From contig JAXDML010000010.1 in the NCBI GenBank assembly GCA_034666125.1, positions 150,037-214,036 on the forward strand: a stretch of 64,000 nt of DNA. Direction: 5' to 3'. This DNA comes from Candidatus Parcubacteria bacterium (GTDB taxonomy: Bacteria; Patescibacteriota; Minisyncoccia; Phycocordibacterales; Phycocordibacteraceae). The translations under genes and the position numbers were made by a program. Shown here piece by piece: positions 1-64,000 of this stretch. A model generated the notes under the pieces. It did not search any database, was not told the DNA's origin, and was given only the letters and a program-made list of their open reading frames with translations. How positions within the stretch are numbered: position 1 is the first letter of the stretch; every line of letters starts with the position of its first letter.

Positions 1-119
1 TGAACGCGCGCGAGAAGCCGACCGGTTGAATACCGGGAATCAGGGTAGTACGCACTTTTGTTCTCCTCGTTTGAATCCCTCTAGTTCCTATTATAACACT
101 TCCTATACTTTATATCAAA

Positions 120-815
120 TCAGCCTTCGTGCGCCTGCAGCTCGCGTATCGAGCGGTTCCTATGGATGAGCTCGTCATTCCGGATCGACTCGAAGAGCTC
201 GTACTCGCTCCGTACCTGGCGGCCGTAGAAATCGAGGAAATCGGAGGCGAACGGGGTCACCTTGAGGCGCGCCTCGTGGTCCCGGAGGAATTCGTCATAC
301 TGTTCGAACGCATGATTCTCGAACATGAAGTTCAGTTCGAGGGACGCGCGGCGCGAGAACACGTACAGGATATAGAGCGCCCAGAAGTAGAAGAAAGCGA
401 AGATGAGGGGGATAAGGGTGTGACGGATGAAGCTCTCGCACTTCAAGCGCTGCACGATCTGGGACATGAGGACCACATGCAGGGTCTCGTTGTCCTGCGC
501 CATGCGGCTGAAAGCCGAGGTCTTCGCGAGCTCGATGGCCTTCTTCTCGTTGCTGTAGAAGCCGGTGAGCATGGTGTACGAGGCGACCTCCCAGGACTGG
601 TACGGGATGCGCGCGATGACCTCGAGCGCCTTGAACTTCTGGTACGAGGGCTTGCGGCCGTAAAGGAGATTCCCGGAGTTCACGAAGAAACTGCCCAAGG
701 CGCGGGCGATCCACATGGGGCGGTAGCCGTCATAGGCGGCGGCGTATTCGGCCCGCAGTGCGGGGTCGAAAAGCTTCCGATTCAGTTCCTCATGTTCGAC
801 GTGCTCATCATCCAT
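120..815 (-). CDS. Alternative oxidase (AOX/PTOX)-like di-iron carboxylate protein
   Basis: 231-aa ORF with four Glu/His motifs spaced like AOX iron ligands (SWEVAS, QDNETLHVVLM ~ NERMHL, FEQYDEFL, RNDELIHRNRS ~ RADEAHHRDVNH) and a hydrophobic helical stretch. Recognised by motif only. Confidence 0.5.
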   Translation of the reverse strand: MDDEHVEHEELNRKLFDPALRAEYAAAYDGYRPMWIARALGSFFVNSGNLLYGRKPSYQKFKALEVIARIPYQSWEVASYTMLTGFYSNEKKAIELAKTSAFSRMAQDNETLHVVLMSQIVQRLKCESFIRHTLIPLIFAFFYFWALYILYVFSRRASLELNFMFENHAFEQYDEFLRDHEARLKVTPFASDFLDFYGRQVRSEYELFESIRNDELIHRNRSIRELQAHEG

Positions 816-836
816 GTCGGGTACTGTAGCACGCCC

Positions 837-2498
837 TTATACGTCCTGGATAAGGTATTTTTCGATGTCCACGAACGTGCCGCCGATCTTCTTGCCGGGG
901 TTGAAGAGGTTGTCCGGATCGAAGATGCGTTTGGTCTCCTCGAAGAGACGCACGATGTCGTTGCCGAAGAGCTGGGGAAGATACGGCGTGCGGATGATGC
1001 CGTCGTTGTGCTCGCCGGTCGTGGTGCCGCCGTACTCGATGACGAGCGCGTACACCTTCGGAGCGAGTTCGAGAATGACGTTACGCACTTCGGCGCGCGA
1101 CAGGTCCATGAGCGGGATGATATGGAAATTGCCGTTTCCGACGTGGCCGGCGATCGTATAGATGAAGCGGTCGGCGTACTCGTCGAGCAGTTTGGAAAGG
1201 CGCGGGAGGAATTCGGTATACGAGTCCACGGGAACGACGAAGTCGTCGATGAAGGGCGCGGCGTAGTAGCCGTGGAGGCTTTTCCGGAGGAGCGAGAAGC
1301 TCTCGCGCCGCACGATCCAGAACTTCTCGCTCTCCTCCTCGTTCTTTTCAATGGCCGTGTGGAGGCCGAGGTCGGCAAGCGCAGCCTGCGCCTCTGCGGC
1401 TTTGCGGTCCGCCTCCTCGATGGAGTCCTCGGCGAATTCGGCCATGAGGAGCAGCTTCGGGACGCCTCCCGTTATGACGCTTCCGATCTCCGGGAGGAAC
1501 TCGATGCCGAGGTGGATGGCGCGCGCGAGCCCCATCTGCTTGAGCAGGTCGAACAGGAACCGGATGGCGAGCGTGAAGGTCTTGTCATCGTACGATTCAA
1601 AGGATTCCGGGTTGAAGGGAAGTACGCGGCGCACGATCTCCGGAAGAAGTGCCACGTCAGAGAGAAAGACGACGAGCATCGCGCGATGCTCCTTCGGCTT
1701 CACGAGCCGGAGCTTCATCTTCGTGGTGAGCGCGAGGGTGCCCTGCGCGCCGGTGATGAGCTGCGCGAGATCGAACGTGCCTTTCACCTCATTTTTCACG
1801 TTCCAAAGTGAATAGCCGGCGGAGTTCTTGGAGACCTTCGGTTTGGCGGCCGCGATAGCGTCAGCGTTCTTGGTTAAAAGCTCGTCCATGTCACGGTATA
1901 TCGAACCCTCGAGCGTATCGAGCCTCTTCTTTTCCGCCAGCTCATCGTTCGTGAGCGCCTTGAATGTACTTACAGAACCGTCCGACAGGACGACCTCGAG
2001 CTCCTCGACGTACTCCTCGGTCTTTCCGTACTTGAGCGTGCGCTCTCCGCCGGAGTTGTTGTTCACGATGCCGCCCAGCGCCGCGATGTCGCGGGAAGCG
2101 GGATACGAGGGAAGCATCTGGCGGCCGTGCGTGAGCGTGGCCTTCTCGAAGTCGCGGTAGTAGGCGCCCGGTTCGGCAATTGCATGACCGTCAGTAACCT
2201 CAAGCACCTTGTTCATGTATTTGGTGAACACGGCGACGACCGAGTCGTTCAGCGGCCCGCCCGACATGTCCGTGCCTGCCGAGCGCGCGGTGACGCTTGC
2301 GGGCAGACCGACCTTCTTAGCTTCACCGACCGCCTTCACGAGCGCCGACACGTCCTCCGTATCCTTCGGGAATACCACGACCTCGGGCATGCGCATGAAC
2401 ACGCTCGTGTCGCGGGAGTACAGCAGCCGCGACGCGTCGTCCGCGAGCACGTCGCCGCGCATATCCTTCTTAAGACGTTCGAACAGGCTCATATCCAT
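837..2498 (-). CDS. FAD-linked oxidase (GlcD/D-lactate dehydrogenase family)
   Basis: 553-aa ORF. N-terminal FAD-binding PCMH-type domain pattern (RMPEVVVFPKDTEDVSALVKA..GTDMSGGPL) and C-terminal FAD-oxidase_C-like region. The long antisense ORF 129..1811 (+) is the typical high-GC shadow ORF. Confidence 0.7.
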   Translation of the reverse strand: MDMSLFERLKKDMRGDVLADDASRLLYSRDTSVFMRMPEVVVFPKDTEDVSALVKAVGEAKKVGLPASVTARSAGTDMSGGPLNDSVVAVFTKYMNKVLEVTDGHAIAEPGAYYRDFEKATLTHGRQMLPSYPASRDIAALGGIVNNNSGGERTLKYGKTEEYVEELEVVLSDGSVSTFKALTNDELAEKKRLDTLEGSIYRDMDELLTKNADAIAAAKPKVSKNSAGYSLWNVKNEVKGTFDLAQLITGAQGTLALTTKMKLRLVKPKEHRAMLVVFLSDVALLPEIVRRVLPFNPESFESYDDKTFTLAIRFLFDLLKQMGLARAIHLGIEFLPEIGSVITGGVPKLLLMAEFAEDSIEEADRKAAEAQAALADLGLHTAIEKNEEESEKFWIVRRESFSLLRKSLHGYYAAPFIDDFVVPVDSYTEFLPRLSKLLDEYADRFIYTIAGHVGNGNFHIIPLMDLSRAEVRNVILELAPKVYALVIEYGGTTTGEHNDGIIRTPYLPQLFGNDIVRLFEETKRIFDPDNLFNPGKKIGGTFVDIEKYLIQDV

Positions 2499-2500
2499 GG

Positions 2501-3289
2501 ATGCAGTATAGCTTCCGTAAGCGGTTTCCTAAGCATGGGAAAGCGGCAGTTGTTCCGCATGACCAAAGATGGGATAGTAAGAGGCATGAAATCTCGGGGG
2601 GGGGGGGGGTACCACATGGTAAGAGCTCGCTCGCTGACTACCAGCGGTTCGTAGATGCCCTGTACGGTCGCAATAACCAGAGGCATTTCACGACCGATGA
2701 GATGCTCATCAATATCAACCGCTTTACCGGACGGGGACTGAAGGGCATCCGCAAGGGGGATGCCGGGAAGACCGTCAAGAACCTGACCATCGCGCTGAAC
2801 TGGACCTGTTCCCTGGCGAACCAACTCGATATCGATCTGGAGAAACAGGTATGGGAGCGCTTCCCGTATCTCTGCCTCTATTGCGGAAGCTGCCCGTGCG
2901 CGTGCAGGCTCCGGAAGGCGAAGAAACGGATGACGAAAAAGACGTTCGCGCACTCGCAGCCCCGTACCCTCCGGGGCCTCCAGGACATGTTCGGCGACAT
3001 CTACCCGCCCGCATCGCGCACGCTCGAGCACGCGGGCATCCACCTCGCCGAGGAAGTAGGCGAGCTCTCGGAAGCCGTCATGGGCTTTCGCGGTCGGCAT
3101 ACCCAGAAGGATTTCGAGAACATCAAGGTCGAAGCGGCGGATGTCTTCTCCTGCTTCATGGGCATCTTCAATTCCCTGAAGTTCGACTATCACGAGTACC
3201 TTATCAGCGCGCATGCGAACGGATGCTATTCCTGCAGGCATCTGCCGTGCACCTGCGAATATCGTTTCGTGATGAGCTTCAAGTCCTAA
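2501..3289 (+). CDS. MazG-like nucleoside triphosphate pyrophosphohydrolase; start uncertain (poly-G lies inside the ORF as called, first in-frame ATG after it is at 2702)
   Basis: C-terminal half carries MazG-type motifs (LAEEVGELSEAV..; EAADVFSCFMGIFNSL). A Cys cluster (CLYCGSCPCAC) is inserted mid-protein. The N-terminal part of the ORF spans the G14 tract. Confidence 0.5.
   Translation: MQYSFRKRFPKHGKAAVVPHDQRWDSKRHEISGGGGVPHGKSSLADYQRFVDALYGRNNQRHFTTDEMLININRFTGRGLKGIRKGDAGKTVKNLTIALNWTCSLANQLDIDLEKQVWERFPYLCLYCGSCPCACRLRKAKKRMTKKTFAHSQPRTLRGLQDMFGDIYPPASRTLEHAGIHLAEEVGELSEAVMGFRGRHTQKDFENIKVEAADVFSCFMGIFNSLKFDYHEYLISAHANGCYSCRHLPCTCEYRFVMSFKS
2596..2609. repeat. Homopolymeric G tract (14 nt) in a divergent promoter region
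   Basis: Direct read: c-GGGGGGGGGGGGGG-tacc, between the minus-strand FAD oxidase start (2498) and the plus-strand MazG-like gene. Confidence 0.9.
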
Positions 3290-3351
3290 TTTTTACAAAT
3301 GAATCCGGAGCGCCTATAATCGGAAAAGACGCGTTCACCGCCATTCATGGC

Positions 3352-4050
3352 ATGGGGAGATTTGACATGATCGTTGCTCAGGAAGCGATTGGAAGGGCAG
3401 TGATGCCCATGCCCGGCCGTTCTCGGCCAAAGCGGAAAAGATATTCAAGCGGCACGAAAAGCACTATCCTCGTATTCGATCAAGCGATCGGCGCGCCGGT
3501 CCGCAGAAACGTGCTCGACGTCCTCGACGAGATGCTTCTCCTGTATCGGAAAGAGGAGAGCTCGTACCTGGAGATCGCCGCCAGATTCCGCCTGCGGCGT
3601 GCGTTCGTGACGTCCCTATTCGCTCTTCGAAGACTGGTACCCGCAGTGCGCAAAATGCTTGCGGCGTCCACGCGCTACGTCGACCGCCTGAGCCTGATCG
3701 AGGCCAGGTATATCTCCGGATTGCGTCCGAAGCTGCAGGCTAAGGTGGCGGCACGGGTCCTGTCCGGGGAACTGTCCTTGAAGGACCTCGGCGACCTTCT
3801 TCGGGATCCTAAGAACAAGGCGCCCCATAAGAAGATCTCGCAAGGGAGACGGTCCCGAAAGGTGCCGTACGACCTGATGCGTAGGGCGCACAGGAAGATC
3901 GCCGCACTCGAACGCGAGGCCGATGCGCTCGCGGAAGTCATGGGCGCTATCAGCCAGCTCAAGCCGGCCAATTCTCATGATGCGCAACAGCTCCTCGAAG
4001 GGATACGGCTTCGCGTGCGCATGAAATTCGAAAGCCTGGGCGCGGAGTAG
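3352..4050 (+). CDS. Hypothetical helical protein (possible HTH/ParB-like C-terminus, unproven)
   Basis: The ORF 2851..4050 overlaps the MazG gene in another frame at its 5' end. The first non-overlapping in-frame ATG is 3352 (MGRFDMIVAQ..). No confident family match by eye. Confidence 0.35.
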   Translation: MGRFDMIVAQEAIGRAVMPMPGRSRPKRKRYSSGTKSTILVFDQAIGAPVRRNVLDVLDEMLLLYRKEESSYLEIAARFRLRRAFVTSLFALRRLVPAVRKMLAASTRYVDRLSLIEARYISGLRPKLQAKVAARVLSGELSLKDLGDLLRDPKNKAPHKKISQGRRSRKVPYDLMRRAHRKIAALEREADALAEVMGAISQLKPANSHDAQQLLEGIRLRVRMKFESLGAE

Positions 4051-4136
4051 GGCCTGAACCTGAAGAGAATGGCCGGCGCGCAGGGCGCGCCGGCTGTTTC
4101 TTATCTATCCAACGCTACTCCTAAAAGTTTTTGTTG

Positions 4137-4142
4137 TATACT
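4137..4142 (+). promoter_or_regulatory. -10-like TATACT 8 nt upstream of the ABC ATPase ATG (leaderless-type start)
   Basis: TATACT at 4137-4142, ATG at 4151, no Shine-Dalgarno purine run. Confidence 0.35.
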
Positions 4143-4150
4143 GCTCTTTC

Positions 4151-5086
4151 ATGAATTCGACTGCGCCGGCCATCCTCATCAAGGACGTGAGGAAGACGTA
4201 CGACCTCGAGAAGGGCGGGAAGACCGAAGCCCTGAAGGGCGTTTCGCTTTCTATTCCGCGAGGCGAGTTCTTCTCGTTGCTCGGCCCGAACGGGGCGGGA
4301 AAGACGACGCTCATCAGCATCGCGACCGGACTCGCCAACAAGACGAGCGGTACGGTCGAGATCGAGGGAGTATCGATCGACGAAGATCCGTCGAAAGCCA
4401 AGACATTCATCGGTCTCGTCCCGCAGGAGATGAACTTCGACATCTTCGAGAAGGTCATCAATATCATCATCTATCAGGCCGGCTATTACGGCATCACGAA
4501 GCGCGAGGCCATGCCATATGCCGAGGAACTCCTGAAGCAGCTCGGGCTCTGGGAGAAGCGCAACGACAAAGCGGAAACGCTCTCGGGCGGCATGAAGCGC
4601 CGCCTCTTGATCGCCCGCGCGCTCATACACAAACCGGCGATATTGCTGCTCGACGAGCCGACGGCCGGAGTCGATGTAGAGCTACGCCGTGGCATGTGGG
4701 ATTTCCTGCGGGAATTGAACGCCTCGGGAACGACCATCGTGCTCACGACACACTACCTCGAGGAAGCAGAGCAGCTTTCCAGAAAGGTCGCCATCATCAA
4801 CAAGGGCGAGATCATCGAGGAGGGCAGCGTAAAGGAGCTTCTCTCGAAACTGAATTACGTGACCCTGCTTGTCGACACGGTCGAGACAGTCACCGTGGAA
4901 TCGGTGCGCGCGCTCGGCGAGTCCGCAAAGCGCATTGACGAGCATACGATCGAGCTGACGCTCCCGCCGGGCGGCCTGGTGAACGACGCCTTCAAGAGGC
5001 TGTCCGACGCGGATATCAGGGTCGCGAACGTGCGAAACCCGGGCAGTCGGCTCGAGGAGGTATTCCTGCACCTCATCAATAACTAG
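4151..5086 (+). CDS. ABC transporter ATP-binding protein (ABC-2 type exporter)
   Basis: Walker A GPNGAGKTT, signature LSGGMKRR, Walker B LLLDEPTAGVD, H-loop TTHYLEEA. Confidence 0.88.
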   Translation: MNSTAPAILIKDVRKTYDLEKGGKTEALKGVSLSIPRGEFFSLLGPNGAGKTTLISIATGLANKTSGTVEIEGVSIDEDPSKAKTFIGLVPQEMNFDIFEKVINIIIYQAGYYGITKREAMPYAEELLKQLGLWEKRNDKAETLSGGMKRRLLIARALIHKPAILLLDEPTAGVDVELRRGMWDFLRELNASGTTIVLTTHYLEEAEQLSRKVAIINKGEIIEEGSVKELLSKLNYVTLLVDTVETVTVESVRALGESAKRIDEHTIELTLPPGGLVNDAFKRLSDADIRVANVRNPGSRLEEVFLHLINN

Positions 5087-5087
5087 T

Positions 5088-5858
5088 ATGAAATCTCCCG
5101 CACTCATCGGCTACGCCACCATGGTCCGCAAGGACGTCGGACGCATGATCCGGATCTGGGCGCAGACCCTGCTGCCCCCGGTGGTCACGTCCTCACTGTA
5201 CTTCACCATTTTCGGTGCCTTCATCGGGAATCAGGTCCAGCCCATCGACGGCTTCACTTATATGCAATTCATCGTGCCGGGACTCATCATGATGAACATG
5301 CTTACCAGCGCGTATTCGAATACCGTATTCAGCTTCTACTTCGCCAAGTGGACGCATACCATCGACGAGCTCCTCGTGTCGCCCATGCCGAACTGGGTCG
5401 TCATCGCAGGGTTCCTCTCGGGCGGCATCGTACGCGGATTCCTCACCGGTATCCTCGTCACTCTCGTCTCGCTCTTGTTCACGGACCTCGCGCTCACGAA
5501 TATCATAGTGCTTTTTGCGGCAGGGTTCCTGACCGCGCTCGCGTTCTCCATCGGCGGCATCATCAACGCCATCTACGCGAAATCCTTCGACGGCATGACG
5601 ATCGTGCCGACCTTCGTGCTCACGCCGCTCACGTACCTCGGCGGGGTCTTCTACTCGATCGACCTGCTTCCGCCGTTCTTCCGCACGCTCTCGCTCTTCA
5701 ACCCCATCCTCTATATGGTGAACGCCTTCCGCTACGGCTTCCTCGGTATCTCGGACGTGCCGCTCGCGACCTGCTTCGCCGTCATCATCGGCTTCACGCT
5801 CGCCATGTTCCTCTGGGCGATGTACCTCTTCAAGAAGGGCGCGGGGCTGAAACGCTAG
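5088..5858 (+). CDS. ABC-2 family transporter permease
   Basis: 256 aa, six predicted TM helices. Start overlaps the ATPase stop (operon). Confidence 0.8.
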   Translation: MKSPALIGYATMVRKDVGRMIRIWAQTLLPPVVTSSLYFTIFGAFIGNQVQPIDGFTYMQFIVPGLIMMNMLTSAYSNTVFSFYFAKWTHTIDELLVSPMPNWVVIAGFLSGGIVRGFLTGILVTLVSLLFTDLALTNIIVLFAAGFLTALAFSIGGIINAIYAKSFDGMTIVPTFVLTPLTYLGGVFYSIDLLPPFFRTLSLFNPILYMVNAFRYGFLGISDVPLATCFAVIIGFTLAMFLWAMYLFKKGAGLKR

Positions 5859-5884
5859 TTTTTGCCGAGTTAGGTTTAGCGCCG

Positions 5885-5890
5885 TATACT
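5885..5890 (+). promoter_or_regulatory. -10-like TATACT 9 nt upstream of the proS ATG
   Basis: gccgTATACTagggaaaccATG. Confidence 0.35.
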
Positions 5891-5899
5891 AGGGAAACC

Positions 5900-7147
5900 A
5901 TGCGGCAGAGCCATCTATTCACGAAGACGAGGCGCGAGGCGCCTTCGGACGAGGTGGCCAAGAACGCCCAGCTCCTCATCCGGGCCGGCTATATCCATAA
6001 GGAGATGGCGGGTGTCTACGGGTACCTGCCTCTCGGCCTGCGGGTAGTGGAGAAGATCAAGCAGATCGTGCGCGAGGAGATGGACGCCATCGGCGGCCAG
6101 GAGATGATCATGACATCCCTCCAGCGCAAGGAGCTCTGGGAAGTAACGGGCCGATGGGACGACAAGAACGTGGACGTCTGGTTCAAGTCGAAGCTCGCAA
6201 GCGGCGGGGAGGTCGGCTTCGGCTGGTCGCACGAGGAGCCCATCACCGACATGATGAAGCACTTCATCGGAAGCTACCGCGATCTGCCCGCGTACACGTA
6301 CCAATTCCAGACGAAGCTCCGCAACGAGCTGCGCGCGAAGTCGGGCATCATGCGCGGCCGCGAATTCGTCATGAAGGACCTGTATTCGTATACGAAGGAT
6401 GAGGCCGCGCACGAGGTTTTCTATAACTCTGCGATCGAGGCGTACAAGCGCGTCTTCGAGCGCGTGGGTCTTGGCGACCGCACGTACCTTACCTACGCCT
6501 CCGGAGGCGCGTTCACGGAGTTCTCGCACGAGTTCCAGACCGTATCCGATGTCGGCGAAGACGTCATTTATATACATAAAAGCAAGGGCATTGCCGTGAA
6601 CAAGGAGGTGCTCACCCCGGAAGTCCTCGAGAAGCTCGATATCGAGGAGAACGAGCTTGAGGAGGCGAAGTCCATCGAGGTCGGCAATATCTTCAACTTC
6701 GGCGATACGAAATCGAAGCAGCTCGGTCTTCTGTATCGCGATGACAACGGCGAAGAAAAGCCGGTCATTCTCGGTTCGTACGGTCTCGGCATCACGCGCC
6801 TTATGGGCACACTCGTTGAGGTCTTCGCCGACGACAAGGGCATCGTATGGCCTGAAGCGGTAGCGCCGTTCCGGGTGCACCTGGTCGCGCTCGTCCCTGA
6901 CGGGGTCACGGTGGCGTATGCGGACTCGGTATACGAGGACCTCGTGCGCGCGGGCGTGGACGTGCTCTATGACGACCGCGACGCCCGTGCCGGACAGAAG
7001 CTCACGGATTCGGACCTGCTCGGCATCCCGACGCGGCTCCTCATCGGCAAGGAGACGATCGAGACCGGGAAGATAGAGGCGGTCGATCGCAGGAGCGGGG
7101 AAGGGAAGCGCATCCCGCGCGGCGAGATCGTGGGCGCATTTGCATAG
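5900..7147 (+). CDS. proS: Prolyl-tRNA synthetase (short bacterial form without INS editing domain)
   Basis: The in-frame ATG at 5900 begins MRQSHLFTKTRREAP..; class II motifs and the anticodon-binding C-terminus are recognisable. The 5' part of ORF 5348..7147 is a read-through artifact overlapping the permease. Confidence 0.9.
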   Translation: MRQSHLFTKTRREAPSDEVAKNAQLLIRAGYIHKEMAGVYGYLPLGLRVVEKIKQIVREEMDAIGGQEMIMTSLQRKELWEVTGRWDDKNVDVWFKSKLASGGEVGFGWSHEEPITDMMKHFIGSYRDLPAYTYQFQTKLRNELRAKSGIMRGREFVMKDLYSYTKDEAAHEVFYNSAIEAYKRVFERVGLGDRTYLTYASGGAFTEFSHEFQTVSDVGEDVIYIHKSKGIAVNKEVLTPEVLEKLDIEENELEEAKSIEVGNIFNFGDTKSKQLGLLYRDDNGEEKPVILGSYGLGITRLMGTLVEVFADDKGIVWPEAVAPFRVHLVALVPDGVTVAYADSVYEDLVRAGVDVLYDDRDARAGQKLTDSDLLGIPTRLLIGKETIETGKIEAVDRRSGEGKRIPRGEIVGAFA

Positions 7148-7149
7148 AT

Positions 7150-8208
7150 ATGGCGCGCGGACTCTCCAAAAGCTCGTTCTTCTCCAGCGACATCGGAGTC
7201 GATCTCGGGACCGGGAACACCCTCGTGTACGTGCGTGGGCGCGGCATCGTGCTCAACGAGCCGTCGGTGGTGACCGTGAACGAGAAGACGGGACAGGTGG
7301 TCGCGGTGGGCCAGGACGCGAAGAACATGCTCGGGAAGACGCCGCCGCACGTACGCGTAGTGCGTCCGCTCGCGCACGGCGTCATCTCGGACTTCGAGGT
7401 GACGCAGGAGCTTCTCGCGTACCTGATTCAGAAGGCGCAGTCGGGAAGCACGAAGCTCTTCGGACCGCGGGTGGTGGTGGGCGTGCCCACGGGCGTGACG
7501 AATGTGGAGAGCCGCGCGGTGCGCGACGCCGCCCTTACGGCGGGCGCCCGCGAGGTCTTCGTGCTCGAGGAGCCGATGGCGGGAGCCATCGGCGCGAAGC
7601 TCCCGGTGACGGAAGCGGTCGGCACCATGGTGCTCGACATAGGCGCGGGTACGACCGACATCGCCGTCATCGCGCTCGGCGGCACGGTGGCCAGCAAGAG
7701 CTCGCAGGTAGCGGGCGACCGGTTCAACGAGAACATTACCGATTTCGTGAGAAGCGAGTTCCAGCTCGCCATCGGCGAGAAGACCGCCGAGGAGACGAAG
7801 ATCGCCATCGGCGCGGTGCTGCCGCTCGATGAGGAACTCGTCCATCCGATCCGCGGACGCGACCTCGCGACGGGATTGCCGCGCGAAGTGATGCTCACGG
7901 ACAGCCACGTGCGCGAGGCGCTCGCGTCCTCGCTCGACAGTCTCATGGAGGCGATGAAGGATGTCATCGAGCATACGCCTCCAGAGCTGCTGTCCGACGT
8001 GCTCGAGCGGGGAGTGACGGTCTTCGGCGGCGGGGCTCTCCTGCGCGGGCTGCCGGAGCTCCTCTCGAAGATGCTCGGCGTGCCGGTATACGTGGCTCCG
8101 GACCCGCTCACTGCCGTCGTGCGGGGTACGGGCATCGTGACCGAGGATCCGGGTCCGTGGGGCGATACTTTCATGCATGAAGAGGCGATCCTACCTCACC
8201 ACGCGTAG
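7150..8208 (+). CDS. mreB: Rod shape-determining protein MreB
   Basis: DIGVDLGTGNTLVY.. actin-fold phosphate-1 motif; full-length similarity pattern of MreB. Confidence 0.92.
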   Translation: MARGLSKSSFFSSDIGVDLGTGNTLVYVRGRGIVLNEPSVVTVNEKTGQVVAVGQDAKNMLGKTPPHVRVVRPLAHGVISDFEVTQELLAYLIQKAQSGSTKLFGPRVVVGVPTGVTNVESRAVRDAALTAGAREVFVLEEPMAGAIGAKLPVTEAVGTMVLDIGAGTTDIAVIALGGTVASKSSQVAGDRFNENITDFVRSEFQLAIGEKTAEETKIAIGAVLPLDEELVHPIRGRDLATGLPREVMLTDSHVREALASSLDSLMEAMKDVIEHTPPELLSDVLERGVTVFGGGALLRGLPELLSKMLGVPVYVAPDPLTAVVRGTGIVTEDPGPWGDTFMHEEAILPHHA

Positions 8209-8974
8209 GTTCGGCGGCGGGGGAGGCGGCCTGTTCTCGTCCATCGGCAGGCTTGTCGGCGCCCTCGTCGCGCTTTTGATACTCGTGCTCCTGGTCCTGC
8301 GGCTCGCCGCCCCCGGATTGCTTACGTCCCTCGCTTCGCCTTTCCTTCGCACGGGACAGGCTTTGACTGAGGGGGTAGGGAGTTCGATGACGCTTGATTC
8401 ACGCAGTTCTCTTATAAAGGATCGAGAGCGGCTCATACGCGAGAACGAGGCGCTCAACGTACAGAACGCGACATTTGCCGCACGCGTTGCGGACCTCCAG
8501 CGTCTGCTCGGGAACCGCACCGAACGCGCGGGCGGTGTGCTCGCGGGAGTCCTCGCGCGACCGCCGGTGTCGCCGTACGACGTGCTCGTCGTCGACCAGG
8601 GGTCGGACGCAGGCGTCAGGATCGGCGCGACCGCGTACGGCTCGGGCGGAGTGCCGCTCGGAACCGTAACGAGCGCGGATGCGCGCTCCGCTCGCGTCAC
8701 CCTCTACTCCCATACCGGCAATGTCACGGAAGGCTGGGCGGGCGCGTCGCGTATCCCGGTGAAGCTTACCGGCACCGGCGCGGGAGGATTCGATGCGGAG
8801 ATACCGGGGACGGCAGGCGCGCTGGTCGGCGACGAGATATTCGTGCCGGGACCGGGCGCGCTCCCGATCGCCGTCATCACGGAGGTCGTGACGGACCCGT
8901 CGTCGCCGTCGGTCGTACTGCGTATCCGCTCGCAGGTGAACCCTTTTTCCCTGACGTGGGTGACGATTCAGTAG
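8177..8974 (+). CDS. mreC: Rod shape-determining protein MreC
   Basis: Directly downstream of mreB. N-terminal TM, coiled-coil (ENEALNVQNATFAARVADLQRLL), and a beta-rich C-terminal domain. Confidence 0.75.
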   Translation: MKRRSYLTTRRFGGGGGGLFSSIGRLVGALVALLILVLLVLRLAAPGLLTSLASPFLRTGQALTEGVGSSMTLDSRSSLIKDRERLIRENEALNVQNATFAARVADLQRLLGNRTERAGGVLAGVLARPPVSPYDVLVVDQGSDAGVRIGATAYGSGGVPLGTVTSADARSARVTLYSHTGNVTEGWAGASRIPVKLTGTGAGGFDAEIPGTAGALVGDEIFVPGPGALPIAVITEVVTDPSSPSVVLRIRSQVNPFSLTWVTIQ

Positions 8975-8975
8975 C

Positions 8976-9236
8976 ATGACGAATCCTCCCAAGTGGCTCA
9001 AGATATTCTTCGCCATATTCCCGTTCGTATCCTTATTCTTCTTCCCGTGGCCGATGACGCTCGTCGCAAGCTTCGCTGCCGGCCTCGTCTTTCCTCCGCT
9101 CGCGCTCGTCGTCGGCATTCTAGTGGATGTGCTCTATAGCCCGGGGACGGGATGGTTCATCGGGGCTACTTCGGGGGTCATACTGTGCGCGCTTTCATAT
9201 GGGGTGCGTCATATAGTGAAAACCCGTATCATGTAG
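8976..9236 (+). CDS. mreD: Small membrane protein, MreD-like by position
   Basis: 86 aa with two or three TM helices, located between mreC and mrdA. Confidence 0.45.
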   Translation: MTNPPKWLKIFFAIFPFVSLFFFPWPMTLVASFAAGLVFPPLALVVGILVDVLYSPGTGWFIGATSGVILCALSYGVRHIVKTRIM

Positions 9237-9240
9237 GGAA

Positions 9241-10929
9241 ATGCTGTTCCGCAGGCGCCGTAAGAAATACAAGAACCACGAGCTCGCCCCCGACGAGATA
9301 TTCCTCGATTCGAGCAACCTTCCGGAATTCAACCAGGGCAGCCTTGAGGGGCGGCTCGAGAAGCCGATATCGCGCGGGAGCTACCTCGGCATCGCCGGCG
9401 TCATGGGGCTCATCCTGTTCGCGCTCGTCGCGCAGGCGGCAAACCTCGGAATCATGCAGGGAACGAAATACGCCCTGCAGAGCGAGCGGAACCGCCTGCG
9501 CCCGGAGGTCATCTTCGCGAAGCGCGGCGCGATCATGGACCGGAACGGCACGCATCTCGTGTCGAACAACGAGGAGCCGCAGGAAGGCGGAGGAATGCAG
9601 ATCCGTCGCACGTATGAGGCGCCCGGCTTCGCGCACCTCCTGGGTTACGTCTCGTACCCGAAGAAGGACTCTTCCGGGAATTATTACGACACCGACATAA
9701 CCGGGCTCGCCGGCGTTGAAGCCGCCTTCAACGATAGGCTCGCCGGAGAGAACGGCACGCTCCTCATCGAGGAGAACGCGAAGGGCGATCTGCAGTCCCA
9801 GGGGAGCGTGACGCCGGTCAAGAACGGCGATGCGGTCACGCTGTCGATAGACGCGCGCGCACAACGCGCGTTCTATGACGCTATCAAGGAACGCGCGGAC
9901 GCATCCGGCTTCCAGGGAGGCGCTGCGGTGCTCATGGACGTGGAGACCGGGGAAGTGCATGCGCTTGTGTCGTATCCCGAATACGATCCGAACATCCTCT
10001 CGAAGGGCACGCCTGCGGATGTCATCGAGGGATACGCGAACGACCACCGTCAGGTGTACCTCGACCGTGCCATATCCGGCCTGTATACTCCCGGCTCCAT
10101 CGTGAAGCCCGCTGAGGCGGCGGGTGCCATCTCGGACGGGGTTATTTTCCCGGAGAAGAGCATCTACTCCGCGGGTTCCATTTCCATACCGAACCCGTAT
10201 GACGCGTCGAAGCCCTCCATATTCAAGGACTGGAAGGCGCATGGGTGGGTGGACGCCCGCCGCGCCATCGCCGTCTCCTCCGACATCTATTTCTATGCGG
10301 TGGGCGGCGGGTACCAGGACCAGCGCGGGCTCGGCATCGAGCGGCTCGGCTACTGGTTCCGCGCGTTCGGGCTTACGAGCAAGACCGGCATCGAGCTTGG
10401 GAACGAGGCGGCGGGCATCATGCCGAGCCCCGCGTGGAAGGAGGAGAACTTCGGGGACCCGTGGCGGCTCGGTGACACGTACAACACGTCGATCGGCCAG
10501 TACGGCATGCAGATCACGATGATGGAGATCGCGCGCGCGTACGCCGCCATAGCCAACGGCGGCAGGCTCGTCCGTCCGACCCTGCGTTTCGGGCAGTCCA
10601 CTGCAAGCGAGAAGATCGAGATAAGCCCGTACGCGCTCCAGGTCGCGCGCGAAGGCATGCGCGACGGCGTGATCGGAGGGGGTACCTCGCAGGGGCTCGG
10701 AGACCTGTCATTCGCACGGCTCGCCGGAAAGACCGGCACCGCACAGCTGGGCGTCAACAACGAGTTCTATAACATGTGGGCCGTCGGCTTCTGGCCGTAC
10801 GAGCACCCGAAGTACGTGTACGTCGTGCTTATGGATCGGGGGCCGGCAGGCACCACCGTGGGCTCCATAGCGGCGACGCATAAGGCGCTTTCGGGACTCC
10901 ACGAGGCCGCGCCGGAGTATTTTGAATAA
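9241..10929 (+). CDS. mrdA: Penicillin-binding protein 2 (elongasome transpeptidase)
   Basis: N-terminal TM, SxxK (GSIVKP), SxN (SSD), KTG (KTGTA). Lies in the mreBCD-mrdA order. Confidence 0.85.
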   Translation: MLFRRRRKKYKNHELAPDEIFLDSSNLPEFNQGSLEGRLEKPISRGSYLGIAGVMGLILFALVAQAANLGIMQGTKYALQSERNRLRPEVIFAKRGAIMDRNGTHLVSNNEEPQEGGGMQIRRTYEAPGFAHLLGYVSYPKKDSSGNYYDTDITGLAGVEAAFNDRLAGENGTLLIEENAKGDLQSQGSVTPVKNGDAVTLSIDARAQRAFYDAIKERADASGFQGGAAVLMDVETGEVHALVSYPEYDPNILSKGTPADVIEGYANDHRQVYLDRAISGLYTPGSIVKPAEAAGAISDGVIFPEKSIYSAGSISIPNPYDASKPSIFKDWKAHGWVDARRAIAVSSDIYFYAVGGGYQDQRGLGIERLGYWFRAFGLTSKTGIELGNEAAGIMPSPAWKEENFGDPWRLGDTYNTSIGQYGMQITMMEIARAYAAIANGGRLVRPTLRFGQSTASEKIEISPYALQVAREGMRDGVIGGGTSQGLGDLSFARLAGKTGTAQLGVNNEFYNMWAVGFWPYEHPKYVYVVLMDRGPAGTTVGSIAATHKALSGLHEAAPEYFE

Positions 10930-11083
10930 TGATAAAAGACCCCAATTTCTAGACCGCACGGACTTGACTATTCCGCCTTAGATGCTATGCTATATGCGGT
11001 TCCTGCTTCGACAGGCCGTTCCTATCCGGTAGCTTGTTAGATCAAGCGCCGGGTCCCCAATCTAGAATGGAAGGAAAAGGGCA

Positions 11084-11845
11084 ATGCCCGTCAACCTCGA
11101 AAAAGCGACCGAGTCGCTGGGAATCTCGCTCAAGAAGAAGGGCGTCCTGACGTTGCCGACCGTCGATGTCGTCTTCGACTTCGACGTATCCGGCTCCTAT
11201 AAGGACGAGCACGAAGACGGCCTCACCGAGGCGCTGATGACGAGGGTTTTCCCCTGGGGGCTGCTGCTCGATCCGGACAAGAAGATGGAAGTCTTCACGT
11301 TCAGCGACGGCGCACGTCACGCCCACTATGTCGGCGACGTCACCGAGGCGACCTACCTCGGCTACGTCAAGCGCAACATCATCAATAAGGTGCCCGGCTG
11401 GTGCGGCTACACGGACTATGCGCATGTGCTTCGCCTCAATCTGCAGCAGCTCGGCTATGTGGGCGGCGGCAAGACGAGCGACGCTCCTCTGACGATGCCT
11501 GCACATATCGGGTGGTACAAGCCCGGTGAAAAGCCCGCAACGCTCGACTATCTGGCTTCCCGCAAATCGCTGATCATCTTCAACACCGACGGCGCCAACG
11601 ACGACGAGTCTGAAACCGAAGCGCTGTTCGAGGAAATGGAGCGGAAAGGCTACAGCGTCTACGTCATGTTCATCGGCGTTTCGAACCAGAACGAGAAGTT
11701 CACCTTCCTCAAGAAACTGGCCAAGCGGTTCGCGAACTGCGGCCTGACGATCATCAGGGATATGGACGCCTGGGTCAAGAAAACCGACGAAGAAATCGCC
11801 GACGAGCTCATCACGGAGGAGCTGATCGCGTGGTTCAACAATTGA
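11084..11845 (+). CDS. von Willebrand factor A (vWA) domain protein, TerY-like
   Basis: MIDAS DxSGS (DFDVSGSY) and the downstream vWA motif LIIFNTDGANDDE. The antisense ORF 11042..11989 is a shadow ORF. Confidence 0.6.
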   Translation: MPVNLEKATESLGISLKKKGVLTLPTVDVVFDFDVSGSYKDEHEDGLTEALMTRVFPWGLLLDPDKKMEVFTFSDGARHAHYVGDVTEATYLGYVKRNIINKVPGWCGYTDYAHVLRLNLQQLGYVGGGKTSDAPLTMPAHIGWYKPGEKPATLDYLASRKSLIIFNTDGANDDESETEALFEEMERKGYSVYVMFIGVSNQNEKFTFLKKLAKRFANCGLTIIRDMDAWVKKTDEEIADELITEELIAWFNN

Positions 11846-11970
11846 TCCTTCGCGCGCAAGCGCGGACTGGGGCCGGCGGAAACGCTGGCCCCCTCTTTTA
11901 TATACAGCCAAAGCCTGATTTGACGTCCCGATTTTTCCACGTAGAATAGGGTGAACTTCATAGGAACTAC

Positions 11971-12441
11971 ATGACCGAGCAAGAAACAATGGTGAGTCAG
12001 GAGAAGTTCGACGAGATGGTGAAAGAGCTCGAGAATCTCAAGACCGTGCGCCGGACCGAGATCGCTAAGAATCTCGAGTACGCCCGTTCCCTGGGCGATC
12101 TTTCTGAAAACGCCGAATACCAGGAGGCGCGCGAGCTTCAGGCCGCCACCGAGGAGCGCATCCGGAAGCTCGAGGAGCTCGTGAAGCGCGCCAAGATCGT
12201 CACCGACGGCAAGAAGCAGAAGGACATCGTCGGCTTCGGCTCGGTGGTCACCATCAAGAAGGAGGGAGGGGAAGCGCACCAATACACTATTGTCGGGAGC
12301 GAGGAGGCCGACATGCGCGACCACAAGCTCTCGCACGTCTCACCCCTCGGCGCCGCACTCATGGGCAAGAAGAAGGGAGAGGTGTTCACGTTCGAGACCC
12401 CGAACGGCAAGCAGACCTATACGATAGAGAAGGTGTCATAA
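11971..12441 (+). CDS. greA: Transcription elongation factor GreA
   Basis: Coiled-coil N-terminus with conserved acidic tip (ARSLGDLSENAEYQEA), and an FKBP-like C-terminus. Confidence 0.9.
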   Translation: MTEQETMVSQEKFDEMVKELENLKTVRRTEIAKNLEYARSLGDLSENAEYQEARELQAATEERIRKLEELVKRAKIVTDGKKQKDIVGFGSVVTIKKEGGEAHQYTIVGSEEADMRDHKLSHVSPLGAALMGKKKGEVFTFETPNGKQTYTIEKVS

Positions 12442-12463
12442 CTATAATAAGGACTGGGATGAC

Positions 12464-12492
12464 AAAACGCTGCAGGAATTCTGCAGCGTTTT
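12464..12492 (+). terminator. Rho-independent terminator after greA
   Basis: AAAACGCTGCAG-gaatt-CTGCAGCGTTTT perfect hairpin followed by a T-run. Confidence 0.7.
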
Positions 12493-12539
12493 GCCCTAAT
12501 CCACAGGGCGATTTCGATCCCCCTGTTAAAATAGGCTTT

Positions 12540-12935
12540 ATGACCAGGAAGAGAGAAAAGAAGCCGGAGCCTACGCTGCACGATATTCTTGCTGCTACCC
12601 AGGCACTCGATGATCGTTTGACCATAGAAATGCACGACGTCCTTAGTGCTATTCAAACGCTCGATAAGCGCCTGACCACAGAAATTGAAGGCGTGGTCGA
12701 GATTATGGGTACCAGGTTCCTCATAGTTGATAAGAAGCTCATAGCAATCCACGATCGAGTGGAGAATCTTAGTGAGCAGTTAAGTGAGGTAAAGAGACGC
12801 GTGGGAACTGTTGAACGCATTATGCTCGAAGTTCAGGATGAGCTGGATGACTCGCTTGCGATAAGGGATAAGGATGCCGAGACGGTTGTTGACCATGAGA
12901 GGCGCATTACTCGACTCGAAACGGCGACGCAATAG
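12540..12935 (+). CDS. Hypothetical coiled-coil protein with an internal tandem repeat
   Basis: Start taken at MTRKREKK. Two tandem ~18-aa repeats (LAATQALDDRLTIEM / LSAIQTLDKRLTTEI). No family assignment. Confidence 0.4.
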   Translation: MTRKREKKPEPTLHDILAATQALDDRLTIEMHDVLSAIQTLDKRLTTEIEGVVEIMGTRFLIVDKKLIAIHDRVENLSEQLSEVKRRVGTVERIMLEVQDELDDSLAIRDKDAETVVDHERRITRLETATQ

Positions 12936-12956
12936 GTATCGTGCTACGCTAGGAAT

Positions 12957-14861
12957 ATGTCGACGTTAGAGAATATCCGGCAGGAACGGATAGCGAAACT
13001 GCAGCGCCTCCGGGACAACGGCATGGACCCGTATCCGGCGCGGACCGAGCGGACTCACACGATTACGGACTTCCTTGAAGCGTACGGAGAGCTTGAAAAG
13101 GCTCAGACCAGCGTTACGATCGCGGGCCGCATCATGTCCATCCGCGACCAGGGCGGGGTACTGTTCGCCGACCTGATGGACGGAACGGGGAAGGCGCAGC
13201 TCGTCATCCAGGCCGACACCCTCGGCGAGGAGAAGCTTGAACTCTTCCGTTCATTGGTCGACGGCGGAGACATCATCGAGGCCGCCGGTACCGCGTACAC
13301 GACCAAGCGCGGCATGCAGTCGCTCTCGGTCAGCGGCTGGCGCATGCTCGCAAAGTCGCTGCAACCGGTGCCGGACCAGTGGTACGGCATCAAGGACGAG
13401 GATGAGCGATACCGGAAGCGGTACCTCGACATCCTGCTCTCGCCTGAGATCGCCGACCGCATCCGCCGCCGTTCGCTCTTCTGGAATACCATCCGCTCGT
13501 ACCTGCTTGAGCAGGATTTCGTCGAGGTCGAAACTCCGGCGCTCGAGACGACGACCGGCGGCGCGGATGCGCGCCCGTTCGTCACCCATCATCACGCGCT
13601 CGACATCGACGTGTACCTGCGTATCTCGGCAGGGGAGCTCTGGCAGAAGCGGCTTATGGTCGCGGGGCTGCCGAAGGTCTTCGAGATCGGGCGTATCTTC
13701 CGCAACGAAGGCATGTCCTTCGAGCATCTCCAGGACTACACCCAGCTCGAGTACTATCAGGCGTTCTCGGACTACGAGAAGGGCATGGAGATGATTACCG
13801 ACTTGTACCGCACGATCGCGGACAAGGTGTATGGGACGCGGATATTTACCATAAAGGACTTCACGGTCGACCTCGGCAAGGACTGGGTAATCTACGACTA
13901 CTGCACGCTTATACAGAAGGAGTTCGGCATCGACCCGCTCAAGAAGGATACGGCCGAGGTGGCGAAAGCGCTCACAAGCCGGGCTATACCGTTCGACGAG
14001 GAAGGGTTCAGCATCGAGCGTGGCGTGGACCTACTATGGAAGCAGTTGCGAAAGACCCTCACGGGTCCGGGCTTCCTGGTGCGCGTTCCCGCATACCTCG
14101 AGCCTCTTGCGAAGCGGAGCGCGGATGACGAGCGCGTCGTGGAGCGCTTCCAGGTGCTCATCGCCGGTTCAGAAATGGGGAAGGGATTCAGCGAACTGAA
14201 CGATCCGGTCGACCAGGCCGGACGATTCCAGCACCAGCAGGCGCTCCGGGATGGGGGAGACGAGGAGGCGCAGATGAACGATGCCTCGTACGTAGAAGCG
14301 CTCGAGTACGGCATGCCTCCAGCGTTCGGCTTCGGTCTCTCGGAACGCTTCTTCAGCTTCCTCGAAGGCGTGTCGGCGCGCGAAGCGCAGATATTCCCGC
14401 TTATGCGTCCAAAGACGGAAGATGCCAAGGAACCCAAGACCAAGGAACGGCAGGTCGCCGTCGCGGTCGTGCGTAAAGAAGGACTCGAGCCGTGGCAGGT
14501 GCTCAACACCGTCGCGCATCTCGCAGCCGAGCTCGGCATCCGCGAAGGCCGCACGCTTCTCACCCAGGATGCGCTCACGACCGCGGACGACGAGCGCATA
14601 CCGCTCAACATGCGCCACGCGATCATCCTTAAGGAGACCGGTGACGTAGCGGAACTGCGCAACCTCCTCCGGGGTGCGCAGGCCAATGGGCTCCAGGCCG
14701 GGGCGTTCACGCGCGAGATGATCGAGACGACGAACGATCGAAAGATCATCGAGACGACCGCGAAGATGACGTTCGACGAGGTTGATCTGCTCGGCGTGCT
14801 TGTGTTCGGTCCGGCTTCGGCGGTAGAGCCCATGACTGAAAGTTTCAATAGATACGCATAG
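12957..14861 (+). CDS. lysS: Lysyl-tRNA synthetase (class II) with a ~150-aa C-terminal PTH2/DUF2000-like extension
   Basis: OB-fold N-terminus; class II motifs (FRNEG, GxGxGxDR-like GFGLSERF). The core ends near IFPLMRPK. Beyond it are VAVAVVRKEGLEPWQVLNTVAHLAAELG and ...LLGVLVFGPAS, which resemble peptidyl-tRNA hydrolase 2-type motifs. Confidence 0.88.
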   Translation: MSTLENIRQERIAKLQRLRDNGMDPYPARTERTHTITDFLEAYGELEKAQTSVTIAGRIMSIRDQGGVLFADLMDGTGKAQLVIQADTLGEEKLELFRSLVDGGDIIEAAGTAYTTKRGMQSLSVSGWRMLAKSLQPVPDQWYGIKDEDERYRKRYLDILLSPEIADRIRRRSLFWNTIRSYLLEQDFVEVETPALETTTGGADARPFVTHHHALDIDVYLRISAGELWQKRLMVAGLPKVFEIGRIFRNEGMSFEHLQDYTQLEYYQAFSDYEKGMEMITDLYRTIADKVYGTRIFTIKDFTVDLGKDWVIYDYCTLIQKEFGIDPLKKDTAEVAKALTSRAIPFDEEGFSIERGVDLLWKQLRKTLTGPGFLVRVPAYLEPLAKRSADDERVVERFQVLIAGSEMGKGFSELNDPVDQAGRFQHQQALRDGGDEEAQMNDASYVEALEYGMPPAFGFGLSERFFSFLEGVSAREAQIFPLMRPKTEDAKEPKTKERQVAVAVVRKEGLEPWQVLNTVAHLAAELGIREGRTLLTQDALTTADDERIPLNMRHAIILKETGDVAELRNLLRGAQANGLQAGAFTREMIETTNDRKIIETTAKMTFDEVDLLGVLVFGPASAVEPMTESFNRYA

Positions 14862-14872
14862 GACATAGAAAA

Positions 14873-14905
14873 AAGCGGCCATAAAAGAGCCGCCGCCTTT
14901 CTCCA
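14873..14905 (+). terminator. Possible weak terminator after lysS
   Basis: GCGGC-cataaaaga-GCCGC followed by CCTTTCTCC. Confidence 0.35.
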
Positions 14906-15329
14906 TAAAGATAAGGCTACAGGTCCGTCCGAATCCGTCCATATAAATGAGTTAGAGCCCCCTTCCCGAACGGGGGCCCTTCCTCAAGGTGGATCGATCA
15001 CGTACAGCCGCGTTGTCCGAGGCGGCACGCCCTCGTCGCGGTTGCGGATTCATGCGGATCCCGATCTCCGAGACTCCGCAAAACAATTGCAGGTTCATCC
15101 GAATCGCCTTGACCCGGGGTATGGACTTTGTCTTCACCCGAATCCTGGCCAGAAATCCTGCCGTCTGGACTACCGTTTCCCTCGATCATAAATCCTCCCA
15201 GAGGTGTTGGGACGCCTTGGCCTGACGTCCGAAAGTACAACATTACCCGCGCGGCCAAAACGCAAGGCTTCATCCTAGACCCGAGACCGAAACCTGTCAA
15301 AAAGTTATCAACAGGGCCTTTTTATGATG

Positions 15330-15375
15330 GTGGGATGAAGTGGCATATACTTACCTACTAGTGGGAAAGAGTGGG
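15330..15375 (+). promoter_or_regulatory. Putative MraZ operator: four phased GTGG(G/C) direct repeats upstream of mraZ
   Basis: GTGGG at 15330, GTGGC at 15340, GTGGG at 15361 and 15371, giving 10/21/10-nt spacing. They end 36 nt before the mraZ ATG. Confidence 0.55.
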
Positions 15376-15410
15376 AAACCGCTCCAGACCACGAGACCTT
15401 CCTTTTTACT

Positions 15411-15842
15411 ATGTTTATCGGCGAATACAGGCACACCTTCGACGCGAAGAACCGTATTTCGCTGCCGTCCCGGTTCCGTAAGGAGCTTGGCGGGTCCGTT
15501 ATCGTGACGCGCGGCCTCGATAGATGCCTGTTCGTATACCCCAAGGCCGCGTGGAAGAAAGAAGCTGAGAAGCTCGCTGAGCACTCGACCGGCAATGCCG
15601 CTGGCCGAGGGCTTTCGCGTTTGATGCTCGCGGGCGCGTCCGAGGCGGACGTGGACTCCGCGGGCAGGATACTGGTGCCGGATTATCTGAAGTCGTTCGC
15701 CGGGCTTGCGGTGAAGACCGTCGTTGCCGGCGTTTCGGGACGGGTAGAGCTGTGGGACGAGCGCGCATGGGCGCAGTACACCAAGACGATCGAGAAGCAC
15801 GCTGACGAGTTCGCGGAGTCGCTTCAGCTCGGTAGCAAATAG
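15411..15842 (+). CDS. mraZ: Transcriptional regulator MraZ
   Basis: Two MraZ/SpoVT-AbrB repeats (DAKNRISLPSRFR.. and DSAGRILVPDYL..). Confidence 0.9.
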   Translation: MFIGEYRHTFDAKNRISLPSRFRKELGGSVIVTRGLDRCLFVYPKAAWKKEAEKLAEHSTGNAAGRGLSRLMLAGASEADVDSAGRILVPDYLKSFAGLAVKTVVAGVSGRVELWDERAWAQYTKTIEKHADEFAESLQLGSK

Positions 15843-15845
15843 CGT

Positions 15846-16826
15846 ATGCAAAGCCGCCACGACACCGTCCTGTTAAGCGAAGCTGTCGAAGGCCTTATGG
15901 TCCAGGCAAGGGACGTGGTCGTCGACGCGACCATCGGCGCGGCGGGACACTTCGCGCTGCTGCATGAAAAGCTCGGGTACGAGGGTATTTTGATAGGCAT
16001 TGATGCTGACCGGGATGCGGTGGATCGCGCCGAGAAAGTGGTAGAAGGGAAGAAGCAGGGCAAGAATGCGCCGAAGGTTCGCGTCATGCACGATAACTTC
16101 CGCAACCTCGACAAGATACTGGATGCCGTAGGCGCCGCGAAGGTCGACCGCGTGCTCTTCGACCTCGGCTGGAGCGGATACCACCTGGACAGCGGCCGCG
16201 GCTTCTCCTTCCAAACGTACGAGCCGCTCATCATGACGTACGGCACGCCTGCCGAGGGAGAGAGTGCGGCCGAGCTCGTGAACAGCGCGACCGAGGAGGA
16301 GCTGTCCGACATTTTGTATACGTACGGCGAAGAACGCTTCGCCCGCAAGATCGCGAAGTCGATAGTCCAGGCGCGGAAGAAGGCACCGATCTTGATGACC
16401 GATGACCTCGTGCGCGCGGTGGAGGACGGTACGCCCGACTGGTACAAGCATCGGAAGCTTCACCCGGCGACGAAGACCTTCCAGGCGCTCCGCATCGCGG
16501 TGAACGACGAGCTCGGCGCGCTTCGGGAAGGACTTGCAGCGGCGATCGACCGGCTCGGCACCAACGGACGCATCGCCGTCATCAGCTTCCATAGCATCGA
16601 GGACCGGATCGTGAAGCAGATGTTCCGGGACGCATCGCACGAAGGGAAGGGAACCTTGGTGACCCGGAAGCCACTCACCGCGTCCGCTGAAGAGACCGCG
16701 CGCAATCCCCGCGCACGGAGCGCCAAGCTCCGGATCTTCGCGGCAAATGTCGAAGGAGCGGCGCTTCTCTGCGTCGTACTGGCCGCGCTCCCGGTCGCAT
16801 TCGGCGTCATCAGCTACCGCCTATGA
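15846..16826 (+). CDS. rsmH: 16S rRNA (cytosine1402-N4)-methyltransferase RsmH (MraW)
   Basis: SAM-binding DATIGAAGH and DLGWSGYHLD motifs, with the typical C-terminal domain. Confidence 0.9.
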   Translation: MQSRHDTVLLSEAVEGLMVQARDVVVDATIGAAGHFALLHEKLGYEGILIGIDADRDAVDRAEKVVEGKKQGKNAPKVRVMHDNFRNLDKILDAVGAAKVDRVLFDLGWSGYHLDSGRGFSFQTYEPLIMTYGTPAEGESAAELVNSATEEELSDILYTYGEERFARKIAKSIVQARKKAPILMTDDLVRAVEDGTPDWYKHRKLHPATKTFQALRIAVNDELGALREGLAAAIDRLGTNGRIAVISFHSIEDRIVKQMFRDASHEGKGTLVTRKPLTASAEETARNPRARSAKLRIFAANVEGAALLCVVLAALPVAFGVISYRL

Positions 16827-17176
16827 ACGCATCCATGGCCATGAGAGCTCCCAGAAGGTCCGGAAACCGCGGTCAGGGCCTGGCCTTCGCCATGCCCGAC
16901 CGCACGAATTTCGTACTCGGCATCGCGGTCGCGGCGCTCGTCATCGTGTACGTAGGTCTCATGATCACGACCATCGTCTTCGCTTCATGGCAGACCCAGC
17001 TCGCCCGGGGTATCGACGACAGCCGGTCGCGCATCCAGGCCCTTGAGAGCGACTATTACGGCGCGATCGCGAAGCTCGACTCCACCGATCCGTACTCGGT
17101 CGGGCTCGTCGCGCCATCGAAAGTGGAATACGTAGTCGCCGCGCGGATGCCCGGCCTCACGTTCGCGGGCCGTTAA
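16823..17176 (+). CDS. ftsL: Cell division protein FtsL-like
   Basis: 117 aa with a single TM then a periplasmic coiled-coil, in the dcw position between rsmH and ftsI. Confidence 0.5.
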   Translation: MNASMAMRAPRRSGNRGQGLAFAMPDRTNFVLGIAVAALVIVYVGLMITTIVFASWQTQLARGIDDSRSRIQALESDYYGAIAKLDSTDPYSVGLVAPSKVEYVVAARMPGLTFAGR

Positions 17177-17179
17177 CGT

Positions 17180-18907
17180 ATGCGCAGAGCCTTTCGCGCG
17201 CGGCTCCGCATCGTCTGTTTCGGCGTCATCGTCGCCGCGTTCCTTCTCACCTCGCGGCTGTACTTCGTGCAGGTCGTGCAGGGCGAGGAATTCGCGCTTC
17301 GCGCCGAGCGGCAGTATGTGAGCTCTTCCCAAGAGCTTTTCGATCGCGGCAGCATCTTCTTCACGCGCAAGGACGGCACGCTTATTTCAGCCGCGAGCCT
17401 TACGAACGGCTTCCTGCTCGCCATCGACCCGGCTCGTATCGTCGACGAGGACAAGGCGTACGGGGCTATTTCCGGAATCCTGACCGATCTCGACCGCGAA
17501 GCGTTCCGGACATCGGCGTCGAAGCGGGACGACCCGTACGAAGTGATCCGCCGCAGGCTTTCGGACGAGCAAGGAAGGGCCATAGACGCGCTCGACATCC
17601 CGGGCGTCATCGTCGAGCGCGAGCGATGGCGGAACTATCCGGCAGGCAACCATGCGGCGCAGACCATCGGACTCATCGCGTACGACAACGACAACACCAT
17701 TGCCGGGCGCTTCGGCCTCGAGCGCTACTACAACGACGTGCTCACTCACGGCGGGCAGGGCGTTTTCGGAAACTTCTTCGCCGAGCTCTTCGCGAACCTC
17801 GACAGCGTGGTCGTGGACGCGCGCAGCGCCCGCGAGGGCGACGTCATCACGTCGATCGAGCCGGTCGCGCAGCAGAAGCTCGACGAGATACTGAGGGAGA
17901 CGAACGCACAGTACGGGAGCCGCGAAACGGGCGGCATCATCATGGACCCCAAGACCGGCGAGATCATCGCGATGGGCACGTACCCGTCCTTCGATCCGAA
18001 CGATTTCCAGAACGAGAACAGCGACAACTTCGGGAACCCGCTCGTGGAGAGCCGGTACGAGTTCGGGTCCATCGTGAAGGCGCTCACGGTGACGTCGGGA
18101 CTCGATTCGGGAGTCATCACGCCGGCGACGACGTATAACGACACGGGCTGCATGACCCTGAACACCCGGGAGATCTGCAACTACGACCTCAAGGCCCGCG
18201 GCGTCGTGCCCATGCAGGAGATTCTCTCGCAATCCCTGAACCTGGGCGCGACCTTCGTCGCGCTGCGCGTCGGCCACGAGCGCCAGCGGAAGTACTTCAC
18301 CGAGCTCGGCCTCGCCGAGGAGACGGGCATCGACCTGCCGAGCGAGATCAGGGGCGATATCCAGAACCTCGAGAGTCCCCGCGACGTGGAGCACGCGACC
18401 GCGTCCTTCGGACAGGGCATCGCTTCTACCCCGGTGGAGATGATCAGGGCCCTCGGCGCGCTCGCCAACGGCGGGGCGACCGTGACCCCGCATGTGGGGA
18501 AGGCGATACGTCTCGAGTCGGGAGTCACGCGGAAGCTCTCCTGGGGGAACCCGACGCGCGTATTCACGCCGGATGCCGTACGGGACGCCACCGGCATGCT
18601 CGTAGAGGTCGTCGATACGAAGCTTGGCGGGGGGACGGCGAAGATACCGAGCATGTCGGTGGCCGCGAAGACCGGTACCGCGCAGATGGCCGCGCCGGGA
18701 GGAGGTTATTACGAGAACCTCTACTTCCACTCCTTCTTCGGCTATTTCCCGGCGTATGAGCCGAAGTTCGTGATCCTCCTCTATACCCGCGAGCCGAACG
18801 GCGTGAAATATGCGTCCGAGACGCTCACGAAGCCCTTCACCGATCTTACGCACTTTCTGATCAATTATTACGAGATCCCGCCCGATAGGGCACAATACGC
18901 AGATTAG
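17180..18907 (+). CDS. ftsI: Peptidoglycan D,D-transpeptidase FtsI (PBP3-like)
   Basis: N-terminal TM; SxxK (GSIVKA), SxN (SLN), KTG (KTGTA). Confidence 0.85.
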   Translation: MRRAFRARLRIVCFGVIVAAFLLTSRLYFVQVVQGEEFALRAERQYVSSSQELFDRGSIFFTRKDGTLISAASLTNGFLLAIDPARIVDEDKAYGAISGILTDLDREAFRTSASKRDDPYEVIRRRLSDEQGRAIDALDIPGVIVERERWRNYPAGNHAAQTIGLIAYDNDNTIAGRFGLERYYNDVLTHGGQGVFGNFFAELFANLDSVVVDARSAREGDVITSIEPVAQQKLDEILRETNAQYGSRETGGIIMDPKTGEIIAMGTYPSFDPNDFQNENSDNFGNPLVESRYEFGSIVKALTVTSGLDSGVITPATTYNDTGCMTLNTREICNYDLKARGVVPMQEILSQSLNLGATFVALRVGHERQRKYFTELGLAEETGIDLPSEIRGDIQNLESPRDVEHATASFGQGIASTPVEMIRALGALANGGATVTPHVGKAIRLESGVTRKLSWGNPTRVFTPDAVRDATGMLVEVVDTKLGGGTAKIPSMSVAAKTGTAQMAAPGGGYYENLYFHSFFGYFPAYEPKFVILLYTREPNGVKYASETLTKPFTDLTHFLINYYEIPPDRAQYAD

Positions 18908-18909
18908 TC

Positions 18910-20217
18910 ATGAATCGCCTCTTCCGTAATCTCTTCGCCAGCTTCCTTGCCGTCTTCGCGCGGGCGGTGCTTCGAAAATACAGGCCCACGATCGTCATGG
19001 TGACGGGAAGCGTGGGAAAGACCTCCACCCGCGATGCGATCGCCGCCGCGCTCTCCCCGAGCGCGTACGTACGCGCGAGCATAAAGAGCTACAACAACGA
19101 GTTCGGCGTACCGCTCACCGTCCTCGGCGTCGTGAGCCCGGCGAGGAGCATTCCGGGGTGGCTGCACCTGTTCGGGGAGGCGTTCGCGCTCATCTGGCTG
19201 CCGAACGCGTATCCGAAGATCCTGGTGCTCGAGGTCGGGGCCGATCGTCCCGGAGACCTTGCCCGGGTGCTGCGCATCGCGACGCCGGACGCCGTGACGG
19301 TGACCCGCCTGCCCGATATACCGGTGCACGTGGAAGCGTACGCGACGCCCGACGCCGTGCGCGAGGAGGAGTTCCAGCCGGCCTACGCGCTCCGGCCCGG
19401 CGCGCCGCTCATCCTCTCCTGCGACGACCCGTTCGCGATGAAGCTCGCCGCGCCGCTTTCCGCCCGGAAGACATCCTTCGGCTTTGCGGAGAACTCCGAC
19501 ATAAGGCTCGGCGAACCGCGTCTCATGATGGAGGACGGCTATCCGGTCGGCATGGAGGCGGAAGTGACGATATCGGGAGGGACGGGAAGCGGGAAGCATC
19601 GGCTCACCGTGCGCGGTGCCGTAGGCATCCCGCAGCTCCTCGCTCCGGCGGCTGCGCTCGCGACATCGATCGCGCTCGGTTTCAGCCCCAAGGACGCGTT
19701 CAAAGGGCTCGAAGCGTATACGCCGCCACCGGGACGGGCGCGGCTCCTGCGCGGGAAGGAGGGCAGCATCCTGATAGACGATACGTATAACGCCTCACCG
19801 TCGGCCATGGAGGAAGCGCTCGCTACGCTCGCGCTCGTAGCGTGCGCAGTGCCCGCCGCCCGCCGCGTCGCCGTCCTCGGCGATATGCTCGAGCTCGGCC
19901 GCTACTCCAGGGACGAGCACGAGAAGATCGGGAAGCTCGCACGTGAGCGAGTCGACCTCCTCATCACCGTCGGTCCGCGCGCCCGCGCGATAGCGAACGC
20001 CGCTATCGAAGCCGGCATGCCCGATGAGGCCGTGCAGTCCTTCGAGACGTCGGACGAAGCGGCGCCTCAGGTGACCGCCCGCATCGGAGCGGGGGATATC
20101 GTTCTCGTTAAAGGCTCCCAGAGCGTCCGTACGGAGAAGATCGTCGATGCCCTCCTCGCCGACTACGCCGACCGCGAGCTCCTCGTACGGCAGGATAAGG
20201 ATTGGAAGAGGCGCTAG
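18910..20217 (+). CDS. murF: UDP-N-acetylmuramoyl-tripeptide--D-alanyl-D-alanine ligase MurF
   Basis: Mur ligase P-loop TGSVGKTST and the DDTYNASP motif. Confidence 0.85.
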   Translation: MNRLFRNLFASFLAVFARAVLRKYRPTIVMVTGSVGKTSTRDAIAAALSPSAYVRASIKSYNNEFGVPLTVLGVVSPARSIPGWLHLFGEAFALIWLPNAYPKILVLEVGADRPGDLARVLRIATPDAVTVTRLPDIPVHVEAYATPDAVREEEFQPAYALRPGAPLILSCDDPFAMKLAAPLSARKTSFGFAENSDIRLGEPRLMMEDGYPVGMEAEVTISGGTGSGKHRLTVRGAVGIPQLLAPAAALATSIALGFSPKDAFKGLEAYTPPPGRARLLRGKEGSILIDDTYNASPSAMEEALATLALVACAVPAARRVAVLGDMLELGRYSRDEHEKIGKLARERVDLLITVGPRARAIANAAIEAGMPDEAVQSFETSDEAAPQVTARIGAGDIVLVKGSQSVRTEKIVDALLADYADRELLVRQDKDWKRR

Positions 20218-20259
20218 CGCCCCTCCCTATTTTTTGTTATAAAACCTGGGTCGCCAGAC

Positions 20260-20334
20260 GGCCTCATCGTCTAACGGTTAGGACAGATCCCTCTCACGGA
20301 TCAAATCGGGGTTCGATTCCCCGTGAGGTCACCA
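20260..20334 (+). tRNA. tRNA-Glu (anticodon CTC)
   Basis: Manual cloverleaf: acceptor GGCCTCA/TGAGGTC with one G-U; D-arm GTCT/GGAC; anticodon stem GATCC/GGATC with loop CTCTCAC (U33, CTC, A37); T-arm CGGGG-TTCGATT-CCCCG; encoded CCA. Confidence 0.8.
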
Positions 20335-20400
20335 CAGCAGCTTTATCGGTTCTTGGAAGATGCTCCAACCTATAGGGAACTTGCCAATCTGGACCTTCCT

Positions 20401-21525
20401 ATGCATCATAATCGTATGACCCTCAAATCACGGGCGGAGGTGCTTGTTGCGCGTGCCGGTATCGAGATTGATGGCCCGAATCCCTGGGATCCTCAGGTCC
20501 ATGATGAGCGCTTGTACGGCCGCGTCATCAAGGAGGGGACGCTCGGGCTCGGAGAAGCGTACATGGACGGGTGGTGGGACGTCCCGAAGCTCGACCAATT
20601 CTTCGAACGGGTGCTCGGTGCGGACCTCGATGAGGACCTGACGCCTTTCCAGCAATGGCTCCGTAGCACCTGGCATAAGCTCTACAACTTCCAGTCGCAG
20701 GCGCGTGCCTTTCAGGTGGGGGAGCAGCACTACGATCTCGGGAACGATCTGTACGAAGGCATGCTCGACAAGCGCCTGGTGTACACCTGCGGGTACTGGA
20801 AGGACTCGAAGACGCTCGACGAGGCTCAGGAGGCGAAACTCGACCTCGTGTGCCGGAAGCTGAACTTCAAGCCAGGGGACCGGGTGCTCGACATCGGCTG
20901 CGGATGGGGGAGCTTCACGAAGTACGCGGCTGAGAAATACGGAGTGGAAGCCGTAGGCATCACGGTCTCGAAGGAGCAGGCGGCGCTCGCACGCGAGCTC
21001 TGTGCGGGGCTCCCGGTCGAGATACGGGTGCAGGACTACCGCGACGTCCGCGAACGTTTCGACCACATCGTGTCCCTCGGCATGTTCGAGCACGTGGGCC
21101 GCAAGAATTACCGCGAATACATGGAGGTCGCGCGCCGCTGCCTTAAGGAGGACGGATTGTTCCTGCTGCACACCATAGGCGGAAACCGCTCGTCATCGCC
21201 CCCGGACGCGTGGATGGACAAGTACATCTTTCCGAATGGAGTGGTGCCCTCGCTTAAGGAAATAGCCAGGGCGATCGAAGGCGTATTCATCATGGAAGAC
21301 TGGCACAACTTCGGTTCCAACTATGACAGGACCCTTATGGCATGGCACGCGAACTTCGAACGCTCGTGGCCGGGACTGCGCGACAAGTACGGCGACCGTT
21401 TCAAGCGCATGTGGGATTACTATCTCCTCCAGTGCGCCGGCGTCTTCCGGGCGCGCAAAAACCAGCTCTGGCAGATCGTGCTGTCGCCGAACGGCGTTCC
21501 GGGCGGGTATACGCCCGTACGATAG
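20401..21525 (+). CDS. cfa: Cyclopropane-fatty-acyl-phospholipid synthase
   Basis: SAM-MTase motif VLDIGCGWG and the CFA synthase C-terminus. The ORF as called (20323) overlaps the tRNA; start taken at the in-frame ATG 20401. Confidence 0.85.
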   Translation: MHHNRMTLKSRAEVLVARAGIEIDGPNPWDPQVHDERLYGRVIKEGTLGLGEAYMDGWWDVPKLDQFFERVLGADLDEDLTPFQQWLRSTWHKLYNFQSQARAFQVGEQHYDLGNDLYEGMLDKRLVYTCGYWKDSKTLDEAQEAKLDLVCRKLNFKPGDRVLDIGCGWGSFTKYAAEKYGVEAVGITVSKEQAALARELCAGLPVEIRVQDYRDVRERFDHIVSLGMFEHVGRKNYREYMEVARRCLKEDGLFLLHTIGGNRSSSPPDAWMDKYIFPNGVVPSLKEIARAIEGVFIMEDWHNFGSNYDRTLMAWHANFERSWPGLRDKYGDRFKRMWDYYLLQCAGVFRARKNQLWQIVLSPNGVPGGYTPVR

Positions 21526-21527
21526 CC

Positions 21528-21890
21528 ATGTACGACGATAAGCGCGGTATGGATATGGCGGTACCCGAGCAGATACCCGAAGCCGGCTTCTACTACCACT
21601 ACAAGCACGATCCGGAAGGACCGGAAGAGAACTATGCGTACGAGCTTCTTGCCGTAGGACACCATACCGAAGAAGATTCTCGTCCGGAGGACAAGTTCCT
21701 CGCGGTCTATCGTCCCCTGTACGAGTCGGCACTCGTGTACCGGCTCGGACGCATGTACGACGTGCGTCCCCTCGGCATGTTCATGGAACCGGTCACCCGG
21801 GACGGGAAGGAGCAGCCGCGCTTTTCGCGCGTCACCGATCCGGAACTCATCGGGCGGTTGGAGGAGCGACGCGATCGTATGTATCCCTAG
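21528..21890 (+). CDS. DUF1653 family protein
   Basis: YYHYKHDPEG...YAYELLAVGHHTE...LAVYRPLY pattern typical of DUF1653. The ATG at 21528 immediately follows the cfa stop. Confidence 0.55.
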   Translation: MYDDKRGMDMAVPEQIPEAGFYYHYKHDPEGPEENYAYELLAVGHHTEEDSRPEDKFLAVYRPLYESALVYRLGRMYDVRPLGMFMEPVTRDGKEQPRFSRVTDPELIGRLEERRDRMYP

Positions 21891-22699
21891 AACGACCTCG
21901 TCCAGAGACGGAACGGACCCAATTTCGCGTACGTGCCGATCTTCGTACGCTTGATGGAAAGCGCGAACCCATGCGTGCCGAGCTCCTTCGCGATGCGGGC
22001 GGCGAGCGTGCGCATATACGTGCCCGATCCGCAGGCGACGCGGAGCTTGAGGACGGTGAACTCGCGTTCCGGCATATGCTCGAACAGCACGCGCCAGCCA
22101 GCCCGGATGACATCCTGGCGGAAGTCGGCGCCGAGGGCCTTGCTTGCCTCGTCGCTGCGCGGCACATCCCTGAGCGCGACCGTGATGCGTTCCAGGAGGT
22201 CCGCGGGAGAGTACGTTCTTGTCTTAAGAAGCCTTATGCGATACACGGTCTCGTCGTGCTCGGGCATCCGGATCGTATCGAGCGTCCCTTCGAGCGCGTA
22301 CATAAAAAGCGACTTTCCGCCGACGGTCTTCGAGGAGAAGGCGGGATAGGGAACGCGATGCGTGCCCAGGACGGTGGTGAACGCTTCCCGGACACGCGCC
22401 CGCTCCGGATGCGTCTCCGTGGTGTCGTATGAAGGGATGCCGAGTGCGTCGCCCGTATCGGTCGCAAGGTCGAGGACGATCTCTATCGCGTACTCCTTAT
22501 CCAGTCCCGTATACGATTCCTGTTTCTTGCACTCGTCGCCGAGGAGCACGAGCAGTTTCCCGCTCGCCATGGGATCGAGGCGCCCGGCATATGACGCGAG
22601 CAGGGAAGCGTATGCGGGATTCTCAAGCCGCCATTTCTCCACCGCCTGAAGCGGCGTCTCACCCGGTTCCTTATGGATGACGGCGTAACGGGGTGCCAC
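21887..22699 (-). CDS. truB: tRNA pseudouridine synthase, TruB family
   Basis: HKEPGET...GRLDPMASGKLLVLLG (catalytic Asp in LDP) plus a PUA-like C-terminus. Confidence 0.7.
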   Translation of the reverse strand: MAPRYAVIHKEPGETPLQAVEKWRLENPAYASLLASYAGRLDPMASGKLLVLLGDECKKQESYTGLDKEYAIEIVLDLATDTGDALGIPSYDTTETHPERARVREAFTTVLGTHRVPYPAFSSKTVGGKSLFMYALEGTLDTIRMPEHDETVYRIRLLKTRTYSPADLLERITVALRDVPRSDEASKALGADFRQDVIRAGWRVLFEHMPEREFTVLKLRVACGSGTYMRTLAARIAKELGTHGFALSIKRTKIGTYAKLGPFRLWTRSF

Positions 22700-23154
22700 T
22701 AGGAAAGCAGGGAATCCACCACCTCTTTCACCGCGCCGCCGTCCGCCTTGCCCTTGAGCTCCTGCATGACCGCACCCGTGAGCTTTCCGGCTCCGGACTT
22801 GTCCGTAACTCCGAGAGCGGCGATCTTTGCCTTCACCACCGCCTCTATCTCCTCACGCGGCATCTGGGCAGGAAGAAGCTCCTCGATGATGGAGAGCTCG
22901 ATCTTCTCTGTTTCAGCAAGTTCCGGACGGCCGCCGTTCTCGTACTGCTGAATGGAGTCCTTCCGCTGGTTAGAAGCCCGCTTAATGACGGCAAGCGCTT
23001 CTTCGTCGGTGAGGAACTCGTCGGGCTTGCGCTTCTTCGCGACGACCTCGTTGGTCATCATGGTGACGAGGGAGCGGTACGTGGTGAGGCGGACGGTATC
23101 CTTGGCGCGCATAGCGTCCGGGATGCCGGCCTTGATGGTTTCGTGAATGGTCAT
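22699..23154 (-). CDS. GatB/YqeY domain protein
   Basis: 151 aa with YqeY-type repeat pattern (MRAKDTVRLTTYRSL..; ..KAKIAALGVTDKSGAGKLTGAVMQELKGKADG). Confidence 0.75.
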   Translation of the reverse strand: MTIHETIKAGIPDAMRAKDTVRLTTYRSLVTMMTNEVVAKKRKPDEFLTDEEALAVIKRASNQRKDSIQQYENGGRPELAETEKIELSIIEELLPAQMPREEIEAVVKAKIAALGVTDKSGAGKLTGAVMQELKGKADGGAVKEVVDSLLS

Positions 23155-23188
23155 GATGGAGCGATTTTAGCACGGGAAATAGTCGCGT

Positions 23189-23194
23189 TATAAT
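23189..23194 (+). promoter_or_regulatory. -10 TATAAT 7 nt upstream of the rmuC ATG (leaderless-type)
   Basis: gcgtTATAATaagcgatATG. Confidence 0.4.
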
Positions 23195-23201
23195 AAGCGA
23201 T

Positions 23202-24263
23202 ATGGACCCGCTCGTCATAGCCATCATCGTGCTGACGCTTATCTTTTTCCAGACGCTCGGCCTCTGGTTCATCCTCAAGCGACAGGGGAAGTTACGAGAA
23301 GCGCCTCAGGACAGCGACAGCGGCCTTATGCTCCTCCAGAAGCAGATTCAGAACATGGAGTCGGCGCTCGACTCCCGTATGAACGAGTCCTCTCGCAATG
23401 TGAACGAGACCATGCGCTCGCAGCTCGGCGAGTCGGCGAAGCTTATCCGCGAGATCACGGCCGAGATCACGAGCGTGAAGGAGATAGGGCGCGAGACCGG
23501 AAAGTTCGCTGAGCAGTTGAAGTCCCTCCAGGACATCCTGAAGAACCCGAAGCAGCGCGGCATCCTGGGCGAGTACTACCTCGAGACCGTCCTCAAGAAC
23601 GTGCTCCCGCCCGGCATGTACCAGATGCAGTACCCGTTCCCGAACGGGGAGATCGTTGACGCCGCGGTTTTCGTGAACGATAAGATCGTGCCGATCGACT
23701 CGAAGTTTTCATTAGATAACTACAACCGCCTCGTGCACGCCGAAGGTCCGGAGCGCGCGGTCCTCGAGAAAGCCTTCGTGAACGACCTGAAGCTCCGCAT
23801 CACCGAGACCGCGAAATACATCCGACCGGAGGAAGGCACGATGGACTTCGCCTTCATGTTCATTCCTTCCGAAGGCATCTACTACGACCTCCTCACCAAC
23901 CAGGTGGGCGCAGGGGAGGACGAGAACCTCATCCAGCGCGCGGCCGGGAAGCACAAGGTCATCATCGTCTCGCCGACCTCCTTCCTCGCCTACCTTCAAA
24001 CGGTCATGCAGGGGCTGAAAGCGCTGCAGATCGAGAAGCAGGCCGAGGAGATACAGAAACGCGTGGGGGAACTCGGGAAGCACCTGACCAGCTACGAGGA
24101 CTACTATAAGAAGCTCGGGAATGCGCTCGGTACCGCGGTCTCCCACTACAACAGCGGATACAAGGAGCTCGGAAAGGTGGAGAAGGACGTATATCGCATC
24201 GCGAAGGAGAAGATGGAGCTCGATGTGGAGTTGCTCGAGAAGCCGGGAATGCGGGAAGAATAA
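23202..24263 (+). CDS. rmuC: DNA recombination protein RmuC
   Basis: N-terminal TM, long coiled-coil, and the RmuC nuclease-like C-terminus (..MDFAFMFIPSEGIYYDLL..). Confidence 0.85.
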   Translation: MDPLVIAIIVLTLIFFQTLGLWFILKRQGKLREAPQDSDSGLMLLQKQIQNMESALDSRMNESSRNVNETMRSQLGESAKLIREITAEITSVKEIGRETGKFAEQLKSLQDILKNPKQRGILGEYYLETVLKNVLPPGMYQMQYPFPNGEIVDAAVFVNDKIVPIDSKFSLDNYNRLVHAEGPERAVLEKAFVNDLKLRITETAKYIRPEEGTMDFAFMFIPSEGIYYDLLTNQVGAGEDENLIQRAAGKHKVIIVSPTSFLAYLQTVMQGLKALQIEKQAEEIQKRVGELGKHLTSYEDYYKKLGNALGTAVSHYNSGYKELGKVEKDVYRIAKEKMELDVELLEKPGMREE

Positions 24264-24296
24264 AAAAACGCCGCCCCCTTTCGGAAGCGGCGCGAC
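24262..24296. terminator. Bidirectional terminator between rmuC (+) and the OMP gene (-)
   Basis: AAAAAAACGCCGC-cccctttcggaa-GCGGCG hairpin flanked by A and T runs. Confidence 0.55.
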
Positions 24297-24313
24297 ACCG
24301 GATTGGCGTCAGG

Positions 24314-25198
24314 CTAGAAGCGGACTTGGAACCTGGCCAGGATCTCGCCGCGGGAGGTCACGTCCCCGATCAGCTGGAACCGGTCGTGGTTGAACCGAAC
24401 GCCGACCGTCGCGAGGAACGGATCCTCGGCGCCGTGCTGATAGTCGAGCTGCACGTGCGGCTCGACCCCGTTCCCCACCCGGTAGCTGTAGAACGCAAAC
24501 CCGCCGGTGACGGGCCGATCGCCGAAGGTCTTGTAGACGGCCGCGTTCAGCAGGTGGCGTTCGGTCGGCCGCCAGGTGACGTCGCCAGCGAAGCGCTGAA
24601 AGTCGCCCGACACCTGGTAGGTGCCGCCGACCTGCAGCCTCTCGTTCACGTCGTAGGTGAGCCGGCCGGAGCTTTCGATCCCATTGAAGCTTTTGCTTTC
24701 GTTGAAGCGGGAGCGGCTGTTGGCGGTGACGTCCGCGACCAGGTTCACGCCGTCGCCGACGCGCGCCTGGATCTGCACCCCCCACGCGAAAGCGGAGAAG
24801 GGTGTCCGCATGTAATCGGCGGTTCGGAGCAGGAACGGGGGCGGCGTGACCATCGGCGCGGCCAGGAACAGGCGGCCGGCCCGGACGGTCACGTTCTCGG
24901 AAGGCGTGTAGGTCACGTAGGCCTGCCGGAGCCAATTCTGGTCGCCGTCCAGGCCGCGGGTCACGTCGAACTCGACAAAGGCGTCAAACGGCGTTTCGGT
25001 CTCGACGGTGACCCGGAGGCGCGCCATGCTGAGCAGCTCGTCCTCGCGGTCGGTGCCGATGGTGGTCCACGTCCAGCCGTGAGGCCTGATGTCGATGCTG
25101 CCGACCTCGATCGTCGGGATGACGGGATCCGGATTCTGGGCGTTCGCGGTCGAAGCGAGTCCGAACGCGAACAAGGGCGCAAGTAACAAGGTCCTCAT
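24314..25198 (-). CDS. Outer-membrane beta-barrel protein (porin-like) with signal peptide
   Basis: Start taken at MRTLLLAPLFAFGLASTANAQ (cleavable signal peptide). Alternating amphipathic beta-strand pattern and a C-terminal ...FQVRF aromatic terminus typical of OMPs. The upstream GTG-extended ORF and the antisense ORF 24326..25186 are rejected. Confidence 0.5.
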   Translation of the reverse strand: MRTLLLAPLFAFGLASTANAQNPDPVIPTIEVGSIDIRPHGWTWTTIGTDREDELLSMARLRVTVETETPFDAFVEFDVTRGLDGDQNWLRQAYVTYTPSENVTVRAGRLFLAAPMVTPPPFLLRTADYMRTPFSAFAWGVQIQARVGDGVNLVADVTANSRSRFNESKSFNGIESSGRLTYDVNERLQVGGTYQVSGDFQRFAGDVTWRPTERHLLNAAVYKTFGDRPVTGGFAFYSYRVGNGVEPHVQLDYQHGAEDPFLATVGVRFNHDRFQLIGDVTSRGEILARFQVRF

Positions 25199-25347
25199 GG
25201 GTTCTCTCCCCCAAGGGTGGACGTCTGAAGACGTGAAGAGCGGATGCCCTCTAAAATGAATTATATACACAATTTTTACGTCTTGTCAAGGATGCATCGT
25301 GGCCAGGCATTGCTTTTATGCAAAGAAACCCGTAAGATAGCCCCTAT

Positions 25348-25680
25348 ATGGAATTCGCGGTCATCAAGACGGGCGGGAAGCAGTACGTCGTCGCCCCGGG
25401 CGATGTCGTCACCATCGAGAAGCTCGGCAGCCGCTCGAAAACCGAACCCCTCAAGAAAGGGGACTCCGTGACCTTCTCCGAGGTGCTTCTCGTCGATAAC
25501 GGCAAGGATACGACCATCGGCGTTCCCACCATCTCCGGTGCCGCAGTCATGGGGACCGTACAGGTCGTCGGCCGCGCCCCTAAGGTCGAGGTCGTGAAGT
25601 ACAAGGCCAAGAGCCGGTACCTGAAGCGACGCGGCCACCGCCAGCCGTACATCAAAGTGAAGATCGACAAGATCAAGTAG
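25348..25680 (+). CDS. rplU: 50S ribosomal protein L21
   Basis: MEFAVIKTGGKQYVVAPGDVV.. matches the conserved L21 N-terminus. Confidence 0.9.
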   Translation: MEFAVIKTGGKQYVVAPGDVVTIEKLGSRSKTEPLKKGDSVTFSEVLLVDNGKDTTIGVPTISGAAVMGTVQVVGRAPKVEVVKYKAKSRYLKRRGHRQPYIKVKIDKIK

Positions 25681-25706
25681 AAACCGTCCCGAAAGGACGG
25701 TTTCTT
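25681..25706 (+). terminator. Rho-independent terminator after rplU
   Basis: AAACCGTCC-cgaaa-GGACGGTTTCTTG. Confidence 0.7.
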
Positions 25707-25726
25707 GCTGTGCTACCCTATATCCC

Positions 25727-26695
25727 ATGCCAAATCCTGAATTTCTCCAACCGAATCCCACAGGAAAGCCCCCGGTTCCGCCAGTCCTTGCTTCAGTCGA
25801 CGATTTCCTCGACAGTCAGGAGATATACACGCGCTTGAAGCGTCTTCCTCCGGAACTTCGTGCCCGGCACCTGGAGCGGATAACGATTATGGAAGAAGCA
25901 GAAGATGCGGACGACATTGCCATCGTCGCCTACCTCGACGGCATCCTCGAAAAGCGCAAGGAGGCCATGCAGGAGTCAGTAGTGAGCGACCCTTCCATAC
26001 AGGAATACTTCGGACGGCACGCCGAGGAGATCTGGAAGGAGATCGAGACGGATGTCTTTAACGATGCCGACTCGCTCCTTGGCCGCGGACAGACCGCTCG
26101 CGTCATGCGCTACGAGCTTGACAACCCGAGCGAAGACTTCTCAGCCAAGTTCGCGGTCAAGTACCTCGTCACGCCCTCCGAGAAGACCCTCTCGGCAAGC
26201 GGTGAGCATGACCTCCTTATGGAAGTCGAGCGGATAGAGCAGATCGAGCGGGCCGAGGCAATGCGCGCCGACGAGGTAAAGCATTTCCGCGTCCCACATC
26301 CTTACTTCCACCACCAGCGGGGCGAGCTCCAGTGCTATGGAATGGAACTTGTCGATGGACTCGACCTTCAGCAATATGTCGACGGAAAGGGCGATGAAAA
26401 AACGCGCTCTGATATCAGAGCAGCGCTTCACGGCATTAACCGTGAAGCGCTTTTCCGCGAAGTTGATATTTTTTTCAGTGTCATGCATACCATCTGCCTC
26501 CATGGCGACATGCTGAAATTGGGTAACCTGATGGTCAATCGCGAAGGGCGTTTCTATGTCATCGACTTCGGCCAATCCGTACTTGCGAACGATATCGACG
26601 AGAAGTCGCAGGAAAGCTTCGGGAACCTCAAAGAGGATGAGATCCGGAATACCAAACTCCTCCTTACGCAGTTCCTGAACGCCCTCGAAGCCTAA
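25727..26695 (+). CDS. Eukaryotic-like protein kinase-fold protein
   Basis: Gly-loop/VAIK-like (GRGQTARV..FAVKYL), catalytic loop HGDMLKLGNLMV, and a DFG motif (VIDFGQS). Local GC is lower than flanks. Confidence 0.6.
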   Translation: MPNPEFLQPNPTGKPPVPPVLASVDDFLDSQEIYTRLKRLPPELRARHLERITIMEEAEDADDIAIVAYLDGILEKRKEAMQESVVSDPSIQEYFGRHAEEIWKEIETDVFNDADSLLGRGQTARVMRYELDNPSEDFSAKFAVKYLVTPSEKTLSASGEHDLLMEVERIEQIERAEAMRADEVKHFRVPHPYFHHQRGELQCYGMELVDGLDLQQYVDGKGDEKTRSDIRAALHGINREALFREVDIFFSVMHTICLHGDMLKLGNLMVNREGRFYVIDFGQSVLANDIDEKSQESFGNLKEDEIRNTKLLLTQFLNALEA

Positions 26696-27291
26696 GTCTC
26701 CTTGCGATTCTGTAAGGCCGCCGAGAGGGTGGTGGAGTCGGCGTACTCGAGCTCGGAACCGGTGGCGAGGCCGCGGCCGAGCGCGTAGAAGCGTAGATGG
26801 CCGCGCAGCGGCTGCAGGAGCCCCCGGATGTGGTCGGCGGTGTGTTCGCCCTCGCTCGTCGCGGACAGCGCGAGCACGATCTCCGTGAGAACGCCCTGAG
26901 CGCCTTTTTCCACCCGGTTCACTAATTCTTTTTCACGTATCGCGCCTTTGCCGGAAAGGGTGAGGGAGCCGCCGAGCACGAAATACCGGCCCTTGTAGCT
27001 TCCGGAGCGCTCGACCGCGAGGAGATCCTGGTCTTTCTCGACGAGCATAAGCTGGGCGTCGTCGCGCGACGGATCGCTGCAGTACGTGCACATGGCGGCC
27101 TTGCCGCTCCAGAAGCGCATGCATTCGGAACACTGCCTGACGTCCTCAGAGAGGCGGGAGATAAGCTCGGAGAGCTTCGAGCGGTCGCTCTGCGTGCGTG
27201 CAAGGAGATAGTACACGAAGCGCTTCGCCTGCCGCGGCCCGATGCCCGGAAAACGCTCGAAGGCGTGCGCAAGATCCTCGACTCTATCCAT
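26692..27291 (-). CDS. recR: Recombination protein RecR
   Basis: Start at MDRVEDLAHAFERFPGIGPRQAKRF (HhH), C4 zinc finger CSEC..CTYC, and a Toprim domain. The long N-terminal extension of ORF 26692..27687 is rejected. Confidence 0.85.
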   Translation of the reverse strand: MDRVEDLAHAFERFPGIGPRQAKRFVYYLLARTQSDRSKLSELISRLSEDVRQCSECMRFWSGKAAMCTYCSDPSRDDAQLMLVEKDQDLLAVERSGSYKGRYFVLGGSLTLSGKGAIREKELVNRVEKGAQGVLTEIVLALSATSEGEHTADHIRGLLQPLRGHLRFYALGRGLATGSELEYADSTTLSAALQNRKET

Positions 27292-27354
27292 ATCATTAAC
27301 AATACTAAGCCGTACAAGGTATGTCCAAGTCCCGTTGTCTGAAGGACTTGACAA

Positions 27355-27369
27355 CGGGGGGGGGGGGGG
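27355..27369. repeat. Homopolymeric G tract (15 nt) in a divergent promoter region, preceded by a 9-bp hairpin
   Basis: Direct read: caac-GGGGGGGGGGGGGGG-tacat. It lies between the recR start (27291, -) and ORF 27421 (+). The hairpin CCCGTTGTC...GACAACGGG sits immediately 5' of it. Confidence 0.9.
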
Positions 27370-27420
27370 TACATTCGATGTGGACGAAGTGTCCGAGCCA
27401 ATAACCTGGGGAGACCTGAG

Positions 27421-27747
27421 ATGAGCCTGCAACCGATGCCGCTTCCGCCAACCGCCCTCGAGCCTTCGGGCATCAACGACATCATGGTCGCGCTCGAGCG
27501 CATCGAGCCGGGCCAGCTCGTCGTCTACCATCGCGGTCGCCTCGCCGTCGATCGCATCGACGACGAGAGGCTCGAGCCCGAAGAGAGGGGGCATCGCAGG
27601 GAAATCGCCCTGATCGCTACGCGCGCCCACGAGATGGCAACCGAGGACCGTCCGCGGATTCACCTGACGCAATTCAGGATGGATCACGGCAACTTCGCCT
27701 ATGTCGCCACCGGCGCGGCGGGATGCGATCGCCGCCTCTACAACTAG
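27421..27747 (+). CDS. Hypothetical protein (weak call)
   Basis: 108-aa ORF in the high-GC background with no recognisable motifs. Confidence 0.25.
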   Translation: MSLQPMPLPPTALEPSGINDIMVALERIEPGQLVVYHRGRLAVDRIDDERLEPEERGHRREIALIATRAHEMATEDRPRIHLTQFRMDHGNFAYVATGAAGCDRRLYN

Positions 27748-27842
27748 ACGCCAAGGTTTCCGGGGAGCTACCTTCGAACGCTCCCCACAGCACCGCCACG
27801 GATTCTACATCGTGGCGGTCTACTTTTATACTTTGTAATCAA

Positions 27843-29222
27843 TTAAAACTCGCTCCCCAAATCTCCATATCCCGATTTGTCCATCGGCATGAAGCTTGTG
27901 CGCTTCTCGTCGAAGTAGAGCTCCACGCGCCCCGTCGGGCCGTTGCGGTGCTTCTCGATGAGGATCTCGGCGATGTTGGGCCGGTCGCTGTCGGGGTTAC
28001 GCTTGTCATCACGATGGATGAACATCACAACGTCGGCATCCTGCTCGATCGATCCCGAGTCGCGGAGGTCCGATAGGCGGGGCTTACCGCCACGCTGCTC
28101 CACGGCGCGCGAAAGCTGCGAGAGAGCGAGGACGGGCACTTCGAGCTCGCGGGCCAGCGACTTGAGCGAGCGTGATATCTCGGTGACCTGCTGCACCATG
28201 GAATCCGATGCCTTAAGGCCGCCCGAGGGCGCCATGAGCTGGAGATAGTCGACGACGATGAGCCCGATGCCGCGTTCTCGCTTCAGGCGCCGGGCGACCG
28301 CGCGCATCGCGAGGATGTTATTGCCCGGCTTGTCGTCGATATAGATAGGGGCCTTGGAAAGGGTCTCGAGCGCGTCGCGGATACGGCCGAACTCCTCCTC
28401 GGCACGCACAGCGCCCGTACGGATCTTCCAGGAGTTCACGTACGACTCGGCCGCAAGCATGCGGTCGACGAGCTGCTCGGAGCTCATCTCGAGCGAGAAG
28501 ATGCCGACCGGCACGTTGTGCTTCACCGCGGCATTGCGGGCGATATCGAGTCCGAGCGACGTCTTACCGACCGACGGACGCGCGGCGAGGATAACGAGGT
28601 CCGACGGATGGAGCCCTGAAAGCAGGTTGTCGAGGTCGGGGAAGCCGGTCGGCACACCGCGGATGGCCCCGTCCTGCTTCGATAGCGACTCGATGCGCTC
28701 CCAGGCATTCTCGAGCTTGTCCGAGATAGCCGTGAACTTATGCGATGCCGAGCCGTTGCCGACCTCGTAGATGGCCTTTTCGGCGGAGTCGAGGACCTCG
28801 GCGGCATCGCGTCCTTCCTCGTACGCGTGCTCGGTGATCTCATGCGCGACGTCTATAAGCGAACGCATGACGTGCTTGCGCGAGACGAGTTCGGCATAGT
28901 GCGCGAAGTTGCCCGGGGTGGGGGAAGAGTTCGCGAGCTCCGCGATGTACGCGCGACCGCCGCAGCGCTCGAGCGTGCTGCGTCCCTGGAGTCGTTCGGA
29001 AAGCGAGAGGATGTCGATGGGCTCGCCGCGATCCGAGAGATCGCGCATCGCCTCGAAGATCAGCTTGTGCTTCTCGGCGTAGAAGGAGTCCGCACGTATG
29101 GTGTCGGAGACGTCATGAATAGCGTCCGGCTTGAGGAGCAGGGAACCGAGGAGCCCGCGCTCGCTGTCGAGGCTCTGGGGAGGGATGCGGGAGAAGTCGG
29201 CCATGTAGACCGATTGTATCAA
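27843..29222 (-). CDS. dnaB: Replicative DNA helicase DnaB
   Basis: N-terminal DnaB domain. RecA-like core with Walker A (ARPSVGKTS), Walker B (LIVVDYLQLM), and the H4 motif. Confidence 0.9.
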   Translation of the reverse strand: MIQSVYMADFSRIPPQSLDSERGLLGSLLLKPDAIHDVSDTIRADSFYAEKHKLIFEAMRDLSDRGEPIDILSLSERLQGRSTLERCGGRAYIAELANSSPTPGNFAHYAELVSRKHVMRSLIDVAHEITEHAYEEGRDAAEVLDSAEKAIYEVGNGSASHKFTAISDKLENAWERIESLSKQDGAIRGVPTGFPDLDNLLSGLHPSDLVILAARPSVGKTSLGLDIARNAAVKHNVPVGIFSLEMSSEQLVDRMLAAESYVNSWKIRTGAVRAEEEFGRIRDALETLSKAPIYIDDKPGNNILAMRAVARRLKRERGIGLIVVDYLQLMAPSGGLKASDSMVQQVTEISRSLKSLARELEVPVLALSQLSRAVEQRGGKPRLSDLRDSGSIEQDADVVMFIHRDDKRNPDSDRPNIAEILIEKHRNGPTGRVELYFDEKRTSFMPMDKSGYGDLGSEF

Positions 29223-30661
29223 CCGGGCCGCCTGGTGACCATCGCGCCTTCAGGCCGGTCGTCCACATCATATCCCCGTTCCTGTATGTGGATACGGAGC
29301 CCGTCGGCTTTCTTGAAATCGCCCTGCTGACGGGCCTGCTGGCGGCTGGCGATGAGCTTCTGCACGTCTTCAGGAATATCCGTGTCCTTGAGGCGTCCAT
29401 AGAACGGAGGCTCGATCAGAGAAAGGCCGAGAATGCTATCCGCCGCCTTGATGACCCCCCAGGCAGTCTTGGCTTGGACACCGTCGTCGCGCACGGTCTC
29501 CCAGAGGAGGGCGAGCGCAGCAGGAGTCGAAAGGTCATCTCGCAGGAGCGCCGTTATGCGGTCCGATGCAGGAGACGATGTGGCGGCTCCTCTCGACTCC
29601 TCCTTGAACTCGCGCGCGTGGCGCCAGAGGCGCGTAAGGGCTTCGTTCGCGGCCTCGAGCGACTCCCACGAGAAGGAGAGGGGAGATCGGTAGTGCGCCT
29701 GGAGGAAGAGGTAGCGGAGTGCGAGTGGGTGGATGCCGCGCTCGATGATGTCGGAGAGGTATACGACGCGGTTCTCAGACTTGGCAAAGCGTTCTCCTTC
29801 GAGGTTCAGGAACGCACCGTGCATGAAGTACCTCACGAACGGCTTTCCGTTCGCCGCTTCCGACTGCGCGATCTCATTGTTGTGGTGCGTGGGGATGTGA
29901 TCGATCCCGCCCGTATGAATATCAAGCGTCTCGCCGAGAAGCGCTTTCGACATCGCCGAGCACTCGATGTGCCAACCGGGGAAACCTCGACCCCAGGGGC
30001 TGTCCCATTCCTGCTGGCGCTTCTCTCCCGGTGCGGAGAATTTCCAGAGGGCGAAGTCCGCAGGACTTCGCTTCTCCGCGTTCTCTTCGATGCGCGCCTC
30101 GGTCTTCTTCGAGATACCGCCAAGTTTCCCGTATCCTGAGAACTTCGTTGTATCAAAGTAGATACCGTCGCGGATCTCATACGTAAGTCCTTTCTCTTCG
30201 AGCGTCTTGATGAGCGCGATCTGTTCCTTTATATATTCGGTCGCGCGCGGGAAGAGGATATCGCCCGTATCAAGGTTCAGCGCCCGGATGTCCTCCAAAA
30301 AGAGCTTCGTGTAGCGCTCGGCGATATCGGCAGCGGTTGCGCCCGCTTCGCGTGCGCTCTTCTCCATTTTGTCCTCGCCTTCGTCAGCGTCCGACACCAG
30401 GTGCCCGACATCCGTGATGTTGATGACTCTGCGCACGCGGTACCCCGACTCGCCGAGAACGCGGGCAATAAGGTCAGAGAACACATACTGACGGAGATTC
30501 CCGATGTGCGCCTGGCTATACACCGTCGGTCCGCAGGAATACAGGCTCGCCTGGCCAGCTTTAAGGGGGGCGAAAGGCTCCTTTTTGCCTGAAAGGGTAT
30601 TAGTAAAAAAGATAGGCGAAGTATTCTTTCGCTCCGTTTCCTTATTAGAAAAGGGCCACAT
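29219..30661 (-). CDS. cysS: Cysteinyl-tRNA synthetase
   Basis: HIGH-region (LYSCGPTVYSQAHIGN) and the CysRS zinc/active-site segment (IHTGGIDHIPTHHNNEIAQSEA). Confidence 0.85.
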   Translation of the reverse strand: MWPFSNKETERKNTSPIFFTNTLSGKKEPFAPLKAGQASLYSCGPTVYSQAHIGNLRQYVFSDLIARVLGESGYRVRRVINITDVGHLVSDADEGEDKMEKSAREAGATAADIAERYTKLFLEDIRALNLDTGDILFPRATEYIKEQIALIKTLEEKGLTYEIRDGIYFDTTKFSGYGKLGGISKKTEARIEENAEKRSPADFALWKFSAPGEKRQQEWDSPWGRGFPGWHIECSAMSKALLGETLDIHTGGIDHIPTHHNNEIAQSEAANGKPFVRYFMHGAFLNLEGERFAKSENRVVYLSDIIERGIHPLALRYLFLQAHYRSPLSFSWESLEAANEALTRLWRHAREFKEESRGAATSSPASDRITALLRDDLSTPAALALLWETVRDDGVQAKTAWGVIKAADSILGLSLIEPPFYGRLKDTDIPEDVQKLIASRQQARQQGDFKKADGLRIHIQERGYDVDDRPEGAMVTRRPG

Positions 30662-30794
30662 AGTCCTTATACGGTAGCACGTCGTTTTAATTACGTATGA
30701 TCTACAGGCCCACCACTAGGGATTGGAAACGAAATACGCTCCAGCCAAAGCCGGAGCGCCGCACTTGTACCAGGTGTGCGAAACCTCGTCGAGA

Positions 30795-31214
30795 TTAGTC
30801 GCCCTCGCGAAGTCGCCGACGAACGTCCTCGGGAACGCCTGCTAAAGCGCTACGGAGCACCCCAAGCAGACGAGCTTCCTGTTGAGCGAGGTCGAGCCAA
30901 TATTGAACATAACGTGCGACCACCACACGAAGCTCCTCGGGAATCGGCTGACCTTTGACGAAAGACCGCAGGCTAAGCACGATCGCACGGAGCGCGTCCG
31001 TAACCTTCGCCGCGTCCTCATCGTGGTGCAGAACGGCCTGCATCGAAACCCGAGACACGAAATACCGAATACGGCCTTCGTTATCCTCGGTATGCTCGAG
31101 GAAGTCGGCAACTGCTTGCCGATCCCCATCCGAAATGGCACCTGGGTGCCGCTGAACGGCAGCAAGAGCCGTCGTGTAGATGTCAGTTCTTTCCGCGTCC
31201 ATATGTACCTCCAT
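30795..31214 (-). CDS. Hypothetical protein
   Basis: 139-aa acidic helical protein with no family recognised. Confidence 0.35.
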   Translation of the reverse strand: MEVHMDAERTDIYTTALAAVQRHPGAISDGDRQAVADFLEHTEDNEGRIRYFVSRVSMQAVLHHDEDAAKVTDALRAIVLSLRSFVKGQPIPEELRVVVARYVQYWLDLAQQEARLLGVLRSALAGVPEDVRRRLREGD

Positions 31215-31343
31215 CGACAGTGCGGTTCTGGGTCAACCGTACCACAACATCTTTATTTAACCAGGCAGAAGATAATTCGAACGACTACCAGGATAGCCTT
31301 AGAGAAACCTGTATTTAAAAACCGAATAACGGTGTTTGGATTC

Positions 31344-32690
31344 CTACACAAACGACACGAGCAGCGCGACCCCGAAGACGGCCATGACCGCGAATGCCGC
31401 CCAGAGCCCGAGCTTCGATAGCCAGCCGCTCTTATGGTTCCCCATGATGTCGCTCCGGCCGGAAAGCCGCGCGATGAGGTAGATGAGCGGGACCGCGGCG
31501 ATGCCGTTGAACACGGCGGTGAACACGAGGACCTTGATGGGGTCGAAGCCGACGAAGTTAAACAGGAGGCCGGCCAGGGTGCCGAAGATGATGACGAGGT
31601 AGAAGTTGCGCGACTGCTTGAACTTGCGGAAAAGACCTTCGCGCCAGTTGAAGGTCTCGGACACGGCGTACGCGGAACTTCCCGCGAGGACCGGGATGCT
31701 CTGGAGCCCGATACCGATGACGCCGATCGCGAAGATGAGCTTGGCGAGGAAACCGGCGTTCGGGAACGTCTGGACGAGCGGCTCGAGCGCTCGGGCCGCG
31801 TCAGCGGCGTTCTCAATGTTCGTGATGCCCGCCTGGTTCAGCACCACCGCGCCGACAATGATGATGAACCATGCGGTGACGTTCGAGAAGAGCATGCCGA
31901 TGAACGTATCGATCCGGAGGCGCTTCAGATACGGCTTGCTCAGTTTCGGGACGCCGCCGCGCTGCGGCAGCCGGTGGTCCGCGATCTCGTCTTCGACGAC
32001 GTTGCTCGTCTGCCAGAAGAACAGGTACGGCGAGATCGTGGTCCCGAAGATGGCGACGATAATATAGATGAATGACTCATTGAATTGTATCTGTGGCGTG
32101 AGCGTTGCCTTCAGCACCGTCGTCCACGGAACGTCTATCAGAAAGGCCGTGATGATGTACGCGAACAGGGCCATGGCGAGCCACTTCAGGATGCGTATGT
32201 ACGTGCGGTAGGGGATGAAGACCTCGAGGACCAGGATGAGCATGGCGAACCCTATGGCGAGCGCCGGGAACGGCAGCCACGGAACGAGCAGCTCCGCGCT
32301 CGCGGCCATCGCCCCGATGTCAGCGCCGATGTTGAGGGTGTTCGCGCATACCACTAATAGAACGATCGGGTACAGGACTTTCTTCGGGTAGTGCTCCCTG
32401 ACGACCGCAGCCAGCCCTTTTCCCGTCACGGCGCCGATGCGCATGCACGCCTCCTGTACGGCCGTCATGAGCGGGTAGGTGAAGAGCATCGTCCATGGCG
32501 TCTGTAAGCCGAACTGCGCTCCCGCCTGGGAATAGGTGGCGATGCCGCTGGGATCGTCGTCGGCGGCACCCGTCACGACGCCCGGGCCGAGTATGCGCAG
32601 GAACCTGCCGAACTTCTTCGGCTGCTTCCGTTTCTTGGCGCCCGCGTCCAGCTGCGCTTCGGCGATGACCTCGTCCGGGAATTTGACCAT
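31344..32690 (-). CDS. mntH: NRAMP-family divalent metal (Mn2+/Fe2+) transporter MntH
   Basis: GPGVVTGAADDDPSGIATYSQAGAQFG (NRAMP consensus DPGN-like segment) and 11-12 TM helices. Confidence 0.85.
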   Translation of the reverse strand: MVKFPDEVIAEAQLDAGAKKRKQPKKFGRFLRILGPGVVTGAADDDPSGIATYSQAGAQFGLQTPWTMLFTYPLMTAVQEACMRIGAVTGKGLAAVVREHYPKKVLYPIVLLVVCANTLNIGADIGAMAASAELLVPWLPFPALAIGFAMLILVLEVFIPYRTYIRILKWLAMALFAYIITAFLIDVPWTTVLKATLTPQIQFNESFIYIIVAIFGTTISPYLFFWQTSNVVEDEIADHRLPQRGGVPKLSKPYLKRLRIDTFIGMLFSNVTAWFIIIVGAVVLNQAGITNIENAADAARALEPLVQTFPNAGFLAKLIFAIGVIGIGLQSIPVLAGSSAYAVSETFNWREGLFRKFKQSRNFYLVIIFGTLAGLLFNFVGFDPIKVLVFTAVFNGIAAVPLIYLIARLSGRSDIMGNHKSGWLSKLGLWAAFAVMAVFGVALLVSFV

Positions 32691-32692
32691 GC

Positions 32693-33604
32693 TTACAGTA
32701 TCTCTATGAAGGCGGCGATTAGGGACAGCGCGATCGCGACGAAGGAGACGGCCGTAAGGCGTTTGATGACCTCGTTCTGGGATGCGGAGAGAAGCGAGTC
32801 GTTGGTGCTGCGCAGCTCAGCGACGACGGCCCGGTACGTGCGCACGATCGCGGTGGTATGGTCGTGCTCCGCCTGGATGTGCGCGGCGCGGATCGCGAAG
32901 CGCTTTCCGAAGAAGCCGCTTCCCGAAAGGTATTCGAGGAAGGACTTGAGCGGCACGGCATGCCGCGCGAGGGCCGTATCGAAGCGCAGGAGCACCCGCC
33001 CGACGAGCGAGATGGTGCGTACCATCTTCCGTTCCTTCCCCGCGAATATGTCCTCCTCGATGCGTTCGGTCGAACGCGCGGTCTCATGCGCCTGCTCGCG
33101 GATGGCCCGGTACATGTGCCGGAGTATCCGCTCCACGAGCACGTCGGCATGCGTCGCCCGCGCCGGCAGGCCGAGGAGCTCCTCGGCCTCGAACACCCGA
33201 TGCAGGGCGAGCATGGGTTCCACTACCTCGTACCGGACCGTGATAAGGAACTCCTTGCCGACGATGAAGTCGATCTCCTGGTTCCGGGCGCCGCCCTTGG
33301 GGTCGGTCGTGGGAAAATGGAGGATAAGGTACACGTAGCCTTCGGAGGGAAGGACAAGCGGGTACGGAGTGGGGGAGACGATCTCGTCTTCCACCCTCTC
33401 TTCGACGCCGAATTCCTGCATCACCGCGTGCAGCTCCTCGCGCGCAGGCGCTTCCAGGTCCACCCATGTAACTCCGTTCCGGCTATGTCGCTTTACCATG
33501 CTGTCTTTAGTATACAAGCGTTGTGCGCGGGGACCGCGCACGGGCTGGGTATAGACCGCATCATGCAGCAGGAACACCTCCTGTGATACACTTTGCGCAT
33601 GCAA
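32693..33604 (-). CDS. corA: CorA-family Mg2+/Co2+ transporter homolog, truncated immediately before the GMN pore motif
   Basis: The cytoplasmic CorA-like domain and TM1 (..NEVIKRLTAVSFVAIALSLIAAFIEIL*) are present. The stop falls where YGMNF and TM2 are expected. Its stop abuts the mntH start codon. Confidence 0.55.
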   Translation of the reverse strand: MHAQSVSQEVFLLHDAVYTQPVRGPRAQRLYTKDSMVKRHSRNGVTWVDLEAPAREELHAVMQEFGVEERVEDEIVSPTPYPLVLPSEGYVYLILHFPTTDPKGGARNQEIDFIVGKEFLITVRYEVVEPMLALHRVFEAEELLGLPARATHADVLVERILRHMYRAIREQAHETARSTERIEEDIFAGKERKMVRTISLVGRVLLRFDTALARHAVPLKSFLEYLSGSGFFGKRFAIRAAHIQAEHDHTTAIVRTYRAVVAELRSTNDSLLSASQNEVIKRLTAVSFVAIALSLIAAFIEIL

Positions 33605-34879
33605 GGCGAACCTTCTCGATCTTTCGAGGATTCGGCGATTTCGAGTAAACGATTCAGGCGGACGCTCCGCCTGGGCGTGCTGTTCGCTCTCGTGCTCTCG
33701 CTCGGCTTCGCGGGCGGGCTCTCCGTGGGGGCCGCAGGCGGCTCGCGCATTATCTCAAGCCTGCCGCTCATCGGCGACGGCCTGAATGCCACGCCCGATC
33801 CCAGCCTCGACTTCACCGAGTTCTGGAAGGTGTACAACACGCTGAACGGCAAGTTCGTGCAGACCCACGGCTCGTCGACCCTCCCGACCCTCGAAGAGAG
33901 GATGTGGGGCGCCATCCAGGGCCTGACCGACTCCTATGGCGACCCCTACACCGTCTTCCTTCCTCCCGAGGAGGCGAAGCTGTTCCAGGAGGAGATATCC
34001 GGTAATTTTGAAGGCGTCGGCATGGAGATCGGCCTCAGTCCGGAGGGCGTGCTTACGGTCATCGCGCCACTCAAGGGAACGCCTGCCGAGCGCGCCGGTC
34101 TCGTGCCGGGTGACCTCATCCTTTCCATAGACGGCAAATCGACCGAGGGCATGACGACGGAAGCCGCCGTGAAACTCATCCGCGGCCCCAAGGGATCGAC
34201 CGTGAAGTTCACCATTCTTCGTGAGGGGAAGCCGCGCGACATATCCGTCGTGCGTGACACTATCCAGGTCCCGACCCTCGACACGAACTTCGATCGCGAT
34301 ACGGGCATCTACACCATTGCGCTCTATGAGTTCACCGGAAACTCGGTGACCCTCTTCGAGAACGCCCTCGCGGACTTCAGGTCCTCCGGAAGCAAGAAGC
34401 TCATTCTCGACCTGCGGGGCAATCCGGGCGGGTACCTCGACGCCGCCGTGGACATGTCGAGCCATTTCCTCCCGCGCGGCGAGATCGTCGTCACCGAGGA
34501 CTACAAGGGCAAGGAGCAGAACCTCGTGCATAAGAGCACGGGTACGGGCGGGCTTCCGGCAGGCACGAAGATCGTCATATTGATCGACAAGGGCTCGGCA
34601 AGCGCGTCCGAGATCCTTGCGGGCGCGCTGAAGGACCACGGCCTCGCGACGCTTATCGGCACGCGCTCCTTCGGCAAGGGATCGGTCCAGGAGCTCATCC
34701 CGGTCGGGCAGGGAGCCCTCAAGGTCACGGTCGCGCGCTGGCTCACGCCTTCCGGCAAGTCGATCTCGGACGGAGGACTCGCGCCCGACATCGAGGTCGA
34801 GCGAACGCCCGAGGACGTCACTGCGGGCAAGGACCCGCAGATGGATCGGGCGGTGGAGTTTTTAAATACGGGAAAATAG
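33593..34879 (+). CDS. ctpA: C-terminal processing peptidase (S41, CtpA/Prc family)
   Basis: PDZ domain (GVLTVIAPLKGTPAERAGLVPGDLILSIDG), the S41 motif LILDLRGNPGG, and the catalytic Ser/Lys region. Confidence 0.85.
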   Translation: MRMQGEPSRSFEDSAISSKRFRRTLRLGVLFALVLSLGFAGGLSVGAAGGSRIISSLPLIGDGLNATPDPSLDFTEFWKVYNTLNGKFVQTHGSSTLPTLEERMWGAIQGLTDSYGDPYTVFLPPEEAKLFQEEISGNFEGVGMEIGLSPEGVLTVIAPLKGTPAERAGLVPGDLILSIDGKSTEGMTTEAAVKLIRGPKGSTVKFTILREGKPRDISVVRDTIQVPTLDTNFDRDTGIYTIALYEFTGNSVTLFENALADFRSSGSKKLILDLRGNPGGYLDAAVDMSSHFLPRGEIVVTEDYKGKEQNLVHKSTGTGGLPAGTKIVILIDKGSASASEILAGALKDHGLATLIGTRSFGKGSVQELIPVGQGALKVTVARWLTPSGKSISDGGLAPDIEVERTPEDVTAGKDPQMDRAVEFLNTGK

Positions 34880-34923
34880 CCGCAGTTGCGGGAAGCAGGC
34901 GGAAACGGTAGGATACCCCCACT

Positions 34924-35349
34924 ATGAAAGTCGTATTACTGAAGGATGTGCGTGATATGGGCAGGGCAGGGAGCGCGGTCGACGTCGCGGACGGACACGC
35001 GCTCAACTTCCTCATCCCCCGCAAGATGGCCGTGCTCGCCACTCCCGTGGCACTCAAGCGCGCCGAATCACTTGCCAAGGCTGCGACTGAGCGCCGGGAG
35101 CTCGATGCGAAACTCATCTCCGATCGCCTCACCGCGCTTGCCGAAGAGCGTATCGTCATCAGGAAGAAGGCGAATGATCAGGGTCATCTCTATGACGCCG
35201 TCGACGCGAAGGACATCGCCGAAGCCGCGCAGCTTCCCGTAGAGGCCGTCCACATCGAGCGGCCGTTCAAGGAGATCGGCGAGTTCGAGGTTCCCGTCGC
35301 CAAAGGCGAGGATTTCGGGAAGATCACGATAGTGATCGAAGCAGAATAA
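34924..35349 (+). CDS. rplI: 50S ribosomal protein L9
   Basis: MKVVLLKDV..G..G..VDVADGHALNFLIP matches the conserved L9 N-terminus. Confidence 0.9.
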   Translation: MKVVLLKDVRDMGRAGSAVDVADGHALNFLIPRKMAVLATPVALKRAESLAKAATERRELDAKLISDRLTALAEERIVIRKKANDQGHLYDAVDAKDIAEAAQLPVEAVHIERPFKEIGEFEVPVAKGEDFGKITIVIEAE

Positions 35350-35370
35350 ATAAGGAGGGAAGGGGAAAAG

Positions 35371-35406
35371 AAAAACCGCCGGACATCATGGGTCCGGCGG
35401 CTTTTC
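35371..35406. terminator. Bidirectional terminator between convergent rplI (+) and rpmA (-)
   Basis: AAAAACCGCCGGAC-atcatgg-GTCCGGCGGCTTTTCTG. Confidence 0.7.
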
Positions 35407-35418
35407 TGCAGGAAGACG

Positions 35419-35700
35419 TTAGGCTATCGCCAGGACATCTACCACTTTCTTGCGGACGACGCGCCCGTCGAAGTTCGTCTTGCGACGATCACGGAAGCTC
35501 ACCTTGCCGGTGATCATCGCGTAGAGCGTATGATCTTTGCCGACTTTCACGTTCTTGCCGGGCATGATCTTCGTGCCGCGCTGGCGAACGATGACCATCC
35601 CGGGACGCGCTGCCTGCCCGTCGGAAAGTTTTACCCCGAGGTACTTGGGGTTCGAAGTATTCAGGTTTCGTGCTGACCCGCCAGCTTTTGTATGTGCCAT
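35419..35700 (-). CDS. rpmA: 50S ribosomal protein L27
   Basis: MAHTKAGGSARNLNTSNPKYLGVK..VIVRQRGTKIMPGKNVKVGKDHTLYAMITGKV matches L27, with a short C-terminal extension. Confidence 0.9.
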   Translation of the reverse strand: MAHTKAGGSARNLNTSNPKYLGVKLSDGQAARPGMVIVRQRGTKIMPGKNVKVGKDHTLYAMITGKVSFRDRRKTNFDGRVVRKKVVDVLAIA

Positions 35701-35887
35701 GGTGTTACGTTGTGAATATGACTATAGCAGAAAGGCTGAGGCGGAGCAAGGGCGTAGATACGGGGCAGAATGAGGAAGTCCCGGCGGGCGCCGGCAAAGA
35801 ACTGAAAGGGAATCTAAACGTACGAATCCCGCTTGCGCGGGGTTCTCGGAGGCCGGAACCATTTGTACCTCAAGTGTATCACGCTGC

Positions 35888-35893
35888 TATACT
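35888..35893 (+). promoter_or_regulatory. -10 TATACT 6 nt upstream of the exonuclease ATG (leaderless-type), with TTGTAC 17 nt further upstream
   Basis: TTGTAC-N17-TATACT-gcacgc-ATG. Confidence 0.4.
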
Positions 35894-35899
35894 GCACGC

Positions 35900-36502
35900 A
35901 TGATCGCCGTGGACGTGGAAGCGACCGGAATCGACGCCGAACGGGCGTCGATCGTGTCGATAGGCGCCGTCGATCTCGACGACCCCGCGAACCAGTTCTA
36001 TGAGGAGTGCCGGGCATGGGACGGCGCGCATCTTTCCAATGAAGCCCTCGCCATCACCGGCTTCTCGAAGGACGAGATAGGGGAGGAGAGCGGCAAGCAA
36101 ACGGAGGGCGAGCTTGTCCGGAATTTCATCACCTGGGCCATGGACCGTCCGCAGACCCATACGTTCGTCGGACAGAACCCGCGCTTCGACAGCGACTTCA
36201 TCGCGGCGGCCTGCCGCCGCGCCGGCACGGAGTTCCCGTTCGCGTACCGCTCCATCGATACGCATACGCTTTGCTGGAACCATATCGTACAGAGAGGGGA
36301 GCAGCCGCCCGTGGCGAATAAGCGTTCCGCCATCAACCTCGACTATATCCTCCAGTACTGCGGGGTGCCAGCCGAACCGAAGCCTCACAACGCCCTCAAC
36401 GGCGCGTTATCCCATGCCGAGGTCTTCTTCCGCTTGGTCTATACTAAGAAAGTATTACCCGAGTTCCTTGAACATGACATTCCATGGATAAAGACGCAGT
36501 AG
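35900..36502 (+). CDS. DEDDh 3'-5' exonuclease (DnaQ/epsilon-like)
   Basis: Exo I (IAVDVEATG), Exo II (FVGQNPRFDSDF), and Exo III (HNALNGALSHAEVF) motifs. Confidence 0.75.
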   Translation: MIAVDVEATGIDAERASIVSIGAVDLDDPANQFYEECRAWDGAHLSNEALAITGFSKDEIGEESGKQTEGELVRNFITWAMDRPQTHTFVGQNPRFDSDFIAAACRRAGTEFPFAYRSIDTHTLCWNHIVQRGEQPPVANKRSAINLDYILQYCGVPAEPKPHNALNGALSHAEVFFRLVYTKKVLPEFLEHDIPWIKTQ

Positions 36503-37305
36503 GGCAGCAGCCGGCAGGCCCGAAGGAGCAGAGGGGCGGAACGACCGTACCGCCCGTACCGACCCCCGAGCACTCGAACACGCCCGAGCATCACGAGGCG
36601 ATGGGGCGGATCCTGTCGCAGACTATCGAGCGCGGGAAGCAGGAAGTGCCGGACAATCCGTCTCCGCTCGTCTGCAAGCCGCGGGAGCTCGAGAGCTGGC
36701 GCGTGTTCAAGATCATGTCCGAGTTTGTCGAGGGGTTCGAGCTCATCAGGAAATATGGGCTCGCGGTGAGCTTCTTCGGCACCGCGCGTGTGGGCTTCGA
36801 GGAGCATTTCTATAAGGAAGCGACCGACCTCGCCGGGAAGCTTGCGAAGGCCGGCTTCGCGGTCATCACGGGCGGGAGCTCCGGCGTCATGGAGGCGGCG
36901 AACAAGGGAGCGTTCGAAGCGGGCGGCGCATCCGTCGGTCTCAACATACGCCTCGACCAGAACCAGGGACTTAACACGTACCTCACCGACTCGTACACCT
37001 TCGAGCACTTCTTCGTACGGAAGGTCATGCTCGCCTTCGCCTCAGAGGTGTACGTCTTCTTCCCGGGTGGATACGGCACCATGGACGAGTTCTTCGAGAT
37101 AGTCACGCTCGTGCAGACGGGGAAAATACGGAAAGTCCCGATCGTCGTCTTCGGCAAGGAATACTGGGAACCGCTCATCGCCTTCATGCAGCTGAAGTTC
37201 CTCGAAGAGCACGCGGCCATCGACGCTCCCGATCTCGAGCTCTTTTTCGTGGCCGATACGGTGGATGAGGCGTATGAATTCATCACGAAGAACGTGCAGT
37301 GCTAG
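36484..37305 (+). CDS. LOG family protein (cytokinin riboside 5'-monophosphate phosphoribohydrolase-like, TIGR00730). The start is probably an internal ATG near 36598.
   Basis: GGSSGVMEAANKGA and PGGYGTMDEF LOG motifs. The ORF as called overlaps the exonuclease 3' end by 19 nt. Confidence 0.75.
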   Translation: MDKDAVGQQPAGPKEQRGGTTVPPVPTPEHSNTPEHHEAMGRILSQTIERGKQEVPDNPSPLVCKPRELESWRVFKIMSEFVEGFELIRKYGLAVSFFGTARVGFEEHFYKEATDLAGKLAKAGFAVITGGSSGVMEAANKGAFEAGGASVGLNIRLDQNQGLNTYLTDSYTFEHFFVRKVMLAFASEVYVFFPGGYGTMDEFFEIVTLVQTGKIRKVPIVVFGKEYWEPLIAFMQLKFLEEHAAIDAPDLELFFVADTVDEAYEFITKNVQC

Positions 37306-37345
37306 TCCGAGAGCAGAGAAAGGGAAGAGGAGAAAGCAGGATAAC

Positions 37346-37372
37346 GCAAAAACGCCCCGAGGGGCGTTTTTG
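37346..37372 (+). terminator. Rho-independent terminator after the LOG gene
   Basis: AAAAACGCCCC-gag-GGGCGTTTTTGC. Confidence 0.7.
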
Positions 37373-37624
37373 CTGATAGCCGGTTGATGTCTCATCCCGA
37401 TCGCGCCGGAGAGGGTTTACCGCATCTCTCCCGAAGGTTCGATGCAGGACCGGACTCCAACACTCGCTTACAAGACCCGGTTCTCAATCGATAGGCTGCT
37501 TTTGGCCGAAGCCTCGAACAGTTATCTACCGACCCTGCCCGAGGCCGAAGCCAAGGGCTAAGTTCGAGTATCGCGCCTGCCGCAAAACCCGGCAACTGTG
37601 GATACTGTTTATAAGGTGGGGACA

Positions 37625-37690
37625 AAAAATATAATAGGGAAAAGCCGTTTCTTCAACGCGGCTTGATATCCCAGGTTTGAAGAAGCGGCT
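37625..37690 (-). terminator. Long hairpin terminator downstream of the minus-strand gene 37692..37922
   Basis: AGCCGTTTCTTCAA...TTGAAGAAGCGGCT: a 13-bp stem with one mismatch. On the minus strand it is followed by TTTTCCCTATTATATTTTTTG. Confidence 0.5.
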
Positions 37691-37691
37691 T

Positions 37692-37922
37692 TCAACTCAG
37701 CCCGGGGATGTGCAGGTCCCCCTCCACGAAGAGCCAGAAAATGAGCCCGGCGACGACGACGATCAGCGATGTCTCGGGCCATGGCAACCCTATCCAATGG
37801 CAGATCAGCGCGATGAGGGCCAGAAGGATTAGTCCCCAGATGGTCGGGCCTAGACTGTTACCCCTCAACATGATGATCAGCGTCCAGATTGCGCACAACG
37901 CAAAGGGCAGGTACTGGGTCAC
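37692..37922 (-). CDS. Small membrane protein (2 TM)
   Basis: 76 aa, hydrophobic. Confidence 0.35.
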   Translation of the reverse strand: MTQYLPFALCAIWTLIIMLRGNSLGPTIWGLILLALIALICHWIGLPWPETSLIVVVAGLIFWLFVEGDLHIPGLS

Positions 37923-38118
37923 GGTGACCTCCTTTCGTTTCAGTACCCTATGACTGTACGACTTACAAAGTAGAGAGTCAATAGAGAAGAGAATCGTATC
38001 AAAAGGAAAAAACTATCACATTCAACAGGGAGGCAAAGAAGACGGATGGCCGTTTTCCTTACAATGGCGACACGTGACCATAGGCATGTCGAGTGGCGGG
38101 GAAAGGCCCGAACCGTAT

Positions 38119-38292
38119 TTATATCTGAGGCGGAGTCTTCTTCTTGCTCTTCACTACGCTGACGATGCCGATAATTACCACTACGAGTCCGAGCAACTGC
38201 GCTCCGGGACTATCATCGATTCCGCCGTATACGAACATGAATGCTCCGAAAGCTATCGCGAGAATGGAACATAGCAACCTTCCTTTATTCAT
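38119..38292 (-). CDS. Small membrane protein (57 aa, 2 TM), not in the supplied ORF track
   Basis: Manual translation: MNKGRLLCSILAIAFGAFMFVYGGIDDSPGAQLLGLVVVIIGIVSVVKSKKKTPPQI. Confidence 0.3.
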   Translation of the reverse strand: MNKGRLLCSILAIAFGAFMFVYGGIDDSPGAQLLGLVVVIIGIVSVVKSKKKTPPQI

Positions 38293-38433
38293 ATAAAGAT
38301 CCTACCAAATGGGGAAATAAAAGAAAAAGGGCCCGGTATTTACTCCGGGACAGGGAAGTATACAAAAGGAAAAGGCCATCTGGGGGGAGACGACCGATTC
38401 CTTTGGTCCTCTCCCGGCTGATGGCCTTGGGCG

Positions 38434-38676
38434 TCAGTCCTCCTTGGTCGACGCCGCCGCTTCGAGCCGCTGCGCCACGTGCTCGATGTAGAGCAGGATG
38501 GCGCAGAGCATGAAGCCCAGTGTGATGACGACGAGCACCGCACCCCCGCCGATCTTGATGAAGCTCTGGTTCGGCGACGCCAGGACGATGGTGGCGAAGA
38601 AGGCGAAGATCAGCGCCATGACGACGTAGGTCGCGCTATCTTTGGCACCCCTGGCAATTCTTTCCGACTTGGACAT
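38434..38676 (-). CDS. Small membrane protein (2 TM)
   Basis: 80 aa, with an N-terminal charged segment then two TM helices. Confidence 0.4.
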   Translation of the reverse strand: MSKSERIARGAKDSATYVVMALIFAFFATIVLASPNQSFIKIGGGAVLVVITLGFMLCAILLYIEHVAQRLEAAASTKED

Positions 38677-38773
38677 CTTTCTCTCCTTGAAACATCAGTG
38701 GATTCATAGGCAGATTGGCACATATAGCCTACTTTTGTCAATCCAGCAGGGAAGTCAGATCTATACTGGAGGG

Positions 38774-38947
38774 ATGGAGAGAAAATGCGATGGGTGCGGA
38801 AATGAGATGCGTAGGATCGGTTCTTTTGCTCGAACAAAACGAGAAGGAGAGCGCTCATTCAAGAGCGACGGCTCGGTGCAATACCAGTGTATCAACGAAG
38901 TTTGCTCTGAGTACGAGAAAGTAGTGACGATTCAGCCGGGGGAGTAA
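38774..38947 (+). CDS. Small zinc-ribbon protein
   Basis: MERKCDGCGNEM...CINEVCSEYEK: two CxxC pairs. It sits at the beginning of the low-GC island. Confidence 0.35.
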   Translation: MERKCDGCGNEMRRIGSFARTKREGERSFKSDGSVQYQCINEVCSEYEKVVTIQPGE

Positions 38948-39517
38948 CCGGGTTGCGCGAAGTGGGGTTAATTCTTTGTTTCTAGAAGAGGGCATAGACT
39001 TGGACGACTCAAAGAAGTCTTGAGGAAAACTTGAGAACCTCTTCTGTAGGGTAGGGGAGTCCCCGGCACTTAGATCGGGGACGTGAGTAACTGCAGATTA
39101 CCGCTATGACGAAGGTAAAAGCGTGGCATTCGGCCAGGGAGACTGACCGTCAGGTATACCACGACAACGATGCGTGCACAGAAGGGAACAACATTGAAGA
39201 GAAGTACCGCCGGGAAGGTACTGACAATCGTCCTCAATGTGACCACTGTAGACGCCTCAGTTAAGGGTTTGTAGCGGAGTCTGCCCGGACGTAGCATCCC
39301 TGATACTTCTTCGGGAGGTCTGGGTGATCGCTCCTCTGGCACTCCCCGTGCAACCAGAACCATCGTCCCGTCTTGTCTTCGTCGGCAGCCGGGACGATGG
39401 TCTTTTGTATTACTGAGAGCTCGTAGTGAAGTCCGTCGTGTATGTAGGTGTCATCCTCTTCGGCCTCCGTCTTAGCCGCGCAGTAGATTTGACCGTTTTT
39501 TCGTATCCGTAGAGCCA

Positions 39518-39541
39518 TAGGGTAGGGAAGTCAGGTATAAT
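39518..39541 (+). promoter_or_regulatory. Island promoter motif copy 1: TAGGGTAGGGAAG-N5-TATAAT, followed by an ORF-free structured region
   Basis: Direct read. Nothing codes for >1 kb downstream. Confidence 0.45.
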
Positions 39542-39762
39542 GGGGGTGTAAGGTCAAGTCGAGCAAAGTTTAGTAAAGTCGAGTTAAGCAGATGAACTAT
39601 GGGCCTCGTGCCCTGCCCTCGCTTGCGAGGAAAAAGAGACCTTAGACCTGGGAACCTAGATCAGTAACATGGCTCCGCGCTCCAAAAGTCCACGCGCGTG
39701 GCAGGGAAGAGTTCGTTTGTCGTTACTGACCTAATCACTCCCAGGTCTAAACTCTATTTAAG

Positions 39763-39844
39763 TACAACGCACAATATCTGGATCAAATATTTCTGTCTTT
39801 TGTCAAGGCTTTGGGGCTCATTATTGAAAAGTGGGGAGACCCTT
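39763..39844 (+). repeat. 82-bp direct repeat, copy A (partner at 42953..43035)
   Basis: ACAACGCACAATATCTGGATCAAATATTTCTGTCTTTTGTCAAGGCTTTGGGGCTCATTATTGAAAAGTGGGGAGACCCTTA. Differs from copy B by 1 substitution and 1 indel. Confidence 0.9.
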
Positions 39845-40109
39845 AGAACGATCTAGGGGAGGCTCGGCAAGAAGAGAAATATGTTGTAGTTTGGACGCGA
39901 AAATCGTCCACAAGTTGTCCACTTAGGGTCGCGCTTGCGTCAAAATAGCCTCGGGTTAGGATACTTGGAGGAGAGTGGTTACCTTCCTTTTCCACTCCTC
40001 TGAAACGGTCAGTCCGGCCTTTTTATCAGACAACTACTAGCTCGCGGGCTCTAAATCCCAGAAAGGGGTTATTTTTCGTCCTTGTGCGTTCAGAACTTTG
40101 AAAACTTGA

Positions 40110-40214
40110 GTATTGAAGTGTGCCCCGACCGGGAATCGAACCCGGATCATTTCCTGAGAGAGGGAACGCCCTTTCGGGTGGAGTTTTCTAGACTCTTGCT
40201 CTATCCATTGAGCT
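40110..40214 (-). tRNA. tRNA-like gene with a ~34-nt insertion between anticodon stem and T-arm (apparent anticodon AGA); possible intron-containing or degenerate tRNA
   Basis: On the minus strand: perfect 7-bp acceptor (GCCCCGA/TCGGGGC), canonical D-arm (GCTC-AATGGATA-GAGC), anticodon stem-loop AGAGT-CTAGAAA-ACTCC, and a perfect T-arm (CCGGG-TTCGATT-CCCGG). A 34-nt segment with two hairpins (CCC-GAAA-GGG and TTCC...GGAA) sits where the 4-5 nt variable loop should be. Confidence 0.45.
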
Positions 40215-40909
40215 ATCGGGGCACGCTTCAGTACTCAAGATGCTTATGAGATGGGCAGTAGGTCGAAACCTTTTCGGCACACTGCCCAGCCCGTAAGGAC
40301 TGGGTAAATCTCTGGCGAGATTTAGGAAAGGGATCGGGTATTACCTGGTCCTTTTTCCGTTATCATTTCGCTCGCGGATGGTAGTGTCGGGGAACTTGTC
40401 GTTCACCCATTCACGGACATACCTTCCGGTCTTGGCGCTGCGATAAGAGTAGGGAATAAGCCTAGTCGTTAGTCGCGTCTAAACACCCGCATTGTCACTG
40501 CGGGGCCACTTTTCTCGGGAGACCGACCTCCGTCGCCTGCCGCTACGTATCGGCGGGGTATAGTGAGAAACGACACTTGTATCCGATACAAATAGAACCC
40601 ATCCCGACATCTGGCGTAGGCGCTCTCCCTTTCGGGTATCACGCCATACTGGCGAGTGGTCTCTTGAAACCTACGCCAGATGTCGAAACAGGTTCTCTGT
40701 TTCGGGAGAGCATATGAGGGGGACCAACCCCTGTTTATGAAAGTACCGCCCAGCGATTGAGCGTAGCTTTAGTATAACCGAACCGCGCCAAGCTCGTCTT
40801 GGGGATAGGGGTCGCTCCGAAACAGTCCGGCTATAAGGCAAGGGCAAATTGAGCGCTCCTTCTTGGTCCAGGTATTGTGCGATACAGCGATATAAACCGA
40901 GAAGGGAAG

Positions 40910-41125
40910 TTAACCTTTCAGTTTCTTCAGAGCGGCCTTCATGATTTTCTTACGTCCTTCACTCGGGCTGATCTCACGTGCCGCTTCGAAAAGGGCTTCT
41001 TTAGAGGCTTTCTTGGTCGCTTCCGCGAGCTTCGCCAGTTGCTTCACCGCGAAGTCAACCTCCCACTTCTGCTTAAAGGCTATAAGGTTGCGGTCTTCTT
41101 TCACTTTCTTTGGGTCGTCGGCCAT
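40910..41125 (-). CDS. Small basic lysine-rich protein (module 1)
   Basis: 71 aa, MADDPKKVKEDRNLIAFKQKW.. Preceded on its strand by the conserved CAGAGTCCGTATTTGGC motif and TATACT immediately before the ATG. Confidence 0.4.
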   Translation of the reverse strand: MADDPKKVKEDRNLIAFKQKWEVDFAVKQLAKLAEATKKASKEALFEAAREISPSEGRKKIMKAALKKLKG

Positions 41126-41142
41126 AAGTATAGAGTTACTAA

Positions 41143-41177
41143 TACCCCTTAACCCTATCAGAGTCCGTATTTGGCGG
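41143..41177. repeat. Island repeat family 2, copy 1 (CTAYCAGAGTCCGTATTTGGC-GGGGAGGG)
   Basis: Direct read. Partner at 44046..44080. Confidence 0.8.
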
Positions 41178-41189
41178 GGGAGGGTAGTC

Positions 41190-41567
41190 CTACTTTCCCT
41201 GAAGCTTCTTGAGCTCTTTAGTGAGCTTTTCTATCTGTTTCAGGAGCTCGTCGATTCGCTTCTGGTTCTTAGAGACGGCGGGACCGTTCGCCTTACACTC
41301 GCCCCCTTTGGTTAGGTAGTAGCCTGCGTTGCAACTGAACTTACAAGTGCTTTTGGCGGTTATGAGAACGGTCGCGTTCTTGGGAGCACTCTTCGTACAG
41401 GCTTTGAGGGCCTTGTTCTCGCAAGATCTGAGCTCGATCTTCTGACTCGCGGTCGGATTCGGTCCGAACGAAGTACGCATCGATGCGCAGCTGGAAGTGT
41501 TAAATGCCGCGTGTGCAGGCACCGACAAAAGAAATACAGCAATTAGCCCTATAAGGGTCTTTTTCAT
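41190..41567 (-). CDS. Secreted Cys-rich protein with C-terminal coiled-coil (paralog of 44659..45027)
   Basis: Signal peptide MKKTLIGLIAVFLLSVPAHAA, 10 Cys, and a C-terminal KRIDELLKQIEKLTKELKKLQGK. Confidence 0.5.
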   Translation of the reverse strand: MKKTLIGLIAVFLLSVPAHAAFNTSSCASMRTSFGPNPTASQKIELRSCENKALKACTKSAPKNATVLITAKSTCKFSCNAGYYLTKGGECKANGPAVSKNQKRIDELLKQIEKLTKELKKLQGK

Positions 41568-41736
41568 AGTGGAAGGTTTAAGTGTCTAAACGGTGCACCG
41601 CCCGAGGGTATCCCGGAAACCTTCCACGGAAACCGGGACCTGAACTCAGCCGGTGCATTGGTGGAAGGTTATATGTGGCCCTCTAGGGTACTGAACCTCA
41701 GTATACAACGGCTCCTTTTGAGGAAACAACGGGTCG

Positions 41737-41760
41737 TGGGGTAGGGGAGGCCTTATACTT
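41737..41760 (+). promoter_or_regulatory. Island promoter motif copy 2: TGGGGTAGGGGAG-N5-TATACT, 5 nt before the ATG at 41766
   Basis: Direct read. Confidence 0.45.
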
Positions 41761-41765
41761 TGGGG

Positions 41766-42614
41766 ATGGTCGATTTCCTATATAACTGGCAGACCCTGCT
41801 GGGCTCTTTGCTGGGAGCAGGCGTCCCATTGTCTTTACTGCTCGTCGGTAGGTTTTATTTTCAGAGACGGGATCACTTACGATCTCTGCATAAATTTGTG
41901 CTCCTTGCGAGCAATAACCTGATTGAGATAGATAGAACCGTTAGGGAGTTCAGGGACATTCGTATCGAGAAGCTCCTCTCAGACCTGGCGCGGGACCTGG
42001 AGGCGAACGAACCAAAATTCGTGGTGCCAATGGCGTATTTTCCACTTCAATCAGTCTTACGTTTACCAGACGACCTAATTAATCAGTCCACTGAAAGTGG
42101 GTATGTTGACACATGGGGACTCGAAGTTCTCTCGAAGTCCCGCGATCTTGAGAAGATAATGGACGACCTCCAGAGACAGTTCGAAGCGACTCTGGCTATG
42201 AATAAGGAATTAACTTTCTTGCTGTCGAATAAAATTGACGAAAAGGATAGAGAAGCCGCCCTAAGGCATTCGAGAGGCCTTATTTCCAGTCTGCGCCAAC
42301 AAATTACAGATTACGCAATCGTTCTCGAAAGAGACTTCTTTGGAAAGAACGTGCCTATCTATCTAAAGAGTCTCGCCACAACGTTGGCGGTCATAGATGA
42401 ATACAACCGAATTGGTTATATGTCTTGGAAATGGAAGTTCCGGATAGGCTTTAAGTGCTACAGAAATAAGGAATCGTATTTGCATGCAAAGGCCAACATC
42501 ATGAAAAAGATCGATCTTTACCTAAAAGAGAAAGTAGACGCAAAAATTGCCAGTACATTAGAACTGCTTACGCAGAGTCAATCGACATCTGTAGTGGTCC
42601 GTCAGGAGAGCTGA
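41766..42614 (+). CDS. Hypothetical protein with N-terminal TM helix
   Basis: The ORF as called starts at TTG 41760; first ATG at 41766 (MVDFLYNWQTLLGSLLGAGVPLSLLLVG..). Helical, with no family recognised. Confidence 0.5.
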   Translation: MVDFLYNWQTLLGSLLGAGVPLSLLLVGRFYFQRRDHLRSLHKFVLLASNNLIEIDRTVREFRDIRIEKLLSDLARDLEANEPKFVVPMAYFPLQSVLRLPDDLINQSTESGYVDTWGLEVLSKSRDLEKIMDDLQRQFEATLAMNKELTFLLSNKIDEKDREAALRHSRGLISSLRQQITDYAIVLERDFFGKNVPIYLKSLATTLAVIDEYNRIGYMSWKWKFRIGFKCYRNKESYLHAKANIMKKIDLYLKEKVDAKIASTLELLTQSQSTSVVVRQES

Positions 42615-42952
42615 TAGTCCAAATAGTGCTCGGGTAATGTCTGACCAAAAGGGCAGGGGAGTCAGCCTTAGACACCCCTAAAGGCTGATCTTCTTCTTTT
42701 TTGTTCATAGGGTAGGGAAGTCAGGGTGTGAGCCCTGAAAAGCCAGCCTGATTTTGCTACTATTCTCGTGGGGTAGGGAGACAAGTCCCTACCCCAGTCA
42801 GTTACGGCCATAGAGGGGACCCAGATTCATGGACATCCTCGAACTGATCCTTATCTACCTGATTCTTAAAAAGATCCTGTAGAGAAGGGAGTACGGACCG
42901 CGTTACAAGCGCGGTTTCTGCTTTCGGGCTGGCTTTTGAAGGTTCAAATCAA

Positions 42953-43035
42953 ACAACGCACAATATCTGGAACAAATATTTCTGTCTTTTGTCAAGGCTT
43001 TGGGGCTCATTATTGAAAAGTGGGGAAGACCCTTA
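42953..43035 (+). repeat. 83-bp direct repeat, copy B; overlaps the 5' end of ORF 43000..43530
   Basis: Near-identical to 39763..39844. Confidence 0.9.
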
Positions 43036-43530
43036 AAGCAATTCGAAGCAGCCTCGCCGAAAACAGAAGTGTGTTCTAGTTTGACGCATCTTCAGCGAAG
43101 ATTTAGGCTTAATGTTACAAACTTGAAGAACACCAAGAAAAAGAAGGTCCGGACAAGACCACATACCCGTACTGATGTGATTTCAGACACGGAAAGGCTG
43201 GAGATCCACTACTGGACCTTAGGAAGTAGGGTGACTAGATTTGCTGTTTGCTACTGCTGCGAGATCGACGGGGAATGGGTGAGTATCACTTGGTGTGATG
43301 ACGCGCATCTCGAAAAAGGAAGGTATGTCGGCAAAGGCCGAAAAGGGCATTGCCACAGTTTCTCGGCCCAGGGTGGCAAACTTGTAGAAAACGAGTATCT
43401 TTTAGGTCTGGGGACTCCGGCTGAGCATCTGACTGAGGTTCTGAATAATTTCAAGAAGAATCACGAGCAAATACGGGCTCAGTATATGAAGGCTGTGGAG
43501 AAAGCCGCTAGACAGGCAAAGAATAGGTAA
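43000..43530 (+). CDS. Hypothetical Cys/His-rich protein (start uncertain; ORF as called begins at TTG inside the repeat)
   Basis: VCYCCEIDGEWVSITWCDDAHLEKGRYVGKGRKGHCHSF suggests metal binding. The lysine-rich N-terminus may not be translated. Confidence 0.4.
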   Translation: MGLIIEKWGRPLKQFEAASPKTEVCSSLTHLQRRFRLNVTNLKNTKKKKVRTRPHTRTDVISDTERLEIHYWTLGSRVTRFAVCYCCEIDGEWVSITWCDDAHLEKGRYVGKGRKGHCHSFSAQGGKLVENEYLLGLGTPAEHLTEVLNNFKKNHEQIRAQYMKAVEKAARQAKNR

Positions 43531-43540
43531 GAATATAGAT

Positions 43541-43801
43541 ATGGCTGCTACTAACAAAAGGATCGTAAGAAAGAATCTGACCTGCTCAGTGGCTTTTAAC
43601 GAATACTTAATCAAGAACTCTGGTAAGAGAATCCTGCCTAATGGAGCAACCGTAGTTTTTAGTGATACGAGAGACGCCGCCTTTTCGGCTGCGAATAGAT
43701 TACTTTGTAATAGCATAGTCAGAAGTGGGGAAAGTTGCTACATAGCAGAAAAAAGCGGCAGGTCTTGGAATGTAGATAGAATATCTCCGGTCAGCAGATA
43801 G
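43541..43801 (+). CDS. Hypothetical protein
   Basis: 86 aa with no motifs. Confidence 0.3.
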   Translation: MAATNKRIVRKNLTCSVAFNEYLIKNSGKRILPNGATVVFSDTRDAAFSAANRLLCNSIVRSGESCYIAEKSGRSWNVDRISPVSR

Positions 43802-43860
43802 AGGTAGTTGTCTAAACAGAAAAGCCGCCCTACGGCGGTTCTTTTCTTGGAGGAGGGGAG

Positions 43861-44013
43861 TTACTTCTTCCCGCGAGGCTTGTTGGCTGCGTTATCAAGA
43901 GCAACTGCCGCTAACGTCTTCACTTGGGCACTTGTTGGCTTGATCGCACCACTGAGAACCTTCGAAGCCAGGGTCGCATTCTTCGAGGAGGTCACGTCAT
44001 CTTTCTTTGCCAT
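43861..44013 (-). CDS. Small basic lysine-rich protein (module 2; 50 aa, not in ORF track)
   Basis: Manual translation MAKKDDVTSSKNATLASKVLSGAIKPTSAQVKTLAAVALDNAANKPRGKK. Preceded by repeat family 2, copy 2. Confidence 0.3.
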   Translation of the reverse strand: MAKKDDVTSSKNATLASKVLSGAIKPTSAQVKTLAAVALDNAANKPRGKK

Positions 44014-44045
44014 AACTGTAGTGGTTAACTAATAATCTCCTATAA

Positions 44046-44080
44046 CTCTACCAGAGTCCGTATTTGGCCAGGGGAGGGGA
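44046..44080. repeat. Island repeat family 2, copy 2
   Basis: CTACCAGAGTCCGTATTTGGCCAGGGGAGGGG. Confidence 0.8.
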
Positions 44081-44089
44081 TAACGGGAG

Positions 44090-44674
44090 TTAGTCGTCTC
44101 CAATCCTCCCGGCAGTTAATCTGCTTAACTCTGCCTTCCATTTCGCCCGGGCAGCTGCATTGGCTGATACTGTGACCGATATATCGCTTGGTATCGGGTC
44201 GGCATCCATCTTCTGTATTTCGGGGTTCGAGATCCTCTCGCTAAGAGGCGAGTAACTGCTCAGTAACTCGTTTGTGCCGAGGTTCTGTATGAAGTAACTT
44301 GTCTCAGTAATCCAACTGCGCTCCCCAGTACTCATCACTTGGAACGAGTCTTCTGTAGTGCTGTATCCGCCCACACACTCTTTGAGTTCAGGACTGAACC
44401 CGACAAGGAAACTACTCATGTCCATACGAACGACCATTCTCTCTGGGTACCCGTTTGTTATGGCTTTCTGGCTATAGAAGTCCTGGATCCCAGCCGTACG
44501 CTCACGGAATGCGTCTAGTTTCTGAGAACAGTCTTTCGAGTCGGCACTGCCTAACGTCTTTGGAGTCGAACTGCCAATGGCGTAAACCGTAATTGCAAAA
44601 ATCAAGAGGACGACACACGCGCCCAGGGCGAATCCCTCAAAGGAGATTTTCCTCATAGCTAGAAGGAGCCACAA
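44090..44674 (-). CDS. Membrane-anchored/secreted hypothetical protein
   Basis: Probable start at MRKISFEGFALGACVVLLIFAITVYA (signal anchor). No family. Confidence 0.45.
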   Translation of the reverse strand: MWLLLAMRKISFEGFALGACVVLLIFAITVYAIGSSTPKTLGSADSKDCSQKLDAFRERTAGIQDFYSQKAITNGYPERMVVRMDMSSFLVGFSPELKECVGGYSTTEDSFQVMSTGERSWITETSYFIQNLGTNELLSSYSPLSERISNPEIQKMDADPIPSDISVTVSANAAARAKWKAELSRLTAGRIGDD

Positions 44675-45027
44675 GCCTGTACCATACCGTTAGATAGGTA
44701 GCTGCATACGGACGTCTGGGTCCCCAATTGCTTGTCGATCTCCTGTATCTCTTTCGCCGCAGCGTTCCTCTGCTGTGCGGTTACCTTCATATTCCGGTTC
44801 AGTTTGACGAGCTCCGCTTTGCGCCGCTCAAGCTTCTCAGTCTTAGCCGAGGTCTTAACTGGGGTCTTTTTGTCGATCTGAACGACCGACCTTCCTTCAA
44901 GAGCAGAGACACGTTTCTCAAGGGCCAGGAGCCTTGAAGCGAGAGAACCGATAGAGTCAGGGGCTGCGTACGTGAAGGCGGGCACGATCAGGACGCCCAG
45001 AACGAAGCCCGCAAGGGTCTTTTTCAT
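44659..45027 (-). CDS. Secreted coiled-coil protein with C-terminal Cys pair (paralog of 41190..41567, domains in the opposite order)
   Basis: Start at MKKTLAGFVLGVLIVPAFTYA (signal peptide), coiled-coil LASRLLALEKRVSALEGR.., and C-terminal ..VCSYLSNGMVQACGSF. The upstream extension of the ORF as called is rejected. Confidence 0.45.
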   Translation of the reverse strand: MKKTLAGFVLGVLIVPAFTYAAPDSIGSLASRLLALEKRVSALEGRSVVQIDKKTPVKTSAKTEKLERRKAELVKLNRNMKVTAQQRNAAAKEIQEIDKQLGTQTSVCSYLSNGMVQACGSF

Positions 45028-45260
45028 AGGGAAGTTTGCGTGAGGTTTCGTGGAATAAACGCACCGCCCAAGGATGGAATCTCCGAGCAAACTTCCCAGA
45101 AAGCCGGAGACCCCAAGGAACTTGGGCGGTGCGGTCGGGAAGTTTGCTGCTATGGGTGGTGTCACTACCACGATACAACAGGGCAGACCCCTTGTAAATA
45201 CTAGCCTGGGGACACATTTCACGTCCCTAAAGTTTTTCTAAAGGCGTTATCAACTGGAAA

Positions 45261-45284
45261 TAGGGCAGGGAAGTGTGGTATAAT
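45261..45284 (+). promoter_or_regulatory. Island promoter motif copy 3: TAGGGCAGGGAAG-N5-TATAAT, 8 nt before the ATG at 45293
   Basis: Direct read. Confidence 0.45.
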
Positions 45285-45292
45285 GCAGAAGC

Positions 45293-45538
45293 ATGGACTT
45301 GAATAAACAAGAGAAAACCATGGCTGACGTGATACTCGTGTCCTACAATCCAGCGTTTTTCATGCTTGGAATGCAGCACGGGGAATCAGTCTCGGTGTAC
45401 ACCACTACCCCAGAAGGGGCTAAGGCGTTCGCCGAGAACCTTACGAAGCGTGTGGCTGAGTACGAATCCACGATACGTAAGATTGATTCCTCGGGTCTAC
45501 AGTTAGGGACCGTGTCACCGATCCAGCCTCGCAAATAA
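45293..45538 (+). CDS. Hypothetical protein
   Basis: 81 aa with no motifs. Confidence 0.35.
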   Translation: MDLNKQEKTMADVILVSYNPAFFMLGMQHGESVSVYTTTPEGAKAFAENLTKRVAEYESTIRKIDSSGLQLGTVSPIQPRK

Positions 45539-45640
45539 AGCTTTTTGTTCCTGTTACTTTAGAGAGTCCTTCTTTCATATTTCTACATCGCACAATATCT
45601 GTTTTGCGTAATACAAATACGTAAAGCACGCAAAGGCAGA

Positions 45641-45826
45641 TTAGGACTTTGCCCTTGGAGAGAGACTCTCAAGTAGTTTAGTGACTTGACTTACCATCTG
45701 TTCAACGACTGAACGCTTCATATGGAAGCTTGTAACGCGTCCTTGTTTGTTATGAAGATGAAGAAGTATCTCATCTTCAGCCTCCCTAACGTCCATTTTG
45801 ATATCTATGATAGGCAAGTTTTCCAT
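45641..45826 (-). CDS. Hypothetical small protein
   Basis: 61 aa. Confidence 0.25.
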   Translation of the reverse strand: MENLPIIDIKMDVREAEDEILLHLHNKQGRVTSFHMKRSVVEQMVSQVTKLLESLSPRAKS

Positions 45827-45995
45827 AGATCCATTATACTCGTTTATCCGAGATATGGCTCACTTATTGGTTTCTTTAGTACCAAGACCTACTCAACTTA
45901 TATGAAGAGCTGTGCGGGTCTTGAAGACTGCCAATAGGTGTTGGACTTCCGGTGAAGAATGAGACTAGTTTCTGAAGATTCCAAGGCTCCAGCTA

Positions 45996-46607
45996 TCAAG
46001 TAAGGGGTTGCGACTCCCCTACCTTCAAATTTGGAAGGAATGTGTTGAAAATAGAAAGCCTAAAACTATCTGAGAAATGCTTCCATTCTTCCATTAAGGA
46101 TCGGAGAGTCTCGAAGCCCGCTTTTATAAGAAGCTGGTCTCTCTCGTCGTCAGGATTCTTGCCACCGTGAAAGAGGTTATTTCGTATTGAATGCCAGAAC
46201 TCAATCATATTTCTCCAGTCTTCCAGATTACGAATCCTTCCCTGTTGGTCACAAAAATGACTTTCCTGGTCCTGTACGTTCTGACAGTCACAATCCCAGT
46301 ACCAGATCGCATGAACATCGTCCGTATTTTTGTCGAGCTCGCCCAAGGGACGTTCATCCAGCTCATTTTTAATAGACTGCCAAGACTGCTGAAGATGGTT
46401 ATCCCTAGCAACTAAGTCAAGGTACATATTTCGCACCTCTGCATCGTATTTAAGAGCTCGAATTGCGCTTGAGTCTGTCACTCTGTTTGTAAACTTAATT
46501 CGCTTCAAATATGCAATAAATGCCAGGTACTCGAAAACATACTTTGAAAAGTAGTCCTCACTACCGGCCTGGGCGTGCCAACTTCTTATTAATTGTTCGA
46601 AGTCCAT
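45996..46607 (-). CDS. Hypothetical protein with HEPN-type Rx4H motif (candidate RNase), third gene of a compact 3-gene operon
   Basis: WHSIRNNLFHGGK contains R-N-x3-H, as in HEPN catalytic motifs. 203 aa, helical. Starts 9 nt after the stop of the 4-TM gene. Confidence 0.45.
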   Translation of the reverse strand: MDFEQLIRSWHAQAGSEDYFSKYVFEYLAFIAYLKRIKFTNRVTDSSAIRALKYDAEVRNMYLDLVARDNHLQQSWQSIKNELDERPLGELDKNTDDVHAIWYWDCDCQNVQDQESHFCDQQGRIRNLEDWRNMIEFWHSIRNNLFHGGKNPDDERDQLLIKAGFETLRSLMEEWKHFSDSFRLSIFNTFLPNLKVGESQPLT

Positions 46608-46616
46608 TAGCAGTCT

Positions 46617-47066
46617 CTACTTAATTGATAGGTTAAAGATTCTCCTTGTAATCCAAATACAGCGTCCAGTTTTTATAATAACTAAAAAAACAATGGCCAA
46701 GAACATGAACATTTCTACCTTCGGAGATGCGTCTATGTTTAGTACCTCTCTTAGGATCAGAATAATAACTCCAAAGGATATCCAAAAAAGTGCGTTTACA
46801 ATTATATCCATTACAGTTCGAAACGACTTTGTCTTTTTGAAATAAACTAATTTTTCACTGTCGTTAAAAGAGAAAATTATAGCCATGAAAGCCATAACAA
46901 ACCCCAAGAGTCCAATCAGTGACTCAGTCATATTAAGTAAAAACTCGTTGCTTAACGAGGAAGACAAATTGAAACGGAATAAGAAATACGTTATTCCACC
47001 CGCGCATAGAAAAGTGAGTAAGGTATCTATAGGCTGAAAGAATTTTTGATACCAATTCTTTAACAT
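46617..47066 (-). CDS. Small 4-TM membrane protein (middle gene of the 3-gene operon)
   Basis: 149 aa with four hydrophobic helices. ~33% GC. Starts 3 nt after the stop of the upstream 306-aa gene. Confidence 0.55.
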   Translation of the reverse strand: MLKNWYQKFFQPIDTLLTFLCAGGITYFLFRFNLSSSLSNEFLLNMTESLIGLLGFVMAFMAIIFSFNDSEKLVYFKKTKSFRTVMDIIVNALFWISFGVIILILREVLNIDASPKVEMFMFLAIVFLVIIKTGRCIWITRRIFNLSIK

Positions 47067-47069
47067 ATT

Positions 47070-47990
47070 TTATTCACCTATAATACTTAGAAGATCGCCC
47101 CGCTTCTTTTTGTAGGCAGCGCAGATATTTTCGAACATATCTTTCGGGTCAACTTCTCGAGCGTTGTTTAATTTAGTAGTTCTAACTTCGTACACCATTT
47201 TGTCTTTGAGGAGGTCAAAGTCTTGAATTTTTTGTGTCTGAGAGTCCCAGGCTTTGATATTAAAACGATCAAATTGCTCACCGGGGTAGAAACGTCCCAC
47301 ATACCCCTTTAAGTTTTTAAGGAATGTCTTTCGTTCAGTGCCCTTAAGAATCGGCTTCCTGCCGTTCTTTTTTGGTCTTAGTACTAGTTCGATTTCTTCC
47401 AAATCTCCAAAGGAAGACGCAGTCCTGAGGGATGAATAAAGATTCGAGTCCAGATTTTTTATACTGTCGACGTGATTCTTATGTACCATTAGGGAGATTG
47501 ATGTAATATCTCCCATTCTACTAATTTGTCGGAGCGCGTCCTTATTAAATAGAATATTAAAGTATAAGAAAAGTGGATTCTTTACTCCAATATTTACGTT
47601 CTCCATCTTTTCGTTCAGATACTTAGCAAGTGTGCCAATGCGCGGTCCATAAAAGTTATATTCCATAGCTACGATGCCCTTCTCAGGGAAATACACAAAG
47701 TGTGTAGGTATGACCAGACCCTCGCTATCTTTAAGTTTTAGGGGATGAACTTTTGTGTCGTCAACCGACGCGACAGAAGGAAAGTCACTACCTCTCCATT
47801 CGTATAAACTTCCGTAAATTACCCCCTTGCCCGTGTCTTTTACGGTGCAGAATATCTTTCTGTCCCTCTCTCTTTCCCAGAAGATATCTTTTTGATCCAG
47901 TGAACTTAATTCTTTAACAACGTCAACAAAAGTGCCGTTCATAACAGCCGATCGGTAGAAGTAGACCTGTCGCACAACAGTTTCCTTCAT
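47070..47990 (-). CDS. Hypothetical 306-aa cytoplasmic protein (first gene of the 3-gene operon), unknown function
   Basis: No TM and no confidently recognisable catalytic motif. A weak GS..DD nucleotidyltransferase-like pattern (YGSLYEWRGSDFPSVASVDD) does not fit the canonical spacing. Lowest GC in the window. Confidence 0.5.
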   Translation of the reverse strand: MKETVVRQVYFYRSAVMNGTFVDVVKELSSLDQKDIFWERERDRKIFCTVKDTGKGVIYGSLYEWRGSDFPSVASVDDTKVHPLKLKDSEGLVIPTHFVYFPEKGIVAMEYNFYGPRIGTLAKYLNEKMENVNIGVKNPLFLYFNILFNKDALRQISRMGDITSISLMVHKNHVDSIKNLDSNLYSSLRTASSFGDLEEIELVLRPKKNGRKPILKGTERKTFLKNLKGYVGRFYPGEQFDRFNIKAWDSQTQKIQDFDLLKDKMVYEVRTTKLNNAREVDPKDMFENICAAYKKKRGDLLSIIGE

Positions 47991-48315
47991 GAGGCCTTCA
48001 TTTTACCACCAGGGTGAATCTTGTACAGACGGACCCAATGTCAAGCCTTTAAAAGGCTTGTGAGCTCCTTTCGCTTTGATAGAAACTTTGCTTCTATATT
48101 TCCGTGACTGATTTCAAAACACGTTAGGATCTACTTGACCTAAACTAGGCTGTTTGGCCTGGCGTGGTCTAAAAACGCGACAAACATAGAAAACCCGTCA
48201 TCAGGGCGTTTGTCGCGTTATAGGGGTAAACTCCTATAGGGGCTTCGGCCCTACTGGTGGCGGGTTTTGTGTTTGCCCACCTCCCCGCCCCGTCTTACTT
48301 CCCTAGTAAACGAAC

Positions 48316-48798
48316 ATGGCACAAGAAACTACTGTTACTGAAGACACTAAGGTCTGTCCGAAATGTGCGACAAATATCCCCAAGCAAGCAATACGCTGCC
48401 CTAACTGTAGGAGCAAGATAGGAACCTCGAGACTTGGAAAGCTTCTTGCGATCTTCTTCGGGCTCTTCATTGTCATGATGGTCATCTCAGTTCAAAGTGC
48501 CACCCCTACCCCACGAGTCCCTGGACCTGAGACGGAACCGGGCTGGGCTGACTCTGCCGCAGGAAAACTTTGTTCCAAGCACCCTGACTGGCAACCGGAA
48601 GAATGCGTTAAGGTTGCTGGAAAGAAGATCTGGATCGGTATGGACTACGATATGCTCGTATATCAATACGGAAAGCCAGATTCTATAAACCCTTCTAACT
48701 ATGGAGGCGGAACAAGATACCAATACTGTTGGCATGATTACTCCCCTTCTTGCTTTTATGACGAGAATGGGGATAACAAGATAGACGCTTATAACTAA
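48316..48798 (+). CDS. Zinc-ribbon / TM / extracytoplasmic domain protein
   Basis: CPKC...CPNC zinc ribbon, one TM (LLAIFFGLFIVMMVISV), and a C-terminal Cys-containing domain. Confidence 0.5.
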   Translation: MAQETTVTEDTKVCPKCATNIPKQAIRCPNCRSKIGTSRLGKLLAIFFGLFIVMMVISVQSATPTPRVPGPETEPGWADSAAGKLCSKHPDWQPEECVKVAGKKIWIGMDYDMLVYQYGKPDSINPSNYGGGTRYQYCWHDYSPSCFYDENGDNKIDAYN

Positions 48799-48886
48799 GC
48801 TGTTTATAATTATTGGAACAAAGACGCGTGCGTAACGAGTCAATGGAAGTCTTTGGTGAGGAAATTCCCTTATCAGTTAGGTTCCA

Positions 48887-49258
48887 TTGACTATGTCAAC
48901 ATCCATAAAAACGAAGACATACGAGTGTCTTACAAGTGTATTTAGCTCCGAATATATAGAGATTGCGAAAGATCTCTATATACGAATGGTGCGTGACTAT
49001 AGACCAAGTACCTCGGGAGAACTTGCTCTAATTGAGATGGCAGTACGATCTCTCGTACGGTCTATGCATTTATCGAAAGAAATTAGCGGTCAGATAGATT
49101 GGGAAGGCTGCTCGAAGACACGCACGATCGTTTCTTATATAGACCTATTAAGTAAGCAAGTCGATCGAGAAGATAGGAAGTTTATTCAGCTTATAAACGA
49201 GCTCAAGAACTTTACCCCTAGTGTAATTCGACTTAAGGGTACTGTTCTCCCTACTTAA
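48887..49258 (+). CDS. Hypothetical protein
   Basis: 123 aa with no motifs. Confidence 0.35.
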   Translation: MTMSTSIKTKTYECLTSVFSSEYIEIAKDLYIRMVRDYRPSTSGELALIEMAVRSLVRSMHLSKEISGQIDWEGCSKTRTIVSYIDLLSKQVDREDRKFIQLINELKNFTPSVIRLKGTVLPT

Positions 49259-49368
49259 AATCGTACTAATTCGTTCCGAATAAGGTGAGGTTGATATACT
49301 GGACTCGGTAGGCTATAAGTGGAATAAGGCAGGGACAAAATGTGTTCTAAAATAGACTGATTCTCGAC

Positions 49369-50004
49369 TCACTTGTTTATCTCAAGGAAGATTGTCGCAA
49401 GCAAGTCCATCATGGTGGCAGCCGTAGGTTTAGACTCGGGAGTTTCGGATGCACACGCATTATCTGCCCACAGTCCCTCCTTATTCACTCGTGCTGTTGT
49501 CTCTGCCTCTTTAAACTGAGCCTGGTATTTGTACGGTAAGTTGTATGTATATTCCTGGGCAAACCCTTCCTGGATCATCTTTAAATTAAGGTTAGATCCG
49601 TTTTCAAGAAAAATATATCCAAGTCTCCTATTGTATTTGTCGTAGGTACCCTGGGATGGGTCTGTCTCGACATACACTTTTGCGTCAGTAAGGAGCGCCT
49701 TGGCTCGATTAGAGGCCTCGCGACCAAAACACTCGACCGCTTGAGTTGGATGAACTGTTTCAGGAGTATCTATACCAATGAGTCGGAATGTCTGAACTTC
49801 GTTATCTATGCGAATTTTTACCGTATCTCCATCTACGACGTCAACAACAGAGTAGAGACTGCTAGGTGCTTGGAAGCCTTCCTCAACAGATTGAGTTTGT
49901 TTCGCTACTTCCCCTCCCGATCTATCTGTAAGAAATAGTAAGCCCCCACCAACAAAAAGGATGCCAATGCAACATGCTGTTAATTTTTTGAGAGCCGCAC
50001 TCAT
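49369..50004 (-). CDS. Secreted thermonuclease (staphylococcal nuclease/SNase family)
   Basis: Signal anchor; SNase motifs VVDGDTVKI, FRLIGIDTPE, RRLGYIF, GLW. Confidence 0.75.
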   Translation of the reverse strand: MSAALKKLTACCIGILFVGGGLLFLTDRSGGEVAKQTQSVEEGFQAPSSLYSVVDVVDGDTVKIRIDNEVQTFRLIGIDTPETVHPTQAVECFGREASNRAKALLTDAKVYVETDPSQGTYDKYNRRLGYIFLENGSNLNLKMIQEGFAQEYTYNLPYKYQAQFKEAETTARVNKEGLWADNACASETPESKPTAATMMDLLATIFLEINK

Positions 50005-50019
50005 TCCTAGAGTATATCT

Positions 50020-51015
50020 CTAGGGCGTGTGATTCATGGGTAACCGAAATTCACCCATATCCTCCCCTATCTGATACTGAGTGGCAGAAATAACCTTTAA
50101 GTCCCCCAAATCGAGCATTTTGTGATGGTTAGGACATAGCACGAGCATATTTGATGGGAGGTCTGCACCAGGAAGTCGTTTGGCAATTGGCACAATGTGG
50201 GCTACTTCAGAATAAAGGTTTCCGCTTCTCTGTCTGAAGGTAAATCCACAAATTTGGCATTCGTTTTTATACTTCTCCTTCATCCGACGAACGAGAGATA
50301 CGTTGCGCTTAATAACGGTCACCTTCCTGGCTACAGATTCAGGCACGTCATCCGCATGACGTTGCTGCCATTCGAGTAGCAGTGAATCCTCTTCCTTATC
50401 TCGTGTAAGCGCGTCGACCTCCGCGAGTTCACTTGCAGTGAGGTCTTCCTTCCCACTAATACTATCGAGCAAAGCCACGTCTTTTGCCTTAAGTCCAGGA
50501 GAGTATGCGTCGAAGAATGAATCTAGACTTCCGTAAGTTGCATAGATCCTGTCCAAAGCACCTTCACGTAGACTTACGAAACCCTGAACAACCATCTTGT
50601 CGTCATAGGCTCCTAATTCGCGGATAATCTCAAGAGGAAGCTGAATTGGCCGAAGTTCGTCGAGAAAGAATAGGTATTCCCAGGTTTCTTCTTTTTGCGG
50701 GATATTGCCCCACAGAGCTCTCGCGATCTCGGCGCTCTGCTTTTTCAATATACATTTACCCGTATACACAAAAACTCCTTTTGCGTAAAAAAGAACACTG
50801 TCACCCGGTTGCATTTGATCCCAATAGAAGCGCCTCCCTTCTCCACTTCCCCATATATAAAGCTGGTCTTGTACACCCAGAGCCTGCTCTTCCTCGGTCG
50901 AGAGATATTGATGTATATGGTCACGTGGGTAACCGCTGGCAAGCGTTGCAATAAAGTTTGCCTGCGATGTTTCGTTGCTCCGAGGAGCCAGGTATATCTT
51001 TGGACGTTCAGCCAT
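50020..51015 (-). CDS. HNH endonuclease with N-terminal PUA-like (EVE/ASCH-type) domain, candidate modification-dependent nuclease
   Basis: Start at MAERPKIY. HNH: CQICGFTF..SEVAHIVPIA..N.LVLCPNHHKMLD. N-terminal GDSVLFYAKGVFVYTGK-type PUA-like pattern (fold assignment is inference). Confidence 0.65.
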   Translation of the reverse strand: MAERPKIYLAPRSNETSQANFIATLASGYPRDHIHQYLSTEEEQALGVQDQLYIWGSGEGRRFYWDQMQPGDSVLFYAKGVFVYTGKCILKKQSAEIARALWGNIPQKEETWEYLFFLDELRPIQLPLEIIRELGAYDDKMVVQGFVSLREGALDRIYATYGSLDSFFDAYSPGLKAKDVALLDSISGKEDLTASELAEVDALTRDKEEDSLLLEWQQRHADDVPESVARKVTVIKRNVSLVRRMKEKYKNECQICGFTFRQRSGNLYSEVAHIVPIAKRLPGADLPSNMLVLCPNHHKMLDLGDLKVISATQYQIGEDMGEFRLPMNHTP

Positions 51016-51116
51016 ATTTCCTTGCACAAAGGCTACGCCTGAACCGTAGTATGTCAATCGCCGCTGATTTGAGACAATCTTAAAAACAAAAAGATCACAT
51101 AGCGCGGACACCAACT

Positions 51117-51320
51117 ATGTCTCGGTCCCGGGAACGTATAGCCGAACATGTCGTTCAGCGCATAGCGCATCCGTATTTTCGGAGAAAGGTCGCGGAAGAA
51201 TTTCGGCAGGGCTTCCAGGGTTCTGTCGGTGACGACTTGCTCCATGCCGTGGTTCGCGAGAAGGAAGAAACCCGTAGTCGAGAGGGATTCGCGAACGGCC
51301 TCTGTAAACTAAGCCCCGAC
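51117..51320 (-). pseudogene. Fragment of a 2OG-Fe(II) oxygenase gene (DIOX_N region) truncated at the island junction
   Basis: The minus-strand translation ..STTGFFLLANHGMEQVVTDRTLEALPKFFRDLSPKIRMRYALND.. matches the N-terminal GFF(Q/L)VxNHG region of 2OG-dependent dioxygenases. A stop lies upstream and the low-GC island lies downstream; no HxD..H core is present. Confidence 0.4.
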
Positions 51321-51351
51321 CCATTAAAGAAACACCCCGAGCAAGCTCGGG
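51318..51351 (-). terminator. Rho-independent terminator downstream of pyrF
   Basis: CCCCGAG-caag-CTCGGGG. On the minus strand it is followed by TGTTTCTTTAAT. Confidence 0.6.
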
Positions 51352-51387
51352 GCGGCTTCCCTATGAGGGAAGACTCTCTTCTCCGCT

Positions 51388-52137
51388 TCACGCGGCCTTC
51401 GAGATCTCCTCGATGGTTCGCATGGCGGCGTCGTAGGGGTCCTTGGCATGGACGATCGGACGGCCGACCACGATGCGATCGGCACCGGCGGCGATGGCCT
51501 GGGCCGGGGTCATGATCCGGTTCCGGTTCTGGTCGCCCGGGTCGAGTGCCCAGATCGGCCGGATCGCCGGGGTATTGATGGTCATCGCGTTGCCGACGAG
51601 CTGCCGCAGCATTGCGGCTTCGGCACCGGAGGCGATCAAACCGTCAACGCCCGCTTCCTTGGCCATCTCCGCGAATTCGGCGACCGCCTGCTCGGTCAGT
51701 TCGCGGCGATACATCCTCGTCACGTCCCTGTCCTCGAGGCCGGTCAGGACCGTCACGCCGAGCACCTCCGTGTCCGGCAGAAGGGCCTTCAGAGCCGCCA
51801 TCCCCTTCACACCGGAGCCGCACATGACCGTGAGCAGGTCAGGACCGGCCTCGCGCAGGAATATGGCGTCGGTCTCGAGGGTCTCGCGGATGTCGCAGAG
51901 CTTCAGGTCCGCGAACACCCTGAGGCCGCGTTCGCGAAGCTCGCCGATCACACCATAGCCGAAAGCCCGGAGCGGCGCGTTCACTTTGAACGTGACGCCG
52001 GTTCTCCCGAGGCAGTCGGCAAGTGCGAGGACCTGCCGGTAAGCGACGGCGACTCCGTCGGGGCCCTCGGGCCTGAAGTCCGCCGCGACGATCAGGCGTT
52101 GTGCCGGCTCCAATGCCGGTCTCCCGTCCTTGCGCAT
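51388..52137 (-). CDS. pyrF: Orotidine 5'-phosphate decarboxylase
   Basis: Start at MRKDGRPALEPAQRLIVAADF. Conserved FKVN, FADLKLCDI, and IVGRPI motifs. The N-terminal extension of ORF 51388..52293 is rejected. Confidence 0.85.
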   Translation of the reverse strand: MRKDGRPALEPAQRLIVAADFRPEGPDGVAVAYRQVLALADCLGRTGVTFKVNAPLRAFGYGVIGELRERGLRVFADLKLCDIRETLETDAIFLREAGPDLLTVMCGSGVKGMAALKALLPDTEVLGVTVLTGLEDRDVTRMYRRELTEQAVAEFAEMAKEAGVDGLIASGAEAAMLRQLVGNAMTINTPAIRPIWALDPGDQNRNRIMTPAQAIAAGADRIVVGRPIVHAKDPYDAAMRTIEEISKAA

Positions 52138-52168
52138 TTCGTACCGTTCCTTTCTCGGCCGGTGGCCG

Positions 52169-52852
52169 TCAATCGTAATGGGCGTTGAGGCGGCCCCAAT
52201 TCTCCGCAGATTCCTTCGGCCGAATGGCCTCCGAGCCCTGCGCGCACAACGGGCATTCCTCGGCCGCCCAGATCGGCAGATGCCGGGTGACAAGCGCGAT
52301 AATCTTGCGCCCGTCGACTTCCTCGAGGCCCGACCGGTTCACCAGGACCGCGACGTAGGGCAGGAGATCGCCCAAAGCGCCCGTAATGGCCGTAGCCGCA
52401 CGGTTGACGCTCCCGCCGGTCGTGATCACGTCTTCGCACAGAAGAACGCTGTCGCCGTAGATCGCCTTGGCCTCGTCCTGGCTGAAGACCATGGTCCGCT
52501 CCTCGCCTTCCCCGCTTTTGGCTGGCGAGGACCAGGAGCAGCCGAGCTCGTGGGCGATGAGCTCTGCCAGGTCCGTGGCCCCGGTCTGGGGGCCGACGAC
52601 CCGGTCGATGAGGCAAAGGATTTCGCCCCGACCATCGATGAGCTCGACGAGGTCCTGGGCGGCCAGGTTGAGGAGCGGCTTATCTTCGATGACCAGCTTG
52701 CTGTTGAAGAAGCCGTTCGAATGCTGTCCCGAAGTCAGAAGCGCGTGAGGACGGCGCGGATTGCCGTCGTGGATCCAAAGCGCACCCAGATCCTGGTAGG
52801 CTCGAAGCCACCCGTTCTCGTCTCTATGCATTTCCCTTCCTTCTCGTTTCAA
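52169..52852 (-). CDS. pyrE: Orotate phosphoribosyltransferase
   Basis: PRPP-binding motif VLLCEDVITTGGS and the OPRTase N-terminal pattern. Confidence 0.85.
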   Translation of the reverse strand: MKREGREMHRDENGWLRAYQDLGALWIHDGNPRRPHALLTSGQHSNGFFNSKLVIEDKPLLNLAAQDLVELIDGRGEILCLIDRVVGPQTGATDLAELIAHELGCSWSSPAKSGEGEERTMVFSQDEAKAIYGDSVLLCEDVITTGGSVNRAATAITGALGDLLPYVAVLVNRSGLEEVDGRKIIALVTRHLPIWAAEECPLCAQGSEAIRPKESAENWGRLNAHYD

Positions 52853-52945
52853 ACTGCTGCACGCTTAAGGGCGGTGCAATGCCGATACTCCGGAGATAAC
52901 GATAATAGGATATAGGGGAATTGGCAATACTGACGACTTGAAGCT

Positions 52946-53926
52946 CTAAACGTCCCACACGAAGCCGTTCCCGAAGTGCCCGTACTTCGCGGTCTCCCGG
53001 AATTGCGGTTTTCGAAGACCCAGCGCTTCGATGATCGCCGAAGGGCGCAGATCATATCCCTGGATCCCCTCCTGCACGCCGTCTATGGTTACCACGGCCA
53101 TCAGGGGCTCGGCTACGCCTATGGCGTACGCGAGGTGCGCATACGTCTCCTTCGCGCCGTGCTTGCGGAGATAGTCGACGGCGATGCGGCGCGCCATGTA
53201 GGCGGCACTCCGGTCAACCTTCGTCGCATCTTTGCCCGAGAACGCACCGCCACCGAGAGGGATGTTCGGGCCGTAGTTATCGACCGCAAGCTTCCTGCCC
53301 GTAAGTCCGGTGTCGGCGCCGAACCCTCCGACCAGCCACTCGCCGTTCGGATTCCGTAACCATGCGTCCTTGAGTTCCGTGCCGTCCGCGAGGAAGGGGA
53401 CGATCTCCTTCGCGACGGTTTCCTCAAGCCGTTTGTTGTCCTCATCGGACGGCGCGCAGAACGACGTCACGAAGGCGGTGACGCGGCCCTGATCGACCGT
53501 CACCTGGGCCTTGGCATCGTGCGCTCCCATGGCCTTTGCGAGTTTCCGCGAGAGCATGACCTCGAGCGGCAGGAATTCGGGAGTCTCGCTTGTAGCGTAC
53601 CCGACCATGATGCCCTGGTCGCCGGCGCCGTCCTGGTCGACGCCCTTGCCGATCTCGGTGCTCTGCTCGACGACGTTCACTGCAACGCCGATGTCCTCCG
53701 CATACCCGCACTCGCGATACGTGTCTTTCGCGATCTTGCGGATATTCACCTGTGCCGTCGTGGTGAGCTCTCCCGTCACCGTGATAATGCCGTGACCGCC
53801 GAGGACTTCGACGGCTGCTCGCGTATGCGGATCTTGCGCGAGGCAGGCGTCGAGTACCGCGTCCGATATCTGATCGCACACCTTGTCGGGATGGCCGATG
53901 GAAACTGATTCTGCTGTTCTAATCAT
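52946..53926 (-). CDS. metK: S-adenosylmethionine synthetase
   Basis: Start at MIRTAESVSIGHPDKVCDQISDAVLDA. GHPDK and the downstream MetK signature regions are present. The upstream extension of the ORF is rejected. Confidence 0.9.
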   Translation of the reverse strand: MIRTAESVSIGHPDKVCDQISDAVLDACLAQDPHTRAAVEVLGGHGIITVTGELTTTAQVNIRKIAKDTYRECGYAEDIGVAVNVVEQSTEIGKGVDQDGAGDQGIMVGYATSETPEFLPLEVMLSRKLAKAMGAHDAKAQVTVDQGRVTAFVTSFCAPSDEDNKRLEETVAKEIVPFLADGTELKDAWLRNPNGEWLVGGFGADTGLTGRKLAVDNYGPNIPLGGGAFSGKDATKVDRSAAYMARRIAVDYLRKHGAKETYAHLAYAIGVAEPLMAVVTIDGVQEGIQGYDLRPSAIIEALGLRKPQFRETAKYGHFGNGFVWDV

Positions 53927-54134
53927 AAGGGTAGGTGTTATCTCGAAAATAAAAACTCCCTCCGCAGGGAGGGTCGAGCCGTGATAGCTGTATCTTCCCT
54001 TGCGGGTCGGATGGAGCACCTACTTGGTCACGCGCGGTGACTAAGGGTTGCTGGACGGATCACGGAGCCGATTCTCTACCCGTCGCTCTTGATAACGATA
54101 TGGAGTTGTACCGGAAGTATAGCATCGTCGGCGG

Positions 54135-54140
54135 TATACT
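54135..54140 (+). promoter_or_regulatory. -10 TATACT 8 nt upstream of the MBL hydrolase ATG
   Basis: ggTATACTtaggaagtATG. Confidence 0.35.
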
Positions 54141-54148
54141 TAGGAAGT

Positions 54149-54922
54149 ATGAAATGTGTATATTGGATCGTTCCGATGGTCGCGGTCGTTGCACTCGTTC
54201 TCTATATTTACTCGGTAAGAGAAAATCATATGAATACGTCGAAACTGGCAGAGAGCGATAAGGACTTCCCTGTTCAGATCGTCCCGATAGAACATGCGAC
54301 CGCCGTACTGCGCTGGGGTGATACGGTCATCTACACGGATCCGACCGGAGGCGCGGAAGCCTTCGCCGGGCAGCCGCAGGCCGGCATGGTCCTCGTGACC
54401 GACATCCATGGTGATCATCTCGATGCCGATACCCTGGGTGCAGTCATCGGGGACGCCGTGCTTGTCGTCCCGCAGGCGGTTAAGGAACAATTGCCCGAGA
54501 CGTTCGCTTCGCGCGCGCGGGTGCTGCGGAACGGAGAGTCACTTTCAGAAGCAGGCCTTACCGTTACGGCGGTTCCCATGTACAACCTCCCCGAATCCCC
54601 CGACGCCTTCCATACGAAAGGCCGCGGGAACGGATACGTTCTCGAGCGCGACGGCATCCGCGTCTATGTTGCCGGCGATACTGCGGGCATCCCGGAGATG
54701 CGCGCGCTTGAGGATATCGACATCGCGCTTGTGCCCATGAACCTCCCGTACACCATGGACGTCAAAGAAGCGGCCGATGCCGTACTCGCCTTCGCGCCGC
54801 GTACCGTCTATCCGTACCACTACCGCGGCAAGGACGGCTTAAGTGATATAAACCGCTTCAAGGAGCTCGTGAACGCCGGAAACCCGGACATACACGTCGT
54901 GTTTGCGGAGTGGTATCCGTAA
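54149..54922 (+). CDS. MBL-fold metallo-hydrolase (UPF0173-like) with N-terminal signal anchor
   Basis: Start MKCVYWIVPMVAVVALVLYIY. HxHxDH-like VTDIHGDHLD and downstream His/Asp ligands. Confidence 0.7.
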   Translation: MKCVYWIVPMVAVVALVLYIYSVRENHMNTSKLAESDKDFPVQIVPIEHATAVLRWGDTVIYTDPTGGAEAFAGQPQAGMVLVTDIHGDHLDADTLGAVIGDAVLVVPQAVKEQLPETFASRARVLRNGESLSEAGLTVTAVPMYNLPESPDAFHTKGRGNGYVLERDGIRVYVAGDTAGIPEMRALEDIDIALVPMNLPYTMDVKEAADAVLAFAPRTVYPYHYRGKDGLSDINRFKELVNAGNPDIHVVFAEWYP

Positions 54923-54991
54923 ATAGATCGGAAGACACTCTTTATTAATATAAAAAGTTGCCGCCCTGACCGGGGCGGCGCGGTGTGCAGG

Positions 54992-55489
54992 TCATTGTTC
55001 GGGGAACACGACCTGCACAAGATATTCTGAACGATGCACTTCGCGTCTGGCGCGGTCAAGATCGGCACGGGCCGTCTCGATCTCGTTTTCACCAAACGGA
55101 AGCGGGCAGCGGTTGCGAATGCGCAGGACGGCCCCGGTCGCCGGGTCCATCACGATATTCGCATCGCAATCCTCGCGCTCGCGGGAGAACATGATGCCCT
55201 CGAGCTGCCAGGCGCCCGCACGATAGGAATAGGATCCGACGACCCTTCCGTCCGTCCGCACCAGATGCACGGCGGTACCCGGAGCATCGTTGTCGGGCGT
55301 GAAGAAGTCCTCGATCAGGACGCGGTAGCCGCTCATTCGCCCTTCGTAGCTCGAATTCCCGCCAAGGATCGGGACTTGCCCCGCCTCCTGGTACGCGGCG
55401 ACCACGGGTGCCGCCGCCGTCAGCAAGTAGATGAGCGGAAGGGTCGGAATGATTCGCAGCCCCATTTTCTGATATTTCCCCTGACGCAT
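54992..55489 (-). CDS. Secreted hypothetical protein
   Basis: Signal peptide MGLRIIPTLPLIYLLTAAAPVVAA. Confidence 0.4.
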   Translation of the reverse strand: MRQGKYQKMGLRIIPTLPLIYLLTAAAPVVAAYQEAGQVPILGGNSSYEGRMSGYRVLIEDFFTPDNDAPGTAVHLVRTDGRVVGSYSYRAGAWQLEGIMFSREREDCDANIVMDPATGAVLRIRNRCPLPFGENEIETARADLDRARREVHRSEYLVQVVFPEQ

Positions 55490-55576
55490 CTCACTCTCCC
55501 CTTTTCTCCTCTGCCGGCCAAACGCCAGCAGGGCTGTCCTATACCGTAGTACTTCGCAATAGCGGAGTCAATAACC

Positions 55577-55909
55577 CTAGGATCGGGCGTCGATAGGGGG
55601 CAGGGATGCGGTCTGCGCCTCATAGTGCGCGACCGTATCCTCGTTCCATTTGCGAAGCGTGTCGGCCTCGTCGCGGAGGCCCTGGTTCTCCTTCCGGAGA
55701 CGCCGTACGAAAAGGCTCTTATGAATGAGGCTCGGGATGGCCGCGAGGATGCCCAGGAGGGCGCCGACCGCCGCCGTAAGGATGATGACCAGGGCGAGCG
55801 GGCTTGCGAACTGCCATGAGAAGAAGCTGAGGGAAACGACCTCGGTATTCTGGAGCGCGAAGATGATGGTCGCCGCGCCGAGAACGAAGCCTAGAAGAAG
55901 AGGGAGCAT
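55577..55909 (-). CDS. Small inner-membrane protein (LapA/DUF1049-like)
   Basis: Two TM helices then a charged coiled C-terminus. Confidence 0.4.
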   Translation of the reverse strand: MLPLLLGFVLGAATIIFALQNTEVVSLSFFSWQFASPLALVIILTAAVGALLGILAAIPSLIHKSLFVRRLRKENQGLRDEADTLRKWNEDTVAHYEAQTASLPPIDARS

Positions 55910-55994
55910 AAGGTCATTGGTTAGGTGTGTACCTATAGTATCACCGATGATTCATGCGGGTTAGATGAAGCGACCTCTACACGTGCGATGGTCC

Positions 55995-57065
55995 TTAATA
56001 CCCGATCGCCCAGGTGGTACCGCGGAGCGGGAATGCGCCCTTCTCGGTGCCGTTGCCTTCGACTCCGGTGACGTCGAGCATGAGATTCGTGCCGACGATA
56101 GCATTCGTGCCAAGCATTGCTTTTATGGTAAAGAGCTTCATCGCGCCCGGTTCGATCTTCGCGTCGGTGGGCGCGAACGCGCTCCCGCTCGTGAAGGGAT
56201 TCATGGCCGAGGCGCCGCGCGACCCGCCCTTATCATCGCTCGTCGATAGACTCGTGATAACGTTTCCGGAAGCCGTACCGTTCTGCTTCACCGTGAAGCC
56301 GGTCACCTGCACGGCTTCGGTCCCGGTGTTACGGAGCTGGAGGTACGCTACGGGCACCGTCGCGCCCGCGCGCGTCGTGCCCCCCGCAAGGAGTGGGATG
56401 GTCGTGACGGAGAGGACGCCCTTCGAGCTGCCGCCTCCGGAGACCGTGTTCTTGTCGCCTATGGTGAGCGTTGCCGTAGCGATCCCGTTCAGGTCGTAGC
56501 TCTTATCTCCGGTGAGGCGTACCTCGTACTCGCCTTTCTTGAGCGCCTTCGTCACCTTCGCCTCCCACTCCCCGCGCTTCACGGAAATGTTTTTCTTCTC
56601 GAAAACCTTCTTGTTCTTCTGGTAGATAGCGACATTCACTTTCTTGGTCCCGGATACCTCCCCGGAAAGGGCCGGCTTGGTGCCCGAAGTGACGTCGTCT
56701 ACGCTTCCGTCGATGACATTCGCCGTCACTTCGCAGGCGGCTTTTTTGCTGCCGTTCTTGAATTCGAACTCATAGGTCGTGGTCCTTTTCGGAGTGAACG
56801 TCTCGCTGTCCGATTCGGCTACCTCTTCCCCGTCGAGCTCGGCTTCCTGAGCGTTCTTGCTGTCCCACTCGATCTTGAGCGTTCCGCCCTCGCGGATAAT
56901 GACGTCGCCCTCTTTCGTTATCTCGGCTTCCCCTGCTGCGGTCGTTACGGTCAGGGTACAGCTCGGTTTCTTGGTCGCGGCTTCGGCCGTTGTCGGCATA
57001 AAGGCAATGAGAAGGAACGTCGCTCCGGTGAGGAGCGCATAGCGGGTCTTGTGTAGTGATGTCAT
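55995..57065 (-). CDS. Secreted beta-rich protein (Ig-like/repetitive)
   Basis: Signal peptide ..ATFLLIAFMPTTAEA; Thr/Gly/Val-rich repeats. Confidence 0.5.
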   Translation of the reverse strand: MTSLHKTRYALLTGATFLLIAFMPTTAEAATKKPSCTLTVTTAAGEAEITKEGDVIIREGGTLKIEWDSKNAQEAELDGEEVAESDSETFTPKRTTTYEFEFKNGSKKAACEVTANVIDGSVDDVTSGTKPALSGEVSGTKKVNVAIYQKNKKVFEKKNISVKRGEWEAKVTKALKKGEYEVRLTGDKSYDLNGIATATLTIGDKNTVSGGGSSKGVLSVTTIPLLAGGTTRAGATVPVAYLQLRNTGTEAVQVTGFTVKQNGTASGNVITSLSTSDDKGGSRGASAMNPFTSGSAFAPTDAKIEPGAMKLFTIKAMLGTNAIVGTNLMLDVTGVEGNGTEKGAFPLRGTTWAIGY

Positions 57066-57136
57066 GTCTTAAGTATACGTGCGCCGGAGCCAAAGGAAAG
57101 CTGAGCCGTAGATCATAAAAGCACCCCGCAAGATTG

Positions 57137-57172
57137 CGGGGTGCTTTTATCGAACGCAACGCCTCGTGGGTT
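57137..57172. terminator. Strong bidirectional rho-independent terminator
   Basis: AAAAGCACCCCGC-aagatt-GCGGGGTGCTTTTAT. Confidence 0.8.
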
Positions 57173-57407
57173 ATGCGCCCGGAACGTCGTCACCGACGAG
57201 GTCCTCGTCATCGGAGCTGTCGAGCAGCAGCACGCCACTGTGCATGTGAATGCCGGGTGCCGTGCTAAGGGCCGCATTCGGGTTTGCGGCCTCAACGGAG
57301 CGCACGTCGCCGTCCTGGTTTACGTAGGCGAACATGGCCGCGCCTGCTCCAGCAGGACCCGCAACGAGTGCCGCCAGGGCGAGCGTTCCAAGAAGATACT
57401 TTTTCAT
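57171..57407 (-). CDS. Small secreted acidic protein
   Basis: Signal peptide MKKYLLGTLALAALVAGPAGAGAA. Confidence 0.35.
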   Translation of the reverse strand: MKKYLLGTLALAALVAGPAGAGAAMFAYVNQDGDVRSVEAANPNAALSTAPGIHMHSGVLLLDSSDDEDLVGDDVPGA

Positions 57408-57535
57408 AGTCGATCGTAGGTTAGTTCTTAGGATGCCAGCGGCTATCCTTAAATAGAAGTTAAGCGCAAGCGTGATGAATCTTTCATGAACGGCTGAGCT
57501 TGCCTCATCTATAAGCTTACCACCCTTACCCTCTT

Positions 57536-58756
57536 TTATTTCTCTTCCCTGGGAGTAAAAAGGGACAGCATTTCCTCGTATGTCTGGCGTTTTTTAGTAA
57601 GTGTCGCCTTATTACCGGTAATTAGGACCTCTGCCGCGAATCCGTTGAGGTTGTAATTTGAACTCAGCACGCTCGCATGCCCTCCGGAGACGAGAATGGC
57701 GACAAGGTCGCCCTCCCGGGGGTCGGCTAGCTCGATATCCCGGTTGAATACGTCCGCAGATTCGCAAAGATACCCGACGACGGCGACTTTCCGCATTGCG
57801 CCGCCAGGTCTTGAAACGTTGACTATGTGATGATACGCCCCGTACATCGCCGGGCGGATGAGATGGTTGAAACCGGTGTCGAGCCCGACGAACGTCGTAC
57901 CGTCCTTCTCTTTTATCGTCGTTACGCGTGCAAGCAGGACGGTGGTCGTGGAAACCAGGAACTTCCCCGGTTCAAGGTAGAGTTGGATATCCCTCTTGGT
58001 CGACGCGGCGAACGTAGTGAATATCCCACCGATCTCTCGCGCGAATCCGCCGATGTCCACCTCTTCTTCGCCCGGAAGGTACCGCACTCCGTATCCTCCG
58101 CCCACATCCACGAATGTCACTTCCGGCAGGGTCATGGCGACCTCGCACAGTTTTGTTACCGCCTTCCTGAAAGCCGAGGGCTCGTAGAATCCGGAGCCAA
58201 TGTGACCGTGGATACCTACGATCGAGACCCCGGCAACCTTGCAGATAGCCTGCGCTTCTTTCATATCGGTAAGGGAGATGCCGAACTTGCTCCCGATGCC
58301 TCCCGTGAGGTTCGCTTCGAACTCCCCCGCCGCGACTTCGGGGCAGATGCGCACAGAGATCTGCCCGCCAGGAAATATCCCGCAGAAGCGAGAGATTTCC
58401 GAGAGTGAGCCGAGATTCTGAAGCACCCCCTGTTCGCCCACCTCCCTGATCGCGTCCGTAGACGGGTTGCTCGGAGTGAAGATGACCTGTTCGGGCCGAT
58501 ATCCAAGTTCAAGCGCCAGACGGACCTCGTTCGAGGAAACCGCATCGATGCCGTATATCCCCGCATCCTTGATGAGTCGTACGATGTGCGGATTCGAGTT
58601 CGTCTTTATCGCGTAAAAGATCTTAGCGGGAAGGTCCTTGAACGCATCGAGCATCTTACGAGCCTGCTCGGTAACTGCCGCTGCGTCGGTCACGAATGTC
58701 GGCGTCCCGTATTCCTCCGCAATGGATTCGGCCTGCTCCTTCGTAGGGATGAACAT
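57536..58756 (-). CDS. lysA: Diaminopimelate decarboxylase (PLP fold-III decarboxylase)
   Basis: Start MFIPTKEQAE..; PLP-Lys FYAIKTN, EPGKFLV, CESAD motifs. The long Arg/Ser-rich N-terminal extension of the ORF is rejected. Confidence 0.85.
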   Translation of the reverse strand: MFIPTKEQAESIAEEYGTPTFVTDAAAVTEQARKMLDAFKDLPAKIFYAIKTNSNPHIVRLIKDAGIYGIDAVSSNEVRLALELGYRPEQVIFTPSNPSTDAIREVGEQGVLQNLGSLSEISRFCGIFPGGQISVRICPEVAAGEFEANLTGGIGSKFGISLTDMKEAQAICKVAGVSIVGIHGHIGSGFYEPSAFRKAVTKLCEVAMTLPEVTFVDVGGGYGVRYLPGEEEVDIGGFAREIGGIFTTFAASTKRDIQLYLEPGKFLVSTTTVLLARVTTIKEKDGTTFVGLDTGFNHLIRPAMYGAYHHIVNVSRPGGAMRKVAVVGYLCESADVFNRDIELADPREGDLVAILVSGGHASVLSSNYNLNGFAAEVLITGNKATLTKKRQTYEEMLSLFTPREEK

Positions 58757-58757
58757 G

Positions 58758-59012
58758 CTACGACTCCGACATCTGATCGAGATGCCGCGTGAAGTGCTTC
58801 TTGATGGTGGCGTCGAGCGCGCGGCTGAAGTCGATGGCATGCTTGGGCGAGAGCACGATCTCGCCGATGAGCTGTCCCGTGGGCGCCTCCGGCCGTACAT
58901 ACGCGAACTGAATGACGACCGAATCGTCAGAGACCGTGACCTGAGTCGCATTGCTGAAAGTCGGCTTCGCCGCCTGCGGGATGGTGATGGCTATCTGCTT
59001 GCGTTCGGCCAT
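58758..59012 (-). CDS. Hypothetical protein, translationally coupled upstream of lysA
   Basis: 84 aa. Its stop lies 1 nt from the lysA start. Confidence 0.35.
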   Translation of the reverse strand: MAERKQIAITIPQAAKPTFSNATQVTVSDDSVVIQFAYVRPEAPTGQLIGEIVLSPKHAIDFSRALDATIKKHFTRHLDQMSES

Positions 59013-59015
59013 ACG

Positions 59016-59228
59016 TTAGCCGGGAATAAGCCCTGTTATGAGATCCACGACCCCCATGACCACGCCGCTTACGAGGTCCCAGATGGTGTTCCATCCCTGT
59101 TCGACAAGGCCGAGCACGAAGCCCATGTTGGTCTGCGTCGTCGGATTTTCTATGAGCCCTTGGACGGAAATGCCGAAGAACGACAGGAAGAGGACGGCGA
59201 CCACGACCCAGAAGATGATGCGAAGCAT
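59016..59228 (-). CDS. Small membrane protein (2 TM)
   Basis: 70 aa, hydrophobic. Confidence 0.35.
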   Translation of the reverse strand: MLRIIFWVVVAVLFLSFFGISVQGLIENPTTQTNMGFVLGLVEQGWNTIWDLVSGVVMGVVDLITGLIPG

Positions 59229-59253
59229 ATGCCTAGAGTATATACTGCCCGCG

Positions 59254-59907
59254 ATGAGGCGGAAACCGCAGGAACAGGACGAGGCCTTCGCCGCCTATGA
59301 ACGGGAGGCGTATACGCATCTGAAGAAGGCCGACCCGGTGCTCCACCAGGCTGCCCTTCCCTTCCGGGGGAAGTTCGCCATGCGCCCGGACCCGAAGTCC
59401 CGCAACGATCAGCTTTTCGCCGCGCTTGCGGCGAGCGTCGTCGGGCAGCAGCTTTCCATGCGCGCGGCCGACACTATCTGGGTACGCGTAAAGGCCACCT
59501 GCGACGGCTCCGTGACTGCGCATACCATCGCAGCCGCCTCCGTTGCGCGCCTGCGCAAGGCCGGACTCTCGGCTGCGAAGGTGAAGACCCTGAAGGAACT
59601 CTCGAAAGCCGTACTCAAAGACGGCCTCAATCTCCTCGCGCTCCGTAAGCTCACTTACGAGGAAGCTGCCGCGCGCCTCACGAGGATCTGGGGCATCGGT
59701 CCCTGGACCGTCGAGATGTTCCTTATCTTCTCGCTCGGCGCCCGGGACATCTTCTCTCCGGGCGACCTGGCGCTCGCACGTGCTGTGGAGAAGCTCTACG
59801 GACTGCCGAAGAACGTCGCGCGCGCCGAGCTTTCTCGCATCGCCGAACGCTGGGCGCCCCATCGCTCGTTCGCCTGCCTTATCCTTTGGAAGCTGTACGA
59901 GGGGTAG
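59254..59907 (+). CDS. HhH-GPD DNA glycosylase (AlkA/3-methyladenine glycosylase II-like)
   Basis: Start MRRKPQEQ. HhH-GPD motif LTRIWGIGPWTVEMFLIFSLGARDIFSPGDLAL with catalytic Asp. Confidence 0.75.
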   Translation: MRRKPQEQDEAFAAYEREAYTHLKKADPVLHQAALPFRGKFAMRPDPKSRNDQLFAALAASVVGQQLSMRAADTIWVRVKATCDGSVTAHTIAAASVARLRKAGLSAAKVKTLKELSKAVLKDGLNLLALRKLTYEEAAARLTRIWGIGPWTVEMFLIFSLGARDIFSPGDLALARAVEKLYGLPKNVARAELSRIAERWAPHRSFACLILWKLYEG

Positions 59908-59927
59908 GAGTATACTGGAGTAACTAT

Positions 59928-60413
59928 ATGGAAGAAGGATTCAAGTCCAGGGGAGGAATACCAGACCCATCAGACAATCCCTGGTCGCCTGCCGAGAGGC
60001 GACCGGGGGAAATGACCGCCGGCGAGCTGGAATATCGACGGGACGAGTTCCTCAAAGAACCTCACTATATTCAGGATTCAAAGGGTCATCATCTAGGCCG
60101 CATAACAAACATCCTTTCTCCGGATGATGAAATAGTCAGGGTGGCGCTTGATGACGGTGAAGAGATTGAGTATGGATCCGGTGATCCGATACAGGTGCAC
60201 GCAGAGTCGACGAGAATGAATGTTGAGAACAACGAGCTTAAGGTACGAGACTGTATTATTATCGGTTCAAAGATGCTCTATATTGCCGAACTCCCCCTAC
60301 GCGTGGGCGATCCCAACGAGATCAAGGTTATCCTGAAAGACGGATCCAGTATGATTTTTTATAAGGACGATCCGGAATACAAGCGGCTGAACATCATCCG
60401 GACCGGCGCCTAG
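59928..60413 (+). CDS. Hypothetical protein
   Basis: Start MEEGFKSRGG. Lower GC than neighbours, with no motifs. Confidence 0.4.
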   Translation: MEEGFKSRGGIPDPSDNPWSPAERRPGEMTAGELEYRRDEFLKEPHYIQDSKGHHLGRITNILSPDDEIVRVALDDGEEIEYGSGDPIQVHAESTRMNVENNELKVRDCIIIGSKMLYIAELPLRVGDPNEIKVILKDGSSMIFYKDDPEYKRLNIIRTGA

Positions 60414-61768
60414 AGATACGACATCGGATTGAGGTACGCCTCCTTCGGGGCGACCGGCATACGCGCGTTGGCGCAGGGCGTGGTAGCTCCGCGGAACTGC
60501 CCGAGGGTCATGATCTGGACACCTTGCGAGGCATAGGTGGCGAAGTGGAGGTGGGGTCCCGTCGCGTACCCGGTCATGCCGGAGTAGCCGAGCACCGCGC
60601 CGGTCGCCACCGCCTGTCCCGGCGAGACGCTGATGCTTGAGAGGTGGGCGTAGAGGGTGGTGATGCCGTTCGCGTGCTTCACGAGCACCCACTTGCCGAA
60701 GGAGTAGCAGCCGGGGATGGCATCGGTGTTCCCCGTTCCCATGACCGAGCCCCCGAGCGCGGCGAGCACGCTCGTACCGCTCGGCATGCCGATATCGATG
60801 CCGTTATGCCCGCTGCCGTTGTATACCTGCGGGTTGGCGGTCGAGAACGGCGTCGTGCCGAAGTACTGAGTGATGCAGAAGCGGTTGGCAAGGGCTCCCG
60901 CCTTCGAGATGCAGCTGTCCGCGAACGCGCTGGTGTACGGCCAGGCGAGGACGCCCGTACCCACGCTCGGGATGCTCGACGGGCTGACCGTGACGTTCAG
61001 GCTGTCTTCGAGCGCCGACAGCGCGCTCTCGAAGGCCTTCTGCTGCGCGCGCTTCTGCTCGATGATGGACTGGTACGTGGTCGCGGTCTGGTTCGCCTGG
61101 TTGAGGAGCCGCTGCTTCTCGGCCTTGTTCGCGTCGAGCTCGCCCTGCTGCGTGACGAGCTGGCGGCGGAGCTGTCCCAGCTCCGCCTTCGTCGCCTCGA
61201 CGGCGGTGTGTTGGTCGGTGAGCACGATGCGATCATTGGCGAGCCCATCTGCGTTCTCCTTGAGCGCGCCGTTGACCTCGCTCAATTGGTCGACGCTCGT
61301 CCATCCGTCCGTTAGGGTGTCGGCCGCGAAGATCCGTTCGATAAGGCTCGCGTCCTCCTCGTGCTGGAGCCGGCGCATCGCCTGCGCGACGGCCTTCAGG
61401 TCGAGCGCGATGGCCTCCGACTTATCGGTGATCTTGAGCGCGAGCTGGTCGAGCTTCAGGTTCGTAGCCGTGATCTTCGCCTGCGTCACGGATACCTGCG
61501 CGAGGATCTTCTGGCGCGAGATGTCGATGGACTTGATCGCGGACTCGTACGTCTGCTTCTGTCCGCTGATGACGTTCAGTTCCTTTTGATAGATGGCGAT
61601 CTCAGCCTCGAGCTCGGCGATCGCCTGATTGTGCTGATCTATCTGCGACTTGATCTCCGCTATGGACTGCGCGTGAAGCGCATGCGGGTACAGGTTCGCG
61701 AGCAGCGCGGAAATCCCCAGAAGGACCGCGAATATGAGGAAAAGTGACGTGAAGGAACGCAAACTCAT
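60410..61768 (-). CDS. M23 family peptidase with N-terminal coiled-coil (EnvC-like murein hydrolase activator/LytM)
   Basis: Signal anchor, ~250 aa of coiled-coil, then a LytM domain with HxxxD (HNGIDI) and HxH (HLHF). Confidence 0.8.
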   Translation of the reverse strand: MSLRSFTSLFLIFAVLLGISALLANLYPHALHAQSIAEIKSQIDQHNQAIAELEAEIAIYQKELNVISGQKQTYESAIKSIDISRQKILAQVSVTQAKITATNLKLDQLALKITDKSEAIALDLKAVAQAMRRLQHEEDASLIERIFAADTLTDGWTSVDQLSEVNGALKENADGLANDRIVLTDQHTAVEATKAELGQLRRQLVTQQGELDANKAEKQRLLNQANQTATTYQSIIEQKRAQQKAFESALSALEDSLNVTVSPSSIPSVGTGVLAWPYTSAFADSCISKAGALANRFCITQYFGTTPFSTANPQVYNGSGHNGIDIGMPSGTSVLAALGGSVMGTGNTDAIPGCYSFGKWVLVKHANGITTLYAHLSSISVSPGQAVATGAVLGYSGMTGYATGPHLHFATYASQGVQIMTLGQFRGATTPCANARMPVAPKEAYLNPMSYL

Positions 61769-63189
61769 ACAGTCAGTATATCAATAGACGATTGGATGCG
61801 GGACATGCTTTCAGCCTTGCCGAGAATATGGATGAGGGTGAACGGGTCGGGCGACTTCTCGCGGCCAGAGAGCGCGTAGCGGAGCGGCCAGAGGGCCGCT
61901 CCGCGTCCCCCGTCCTCCTTCGCGATACCGTCCGCATACGGCATCAAGGCGGCTTTGGCCTCCTCGGCACCGATGTCTTCATGAAGCGGCTCCAGTAGGG
62001 CTTTTAGGGCCTCTAGATGGCTCTTCGCGGCATTCTGTTCCCCTTTCGCGAGGAGCTGGGACATATCAAGCTCAGGTGTCGTAAAGATGCCCGAAAGCTC
62101 ATCCGCTAGCATCTCCCGGGCCTCCACGAGCGTGTAGGCTCGTTCGCGAATCGTGGGAACGGCGCGGCGGAGCCGCGCCGCGTCCGGCACTTTCAAATTG
62201 GCCTTCTTGACGAATTCGTCGTCAGAAAGCTTGCGCATATGCTCGCGATTCAGATAATTCAGTTTCTCTGTATCGAACTGAGCACCGCTCTTCTGTACGC
62301 GCTCGAGTGAGAACTCGGTCATCAGTTCTTGTGCCGTGAACACTTCCTCGTTCCCGCTCGGGTGCCAGCCGAGGAGCGCGAGGAAGTTGACCATCGCTTC
62401 GGGAAGATACCCGTCATCACGATAGTCGAGGAGCCCTTTCGCTCCGTCGCGCTTGGAAAGCTTTTTTGTGCCGTCCTTGCCAAGGATCGGTGGGAGCGTC
62501 GCGAATATCGGTCGCGGCTGATCGAGCGCGTCATACAGGGAGAGGAACTTCGGAGTCGACGCGACGAACTCGTGACCGCGCATGACGTGCGTGACTTCCA
62601 TCTCGATGTCGTCGACCACGTGCGCGAAGTTGTACGTCGGATACCCGTCGCCTTTTAAGAGTATGAAATCGTCGAGCGCTTCCTCCCCCGCCGAGAGCTT
62701 TCCAAGGACGACGTCGTCCCACTCGTACCGCTTGATAAGCGGCGTTTTGAAGCGCACTGGCGATAGGCCGTTCCACTCCTGAACGCGCGCGGGCCGATGT
62801 TCGCGGAACAGGAACGGCTTCTTCGCCATCTCGGCTTCCTTGCGGAAGGCCTCCATGTCCCTTTCCGTGTACGGATCCGGATAGGCGAAACCGGCCTCAA
62901 GCAGCTGCTCCACGTACTTCTTATAGATAGGAAGCCGTTCCGACTGGATGTATGGCTCGTGCGGTCCGCCGACGTCGATGCTCTCGTCCCATTTGATGCC
63001 GAGCCACTTCAAGGATTCCATCAGATTCCCTATGGCGCCTTCGACCTCCCGTTCCTTGTCCGTGTCCTCGATACGCAATATGAACGAGCCGCCGTGCTTG
63101 CGGGCATAGAGCCAGGCATAGAGCGCGGTGCGCGCTCCTCCCACGTGCATGAATCCTGTCGGACTGACGGCGAATCGTGTCCGTACCAT
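61765..63189 (-). CDS. gltX: Glutamyl-tRNA synthetase
   Basis: HIGH-type PTGFMHVGGAR and KMSKS-type KLSKRDG motifs, with the GluRS anticodon-binding C-terminus. Confidence 0.9.
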   Translation of the reverse strand: MVRTRFAVSPTGFMHVGGARTALYAWLYARKHGGSFILRIEDTDKEREVEGAIGNLMESLKWLGIKWDESIDVGGPHEPYIQSERLPIYKKYVEQLLEAGFAYPDPYTERDMEAFRKEAEMAKKPFLFREHRPARVQEWNGLSPVRFKTPLIKRYEWDDVVLGKLSAGEEALDDFILLKGDGYPTYNFAHVVDDIEMEVTHVMRGHEFVASTPKFLSLYDALDQPRPIFATLPPILGKDGTKKLSKRDGAKGLLDYRDDGYLPEAMVNFLALLGWHPSGNEEVFTAQELMTEFSLERVQKSGAQFDTEKLNYLNREHMRKLSDDEFVKKANLKVPDAARLRRAVPTIRERAYTLVEAREMLADELSGIFTTPELDMSQLLAKGEQNAAKSHLEALKALLEPLHEDIGAEEAKAALMPYADGIAKEDGGRGAALWPLRYALSGREKSPDPFTLIHILGKAESMSRIQSSIDILTV

Positions 63190-63194
63190 AGGCG

Positions 63195-64000
63195 CTAGCG
63201 CTTTACGGGCGCCTGATGAGAAAGCCCGATGCGCAGGAGCTCCTCGGCGATAAGCCGGGCAGCGTCCGGATTCGCGAAGCCTTGTGCGGCCGCGCTCATG
63301 ACGTTCGCCACTGCCGGATTCGTGATGCGCTTGATCTCGGACATGAGGATGTGCGGCGTCATGTTCTCTTCCTCGAGCACGACCGCGGCTCCCGTACGCG
63401 CGTACGCGTACGCGTTCGTCCGTTGATCGTGACTGATGGACTCCGGTATGGGAACGAGGATGGAGGGCTTCCCCCAGAGCGATATCTCCGCGATGGCGGT
63501 CGAGCCCGCGCGCGATACCACCACGTCCGCCGCGCCTGCGGCGCGGCGCAGCGGTTCGAGAGTCAGGTACGGGAATGCATGATACCGACCCGCGTTCCCG
63601 CCGCTTCCCAGGACCACCCTGGAACGCGCAGACACTTCCGGGAAGTTATCCTTCCCCGTCTGGTGGATGACGTTCGCGAACGACGTCAGGTCAAGCAGTC
63701 CTTCAAGCACGATCTCGTTGATGCGCTTCGAGCCGGACGAGCCTCCGATGACGAAGACCGTCGGGACTCCCGGATCAAGGCCGAGTTCCTGCTTCGCGCC
63801 CTCGGGAAGCGGCTGCGTCATGAGCCCGCGCACGGGGATGCCCGTCAGCGCGATGTTCCCCCGCACCTTCTTCGGGAAGTACGGGATGGAGCTTTCGAAG
63901 GAAACCGCGATGCGCTTGGCGAACTTCGCCGCAAGCAGAACCGCCCGGCTCGGCTTCGAATCCGATTCGTGGACCATGACGGGTATGCCGAGCAGCCGTG
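63195..64000 (-). CDS. murG: MurG glycosyltransferase, C-terminal part (gene runs off the window end)
   Basis: GT-B C-terminal domain with VFVIGGSSGSKRIN (GGSQGA-like) motif. No stop reached before 64000 in the minus frame. Confidence 0.7.
   Translation of the reverse strand, partial: RLLGIPVMVHESDSKPSRAVLLAAKFAKRIAVSFESSIPYFPKKVRGNIALTGIPVRGLMTQPLPEGAKQELGLDPGVPTVFVIGGSSGSKRINEIVLEGLLDLTSFANVIHQTGKDNFPEVSARSRVVLGSGGNAGRYHAFPYLTLEPLRRAAGAADVVVSRAGSTAIAEISLWGKPSILVPIPESISHDQRTNAYAYARTGAAVVLEEENMTPHILMSEIKRITNPAVANVMSAAAQGFANPDAARLIAEELLRIGLSHQAPVKR

Follow-up and report, generated by a model that had tools for sequence, protein, structure and literature searches.

Two 14-nt poly-G tracts as candidate slipped-strand switches in a Paceibacteria genome

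Phase variation through the slippage of simple repeats is known chiefly from host-adapted pathogens. In Neisseria meningitidis, a poly-G or poly-C run reportedly lies between the -35 and -10 elements of porA and opc. In Haemophilus influenzae, a TA repeat is reported within the divergent promoters of hifA and hifB, and in insect endosymbionts polymerase slippage at poly(A) tracts is said to rescue frameshifted genes. Campylobacter jejuni, whose genome has no functional mismatch repair, carries poly-G contingency tracts of about 8-13 nt, most of them 5′ in open reading frames and a minority intergenic, which switch by slipped-strand mispairing (PMC8355987). The inlA gene of Listeria monocytogenes has a 5′ poly(A) tract, and homopolymers in prokaryotic genes are in general biased towards the 5′ end (PMC2831843).

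In the full-text literature we found no paper pairing Patescibacteria with phase-variable loci, and phase variation has apparently not been reported before in these bacteria. Bacteria of the CPR are dependent on other cells, their genomes being tiny and their regulators few. Here we describe two long G tracts in a 64-kb window (the whole stretch of DNA analysed) of a Paceibacteria (Patescibacteria/CPR) metagenome-assembled genome. We lean, with modest confidence, towards reading them as slipped-strand contingency switches, transcriptional at one site (B) and translational at the other (A).

Two G14 tracts and their assembly

Two runs of 14 G, both on the forward strand, stand out in the window: tract A at 2596-2609 and tract B at 27356-27369. 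The latter had been annotated as G15 at 27355..27369; base 27355 is in fact C. As the initial annotation stated, long homopolymers are otherwise absent, these two tracts being the only ones in the 64 kb to exceed 7 nt. Runs of G/C number 263 at 4 nt, 59 at 5 nt and 6 at 6 nt, after which there are none until the two 14-mers, and extrapolation of this decay predicts about 1e-6 runs of that length. The tracts are far beyond chance. No G/C run of at least 9 nt was found in 886 kb from 85 related loci, where the longest is 8 nt. Tract-sized runs are likewise absent from the relatives at either locus, and the sequence databases hold no strains closer than the relatives compared. The test for maintenance of a tract in related strains or species thus came out against it: because the relatives have no tract at either locus, there is no evidence for long-term maintenance. 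Both G14 tracts exceed the length that we took to define a repeat prone to slipped-strand mispairing and hence a possible contingency locus (a mononucleotide repeat, G/C of about 8 nt or more), and at 14 nt each would be expected to gain or lose G by this route. The window holds no other simple repeats of note, and Rfam gave no match at site A or site B.

A shared sequence context had been proposed for the two tracts. Each is indeed preceded by C and followed by TAC, but alignment of the flanks revealed no likeness beyond C-G14-TAC, which also disposes of a longer repeat or an att site common to both loci. Nor could GTAC be treated as a signal, since GTAC (266 observed, 238 expected) and GGTACC occur in the window at expected frequencies; the GTAC common to both tracts therefore carries little weight. 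In this genome, TAC is a frequent beginning of -10 hexamers. We also considered kinship of the downstream genes, and found no similarity between ORF108 (downstream of tract B) and the MazG-like protein (downstream of tract A).

The window matches the proteins of the NCBI genome, JGI sample 3300044738 and Logan run SRR24887408. The tracts can therefore be seen in three assemblies: in the window itself, in a JGI contig and at the ends of Logan contigs, all possibly from one sample. Since the three are 100% identical elsewhere, they probably represent one population and possibly even one library. The JGI assembly, which also has G14 at tract A, differs from the window over 41 kb solely at tract B, where it reads G12 for G14 and has two adjacent substitutions. 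The Logan assembly (k=31) is broken on both sides of both tracts, as long G tracts break up short-read assemblies. At tract A the left contig stops after G13 and the right one restarts at 2611; at tract B a contig ends within the tract after 14 G, and the next begins with the error-ridden 'ggccccacattcg'. These differences suggest that tract lengths are unstable within the population, although the G12/G14 discrepancy and the contig breaks could also be sequencing or PCR stutter at a tract of fixed length. Metagenome scans with degenerate right-flank and plain left-flank patterns returned nothing, the known JGI contig included; the scanned collection thus does not contain that sample.

The initial annotation also raised a technical origin, with poly-G read tails of two-colour chemistry taken up during assembly or scaffolding; a scaffolding join would be a further source of this kind. 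The equal 14-nt length and equal C-Gn-TAC context of the tracts would fit such an origin, as would the breaks in the short-read assembly at both tracts, the garbled bases beside tract B and the possible derivation of all three assemblies from one sample. However, an artefact of this kind should appear as a G run at read or contig ends, or one at least as long as the k-mer, joining unrelated sequences, and neither tract does. No assembly k-mer is as short as 14 nt; the tracts therefore form no all-G hub in the assembly graph, and reads must span each tract together with both flanks. They are internal to contigs of 41 kb and 64 kb, and the left Logan contigs end in 13-14 G joined to unique flank at abundance-filtered k-mers. 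Moreover, the two sides of each tract are neighbours in related genomes too, with dnaB by recR and the FAD oxidase by the MazG-like gene. An artefact should also fail to recur between assemblies, whereas the tracts are found in all three, albeit perhaps from one sample. A technical origin is thus very unlikely, and we take both tracts to be genuine poly(dG) runs of the chromosome.

Site B and the promoter of ORF108

Tract B supplies 14 of the 16 spacer bases (AC plus G14) of a near-consensus sigma-70-type promoter at 27348..27375 on the forward strand, in which a perfect TTGACA -35 element (27348-27353) is followed by TACATT (27370-27375), a match of 10/12 in the promoter scan. The empirical probability that a G14 placed at random in the window would be spanned by an equally good promoter is 8e-5. 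The promoter precedes ORF108 (27421..27747, forward strand), a small protein of an uncharacterised family with a Shine-Dalgarno-like GGGGAGA upstream. The pattern of mismatches with a 77%-identical homolog (17/11/31 at the three codon positions) indicates that ORF108 is a real coding sequence under purifying selection. The family comprises 33 remote homologs and has no Pfam, NCBIfam or PHROG match. An AlphaFold model from two sequences was poor; one from 34 sequences reached pLDDT 86, and a PDB search with it returned no significant match.

ORF108 lies in a mobile cassette (27405..27834, forward strand) consisting of a ribosome-binding site, the gene and a terminator-like hairpin (27792-27819), between dnaB and recR. 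The cassette is the sole DNA common to the window locus and a second locus, L087, where it sits within a region with resolvase and integrase genes. In most of the closest relatives, the coding end of dnaB reaches the recR start. ORF108 is an orphan and mobile gene, and dnaB and recR flank its insertion site. The homologous cassette of L087 has the promoter TTGACA-17-TACTAT and no G run, which places tract B where a normal spacer would be. The G tract is absent from the locus of the ORF108 homolog and from 80 recR loci.

Tract B thus lies in a position that should alter expression, inside the -35/-10 spacer, on the strength of the near-consensus match of the promoter. Under the switch reading, a change of one G in either tract would change expression of its 3′ gene. 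For ORF108, the optimal spacing of 17 nt would be reached with G15, G14 (16 nt) should still work, and the G12 of the JGI assembly (14 nt) should be off.

The recR gene (26692..27291, reverse strand; Pfam RecR_HhH, Toprim_4, RecR_C) has a promoter of its own at 27299..27327 on the reverse strand (TGGACA-17-TATTGT, 9/12), 7 nt from its ATG at 27291 and thus of leaderless geometry. This promoter and that of ORF108 stand back to back; tract B lies outside the former. The 9-bp hairpin reported next to tract B is present as an inverted repeat, CCCGTTGTC / GACAACGGG, at 27331-27339 and 27350-27358; the whole element (27331..27358) overlaps the -35 hexamer, and its 3′ arm includes the first three G of the tract. 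Folded as DNA it gives -10.8 kcal/mol (z = -2.3), and it may be an operator. ATG codons stand 6 and 8 nt past the tracts, and the G run could then mimic a Shine-Dalgarno sequence; we judged this arrangement a coincidence. At site B the ATG is upstream of the predicted transcript start, near 27382.

Site A and the start of the MazG-like gene

Tract A separates a FAD-linked oxidase gene (837..2498, reverse strand; Pfam FAD_binding_4, FAD-oxidase_C), the first of an oxidase/AOX operon, from a MazG-like NTP pyrophosphatase (coding region 2621..3289, forward strand). The assignment of the latter comes from weak family matches (PHROG 1247 MazG-like, E=3.9e-5; Pfam MazG, E=1.2e-3). It is annotated from ATG2702 only, as a protein of 195 aa, whereas nearly all homologs among the matches listed are of about 228 aa. 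Indeed, codons 2621-2701 still encode the conserved N-terminus of the family, and the motif YQ.F...VYG..N.R.F...EML is kept upstream of 2702, in frame up to the tract. All 222 codons downstream of the tract are intact. The annotation is thus 33 codons too short, an example of how long G tracts mislead gene callers.

The ancestral start aligns to 2603, inside the tract, and by this alignment tract A covers the ancestral start codon and the 5′ coding end of the gene. The nearest candidate start is ATG2586 (2586..2588, forward strand), which is in frame with the conserved protein only at G12, G15 or G18. In the assembled state, G14, the gene therefore reads as OFF, with ATG2586 opening an ORF of 22 codons that ends at 2654. 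Upstream, TTGTTC (2550-2555), a 17-nt spacer and GATAGT (2573-2578) form the sole forward-strand pair scoring at least 7/12 within 2500-2660. This element (2550..2578) matches the consensus weakly (7/12), and GATAGT is 7 nt from ATG2586, again a leaderless geometry. Many first genes of the window show the same arrangement of a -10 element, 6 or 7 nt and ATG, and it recurs in L088, the syntenic relative. From this we infer that 2550-2578 is the promoter of the MazG-like gene, transcribed as a leaderless mRNA from ATG2586. The weakness of this promoter and the candidate status of ATG2586 count against the switch reading. ATG2501 has the right frame at G14 but is an improbable start: its distance from the start codon of the divergent gene is 3 nt, and the GC3 of 2501-2595 is 0.48, against about 0.8 in genes, so that it is unlikely to open a real coding sequence. 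The closest relative (70% identity) has the FAD oxidase/MazG locus in synteny and lacks the G tract there.

The FAD oxidase promoter (2532..2505, reverse strand; TTAGGA-16-TATACT, 6 nt to the ATG) does not involve tract A, and no promoter spans the tract on either strand. The initial annotation had placed both tracts in divergent promoter regions and proposed slipped-strand switching of the promoters. Both do lie between divergent genes and tract B occupies a promoter spacer, but tract A is outside its promoter. Promoter switching likewise agrees with the anatomy of site B (a 10/12 promoter spacer, G12 in the JGI assembly) and not with site A; because tract A overlies a start codon, any switch there acts on the reading frame rather than on promoter spacing. 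Tract A lies between the candidate start and the conserved frame, an expression-altering position that hinges on ATG2586. In the switch reading, the tract would have replaced the ancestral start and would now form codons 4-8 of the putative leaderless mRNA, so that the conserved protein would be in frame only at the three lengths given above, and the assembled G14 would be OFF, or leaky through RNA-polymerase slippage.

The position of the tracts between divergent genes, with -35 boxes about 20 nt apart, and the inverted repeat abutting tract B would also suit a structural or binding role in place of length switching. Back-to-back divergent promoters might be insulated by a G-quadruplex or by rigid poly(dG).poly(dC), or the tract and the adjacent repeat might together form a protein binding site. 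A canonical G-quadruplex has four runs of at least 3 G separated by loops of 1-7 nt, an all-G sequence needing at least 15 nt. This motif is absent from both sites, as G14 provides at most three G3 runs and one G2, one base short of the minimal G3N1G3N1G3N1G3, and there is no further G3 run within 7 nt. A two-tetrad quadruplex may form at G14, and G15 alleles would meet the canonical motif. However, site A has no inverted repeat, and its tract is found past the promoter, towards the gene, and not between the two promoters. A structural role is thus very unlikely.

Switching, decay and the known systems

A further alternative to contingency switching is a neutral or degenerative origin, in which replication slippage in a small genome with weak repair or selection left the tracts as by-products. 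Their position outside essential coding sequence would then be the sole reason why they are tolerated, site A being a lesion of the MazG-like start (early pseudogenisation) and site B a chance expansion of the spacer. Such an origin agrees with the absence of tracts from all relatives, with the flanking genes not being typical of contingency loci, and with the MazG-like gene having no well-placed in-frame start at G14; for that gene, decay fits the assembled state equally well. However, tract B falls exactly within the spacer of a 10/12 promoter and leaves it a functional length, the 222 downstream codons of the MazG-like gene remain intact and the family motif is kept, and the intermediate runs of 7-13 nt that a simple mutational tail predicts are absent. 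We regard neutral slippage as possible but rather unlikely.

The slipped-strand switch remains our preferred reading; in it, tract lengths would vary within the population, ATG2586 would be the start codon in use and the switching would be adaptive. If tract lengths truly vary, CPR bacteria too would generate heritable heterogeneity of expression by slippage. ORF108 and the MazG-like gene are not classic contingency genes (surface structure, restriction-modification), which weighs against switching. A bolder version, which we consider doubtful, is that a CPR lineage built G14 de novo over ancestral sequence of equal length, and so stochastically switches a recently gained mobile gene along with an enzyme of nucleotide housecleaning. 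As the two tracts agree in length and context and relatives lack any G-rich precursor, one might even think of G runs being written by an active process rather than arising by ordinary stepwise slippage. Were this so, ultra-small CPR/Patescibacteria would employ homopolymer contingency loci of two kinds, in a spacer and over a start codon.

Of the systems described, Neisseria porA/opc is the counterpart of site B: most of the spacer consists of a G/C homopolymer, and the number of G would set the spacing and hence expression. For Neisseria, measurements of both length variation and graded expression are reported, and the genes encode outer-membrane proteins, whereas the 108-aa product of ORF108, an orphan that looks cytoplasmic, belongs to a mobile cassette of an environmental CPR bacterium and is known from sequence alone. 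With hifA/hifB both sites share a repeat in the short region between divergent genes; there, one repeat is said to lie in the overlapping spacers of both promoters and to control both genes, whereas here the FAD oxidase and recR have promoters of their own free of the tract. The endosymbiont genes resemble the MazG-like gene in combining a reduced genome, a long homopolymer and a reading frame that is broken in the DNA yet otherwise intact, and by analogy slippage rescue could apply to the MazG-like gene at G14; the endosymbiont tracts are of A/T in AT-rich genomes, whereas tract A is G14. Site A shares the intragenic 5′ layout of the Campylobacter tracts, of which there are tens per genome, concentrated in genes for surface structures and switching at 1e-4 to 1e-3 per division (PMC8355987), compared with the two found here within 64 kb. 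Finally, inlA resembles site A in having a homopolymer within the first few codons, where a reversible frameshift leaves a tiny peptide, of 8 aa in inlA (PMC2831843) against 22 aa from ATG2586 at G14. The Listeria and other prokaryotic tracts of this kind are poly(A)/(T) of at most 7 nt (PMC2831843), whereas site A has G14, with the ancestral start codon erased.

Two poly-G tracts in one lineage

Exactly two runs of 14 G occur on the + strand of the window, tract A at 2596-2609 and tract B at 27356-27369; the initial annotation had described the second as G15, one base too many, since position 27355 is C. Its statement that long homopolymers are otherwise absent holds, as no other run exceeds 7 nt. 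G/C runs number 263 of length 4, 59 of length 5 and 6 of length 6, followed by the two 14-mers, for which ~1e-6 would be expected by chance. Its RecR relatives mark the source as one of the Patescibacteria (CPR), of the Paceibacteria/Kaiserbacteria type, and the window proteins are those of the NCBI MAG 'Candidatus Parcubacteria bacterium' (locus tags QOE22_649 and QOE22_676). Since the longest G/C run among 85 related loci (886 kb in total) is 8 nt, the tracts are specific to this lineage. Of the C-Gn-GTAC context said to be shared by the tracts, the C directly 5′ and TAC directly 3′ were confirmed at both; GTAC, however, is as frequent in the window as expected, and the flanks have no similarity beyond C-G14-TAC.

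The suggestion that the tracts have a technical origin, in sequencing or assembly, is rejected as very improbable, because 14 nt is shorter than any assembly k-mer, which makes an all-G graph hub impossible, both tracts sit inside long contigs, and the flanking genes (dnaB-recR; FAD-linked oxidase-MazG-like gene) adjoin in relatives too. Two other assemblies contain the same DNA: JGI sample 3300044738, as a 41-kb contig, and the Logan contigs of SRR24887408. Over 41 kb the JGI contig departs from the window only at and beside tract B, where the run is G12 and, 17 and 19 nt downstream, G is replaced by T at 27387 and 27389 (2902-2906 of the JGI contig, L001; acgaaGtGtcc in the window, acgaaTtTtcc in JGI), reflecting either a second haplotype limited to this neighbourhood or assembly noise. 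The Logan assembly (k=31) is interrupted on each side of both tracts: left-hand contigs terminate in 13-14 G at both, while right-hand contigs begin at 2611 for tract A and with a garbled 'ggccccacattcg' for tract B. Because the three assemblies probably sample one population, the difference between G12 and G14, like the contig breaks, is suggestive of variable tract length but no proof of it.

The JGI contig stops at ~37320 of the window, precisely where GC content drops. Here begins a low-GC island (~37300-51000; 40-54% versus ~60%) of orphan ORFs, also encoding a staphylococcal-nuclease homolog (49369-50004, -) and a DUF7718 protein. That this contig, from the same population, goes no further leaves two readings: the island varies between strains, or the MAG contains a questionable join there. 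An Rfam tRNA match at its edge (40121-40222, -; 102 nt, 56.7 bits), where ARAGORN reported none, may be intron-containing or otherwise unusual. Within the island, just upstream of ORF 48316-48798, the Rfam LOOT RNA motif is matched over its full length (48137-48252, +; 70.2 bits versus a gathering score of 46.4).

Tract B and the ORF108 cassette

Most of the closest relatives have dnaB directly ahead of recR on the same strand: its coding sequence extends to the recR start, so that its end makes up the 200 nt preceding recR. In the window the two genes are 551 bp apart. The interval holds a cassette (27405-27834, +) of a ribosome-binding site, ORF108 (27421-27747, +) and a terminator-like hairpin. 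Its single close homolog (77% amino acid identity) lies on an unrelated contig (L087, 9914-10337) in a region with resolvase and integrase genes, and by this comparison the segment is a mobile cassette placed between dnaB and recR. ORF108 is a real gene, because mismatches to the homolog number 17, 11 and 31 by codon position. The 108-aa protein has no Pfam family. Its own family, small and uncharacterised, counts 33 remote homologs, in one of which an HTH_17 excisionase-like domain is fused to it. The AlphaFold model of ORF108 is a confident alpha/beta fold (pLDDT 86) with no significant PDB match.

A promoter scan predicted an ORF108 promoter matching at 10 of 12 positions (TTGACA at 27348-27353, TACATT at 27370-27375, +), whose 16-nt spacer consists of AC and G14. 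The probability that a G14 put at a random window position would be spanned by so good a promoter is 8e-5. The homolog in L087 has TTGACA-17-TACTAT with an ordinary spacer, and the predicted recR promoter, on the opposite strand (TGGACA-17-TATTGT), leaves tract B outside. Since the spacer is AC plus the tract, tract length sets the predicted spacing: 17 nt for G15, 16 for G14 and 14 for G12.

Tract A and the start of the MazG-like gene

Tract A lies between the FAD-linked oxidase gene (837-2498, -) and the MazG-like gene, annotated as 195 aa from the ATG at 2702 (2702-3289, +). Nearly all listed homologs are ~228 aa, and the 27 codons upstream of this ATG (2621-2701) are open, in frame and keep the family's N-terminal motif YQ.F...VYG..N.R.F...EML. 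The coding region is placed at 2621-3289; the NCBI and JGI annotations both fall 33 codons short. In a syntenic relative (L088), the MazG-like gene begins 65 nt from the divergent oxidase gene and is preceded by TTGCCG-16-CATAAT-7 nt-ATG; this ATG aligns to 2603, within tract A, which has taken the place of an ancestral stretch of nearly equal length (26 versus 25 nt). By this alignment, the ancestral start codon was lost to the poly-G tract.

The sole promoter-like pair on the + strand there, TTGTTC-17-GATAGT, ends 7 nt 5′ of the ATG at 2586. With G12, G15 or G18 this ATG is in frame, and the product begins MKSRGGGGVPHGKSSL...; with G11, G14 or G17 the sole in-frame start is a far-upstream ATG at 2501, followed by a stretch of non-coding composition (GC3 0.48 versus ~0.8 in genes); with G13 or G16 a stop codon closes the frame. 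On these frame relations, site A has the look of a translational frame switch that is OFF at the assembled G14; it may instead carry a recent lesion of the start codon. Leaky MazG-like expression might arise if RNA polymerase slips on G14.

At many operon-first genes of the window (for example at 4151, 23202, 25727, 35900, 49369-50004 (-), 55995-57065 (-) and 60410-61768 (-)), a -10-like hexamer (TATACT, TATAAT, TACnnT) ends 6-7 nt before the ATG and a Shine-Dalgarno sequence is lacking, which points to frequent use of leaderless mRNAs in this Paceibacteria genome. The last 67 nt of the MazG-like gene are shared with a 275-aa gene (3223-4050, +) that matches WhiA/ParB-type HTH domains weakly. 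L088 lacks this gene, an ABC transporter coming directly after the MazG-like gene there, and it is therefore probably a further insertion. Downstream of the FAD-linked oxidase gene, in the same operon (120-2498, -), is an alternative oxidase (AOX) gene; RRM-type RNA-binding and DUF1360 genes adjoin, an arrangement kept in L088. For a CPR bacterium, an enzyme that reduces oxygen is noteworthy.

Possible slippage switches and known phase-variable systems

The tracts are real and confined to this lineage, and we lean towards reading their placement as that of two slippage switches, one acting on transcription and the other on translation. Slippage would alter the spacing of the ORF108 promoter at site B and the MazG-like reading frame at site A, and one added G (G15) would put both loci in their best ON configuration. 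Both tracts have the length and, judged from sequence, the placement of phase-variable loci; conservation in relatives was not found. Neutral or degenerative slippage, the main rival, is possible though rather unlikely.

Full-text literature searches turned up no paper that connects Patescibacteria to phase-variable loci. The layout of site B resembles that of porA and opc in Neisseria, where the tracts lie in the promoter. Site A, whose tract would lie near the start of a reading frame, shares its layout with the intragenic poly-G tracts of Campylobacter (PMC8355987) and with the tract at the 5′ end of Listeria inlA (PMC2831843).

Follow-up and report, generated by a model that had tools for sequence, protein, structure and literature searches.

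The lysS gene of this Candidatus Parcubacteria bacterium almost certainly encodes a housekeeping class II lysyl-tRNA synthetase (LysRS) that carries a separately folded C-terminal DUF2000 domain on a disordered linker of about 15 residues. It is quite possible, though somewhat short of an even chance, that the tethered domain hydrolyses an unwanted ester at the 3' CCA end of tRNA-Lys, and this predicted activity is weighed below against other roles for the domain.

The features of the gene are listed in Table 1 by their positions in the window, the whole 64,000-nucleotide stretch of DNA that was analysed. A reading made from the sequence alone had described a complete class II LysRS core ending at about IFPLMRPK (residues 479-486) and an open reading frame running on for some 150 residues, and the open reading frame list, Pfam and NCBIfam all agree with it. 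The extension does lie at the nucleotide given as its start, 14410, but this is one base off frame, as codon 485 begins at nucleotide 14409. Both NCBIfam lysS models score past their cut-offs (NF001756, 482.1 bits against 468; TIGR00499, 439.1 bits against 427.6) and span about residues 5-486, stopping at residue 486 with the extension outside; the LysX model NF002821 also matches the core, over the LysRS part only. Pfam analysis of the full 634-residue protein places DUF2000 (PF09391) at residues 502-631 (E=3.9e-17). A Pfam scan of residues ~485-634, which the sequence-only reading had put forward as a check, returned DUF2000 for these last 150 residues alone with E=1.9e-18 and 67.1 bits (gathering score 25), over profile positions 3-130 of 133 and thus near full length. 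Judged by these profile scores, the match is well past chance level. The motifs in which a likeness to PTH2 and DUF2000 proteins had been seen, VAVAVVRKEGLEPWQVLNTVAHLAAELG and GVLVFGPAS, occupy residues 500-527 and 613-621.

Table 1. Features of the lysS-DUF2000 gene and its 3' flank, in window coordinates.
Feature	Position	Strand	Evidence or remark
lysS-DUF2000 gene	12957..14861	+	single unbroken ORF, 634 codons + stop
OB-fold anticodon-binding domain, residues 53-129	13113..13343	+	Pfam PF01336, E=4.5e-12
Class II catalytic core (tRNA-synt_2, D/K/N type), residues 147-483	13395..14405	+	Pfam PF00152, E=3e-58
Flexible Lys/Glu-rich linker PKTEDAKEPKTKERQ, residues 485-499	14409..14453	+	AF2 pLDDT, dN/dS
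DUF2000 domain, Pth2-type fold, residues 499-634	14451..14858	+	
Motif A PWQVLNTVAH, N-terminal half of helix 1	14490..14519	+	alignment A1 invariant columns W29, Q30, N33, H37
Beta-hairpin insert with D544 and N551	14571..14609	+	A1 columns D60, N67; model strands 55-57, 63-65
Motif B FTREMIETTND, after strand 5	14706..14738	+	
GC-rich terminator-like hairpin, directly 3' of the stop codon	14874..14894	.	consensus scan

The fusion recurs in independent assemblies and is therefore no frameshift artefact. NCBI holds an identical protein (P0010), named 'lysyl-tRNA synthetase', from a Candidatus Parcubacteria MAG on a 252-kb contig, and the same three Pfam domains are found in 18 further 90%-identity protein clusters (55-84% identical) from independent samples. 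GTDB was scanned with one genome per species and the motif F[TI][RQT]EM[ILQ][ES]TT; the scan was built on the subfamily alignment A4, the broad alignment A2 being too diverse. A relative was encoded in 97 genomes and 80 loci were kept, in 79 of which the domain lies in frame behind the LysRS core with a gap of -11 to +67 nt between the tblastn matches. The one exceptional locus (L067) has a frameshift within the domain and no gene boundary. The homologues most similar to the domain among those that appear to stand alone lie on short contigs and are truncated gene calls, since they begin with the last LysRS residues (MKP... or MRP...). A natural stop at the junction is conceivable, as the LysRS of the closest relative ends in ...IFPLMRPKGE and a stop codon, but the chance that the fusion reflects a missed frameshift, chimeric assembly or read-through of a stop codon between lysS and a separate gene downstream is practically nil, given the in-frame loci and protein clusters, the position of the only break inside the domain, the truncated calls, and the dN/dS values and co-divergence described below, which show a single evolving unit. 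Frameshift and chimera were rejected on these grounds; a frameshift joining two genes was one of two outcomes that the sequence-only reading had named as fatal to its case, and the recurrence excludes it.

An HMMER search with the domain against 1.84 billion representatives gave 107 matches. Among the 43 that are at least 170 aa long, a LysRS core lies N-terminal of the domain in 32 by phmmer and in 5 more by eye, from its C-terminal motif; another long match (P0190) is probably spurious, being a protein of repetitive Ig domains, and no synthetase partner other than LysRS was found in these 43. The phylogenetic distribution of the fusion, the mapping of which had also been suggested, takes in many CPR groups. 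By GTDB record titles the carriers include Paceibacterota, Kaiser-, Doudna-, Nomura-, Taylor- and Zambryski-bacteria, Morani-, Kuenen- and Buchananbacteria, Peribacteria, Gracilibacteria and Minisyncoccia. A few MAGs bear the label of DPANN archaea, and many MAG labels are automatic. Complete CPR genomes with the fusion include OY969413.1 and CP060226.1. Further modules occur in some relatives: P0153 has the order LysRS-DUF2000-AlaXM-like (E=5e-35) and P0180 the order LysRS-B3/4-DUF2000, the AlaXM-like and B3/4 modules being established aminoacyl-tRNA deacylase folds. An extra HD/HDIG-type domain is present in P0131, P0135, P0150 and four GTDB loci, and a search for solved structures found none close to this HD module. 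A second DUF2000 subfamily (QDFSKK...) includes free proteins as well as LysRS fusions with longer linkers.

The AF2 model of residues 485-634 has a pLDDT of 90 and a pTM of 0.81, with the first ~10 residues disordered. Linker pLDDT is about 51 in this model, and in the full-length AF2 model (pTM 0.61) residues 487-495 fall below 50 and the domain is not confidently docked onto the core. The modest pTM and the low pLDDT of these residues point to a flexible tether, not a fixed interface. The best Foldseek match in the PDB is the DUF2000 type structure, Atu0240 of Agrobacterium tumefaciens (2GAX; E=3e-11, TM 0.78/0.86), with which the domain shares both family and fold. Every solved Pth2 comes next (Pth2/Bit1, PF01981; Bit1 1q7s, 2zv3, 1rlk, 1wn2, 3erj and 1xty; E 1e-5 to 1e-4), sharing the alpha/beta fold, and beyond 2GAX and Pth2 nothing in the PDB was better than E~0.8. 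In a viral structure library, all named matches with E<0.001 were Pth2-type hydrolases of jumbo phages and giant viruses. A single-sequence search reached 2GAX at only E=0.2, against E=6e-27 with the DUF2000 family profile, and in hhalign the DUF2000 profile matched one built from five Pth2 sequences in the PDB, with a probability of 93% (E=3e-7). As judged from the fold matches of the model together with the profile alignment, DUF2000 is a distant homologue of Pth2.

Membership of Pth2 proper was rejected, as the PTH2 model PF01981 did not match at E<=1 (only DUF2000 and one chance match were returned) and the catalytic Lys is missing. This Lys of the Pth2 GKGK motif, whose role was reportedly described by Fromant et al. 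in 2003, is K18 in S. solfataricus, a numbering that agrees with the 1xty sequence, and the catalytic Asp of the DAGxT motif is D86. In two hhalign runs the K18 position fell on either a two-residue gap or the invariant Q514, with no Lys conserved nearby. The runs also disagree on the DAGxT Asp, which is aligned with T591 in one and D594 in the other; H521 is aligned with a conserved Pth2 His. Where Pth2 has DAGxT the LysRS-linked domain has REMIETTND and then an inserted helix, and a beta-hairpin takes the place of Pth2 helix 2. Pth2 is moreover a free, basic homodimer (pI 8.8-9.3 in three enzymes), whereas the LysRS-linked domain is tethered to a synthetase and acidic (pI 4.9; 24 homologues have net charges between -7 and 0). 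The description of the extension as PTH2/DUF2000-like therefore stands for DUF2000 and, through Foldseek and hhalign, for the Pth2 fold, but not for the PF01981 family or its catalytic Lys.

Ten residues are invariant in 26 sequences of the LysRS-linked subfamily (W513, Q514, N517, H521, D544, N551, F584, M588, E590 and D594), R586 and T592 are nearly so, and a second alignment is similar. In the model they fall in the N-terminal half of helix 1, in the beta-hairpin, and in the short helix and loop past strand 5; helix 1 and the post-strand-5 loop are the elements that bear the catalytic Lys and Asp in Pth2. Across the wider DUF2000 family, fused and standalone, the consensus likewise reads WQxLNxxAH and FxxEMxxTxxD, with only Asn517 and Gly618 near-universal. 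Relative to other DUF2000 proteins, the CPR-centred LysRS-linked subfamily has D544, N551, R586, E590 and T592 as extra invariant positions, with the hairpin residues D544 and N551 confined to fused members, and it has His where the Atu0240 branch has Phe. Thermus Pth (Pth1) requires Asn9, His19, Asn57, Glu83-Met84, Asn102 and Arg103 (PMC11994314). This set resembles the invariant His, two Asn, Arg-Glu-Met and Asp of the domain in composition only, the folds being unrelated.

Against three relatives, dN/dS was 0.10-0.18 for the domain, 0.08-0.17 for the core and 0.19-0.39 for the linker, the fastest-evolving part, these values being approximate as dS is close to saturation. On such sequence comparisons, purifying selection on the domain is as strong as on the synthetase core. 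Pairwise divergences of core and domain in 19 fused proteins are correlated (Mantel r=0.72; none of 5000 permutations reached this value). The closest unfused relative (L001) has a core that is 84-85% identical, and its DNA can be aligned with the window up to nucleotide 14413 and then from 15249 onwards; what lies between is unrelated sequence with a terminator-like hairpin. In a neighbour-joining tree of 120 cores all the deepest branches are fused, and elsewhere fused and unfused proteins are interspersed. This branching pattern and the co-divergence together fit an old fusion that has been lost repeatedly. The domain is useful but dispensable, since near relatives are without it and losses are scattered in the tree. 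No core position cleanly separates fused from unfused LysRS, and there is therefore no sign of a relaxed synthetic site in need of editing.

The gene occupies the housekeeping lysS locus. The order in the window is greA-lysS-mraZ-rsmH-PBP-Mur ligase, with lysS directly upstream of mraZ and beside the dcw cell-wall cluster. greA lies just upstream in 56 of the 80 related loci, 38 of which have mraZ-rsmH downstream as well, and the greA-lysS-mraZ order is unchanged in L001. A tblastn search for Pth1 gave no match in the window or the 80 related loci, which as locus stretches are uninformative for whole genomes.

Most DUF2000 proteins are not attached to LysRS. The wider family has more than 2500 matches, mostly standalone proteins of ~140 aa from Actinobacteria, Bacteroidota and Proteobacteria (Streptomyces, Kribbella, Dyadobacter, Mucilaginibacter and others) that have no known function and are named only 'DUF2000'. 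In two Bacteroidota the standalone gene directly follows a gene for a MarR-GNAT fusion; in Actinobacteria it adjoins a divergent AraC regulator, a DAO-type oxidoreductase, a Peptidase_M55 and an amino-acid ABC transporter, and on two metagenomic contigs M15 or M20 peptidases. Among the seven standalone neighbourhoods there were no translation genes and none lay beside lysS. These non-translational contexts, although a small sample, therefore call for caution about a tRNA substrate for the whole family. A literature search, with most subscription journals outside its reach, found no mention of DUF2000 or PF09391, and the occurrences of '2GAX' were unrelated; with the same coverage, nothing relevant was found on LysRS with a Pth2-like domain, CPR synthetase fusions or LysRS in Parcubacteria.

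In the proposed mechanism, LysRS would bind tRNA-Lys through its anticodon-binding and catalytic domains, and the tethered DUF2000 domain would reach the acylated CCA end and hydrolyse an unwanted ester there. The substrate might be a non-cognate aminoacyl group transferred by LysRS, making the reaction post-transfer editing. Alternatively, tRNA-Lys might carry an N-blocked or peptidyl group, and its removal would free the tRNA for immediate recharging. E. coli without Pth was reportedly limited by Lys-tRNA-Lys starvation in the work of Heurgue-Hamard in 1996. The chemistry would be unlike that of Pth2, with no Pth2 Lys and with the invariant His, Asn, Asn, Arg-Glu-Met, Glu, Thr and Asp on equivalent elements, and the domain could be acidic because LysRS would supply the affinity for tRNA. 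Ester hydrolysis is proposed because the fold is a hydrolase-only one with conserved polar residues on the elements of the Pth2 active site, and because the domain is paired solely with LysRS and co-fused with two deacylase folds. The flexible tether, the core-like purifying selection and the co-divergence were also counted in favour. On the other side were counted the missing PF01981 match and Lys, the acidic domain, the lack of confident AF2 docking, dispensability, the non-translational standalone contexts and the absence of a separating core position. Known class II LysRS edits only pre-transfer, within the active site, and trans-acting ProXp-ST factors correct the tRNAs that LysRS has mischarged with Ser or Thr (review PMC7373986). 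The wider claim, that DUF2000 proteins form a new class of hydrolases for aminoacyl- or acyl-tRNA esters, on a Pth2 scaffold with another set of catalytic residues, and serve as a LysRS editing or recycling domain in CPR and possibly DPANN, is possible but doubtful.

The acidic surface, with several invariant Asp and Glu, and the loss of the Pth2 catalytic Lys would suit a non-catalytic ligand-binding or regulatory module that tunes LysRS activity or localisation by holding a cationic ligand (lysine, a derivative, a polyamine or Ap4A) or a partner protein. Its dispensability in close relatives and the standalone homologues beside AraC and MarR regulators, as is common for sensors and effectors, are in keeping with such a role, which we consider unlikely though far from negligible. 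With His, Asn, Glu and Asp among them, the ten invariant residues look more like a catalytic or transition-state site than one for mere binding; the fold is known from hydrolases only, and the AlaX, B3/4 and HD hydrolase modules fused alongside it in relatives suggest a reaction at the end of the tRNA. Catalysis might instead be directed at an amino-acid derivative and not at tRNA, supplying or clearing the active site of LysRS in a CPR cell that is auxotrophic and lives by scavenging; candidate substrates would be N-acyl or esterified lysine, a non-cognate aminoacyl-adenylate, or a lactam or lactone editing product. The peptidases (M55, M20, M15), DAO-type oxidoreductases, amino-acid ABC transporter and GNAT acetyltransferases beside standalone genes speak for this, the motifs common to fused and standalone proteins suggest a common chemistry, and the putative acidic pocket would suit a cationic amino acid. 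We nevertheless regard it as rather improbable: the fusion is LysRS-specific and adjoins tRNA deacylase modules, D544 and N551 are specific to the fused subfamily, and the neighbourhood sample comprises only seven loci.

The position of the gene directly upstream of mraZ-rsmH-PBP-Mur ligase brings to mind a transferase that uses Lys-tRNA-Lys, or the protection or hand-over of this tRNA, as with the MprF domain of LysX or the Fem-type peptidoglycan transferases, and LysX, whose model NF002821 matches the core, is a precedent for LysRS fused to a domain that consumes Lys-tRNA. No transferase with this fold is known, however, the same greA-lysS-mraZ synteny occurs in relatives that lack the domain, and there is no membrane segment, which makes this explanation very improbable. 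A fairly low chance is left to some explanation other than ester hydrolysis, ligand binding, small-molecule hydrolysis, transfer or artefact.

Ester hydrolysis on tRNA-Lys would place the domain among the cis-editing domains and free trans-editing factors of aminoacyl-tRNA synthetases, such as AlaX, the B3/4 domain of PheRS-beta, YbaK/ProXp (including ProXp-ST) and DTD, which are likewise synthetase-linked modules with hydrolase folds. AlaXM-like or B3/4 modules even share a polypeptide with LysRS-DUF2000 in relatives, but the folds of AlaX, B3/4, YbaK/ProXp and DTD are unrelated to that of DUF2000. We know of no LysRS editing domain that has been described, nor of any LysRS with a post-transfer editing domain. 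LysX, the mycobacterial MprF-LysRS fusion, also joins a class II LysRS to a second domain linked to Lys-tRNA-Lys; its extra domain is an N-terminal, membrane-bound transferase, whereas that of LysRS-DUF2000 is C-terminal, soluble and of hydrolase fold. The LysRS-DUF2000 architecture is already in public databases, annotated merely as lysine--tRNA ligase. A hydrolase-fold domain appended to a synthetase is a known type, and is new for LysRS and for this fold.

The presence of the domain on LysRS across many CPR lineages makes it a testable candidate for a new quality-control step in minimal genomes, because LysRS is without a known post-transfer editing domain, free factors deal with its mischarged products where the route is known, and tRNA-Lys is the species whose trapping in peptidyl-tRNA holds back growth in the absence of working Pth. 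Should the domain turn out to have no catalytic activity, it would represent a novel type of appendage on a bacterial synthetase. For DUF2000, an orphan of structural genomics, the LysRS fusion offers a first clue to function. If DUF2000 is indeed a new class of ester hydrolase, the domain would be the first one known to be dedicated to post-transfer editing by LysRS or to tRNA-Lys recycling, and a family of over 2500 orphan proteins, with a structure available since 2006, would gain a function.

The fusion of a bacterial-type class II LysRS to DUF2000 is also present in metagenome-assembled genomes labelled Nanoarchaeota, Woesearchaeota or Methanosarcinales (loci L018, L039, L050, L059, L081 and L084, and also L065 and L076). 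The greA and mraZ neighbours are absent from these archaeal-labelled loci, and at L039 a PF04013 RNA methyltransferase gene adjoins the fusion gene. These could be real DPANN genes gained by transfer, or they could lie on CPR contigs that have been mis-binned.

Several LysRS-DUF2000 relatives carry further modules within the same polypeptide (database proteins P0153, P0180, P0131, P0135 and P0150; loci L040, L045, L065 and L082). Depending on the protein, the module is an editing domain that resembles AlaXM, a B3/4 domain of the PheRS type or an HD/HDIG hydrolase domain (about 200 aa). In-frame TGA codons occur inside the fusion gene at Peribacteria and Gracilibacteria loci (L070, L085 and L088), as expected if UGA is a sense codon in these organisms. 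At L067, from Kuenenbacteria, there is a +1/-1 frameshift beyond strand 1 of DUF2000; here the gene is a pseudogene or else the assembly is in error.

Closer to the gene under study, the coiled-coil-like ORF upstream of lysS can be aligned with L001, the closest unfused relative locus, over a stretch of only ~100 nt, and the equivalent spot in L001 is occupied by a gene of 189 aa on the opposite strand. Elsewhere in the window, about 4.4 kb (~37300-41760) has no ORF of at least 150 aa on either strand and contains only short ORFs and an odd tRNA-like gene, which is absent from the ARAGORN output. Its variable region has a 31-nt insertion that folds as two additional hairpins, its anticodon loop is CUAGAAA, giving the anticodon AGA when read canonically, and CCA is not encoded. 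A match to the LOOT RNA motif also lies in the window, and its coordinates are listed with those of the other features.

Coordinates of additional features in the window and at loci with standalone DUF2000
Feature	Location	Strand	Remarks
Coiled-coil-like ORF, 158 aa	Window 12459-12935	+	greA/lysS interval; no family assignment
tRNA-like gene	Window 40121-40222	-	Rfam tRNA, 56.7 bits
LOOT RNA motif match (Rfam RF03000)	Window 48137-48252	+	70.2 bits vs gathering score 46.4
MarR-GNAT/standalone DUF2000 pairs	L011 3039-4414; L094 2031-3411		Dyadobacter and Mucilaginibacter

Standalone DUF2000 genes have neighbours of their own. In Streptomyces, Kribbella and Aeromicrobium (L007-L010, L095 and L096) they are adjoined by genes for an AraC-family regulator, divergent from DUF2000 in two of the three genera, and a DAO-type FAD oxidoreductase; in Kribbella, genes for Peptidase_M55 and for an ABC transporter of amino acids also lie close by. 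In Dyadobacter and Mucilaginibacter, DUF2000 lies 8-16 nt downstream of a gene encoding a MarR-GNAT acetyltransferase fusion, an arrangement that looks like an operon. Pth detoxifies GNAT toxins whose target for acetylation is aminoacyl-tRNA, and for this reason the pairing of GNAT with DUF2000 may be of interest.

Follow-up and report, generated by a model that had tools for sequence, protein, structure and literature searches.

Layout and composition of the locus

The window analyzed here is the whole 64,000-nucleotide stretch of DNA from QOE22, a MAG of "Candidatus Parcubacteria bacterium" (an uncultured, ultra-small member of the Parcubacteria, CPR), in which a low-GC island is followed directly on the right by pyrF and pyrE and then metK, as an initial annotation made from the sequence had stated. 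That annotation did not name the Parcubacteria (CPR) host, nor did it include the LOOT RNA, the tRNA-like gene, the candidate type IV restriction enzyme or the RexA-like pair, all of them listed in Table 1.

Table 1. Features of the island and its right border (positions in the window).
Feature	Position	Strand	Basis or remark
Low-GC island, ~12.4 kb	38690..51116	.	GC, tetranucleotide and GC3 profiles
CxxC zinc-ribbon protein, 57 aa	38776-38947	+	left end of island (38776..39518)
Island-only motif (A/C)ATAGGGYAGGGRAGTC	39046, 39516, 41736, 42647, 42706, 45259 (39046..45278)	+	
85-aa protein	39261-39518	-	left end of island
Decayed duplicate of DUF7718 promoter and 5' end (42953-43087)	39764..39898	+	74 nt 99% identical at start
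Aberrant tRNA gene	40121..40222	-	Rfam tRNA, 56.7 bits; cloverleaf intact (fold)
ORF-free structured stretch, 687 nt	40223..40909	.	strong predicted secondary structure
Basic protein, 71 aa	40910-41125	-	in 40910..41567
Secreted basic protein, 125 aa	41190-41567	-	in 40910..41567
284-aa (or 238-aa) protein, one N-terminal membrane span	41760..42614	+	no recognised family
DUF7718 (176 aa) then DUF5647 (86 aa), gene pair	43000..43801	+	Pfam 5.9e-6, 1.2e-5
188-aa protein, N-terminal hydrophobic segment	44090-44656	-	in 44090..45027
122-aa protein, N-terminal hydrophobic segment	44659-45027	-	in 44090..45027
81-aa ORF	45293-45538	+	at boundary of compositional blocks (45293..45826)
61-aa ORF	45641-45826	-	at boundary of compositional blocks (45293..45826)
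Candidate HEPN-type RNase, 203 aa, R-x4-H motif RNNLFH	45996..46607	-	motif conservation
Multi-pass membrane protein, 149 aa (RexB-like partner)	46617..47066	-	hydropathy
RexA-like protein, 290 aa	47070..47942	-	RexA-family sequence signals; RexA-like fold (model)
LOOT RNA (Rfam RF03000)	48137..48252	+	full-length match, 70.2 bits (gathering score 46.4)
160-aa protein, N-terminal zinc ribbon, one membrane span	48316..48798	+	weak zinc-ribbon Pfam matches; hydropathy
123-aa protein	48887..49258	+	no recognised family
Staphylococcal-type nuclease (SNase), secreted/membrane-anchored, 211 aa	49369..50004	-	N-terminal hydrophobic segment (hydropathy)
Candidate type IV (modification-dependent) restriction endonuclease, 331 aa	50020..51015	-	N-terminal YTH/EVE-like reader, C-terminal HNH nuclease
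2OG-Fe(II) oxygenase gene relic	51117..51320	-	partial N-terminal DIOX_N, frameshifted, no catalytic domain
Intrinsic terminator of pyrF	51333..51354	-	last intact host feature on right

Sliding-window analysis recovered the compositional drop proposed for 38.69-51.12 kb. The flanks have GC contents of 0.607 (1-37000) and 0.603 (51330-64000), and the island averages about 0.466 (length-weighted mean of 0.509 for 38691-41200, 0.487 for 41200-45250, 0.417 for 45250-48420 and 0.450 for 48420-51116), with a minimum among 500-bp windows of 0.350 at 46750-47249. Tetranucleotide profiles of 2-kb windows outside the island correlate with those of the flanks at 0.78-0.95, but across 41-51 kb the correlation ranges from -0.36 to only 0.04; GC3 is 0.80-0.88 in host-like genes versus 0.38-0.67 in island genes, and the serine codon usage of the island is inverted relative to host genes. 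The segment is thus compositionally foreign, but its signature is not uniform: at least two compositional blocks (GC3 0.43-0.67 and 0.38-0.48) make up a mosaic, with a GC of about 0.49-0.51 in the left block (38.7-45.3 kb) and 0.42-0.45 in the right one (~45.3-51.1 kb). The GC range of 33-48% given in the initial annotation therefore holds for the right half, whereas the left half stays at about 0.49-0.51. Both proposed edges were recovered, the left at about 38.69 kb beside small membrane-protein genes (37692-37922 and 38434-38676) with GC3 of 0.81 and 0.88, and the right as a sharp step (GC per 100 bp 0.42, 0.55, 0.59, 0.57 and 0.68 over 51.0-51.5 kb). The GC change at the left edge is graded.

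The independent JGI metagenome 3300044738 holds the region in three contigs, a split whose breaks hint at graph branching or uneven coverage and could thus speak for an assembly or binning chimera, with low-GC contigs of another organism or a phage joined to Parcubacteria contigs. The breaks (37323/37344 and 48420-48451, the latter a 32-bp overlap) match neither compositional junction, however, and both junctions are internal to JGI contigs: that at 38.69 kb lies in Ga0467041_0001359 (37344-48451) alongside host-like genes with GC3 of 0.81-0.88, and that at 51.12 kb in Ga0467041_0000140 (from 48420) together with pyrF, pyrE and metK. Moreover, the NCBI MAG contig (252,821 bp) covers the entire region, and pyrF and the HNH gene recur together on another contig, where the genes around them are largely the same. 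A chimera is accordingly exceedingly improbable.

The right block: nucleases and a phage-linked RexA-like pair

Profile matches bore out the nucleases proposed for the island. The SNase matched Pfam SNase (1.1e-26), the NCBIfam thermonuclease family (1.2e-32) and the PADLOC SNc+LTD model. The 331-aa HNH protein resembles the type IV enzymes VcaM4I (6yex), TagI (6ghs) and EcoKMcrA (6ghc) and the N-domain of T. gammatolerans McrB (6p0g), an m5C reader; the likeness lies in a PUA-superfamily modified-base reader, followed by HNH, and the two-domain order is that of the EVE/YTH-HNH and SRA-HNH type IV enzymes. Its reader domain is nearer to the archaeal McrB N-domain than to the EVE domain of VcaM4I. 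No island ORF matched methyltransferase families, and in the only other genome examined the HNH gene family occurs solitarily amid housekeeping genes. The 203-aa protein had no Pfam or PDB sequence match; it has 156 database representatives, and R142, L145 and H147 are invariant in 37 aligned sequences. Its motif is of the kind found in HEPN domains, suggesting a candidate RNase.

The structural neighbours of the RexA-like model agree with those published for lambda RexA (PMC11077077). The adjacent 149-aa protein gave no Pfam RexB match and has three clear membrane spans by hydropathy, with a fourth, N-terminal, read from the sequence by eye; lambda RexB is a 16-kDa protein with four predicted helices (PMC11077077). 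This partner stands beside the RexA-like gene in every locus looked at (56% identity in L037-L040, 41% in L041, 26% in L042/L043). The RexA-like gene has a GC of 0.40 and shares 72% protein and 68% DNA identity with marine contigs whose GC is 0.40-0.43. Distant matches lie in a provirus of Geoglobus and in a Pseudomonas phage. On the marine Tara contig L037 (GC 0.425) the pair (72% and 56% identical) is accompanied by large and small terminase genes, a ParB-type methyltransferase gene, a LOOT RNA and a tRNA-Ser.

The LOOT RNA motif stems from the survey of Weinberg et al. 2017 (PMC5737381). In the island it lies 64 nt upstream of the 160-aa zinc-ribbon gene on the same strand, and in three cases a gene encoding a membrane-anchored protein begins 46-64 nt downstream of it. 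Two IMG/VR viral contigs carry LOOT as well, and on one of them (L051) it is accompanied by the terminase and methyltransferase module seen on L037. The island copy is chromosomal in a Parcubacteria genome; further copies were found on terminase-bearing or IMG/VR viral contigs. LOOT was not previously known from outside marine metagenomes, nor from any assigned organism. Both the RexA-like pair and LOOT are thus linked to phages.

These identities also bear on whether the region is simply old and vertically inherited, its low GC a product of local mutation bias or relaxed selection. The graded left edge would suit such an origin, as would the heavy erosion of the oxygenase relic described below, which suggests age. 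Nevertheless, it is very unlikely, since the RexA-like gene retains a GC of 0.40 within a 0.60-GC genome while remaining close to marine contigs of similar GC, the tetranucleotide signature is anticorrelated with that of the host, and serine codon usage is inverted.

The left block: a common motif, an aberrant tRNA and structured DNA

The claim that the island has its own repeat and promoter-like motifs was substantiated: GGGYAGGGRAG has six exact matches, all in 39049-45273, and none in the other ~50 kb, and with at most one mismatch 18 matches were observed against 4.4 expected by chance. A TATAAT/TATACT box follows by about 5 nt at 39516, 41736 and 45259 and at a partial copy, CAGGGAAGTCA, at 38747; a plus-strand gene lies downstream of the copies at 38747, 41736 and 45259. 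As to the duplicated modules of the initial annotation, promoter and leader segments are indeed duplicated, but no duplicated proteins were found in the island. The repeat of the DUF7718 promoter and 5' end reaches 99% identity over 74 nt and 86% over 137 nt, and the 5' leaders of the 122-aa and 125-aa genes are related. By its motif, internal duplication and related leaders the left block would form one unit. The left-block proteins that were looked up fell into 90% clusters with no other member outside the same sample, and two queried against phage collections gave no match, so that a phage origin of this block would be read solely from its organisation.

The tRNA gene, which ARAGORN did not call, has the anticodon loop CUAGAAA, with anticodon AGA reading Ser UCU. 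This codon makes up 21% of serine codons in the island versus 4% in host genes, and the tRNA resembles phage-encoded tRNAs in being carried by foreign DNA and reading a codon common there and rare in the host. Its variable region carries a 31-nt insert folding into two extra hairpins; it opens with a CCCGAAAGGG hairpin, like class II tRNA-Ser, and this hairpin presumably resembles one in the variable arm of E. coli tRNA-Ser. Unlike in class II tRNA-Ser, a second, 21-nt hairpin follows, giving six arms in total; AGA is not usual among bacterial anticodons, the D-arm resembles that of class I tRNAs, and A73 is the discriminator base.

Long ORF-free structured DNA had been proposed more widely; this holds for 40223-40909 (folding z -6.5 on the minus and -6.4 on the plus strand, sliding-window z down to -6.5, with a ~27-bp inverted repeat at 40594-40696) but not for 39519-40120. 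The structured stretch gave no covering Rfam match up to E 10, no Pfam remnant and no phage database match.

Origin of the island and its place among known systems

At the right border, the initial annotation had placed a high-GC fragment of a 2OG oxygenase gene abutting low-GC DNA and lacking the catalytic domain. The fragment is indeed such a relic: with its translation repaired by removal of one base, it matched positions 27-73 of the 117-position Pfam DIOX_N profile (E 5.9e-6; 27.4 bits, the cut-off being 27.3), and the PDB sequences that it matches weakly (E 0.0045-0.9) are mostly Fe(II)/2OG oxygenases. GC3 in the remnant frame is about 0.71 (counted by hand). The genome annotation has here the 63-aa hypothetical protein QOE22_706 (51054-51245), whose only protein-database match is itself. 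A clean disruption at the boundary stands only in part: the gene is truncated and its catalytic domain gone, but it is also frameshifted, at the GGG preceding GFFLLANHG, and short at the 5' end, with about 17 codons before the GFF motif, so that one recent insertion alone does not account for it. Erosion on both sides fits an old event better. Great age would be surprising given that GC in the right block is un-ameliorated, unless the two blocks came in at different times.

In agreement with the initial annotation as to mobility genes, none of the called island ORFs matched a family of integrases, transposases or phage structural proteins, and six-frame translation of the ORF-poor stretch at 38.9-41.2 kb gave no match to mobility or other family profiles. 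Searches for a flanking repeat, an att-type direct repeat, an integrase remnant and a second copy of the tRNA 3' end were likewise negative. With no recognisable machinery for its own movement, the island would be immobile. Searches for relatives found neither an empty site nor a variant strain: the relatives of pyrF come from MAGs of Saccharibacteria, Adlerbacteria and Patescibacteria (47-55% identity), and no genome or metagenome contig with a pyrF above 62% identity, and no close host relative, was found.

One explanation would be a single decayed prophage or phage satellite spanning all 12.4 kb, integrated once and now devoid of integrase, replication and structural genes, with only accessory ("moron") genes, the tRNA and small RNAs retained. 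RexAB-type genes are typically prophage-borne (PMC11077077), LOOT, tRNA-Ser and the RexA-like pair occur together on terminase-bearing L037, the tRNA fits the codon usage of the island and a common promoter motif implies common regulation. We nevertheless consider it unlikely: the two compositional blocks are distinct, exact motif copies are confined to the left block and the plus strand, integrase remnant, att-type repeat and tRNA 3'-end duplicate were not found, and the HNH family stands alone among housekeeping genes in the single further genome looked at.

We favour instead, with a probability of roughly 65%, that 38.69-51.12 kb is an immobile mosaic whose DNA was acquired horizontally, for the most part from phages, and has become fixed in a Parcubacteria (CPR) chromosome. 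The initial observation is thereby confirmed and its interpretation supported with corrections. The mosaic would have become fixed between the small membrane-protein gene cluster and pyrF as at least two blocks differing in origin or age, and its acquisition, or a later deletion at the junction, may have left only about 50 codons of the host's 2OG-Fe(II) oxygenase gene, which lay downstream of pyrF. The left block would be a part of a single mobile element in decay, in which the small genes probably share one promoter/operator motif and are accompanied by the codon-matched tRNA, the large structured non-coding stretch and the pseudo-duplicate. The right block would be a defence cluster. Its putative type IV enzyme may act as a stand-alone system, the YTH/EVE-like domain reading a modified base and the HNH domain cutting DNA, while by analogy with lambda RexAB a DNA-binding RexA-like sensor and its membrane partner might abort infection through collapse of the membrane potential, with the Rx4H protein as a candidate RNase beside them; the secreted SNase may degrade or scavenge extracellular DNA, and the LOOT RNA would belong to this cluster too.

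Compared with lambda RexA/RexB and the Rex-like pairs of actinobacteriophages (PMC11077077), the island pair likewise comprises a soluble protein of ~290 aa followed by a multi-pass membrane protein of ~149 aa, and is likewise found on phage-like contigs. It differs in that RexA similarity is marginal in sequence, the partner has no detectable RexB similarity and the pair does not adjoin a cI-like or Cro-like repressor gene, the Rx4H-protein gene coming next instead. Genomic islands are reported to be common in Patescibacteria (PMC12455944). Unlike the genomic and defence islands described there and elsewhere, the present one has no integrase and no flanking direct repeats, and its tRNA gene lies inside rather than at a border; it is like them in its atypical composition, in carrying restriction and abortive-infection-type genes beside housekeeping genes and in encoding mostly hypothetical proteins, for which the family libraries searched gave no match. 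It is an ordinary kind of genomic island carrying a few unusual passengers.

Composition, limits and assembly of the island

GC content falls from 0.607 (positions 1-37000) and 0.603 (51330-64000) in the flanks to about 0.47 overall in the low-GC island, against 0.60 for the host, with a minimum of 0.350 at 46750-47249 (500-bp windows). The tetranucleotide profile departs as well, since all 2-kb windows outside the island correlate with the flanks at 0.78-0.95, against only -0.36 to 0.04 for those at 41-51 kb. The GC drop reported in the initial annotation is thus real, although the range of 33-48% attached to it fits the right half only (0.417 at 45250-48420 and 0.450 at 48420-51116), the left half lying at 0.509 (38691-41200) and 0.487 (41200-45250).

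The right edge is sharp (51.10-51.13 kb), and the left edge, graded by plain GC, was resolved by per-gene GC3. The LOG-family gene, pyrF and pyrE have GC3 values of 0.80-0.85, and two small genes for membrane proteins (37692-37922 and 38434-38676) reach 0.81 and 0.88 and are therefore native; from 38776 to 51015, every gene lies at 0.38-0.67. On this evidence the limits proposed at first, 38690-51125, are right. Between the two native-looking genes, a minus-strand gene for a 57-aa two-span membrane protein (38119-38292) has a GC3 of 0.57 and could represent a short insertion of its own, immediately outside the left edge.

The NCBI MAG contig (252,821 bp, "Candidatus Parcubacteria bacterium") runs unbroken through the region, with locus tags QOE22_690 to _706 spanning the island. 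In JGI 3300044738, an independent metagenome assembly of the same population, the region lies in three contigs: the first stops at window position 37323, the second corresponds to 37344-48451 at 100% identity and the third begins at 48420. The resulting 20-nt gap (37323/37344) falls just after the LOG gene and the 32-bp overlap (48420-48451) inside a zinc-ribbon gene, neither of them on a compositional junction; the 38.69-kb junction is internal to the middle contig, alongside native-looking genes, and the 51.12-kb junction is internal to the third, together with pyrF, pyrE and metK. This makes a chimeric assembly unlikely. The two breaks point to a branched assembly graph, hence possible population heterogeneity, and may reflect either strain heterogeneity or uneven coverage.

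Among genome contigs, the closest relatives of pyrF come from Saccharibacteria, Adlerbacteria and Patescibacteria MAGs at 47-55% identity, and the best identity among metagenome contigs is 62%. In the pyrF-anchored search of both collections for an empty site, where the nearest contigs reached only 54-62%, no synteny was found beyond pyrE-pyrF, and none of the island proteins looked up had a 90%-cluster member outside this sample.

Features of the low-GC island and its right edge (window coordinates)
Feature	Position	Strand	Remarks
Exact copies of motif (A/C)ATAGGGYAGGGRAGTC	39046, 39516, 41736, 42647, 42706, 45259	+	
Weaker copies of (A/C)ATAGGGYAGGGRAGTC	46014, 48501	-	
Aberrant tRNA gene	40121-40222	-	Rfam 56.7 bits; missed by ARAGORN
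Structured ORF-free stretch, 687 nt	40223-40909		Between tRNA and next gene
DUF7718 (176 aa) and DUF5647 (86 aa) gene pair	43000-43801	+	Sole family matches of the left block
Rx4H protein gene	45996-46607	-	Family with 156 database representatives
149-aa multi-pass membrane protein gene	46617-47066	-	Directly downstream of RexA-like gene
RexA-like gene	47070-47942	-	PADLOC RexA 3.6e-4
LOOT RNA (RF03000)	48137-48252	+	70.2 bits (gathering threshold 46.4), model positions 1-121
Staphylococcal-type nuclease gene	49369-50004	-	N-terminal hydrophobic segment (family matches and hydropathy)
331-aa protein gene	50020-51015	-	Candidate stand-alone type IV restriction enzyme: reader and HNH
2OG-oxygenase remnant	51117-51320	-	Reads ...RIPLDY/GFFLLANHGMEQVVTDRTLEALPKFFRDLSPKIRMRYALNDMFGYTFPG... 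after removing one base at GGG

Defence candidates and phage links of the right block

In the right block, which covers about 45.3-51.1 kb, the C-terminus of the 331-aa protein is an HNH nuclease (Pfam HNH_2, 8.8e-9), in which C253, C256, H273, N289, C294, H297 and H298 are invariant among 31 sequences of the family, and the N-terminus carries a PUA-superfamily (EVE/YTH/SRA-like) reader domain. This domain order makes the protein a candidate stand-alone type IV restriction enzyme, and its HNH C-terminus resembles in sequence the modification-dependent enzymes TagI and McrA. Members of the family measure about 325-340 aa and include some named from Magasanikbacteria (CPR), Parachlamydiales and Verrucomicrobiae; none exceeds 59% identity to the island protein, and in the single other genome examined the gene is solitary among housekeeping genes. 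With the staphylococcal-type nuclease also matched, the nucleases first noticed in the island are both borne out.

The RexA-like gene product belongs to the RexA family: four of nine members of its own family match Pfam RexA, and four of nine match DUF6731. A partner of the 149-aa type adjoins the RexA-like gene in all contexts examined, the identities to the island proteins (RexA-like/partner) being 72%/56% in marine Tara contigs, 47%/41% in a bacterial MAG and 31%/26% in two IMG/VR viral contigs. The partner shares size and topology class with lambda RexB, but three members of its family gave no match to Pfam RexB, and it is termed RexB-like by position only. A place in a prophage immunity region, beside a cI-type repressor, is a mark of RexAB-type systems, which keep out superinfecting phage by depolarising the membrane; the island pair lacks such a setting, no HTH repressor family being found among its neighbouring genes. 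Next to the pair lies the gene for the 203-aa Rx4H protein, in whose family R142-x4-H147 (RNNLFH) is invariant in 37 of 37 aligned sequences. R-x4-6-H is the hallmark motif of HEPN RNases; the Rx4H protein itself matched no HEPN profile and no Pfam or PDB sequence.

The RexA-like pair with 72% identity lies on a marine Tara contig (L037) whose other content includes genes for the large and the small terminase, a ParB-type methyltransferase gene, a LOOT RNA (73 bits) and a tRNA-Ser; the GC of this contig, 0.425, compares with 0.417 in the right block (45250-48420). The terminase and methyltransferase genes of L037 recur as a module on one IMG/VR viral contig (L051), and the RexA-like protein has distant tblastn matches in a provirus of Geoglobus and a phage of Pseudomonas. 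Searching IMG/VR for LOOT by a loose pattern scan, followed by an energy filter and then Rfam, confirmed the RNA on two viral contigs (L051:5922-6043 and L108:5520-5654), in addition to the terminase-bearing Tara contig (L037:1296-1427). In the window, L037 and L051, a same-strand gene follows LOOT after 46-64 nt (at 48316, 1491 and 6089, respectively) and encodes a protein with an N-terminal membrane anchor, suggesting that LOOT is phage-borne and possibly a 5' leader. Given the terminases of L037, the presence of LOOT on viral contigs and the provirus and phage matches, the RexA-like pair and LOOT derive from the phage gene pool. The orphan LOOT RNA thereby gains a genomic context, both in a chromosome of Parcubacteria and on viral contigs with terminase genes, in which similar neighbouring genes recur, and its function becomes testable.

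Two marine contigs with the pair also have a tRNA-Ser (GGA or GCT) directly after the RexB-like gene (L037:7192-7281 and L039:2056-2146), so Rex-like pairs and Ser tRNAs travel together there. The window likewise has a Rex-like pair and a Ser tRNA, linked only loosely.

Motif, leaders and structured elements of the left block

Genes of the left block (38.7-45.3 kb) are small, and most have no match in Pfam, PHROGs, PADLOC or NCBIfam; named copies of the left-block proteins looked up are all annotated as hypothetical. The DUF7718 and DUF5647 genes are adjacent, in a layout that recalls a two-gene toxin-antitoxin or defence module. What ties the block together is a motif, a decayed duplicate, related leaders, the tRNA and the structured stretch.

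Within 39049-45273 the core of (A/C)ATAGGGYAGGGRAGTC is matched exactly at six positions, and the remaining ~50 kb of the window contain no exact copy, in agreement with the promoter-like motif that had been attributed to the island. A TATAAT or TATACT box follows the motif by about 5 nt at four places, including a partial copy at 38747. Plus-strand genes follow the motif at 38747, 41736 and 45259, and the identical motif 20-mers at 39516 and 42706 also abut an opposite-strand ATG. From this arrangement we infer that (A/C)ATAGGGYAGGGRAGTC acts as a private promoter or operator. A sigma-70 consensus scan found promoter-like sites no more frequent than in shuffled sequence.

A decayed copy of the DUF7718 gene's promoter and 5' end occupies 39764-39898 (identity 99% over 74 nt and 86% over 137 nt), and its reading frame hits a stop. 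Related leaders at 41568-41640 and 45028-45100 (-) belong to genes for unrelated secreted proteins, both of which begin with the same five codons (MKKTL). The shared leader is able to form a hairpin that holds a conserved GGGCGGUGC in its loop and has a single base between its 3' arm and the AUG; this leader may be a cis-regulatory element. The duplicated modules of the initial annotation therefore stand as a duplicated promoter with 5' end and as related leaders; duplicated secreted proteins were rejected, the two MKKTL proteins being dissimilar and their likeness confined to the leaders. An 18-mer, TACA(A/T)CGCACAATATCTG, occurs as direct copies at 39763-39780, 42952-42969 and 45584-45601 and inverted at 40869-40896, always intergenic and between gene groups, and may be an operator or a module junction.

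The cloverleaf of the aberrant tRNA is intact, with a class I D-arm, A73 and CUAGAAA as the anticodon loop (AGA, for Ser UCU). Its variable region contains a 31-nt insert that forms two additional hairpins, so that the molecule has six arms. Both the AGA anticodon and the length of the variable region depart from those of canonical bacterial tRNAs. UCU accounts for 21% of Ser codons in the island against 4% in host genes, and a tRNA matching this UCU-rich island is as expected of one borne by a mobile element.

The 687-nt stretch beside the tRNA folds far better than shuffled sequence on both strands (z -6.5 and -6.4), includes an inverted repeat of roughly 27 bp at 40594-40696 and overlaps 40.08-40.75 kb, the part of the island in which a sliding-window scan gave the most extended series of strongly structured windows; for this stretch, the earlier report of ORF-free structured DNA is substantiated. 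It contains no Pfam remnant in any frame and has no match in phage databases. GOLLD, ROOL, group I/II introns and RNase P were rejected as identities, Rfam searches to E 10 giving only short chance-level matches. Homologues were found for neither this stretch nor the six-armed tRNA, so neither has comparative support. On a further reading, which strikes us as distinctly improbable, the left block would hold parts of an undescribed CPR mobile element whose working parts are RNA-based, namely a tRNA-Ser(AGA)-like molecule, an adjoining ~690-nt RNA and the private promoter/operator motif, and not recognisable proteins, and LOOT would be a phage-borne 5' leader controlling membrane-anchored-protein genes.

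Oxygenase remnant, route of entry and comparison with known islands

The truncated 2OG oxygenase described at the right edge was recovered. Its repaired peptide matches Pfam DIOX_N (E 5.9e-6, barely over the family cut-off, profile positions 27-73 of 117), and its weak PDB sequence matches are mostly Fe(II)/2OG oxygenases, aligned around GFF..NHG. The catalytic double-stranded beta-helix (HxD...H) is absent from the remnant, which has no 2OG-FeII_Oxy match, and the frame enters low-GC DNA to reach a stop at 51054. A partial DIOX_N domain without a catalytic domain thus marks a pseudogene remnant. Between the pyrF terminator (51333-51354) and the GFF motif there is room for only about 17 codons, whereas GFF..NHG lies at residues 34-40 in the bacterial-type oxygenases among the PDB matches. 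The stump has thus lost sequence at both ends, its catalytic part being missing and its 5' end short, and it carries a frameshift, repaired here by removing one base at GGG. Its GC3 of about 0.71 (hand count) is host-like, and a search for an intact homologue returned only its own annotated ORF. The most plausible reading is that a host gene was mostly replaced or deleted when, or after, the foreign DNA arrived, and that the remnant is what is left of it.

Family searches of all ORFs found no integrase, transposase, recombinase or other mobility gene, and a Pfam search of 38.9-41.2 kb in all six frames turned up no integrase remnant. Capsid, tail, terminase, lysis and replication genes are likewise absent from the island, whose PHROGs and Pfam phage matches are only to families of unknown function; the initial annotation, which had seen no recognisable integrase, transposase or phage structural gene, was correct in this respect. 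No direct repeats of at least 16 nt span the boundaries. The aberrant tRNA sits 1.4 kb inside the island, not at its border, and its 3' end occurs only once in the window and was not matched in viral contigs. Of the classical marks of a genomic island, the segment has foreign composition and lacks a mobility gene and a flanking repeat or tRNA-3'-end insertion.

The main rival account of its origin is a single decayed prophage, with which the phage-pool origin of the RexA-like pair and LOOT would agree. Comparing 40.1-40.95 kb and 45.2-51.15 kb at the DNA level with 50,697 phage records gave no match, viral-contig scans returned nothing for the HNH, 203-aa and 238-aa proteins (the last being the shorter alternative of the product of 41760-42614), and DUF7718 had no tblastn match in phage genomes. 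The two blocks differ in GC3, and exact copies of the motif are confined to the left block; for these reasons we favour at least two acquisitions followed by decay. Under such a history, phage-derived DNA would have entered a permissive site at least twice, by illegitimate or homology-assisted recombination, and would have decayed afterwards.

CPR (Patescibacteria) genomes are tiny and, to our knowledge, CRISPR is mostly absent from these bacteria. Their means of resisting phages are still under study, and the locus offers a compact, phage-derived set of candidates for innate defence, made up of a nuclease with a reader of base modifications, the Rex-like pair, the protein with the HEPN-type motif and the secreted nuclease. 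Hundreds of genomic islands, some of them with restriction systems, are on record from Patescibacteria MAGs (PMC12455944), and the segment is therefore ordinary in kind. Less ordinary are a Rex-like pair in a CPR genome, LOOT in a Parcubacteria chromosome and in viral contigs, a six-armed tRNA and an unclassified structured stretch.
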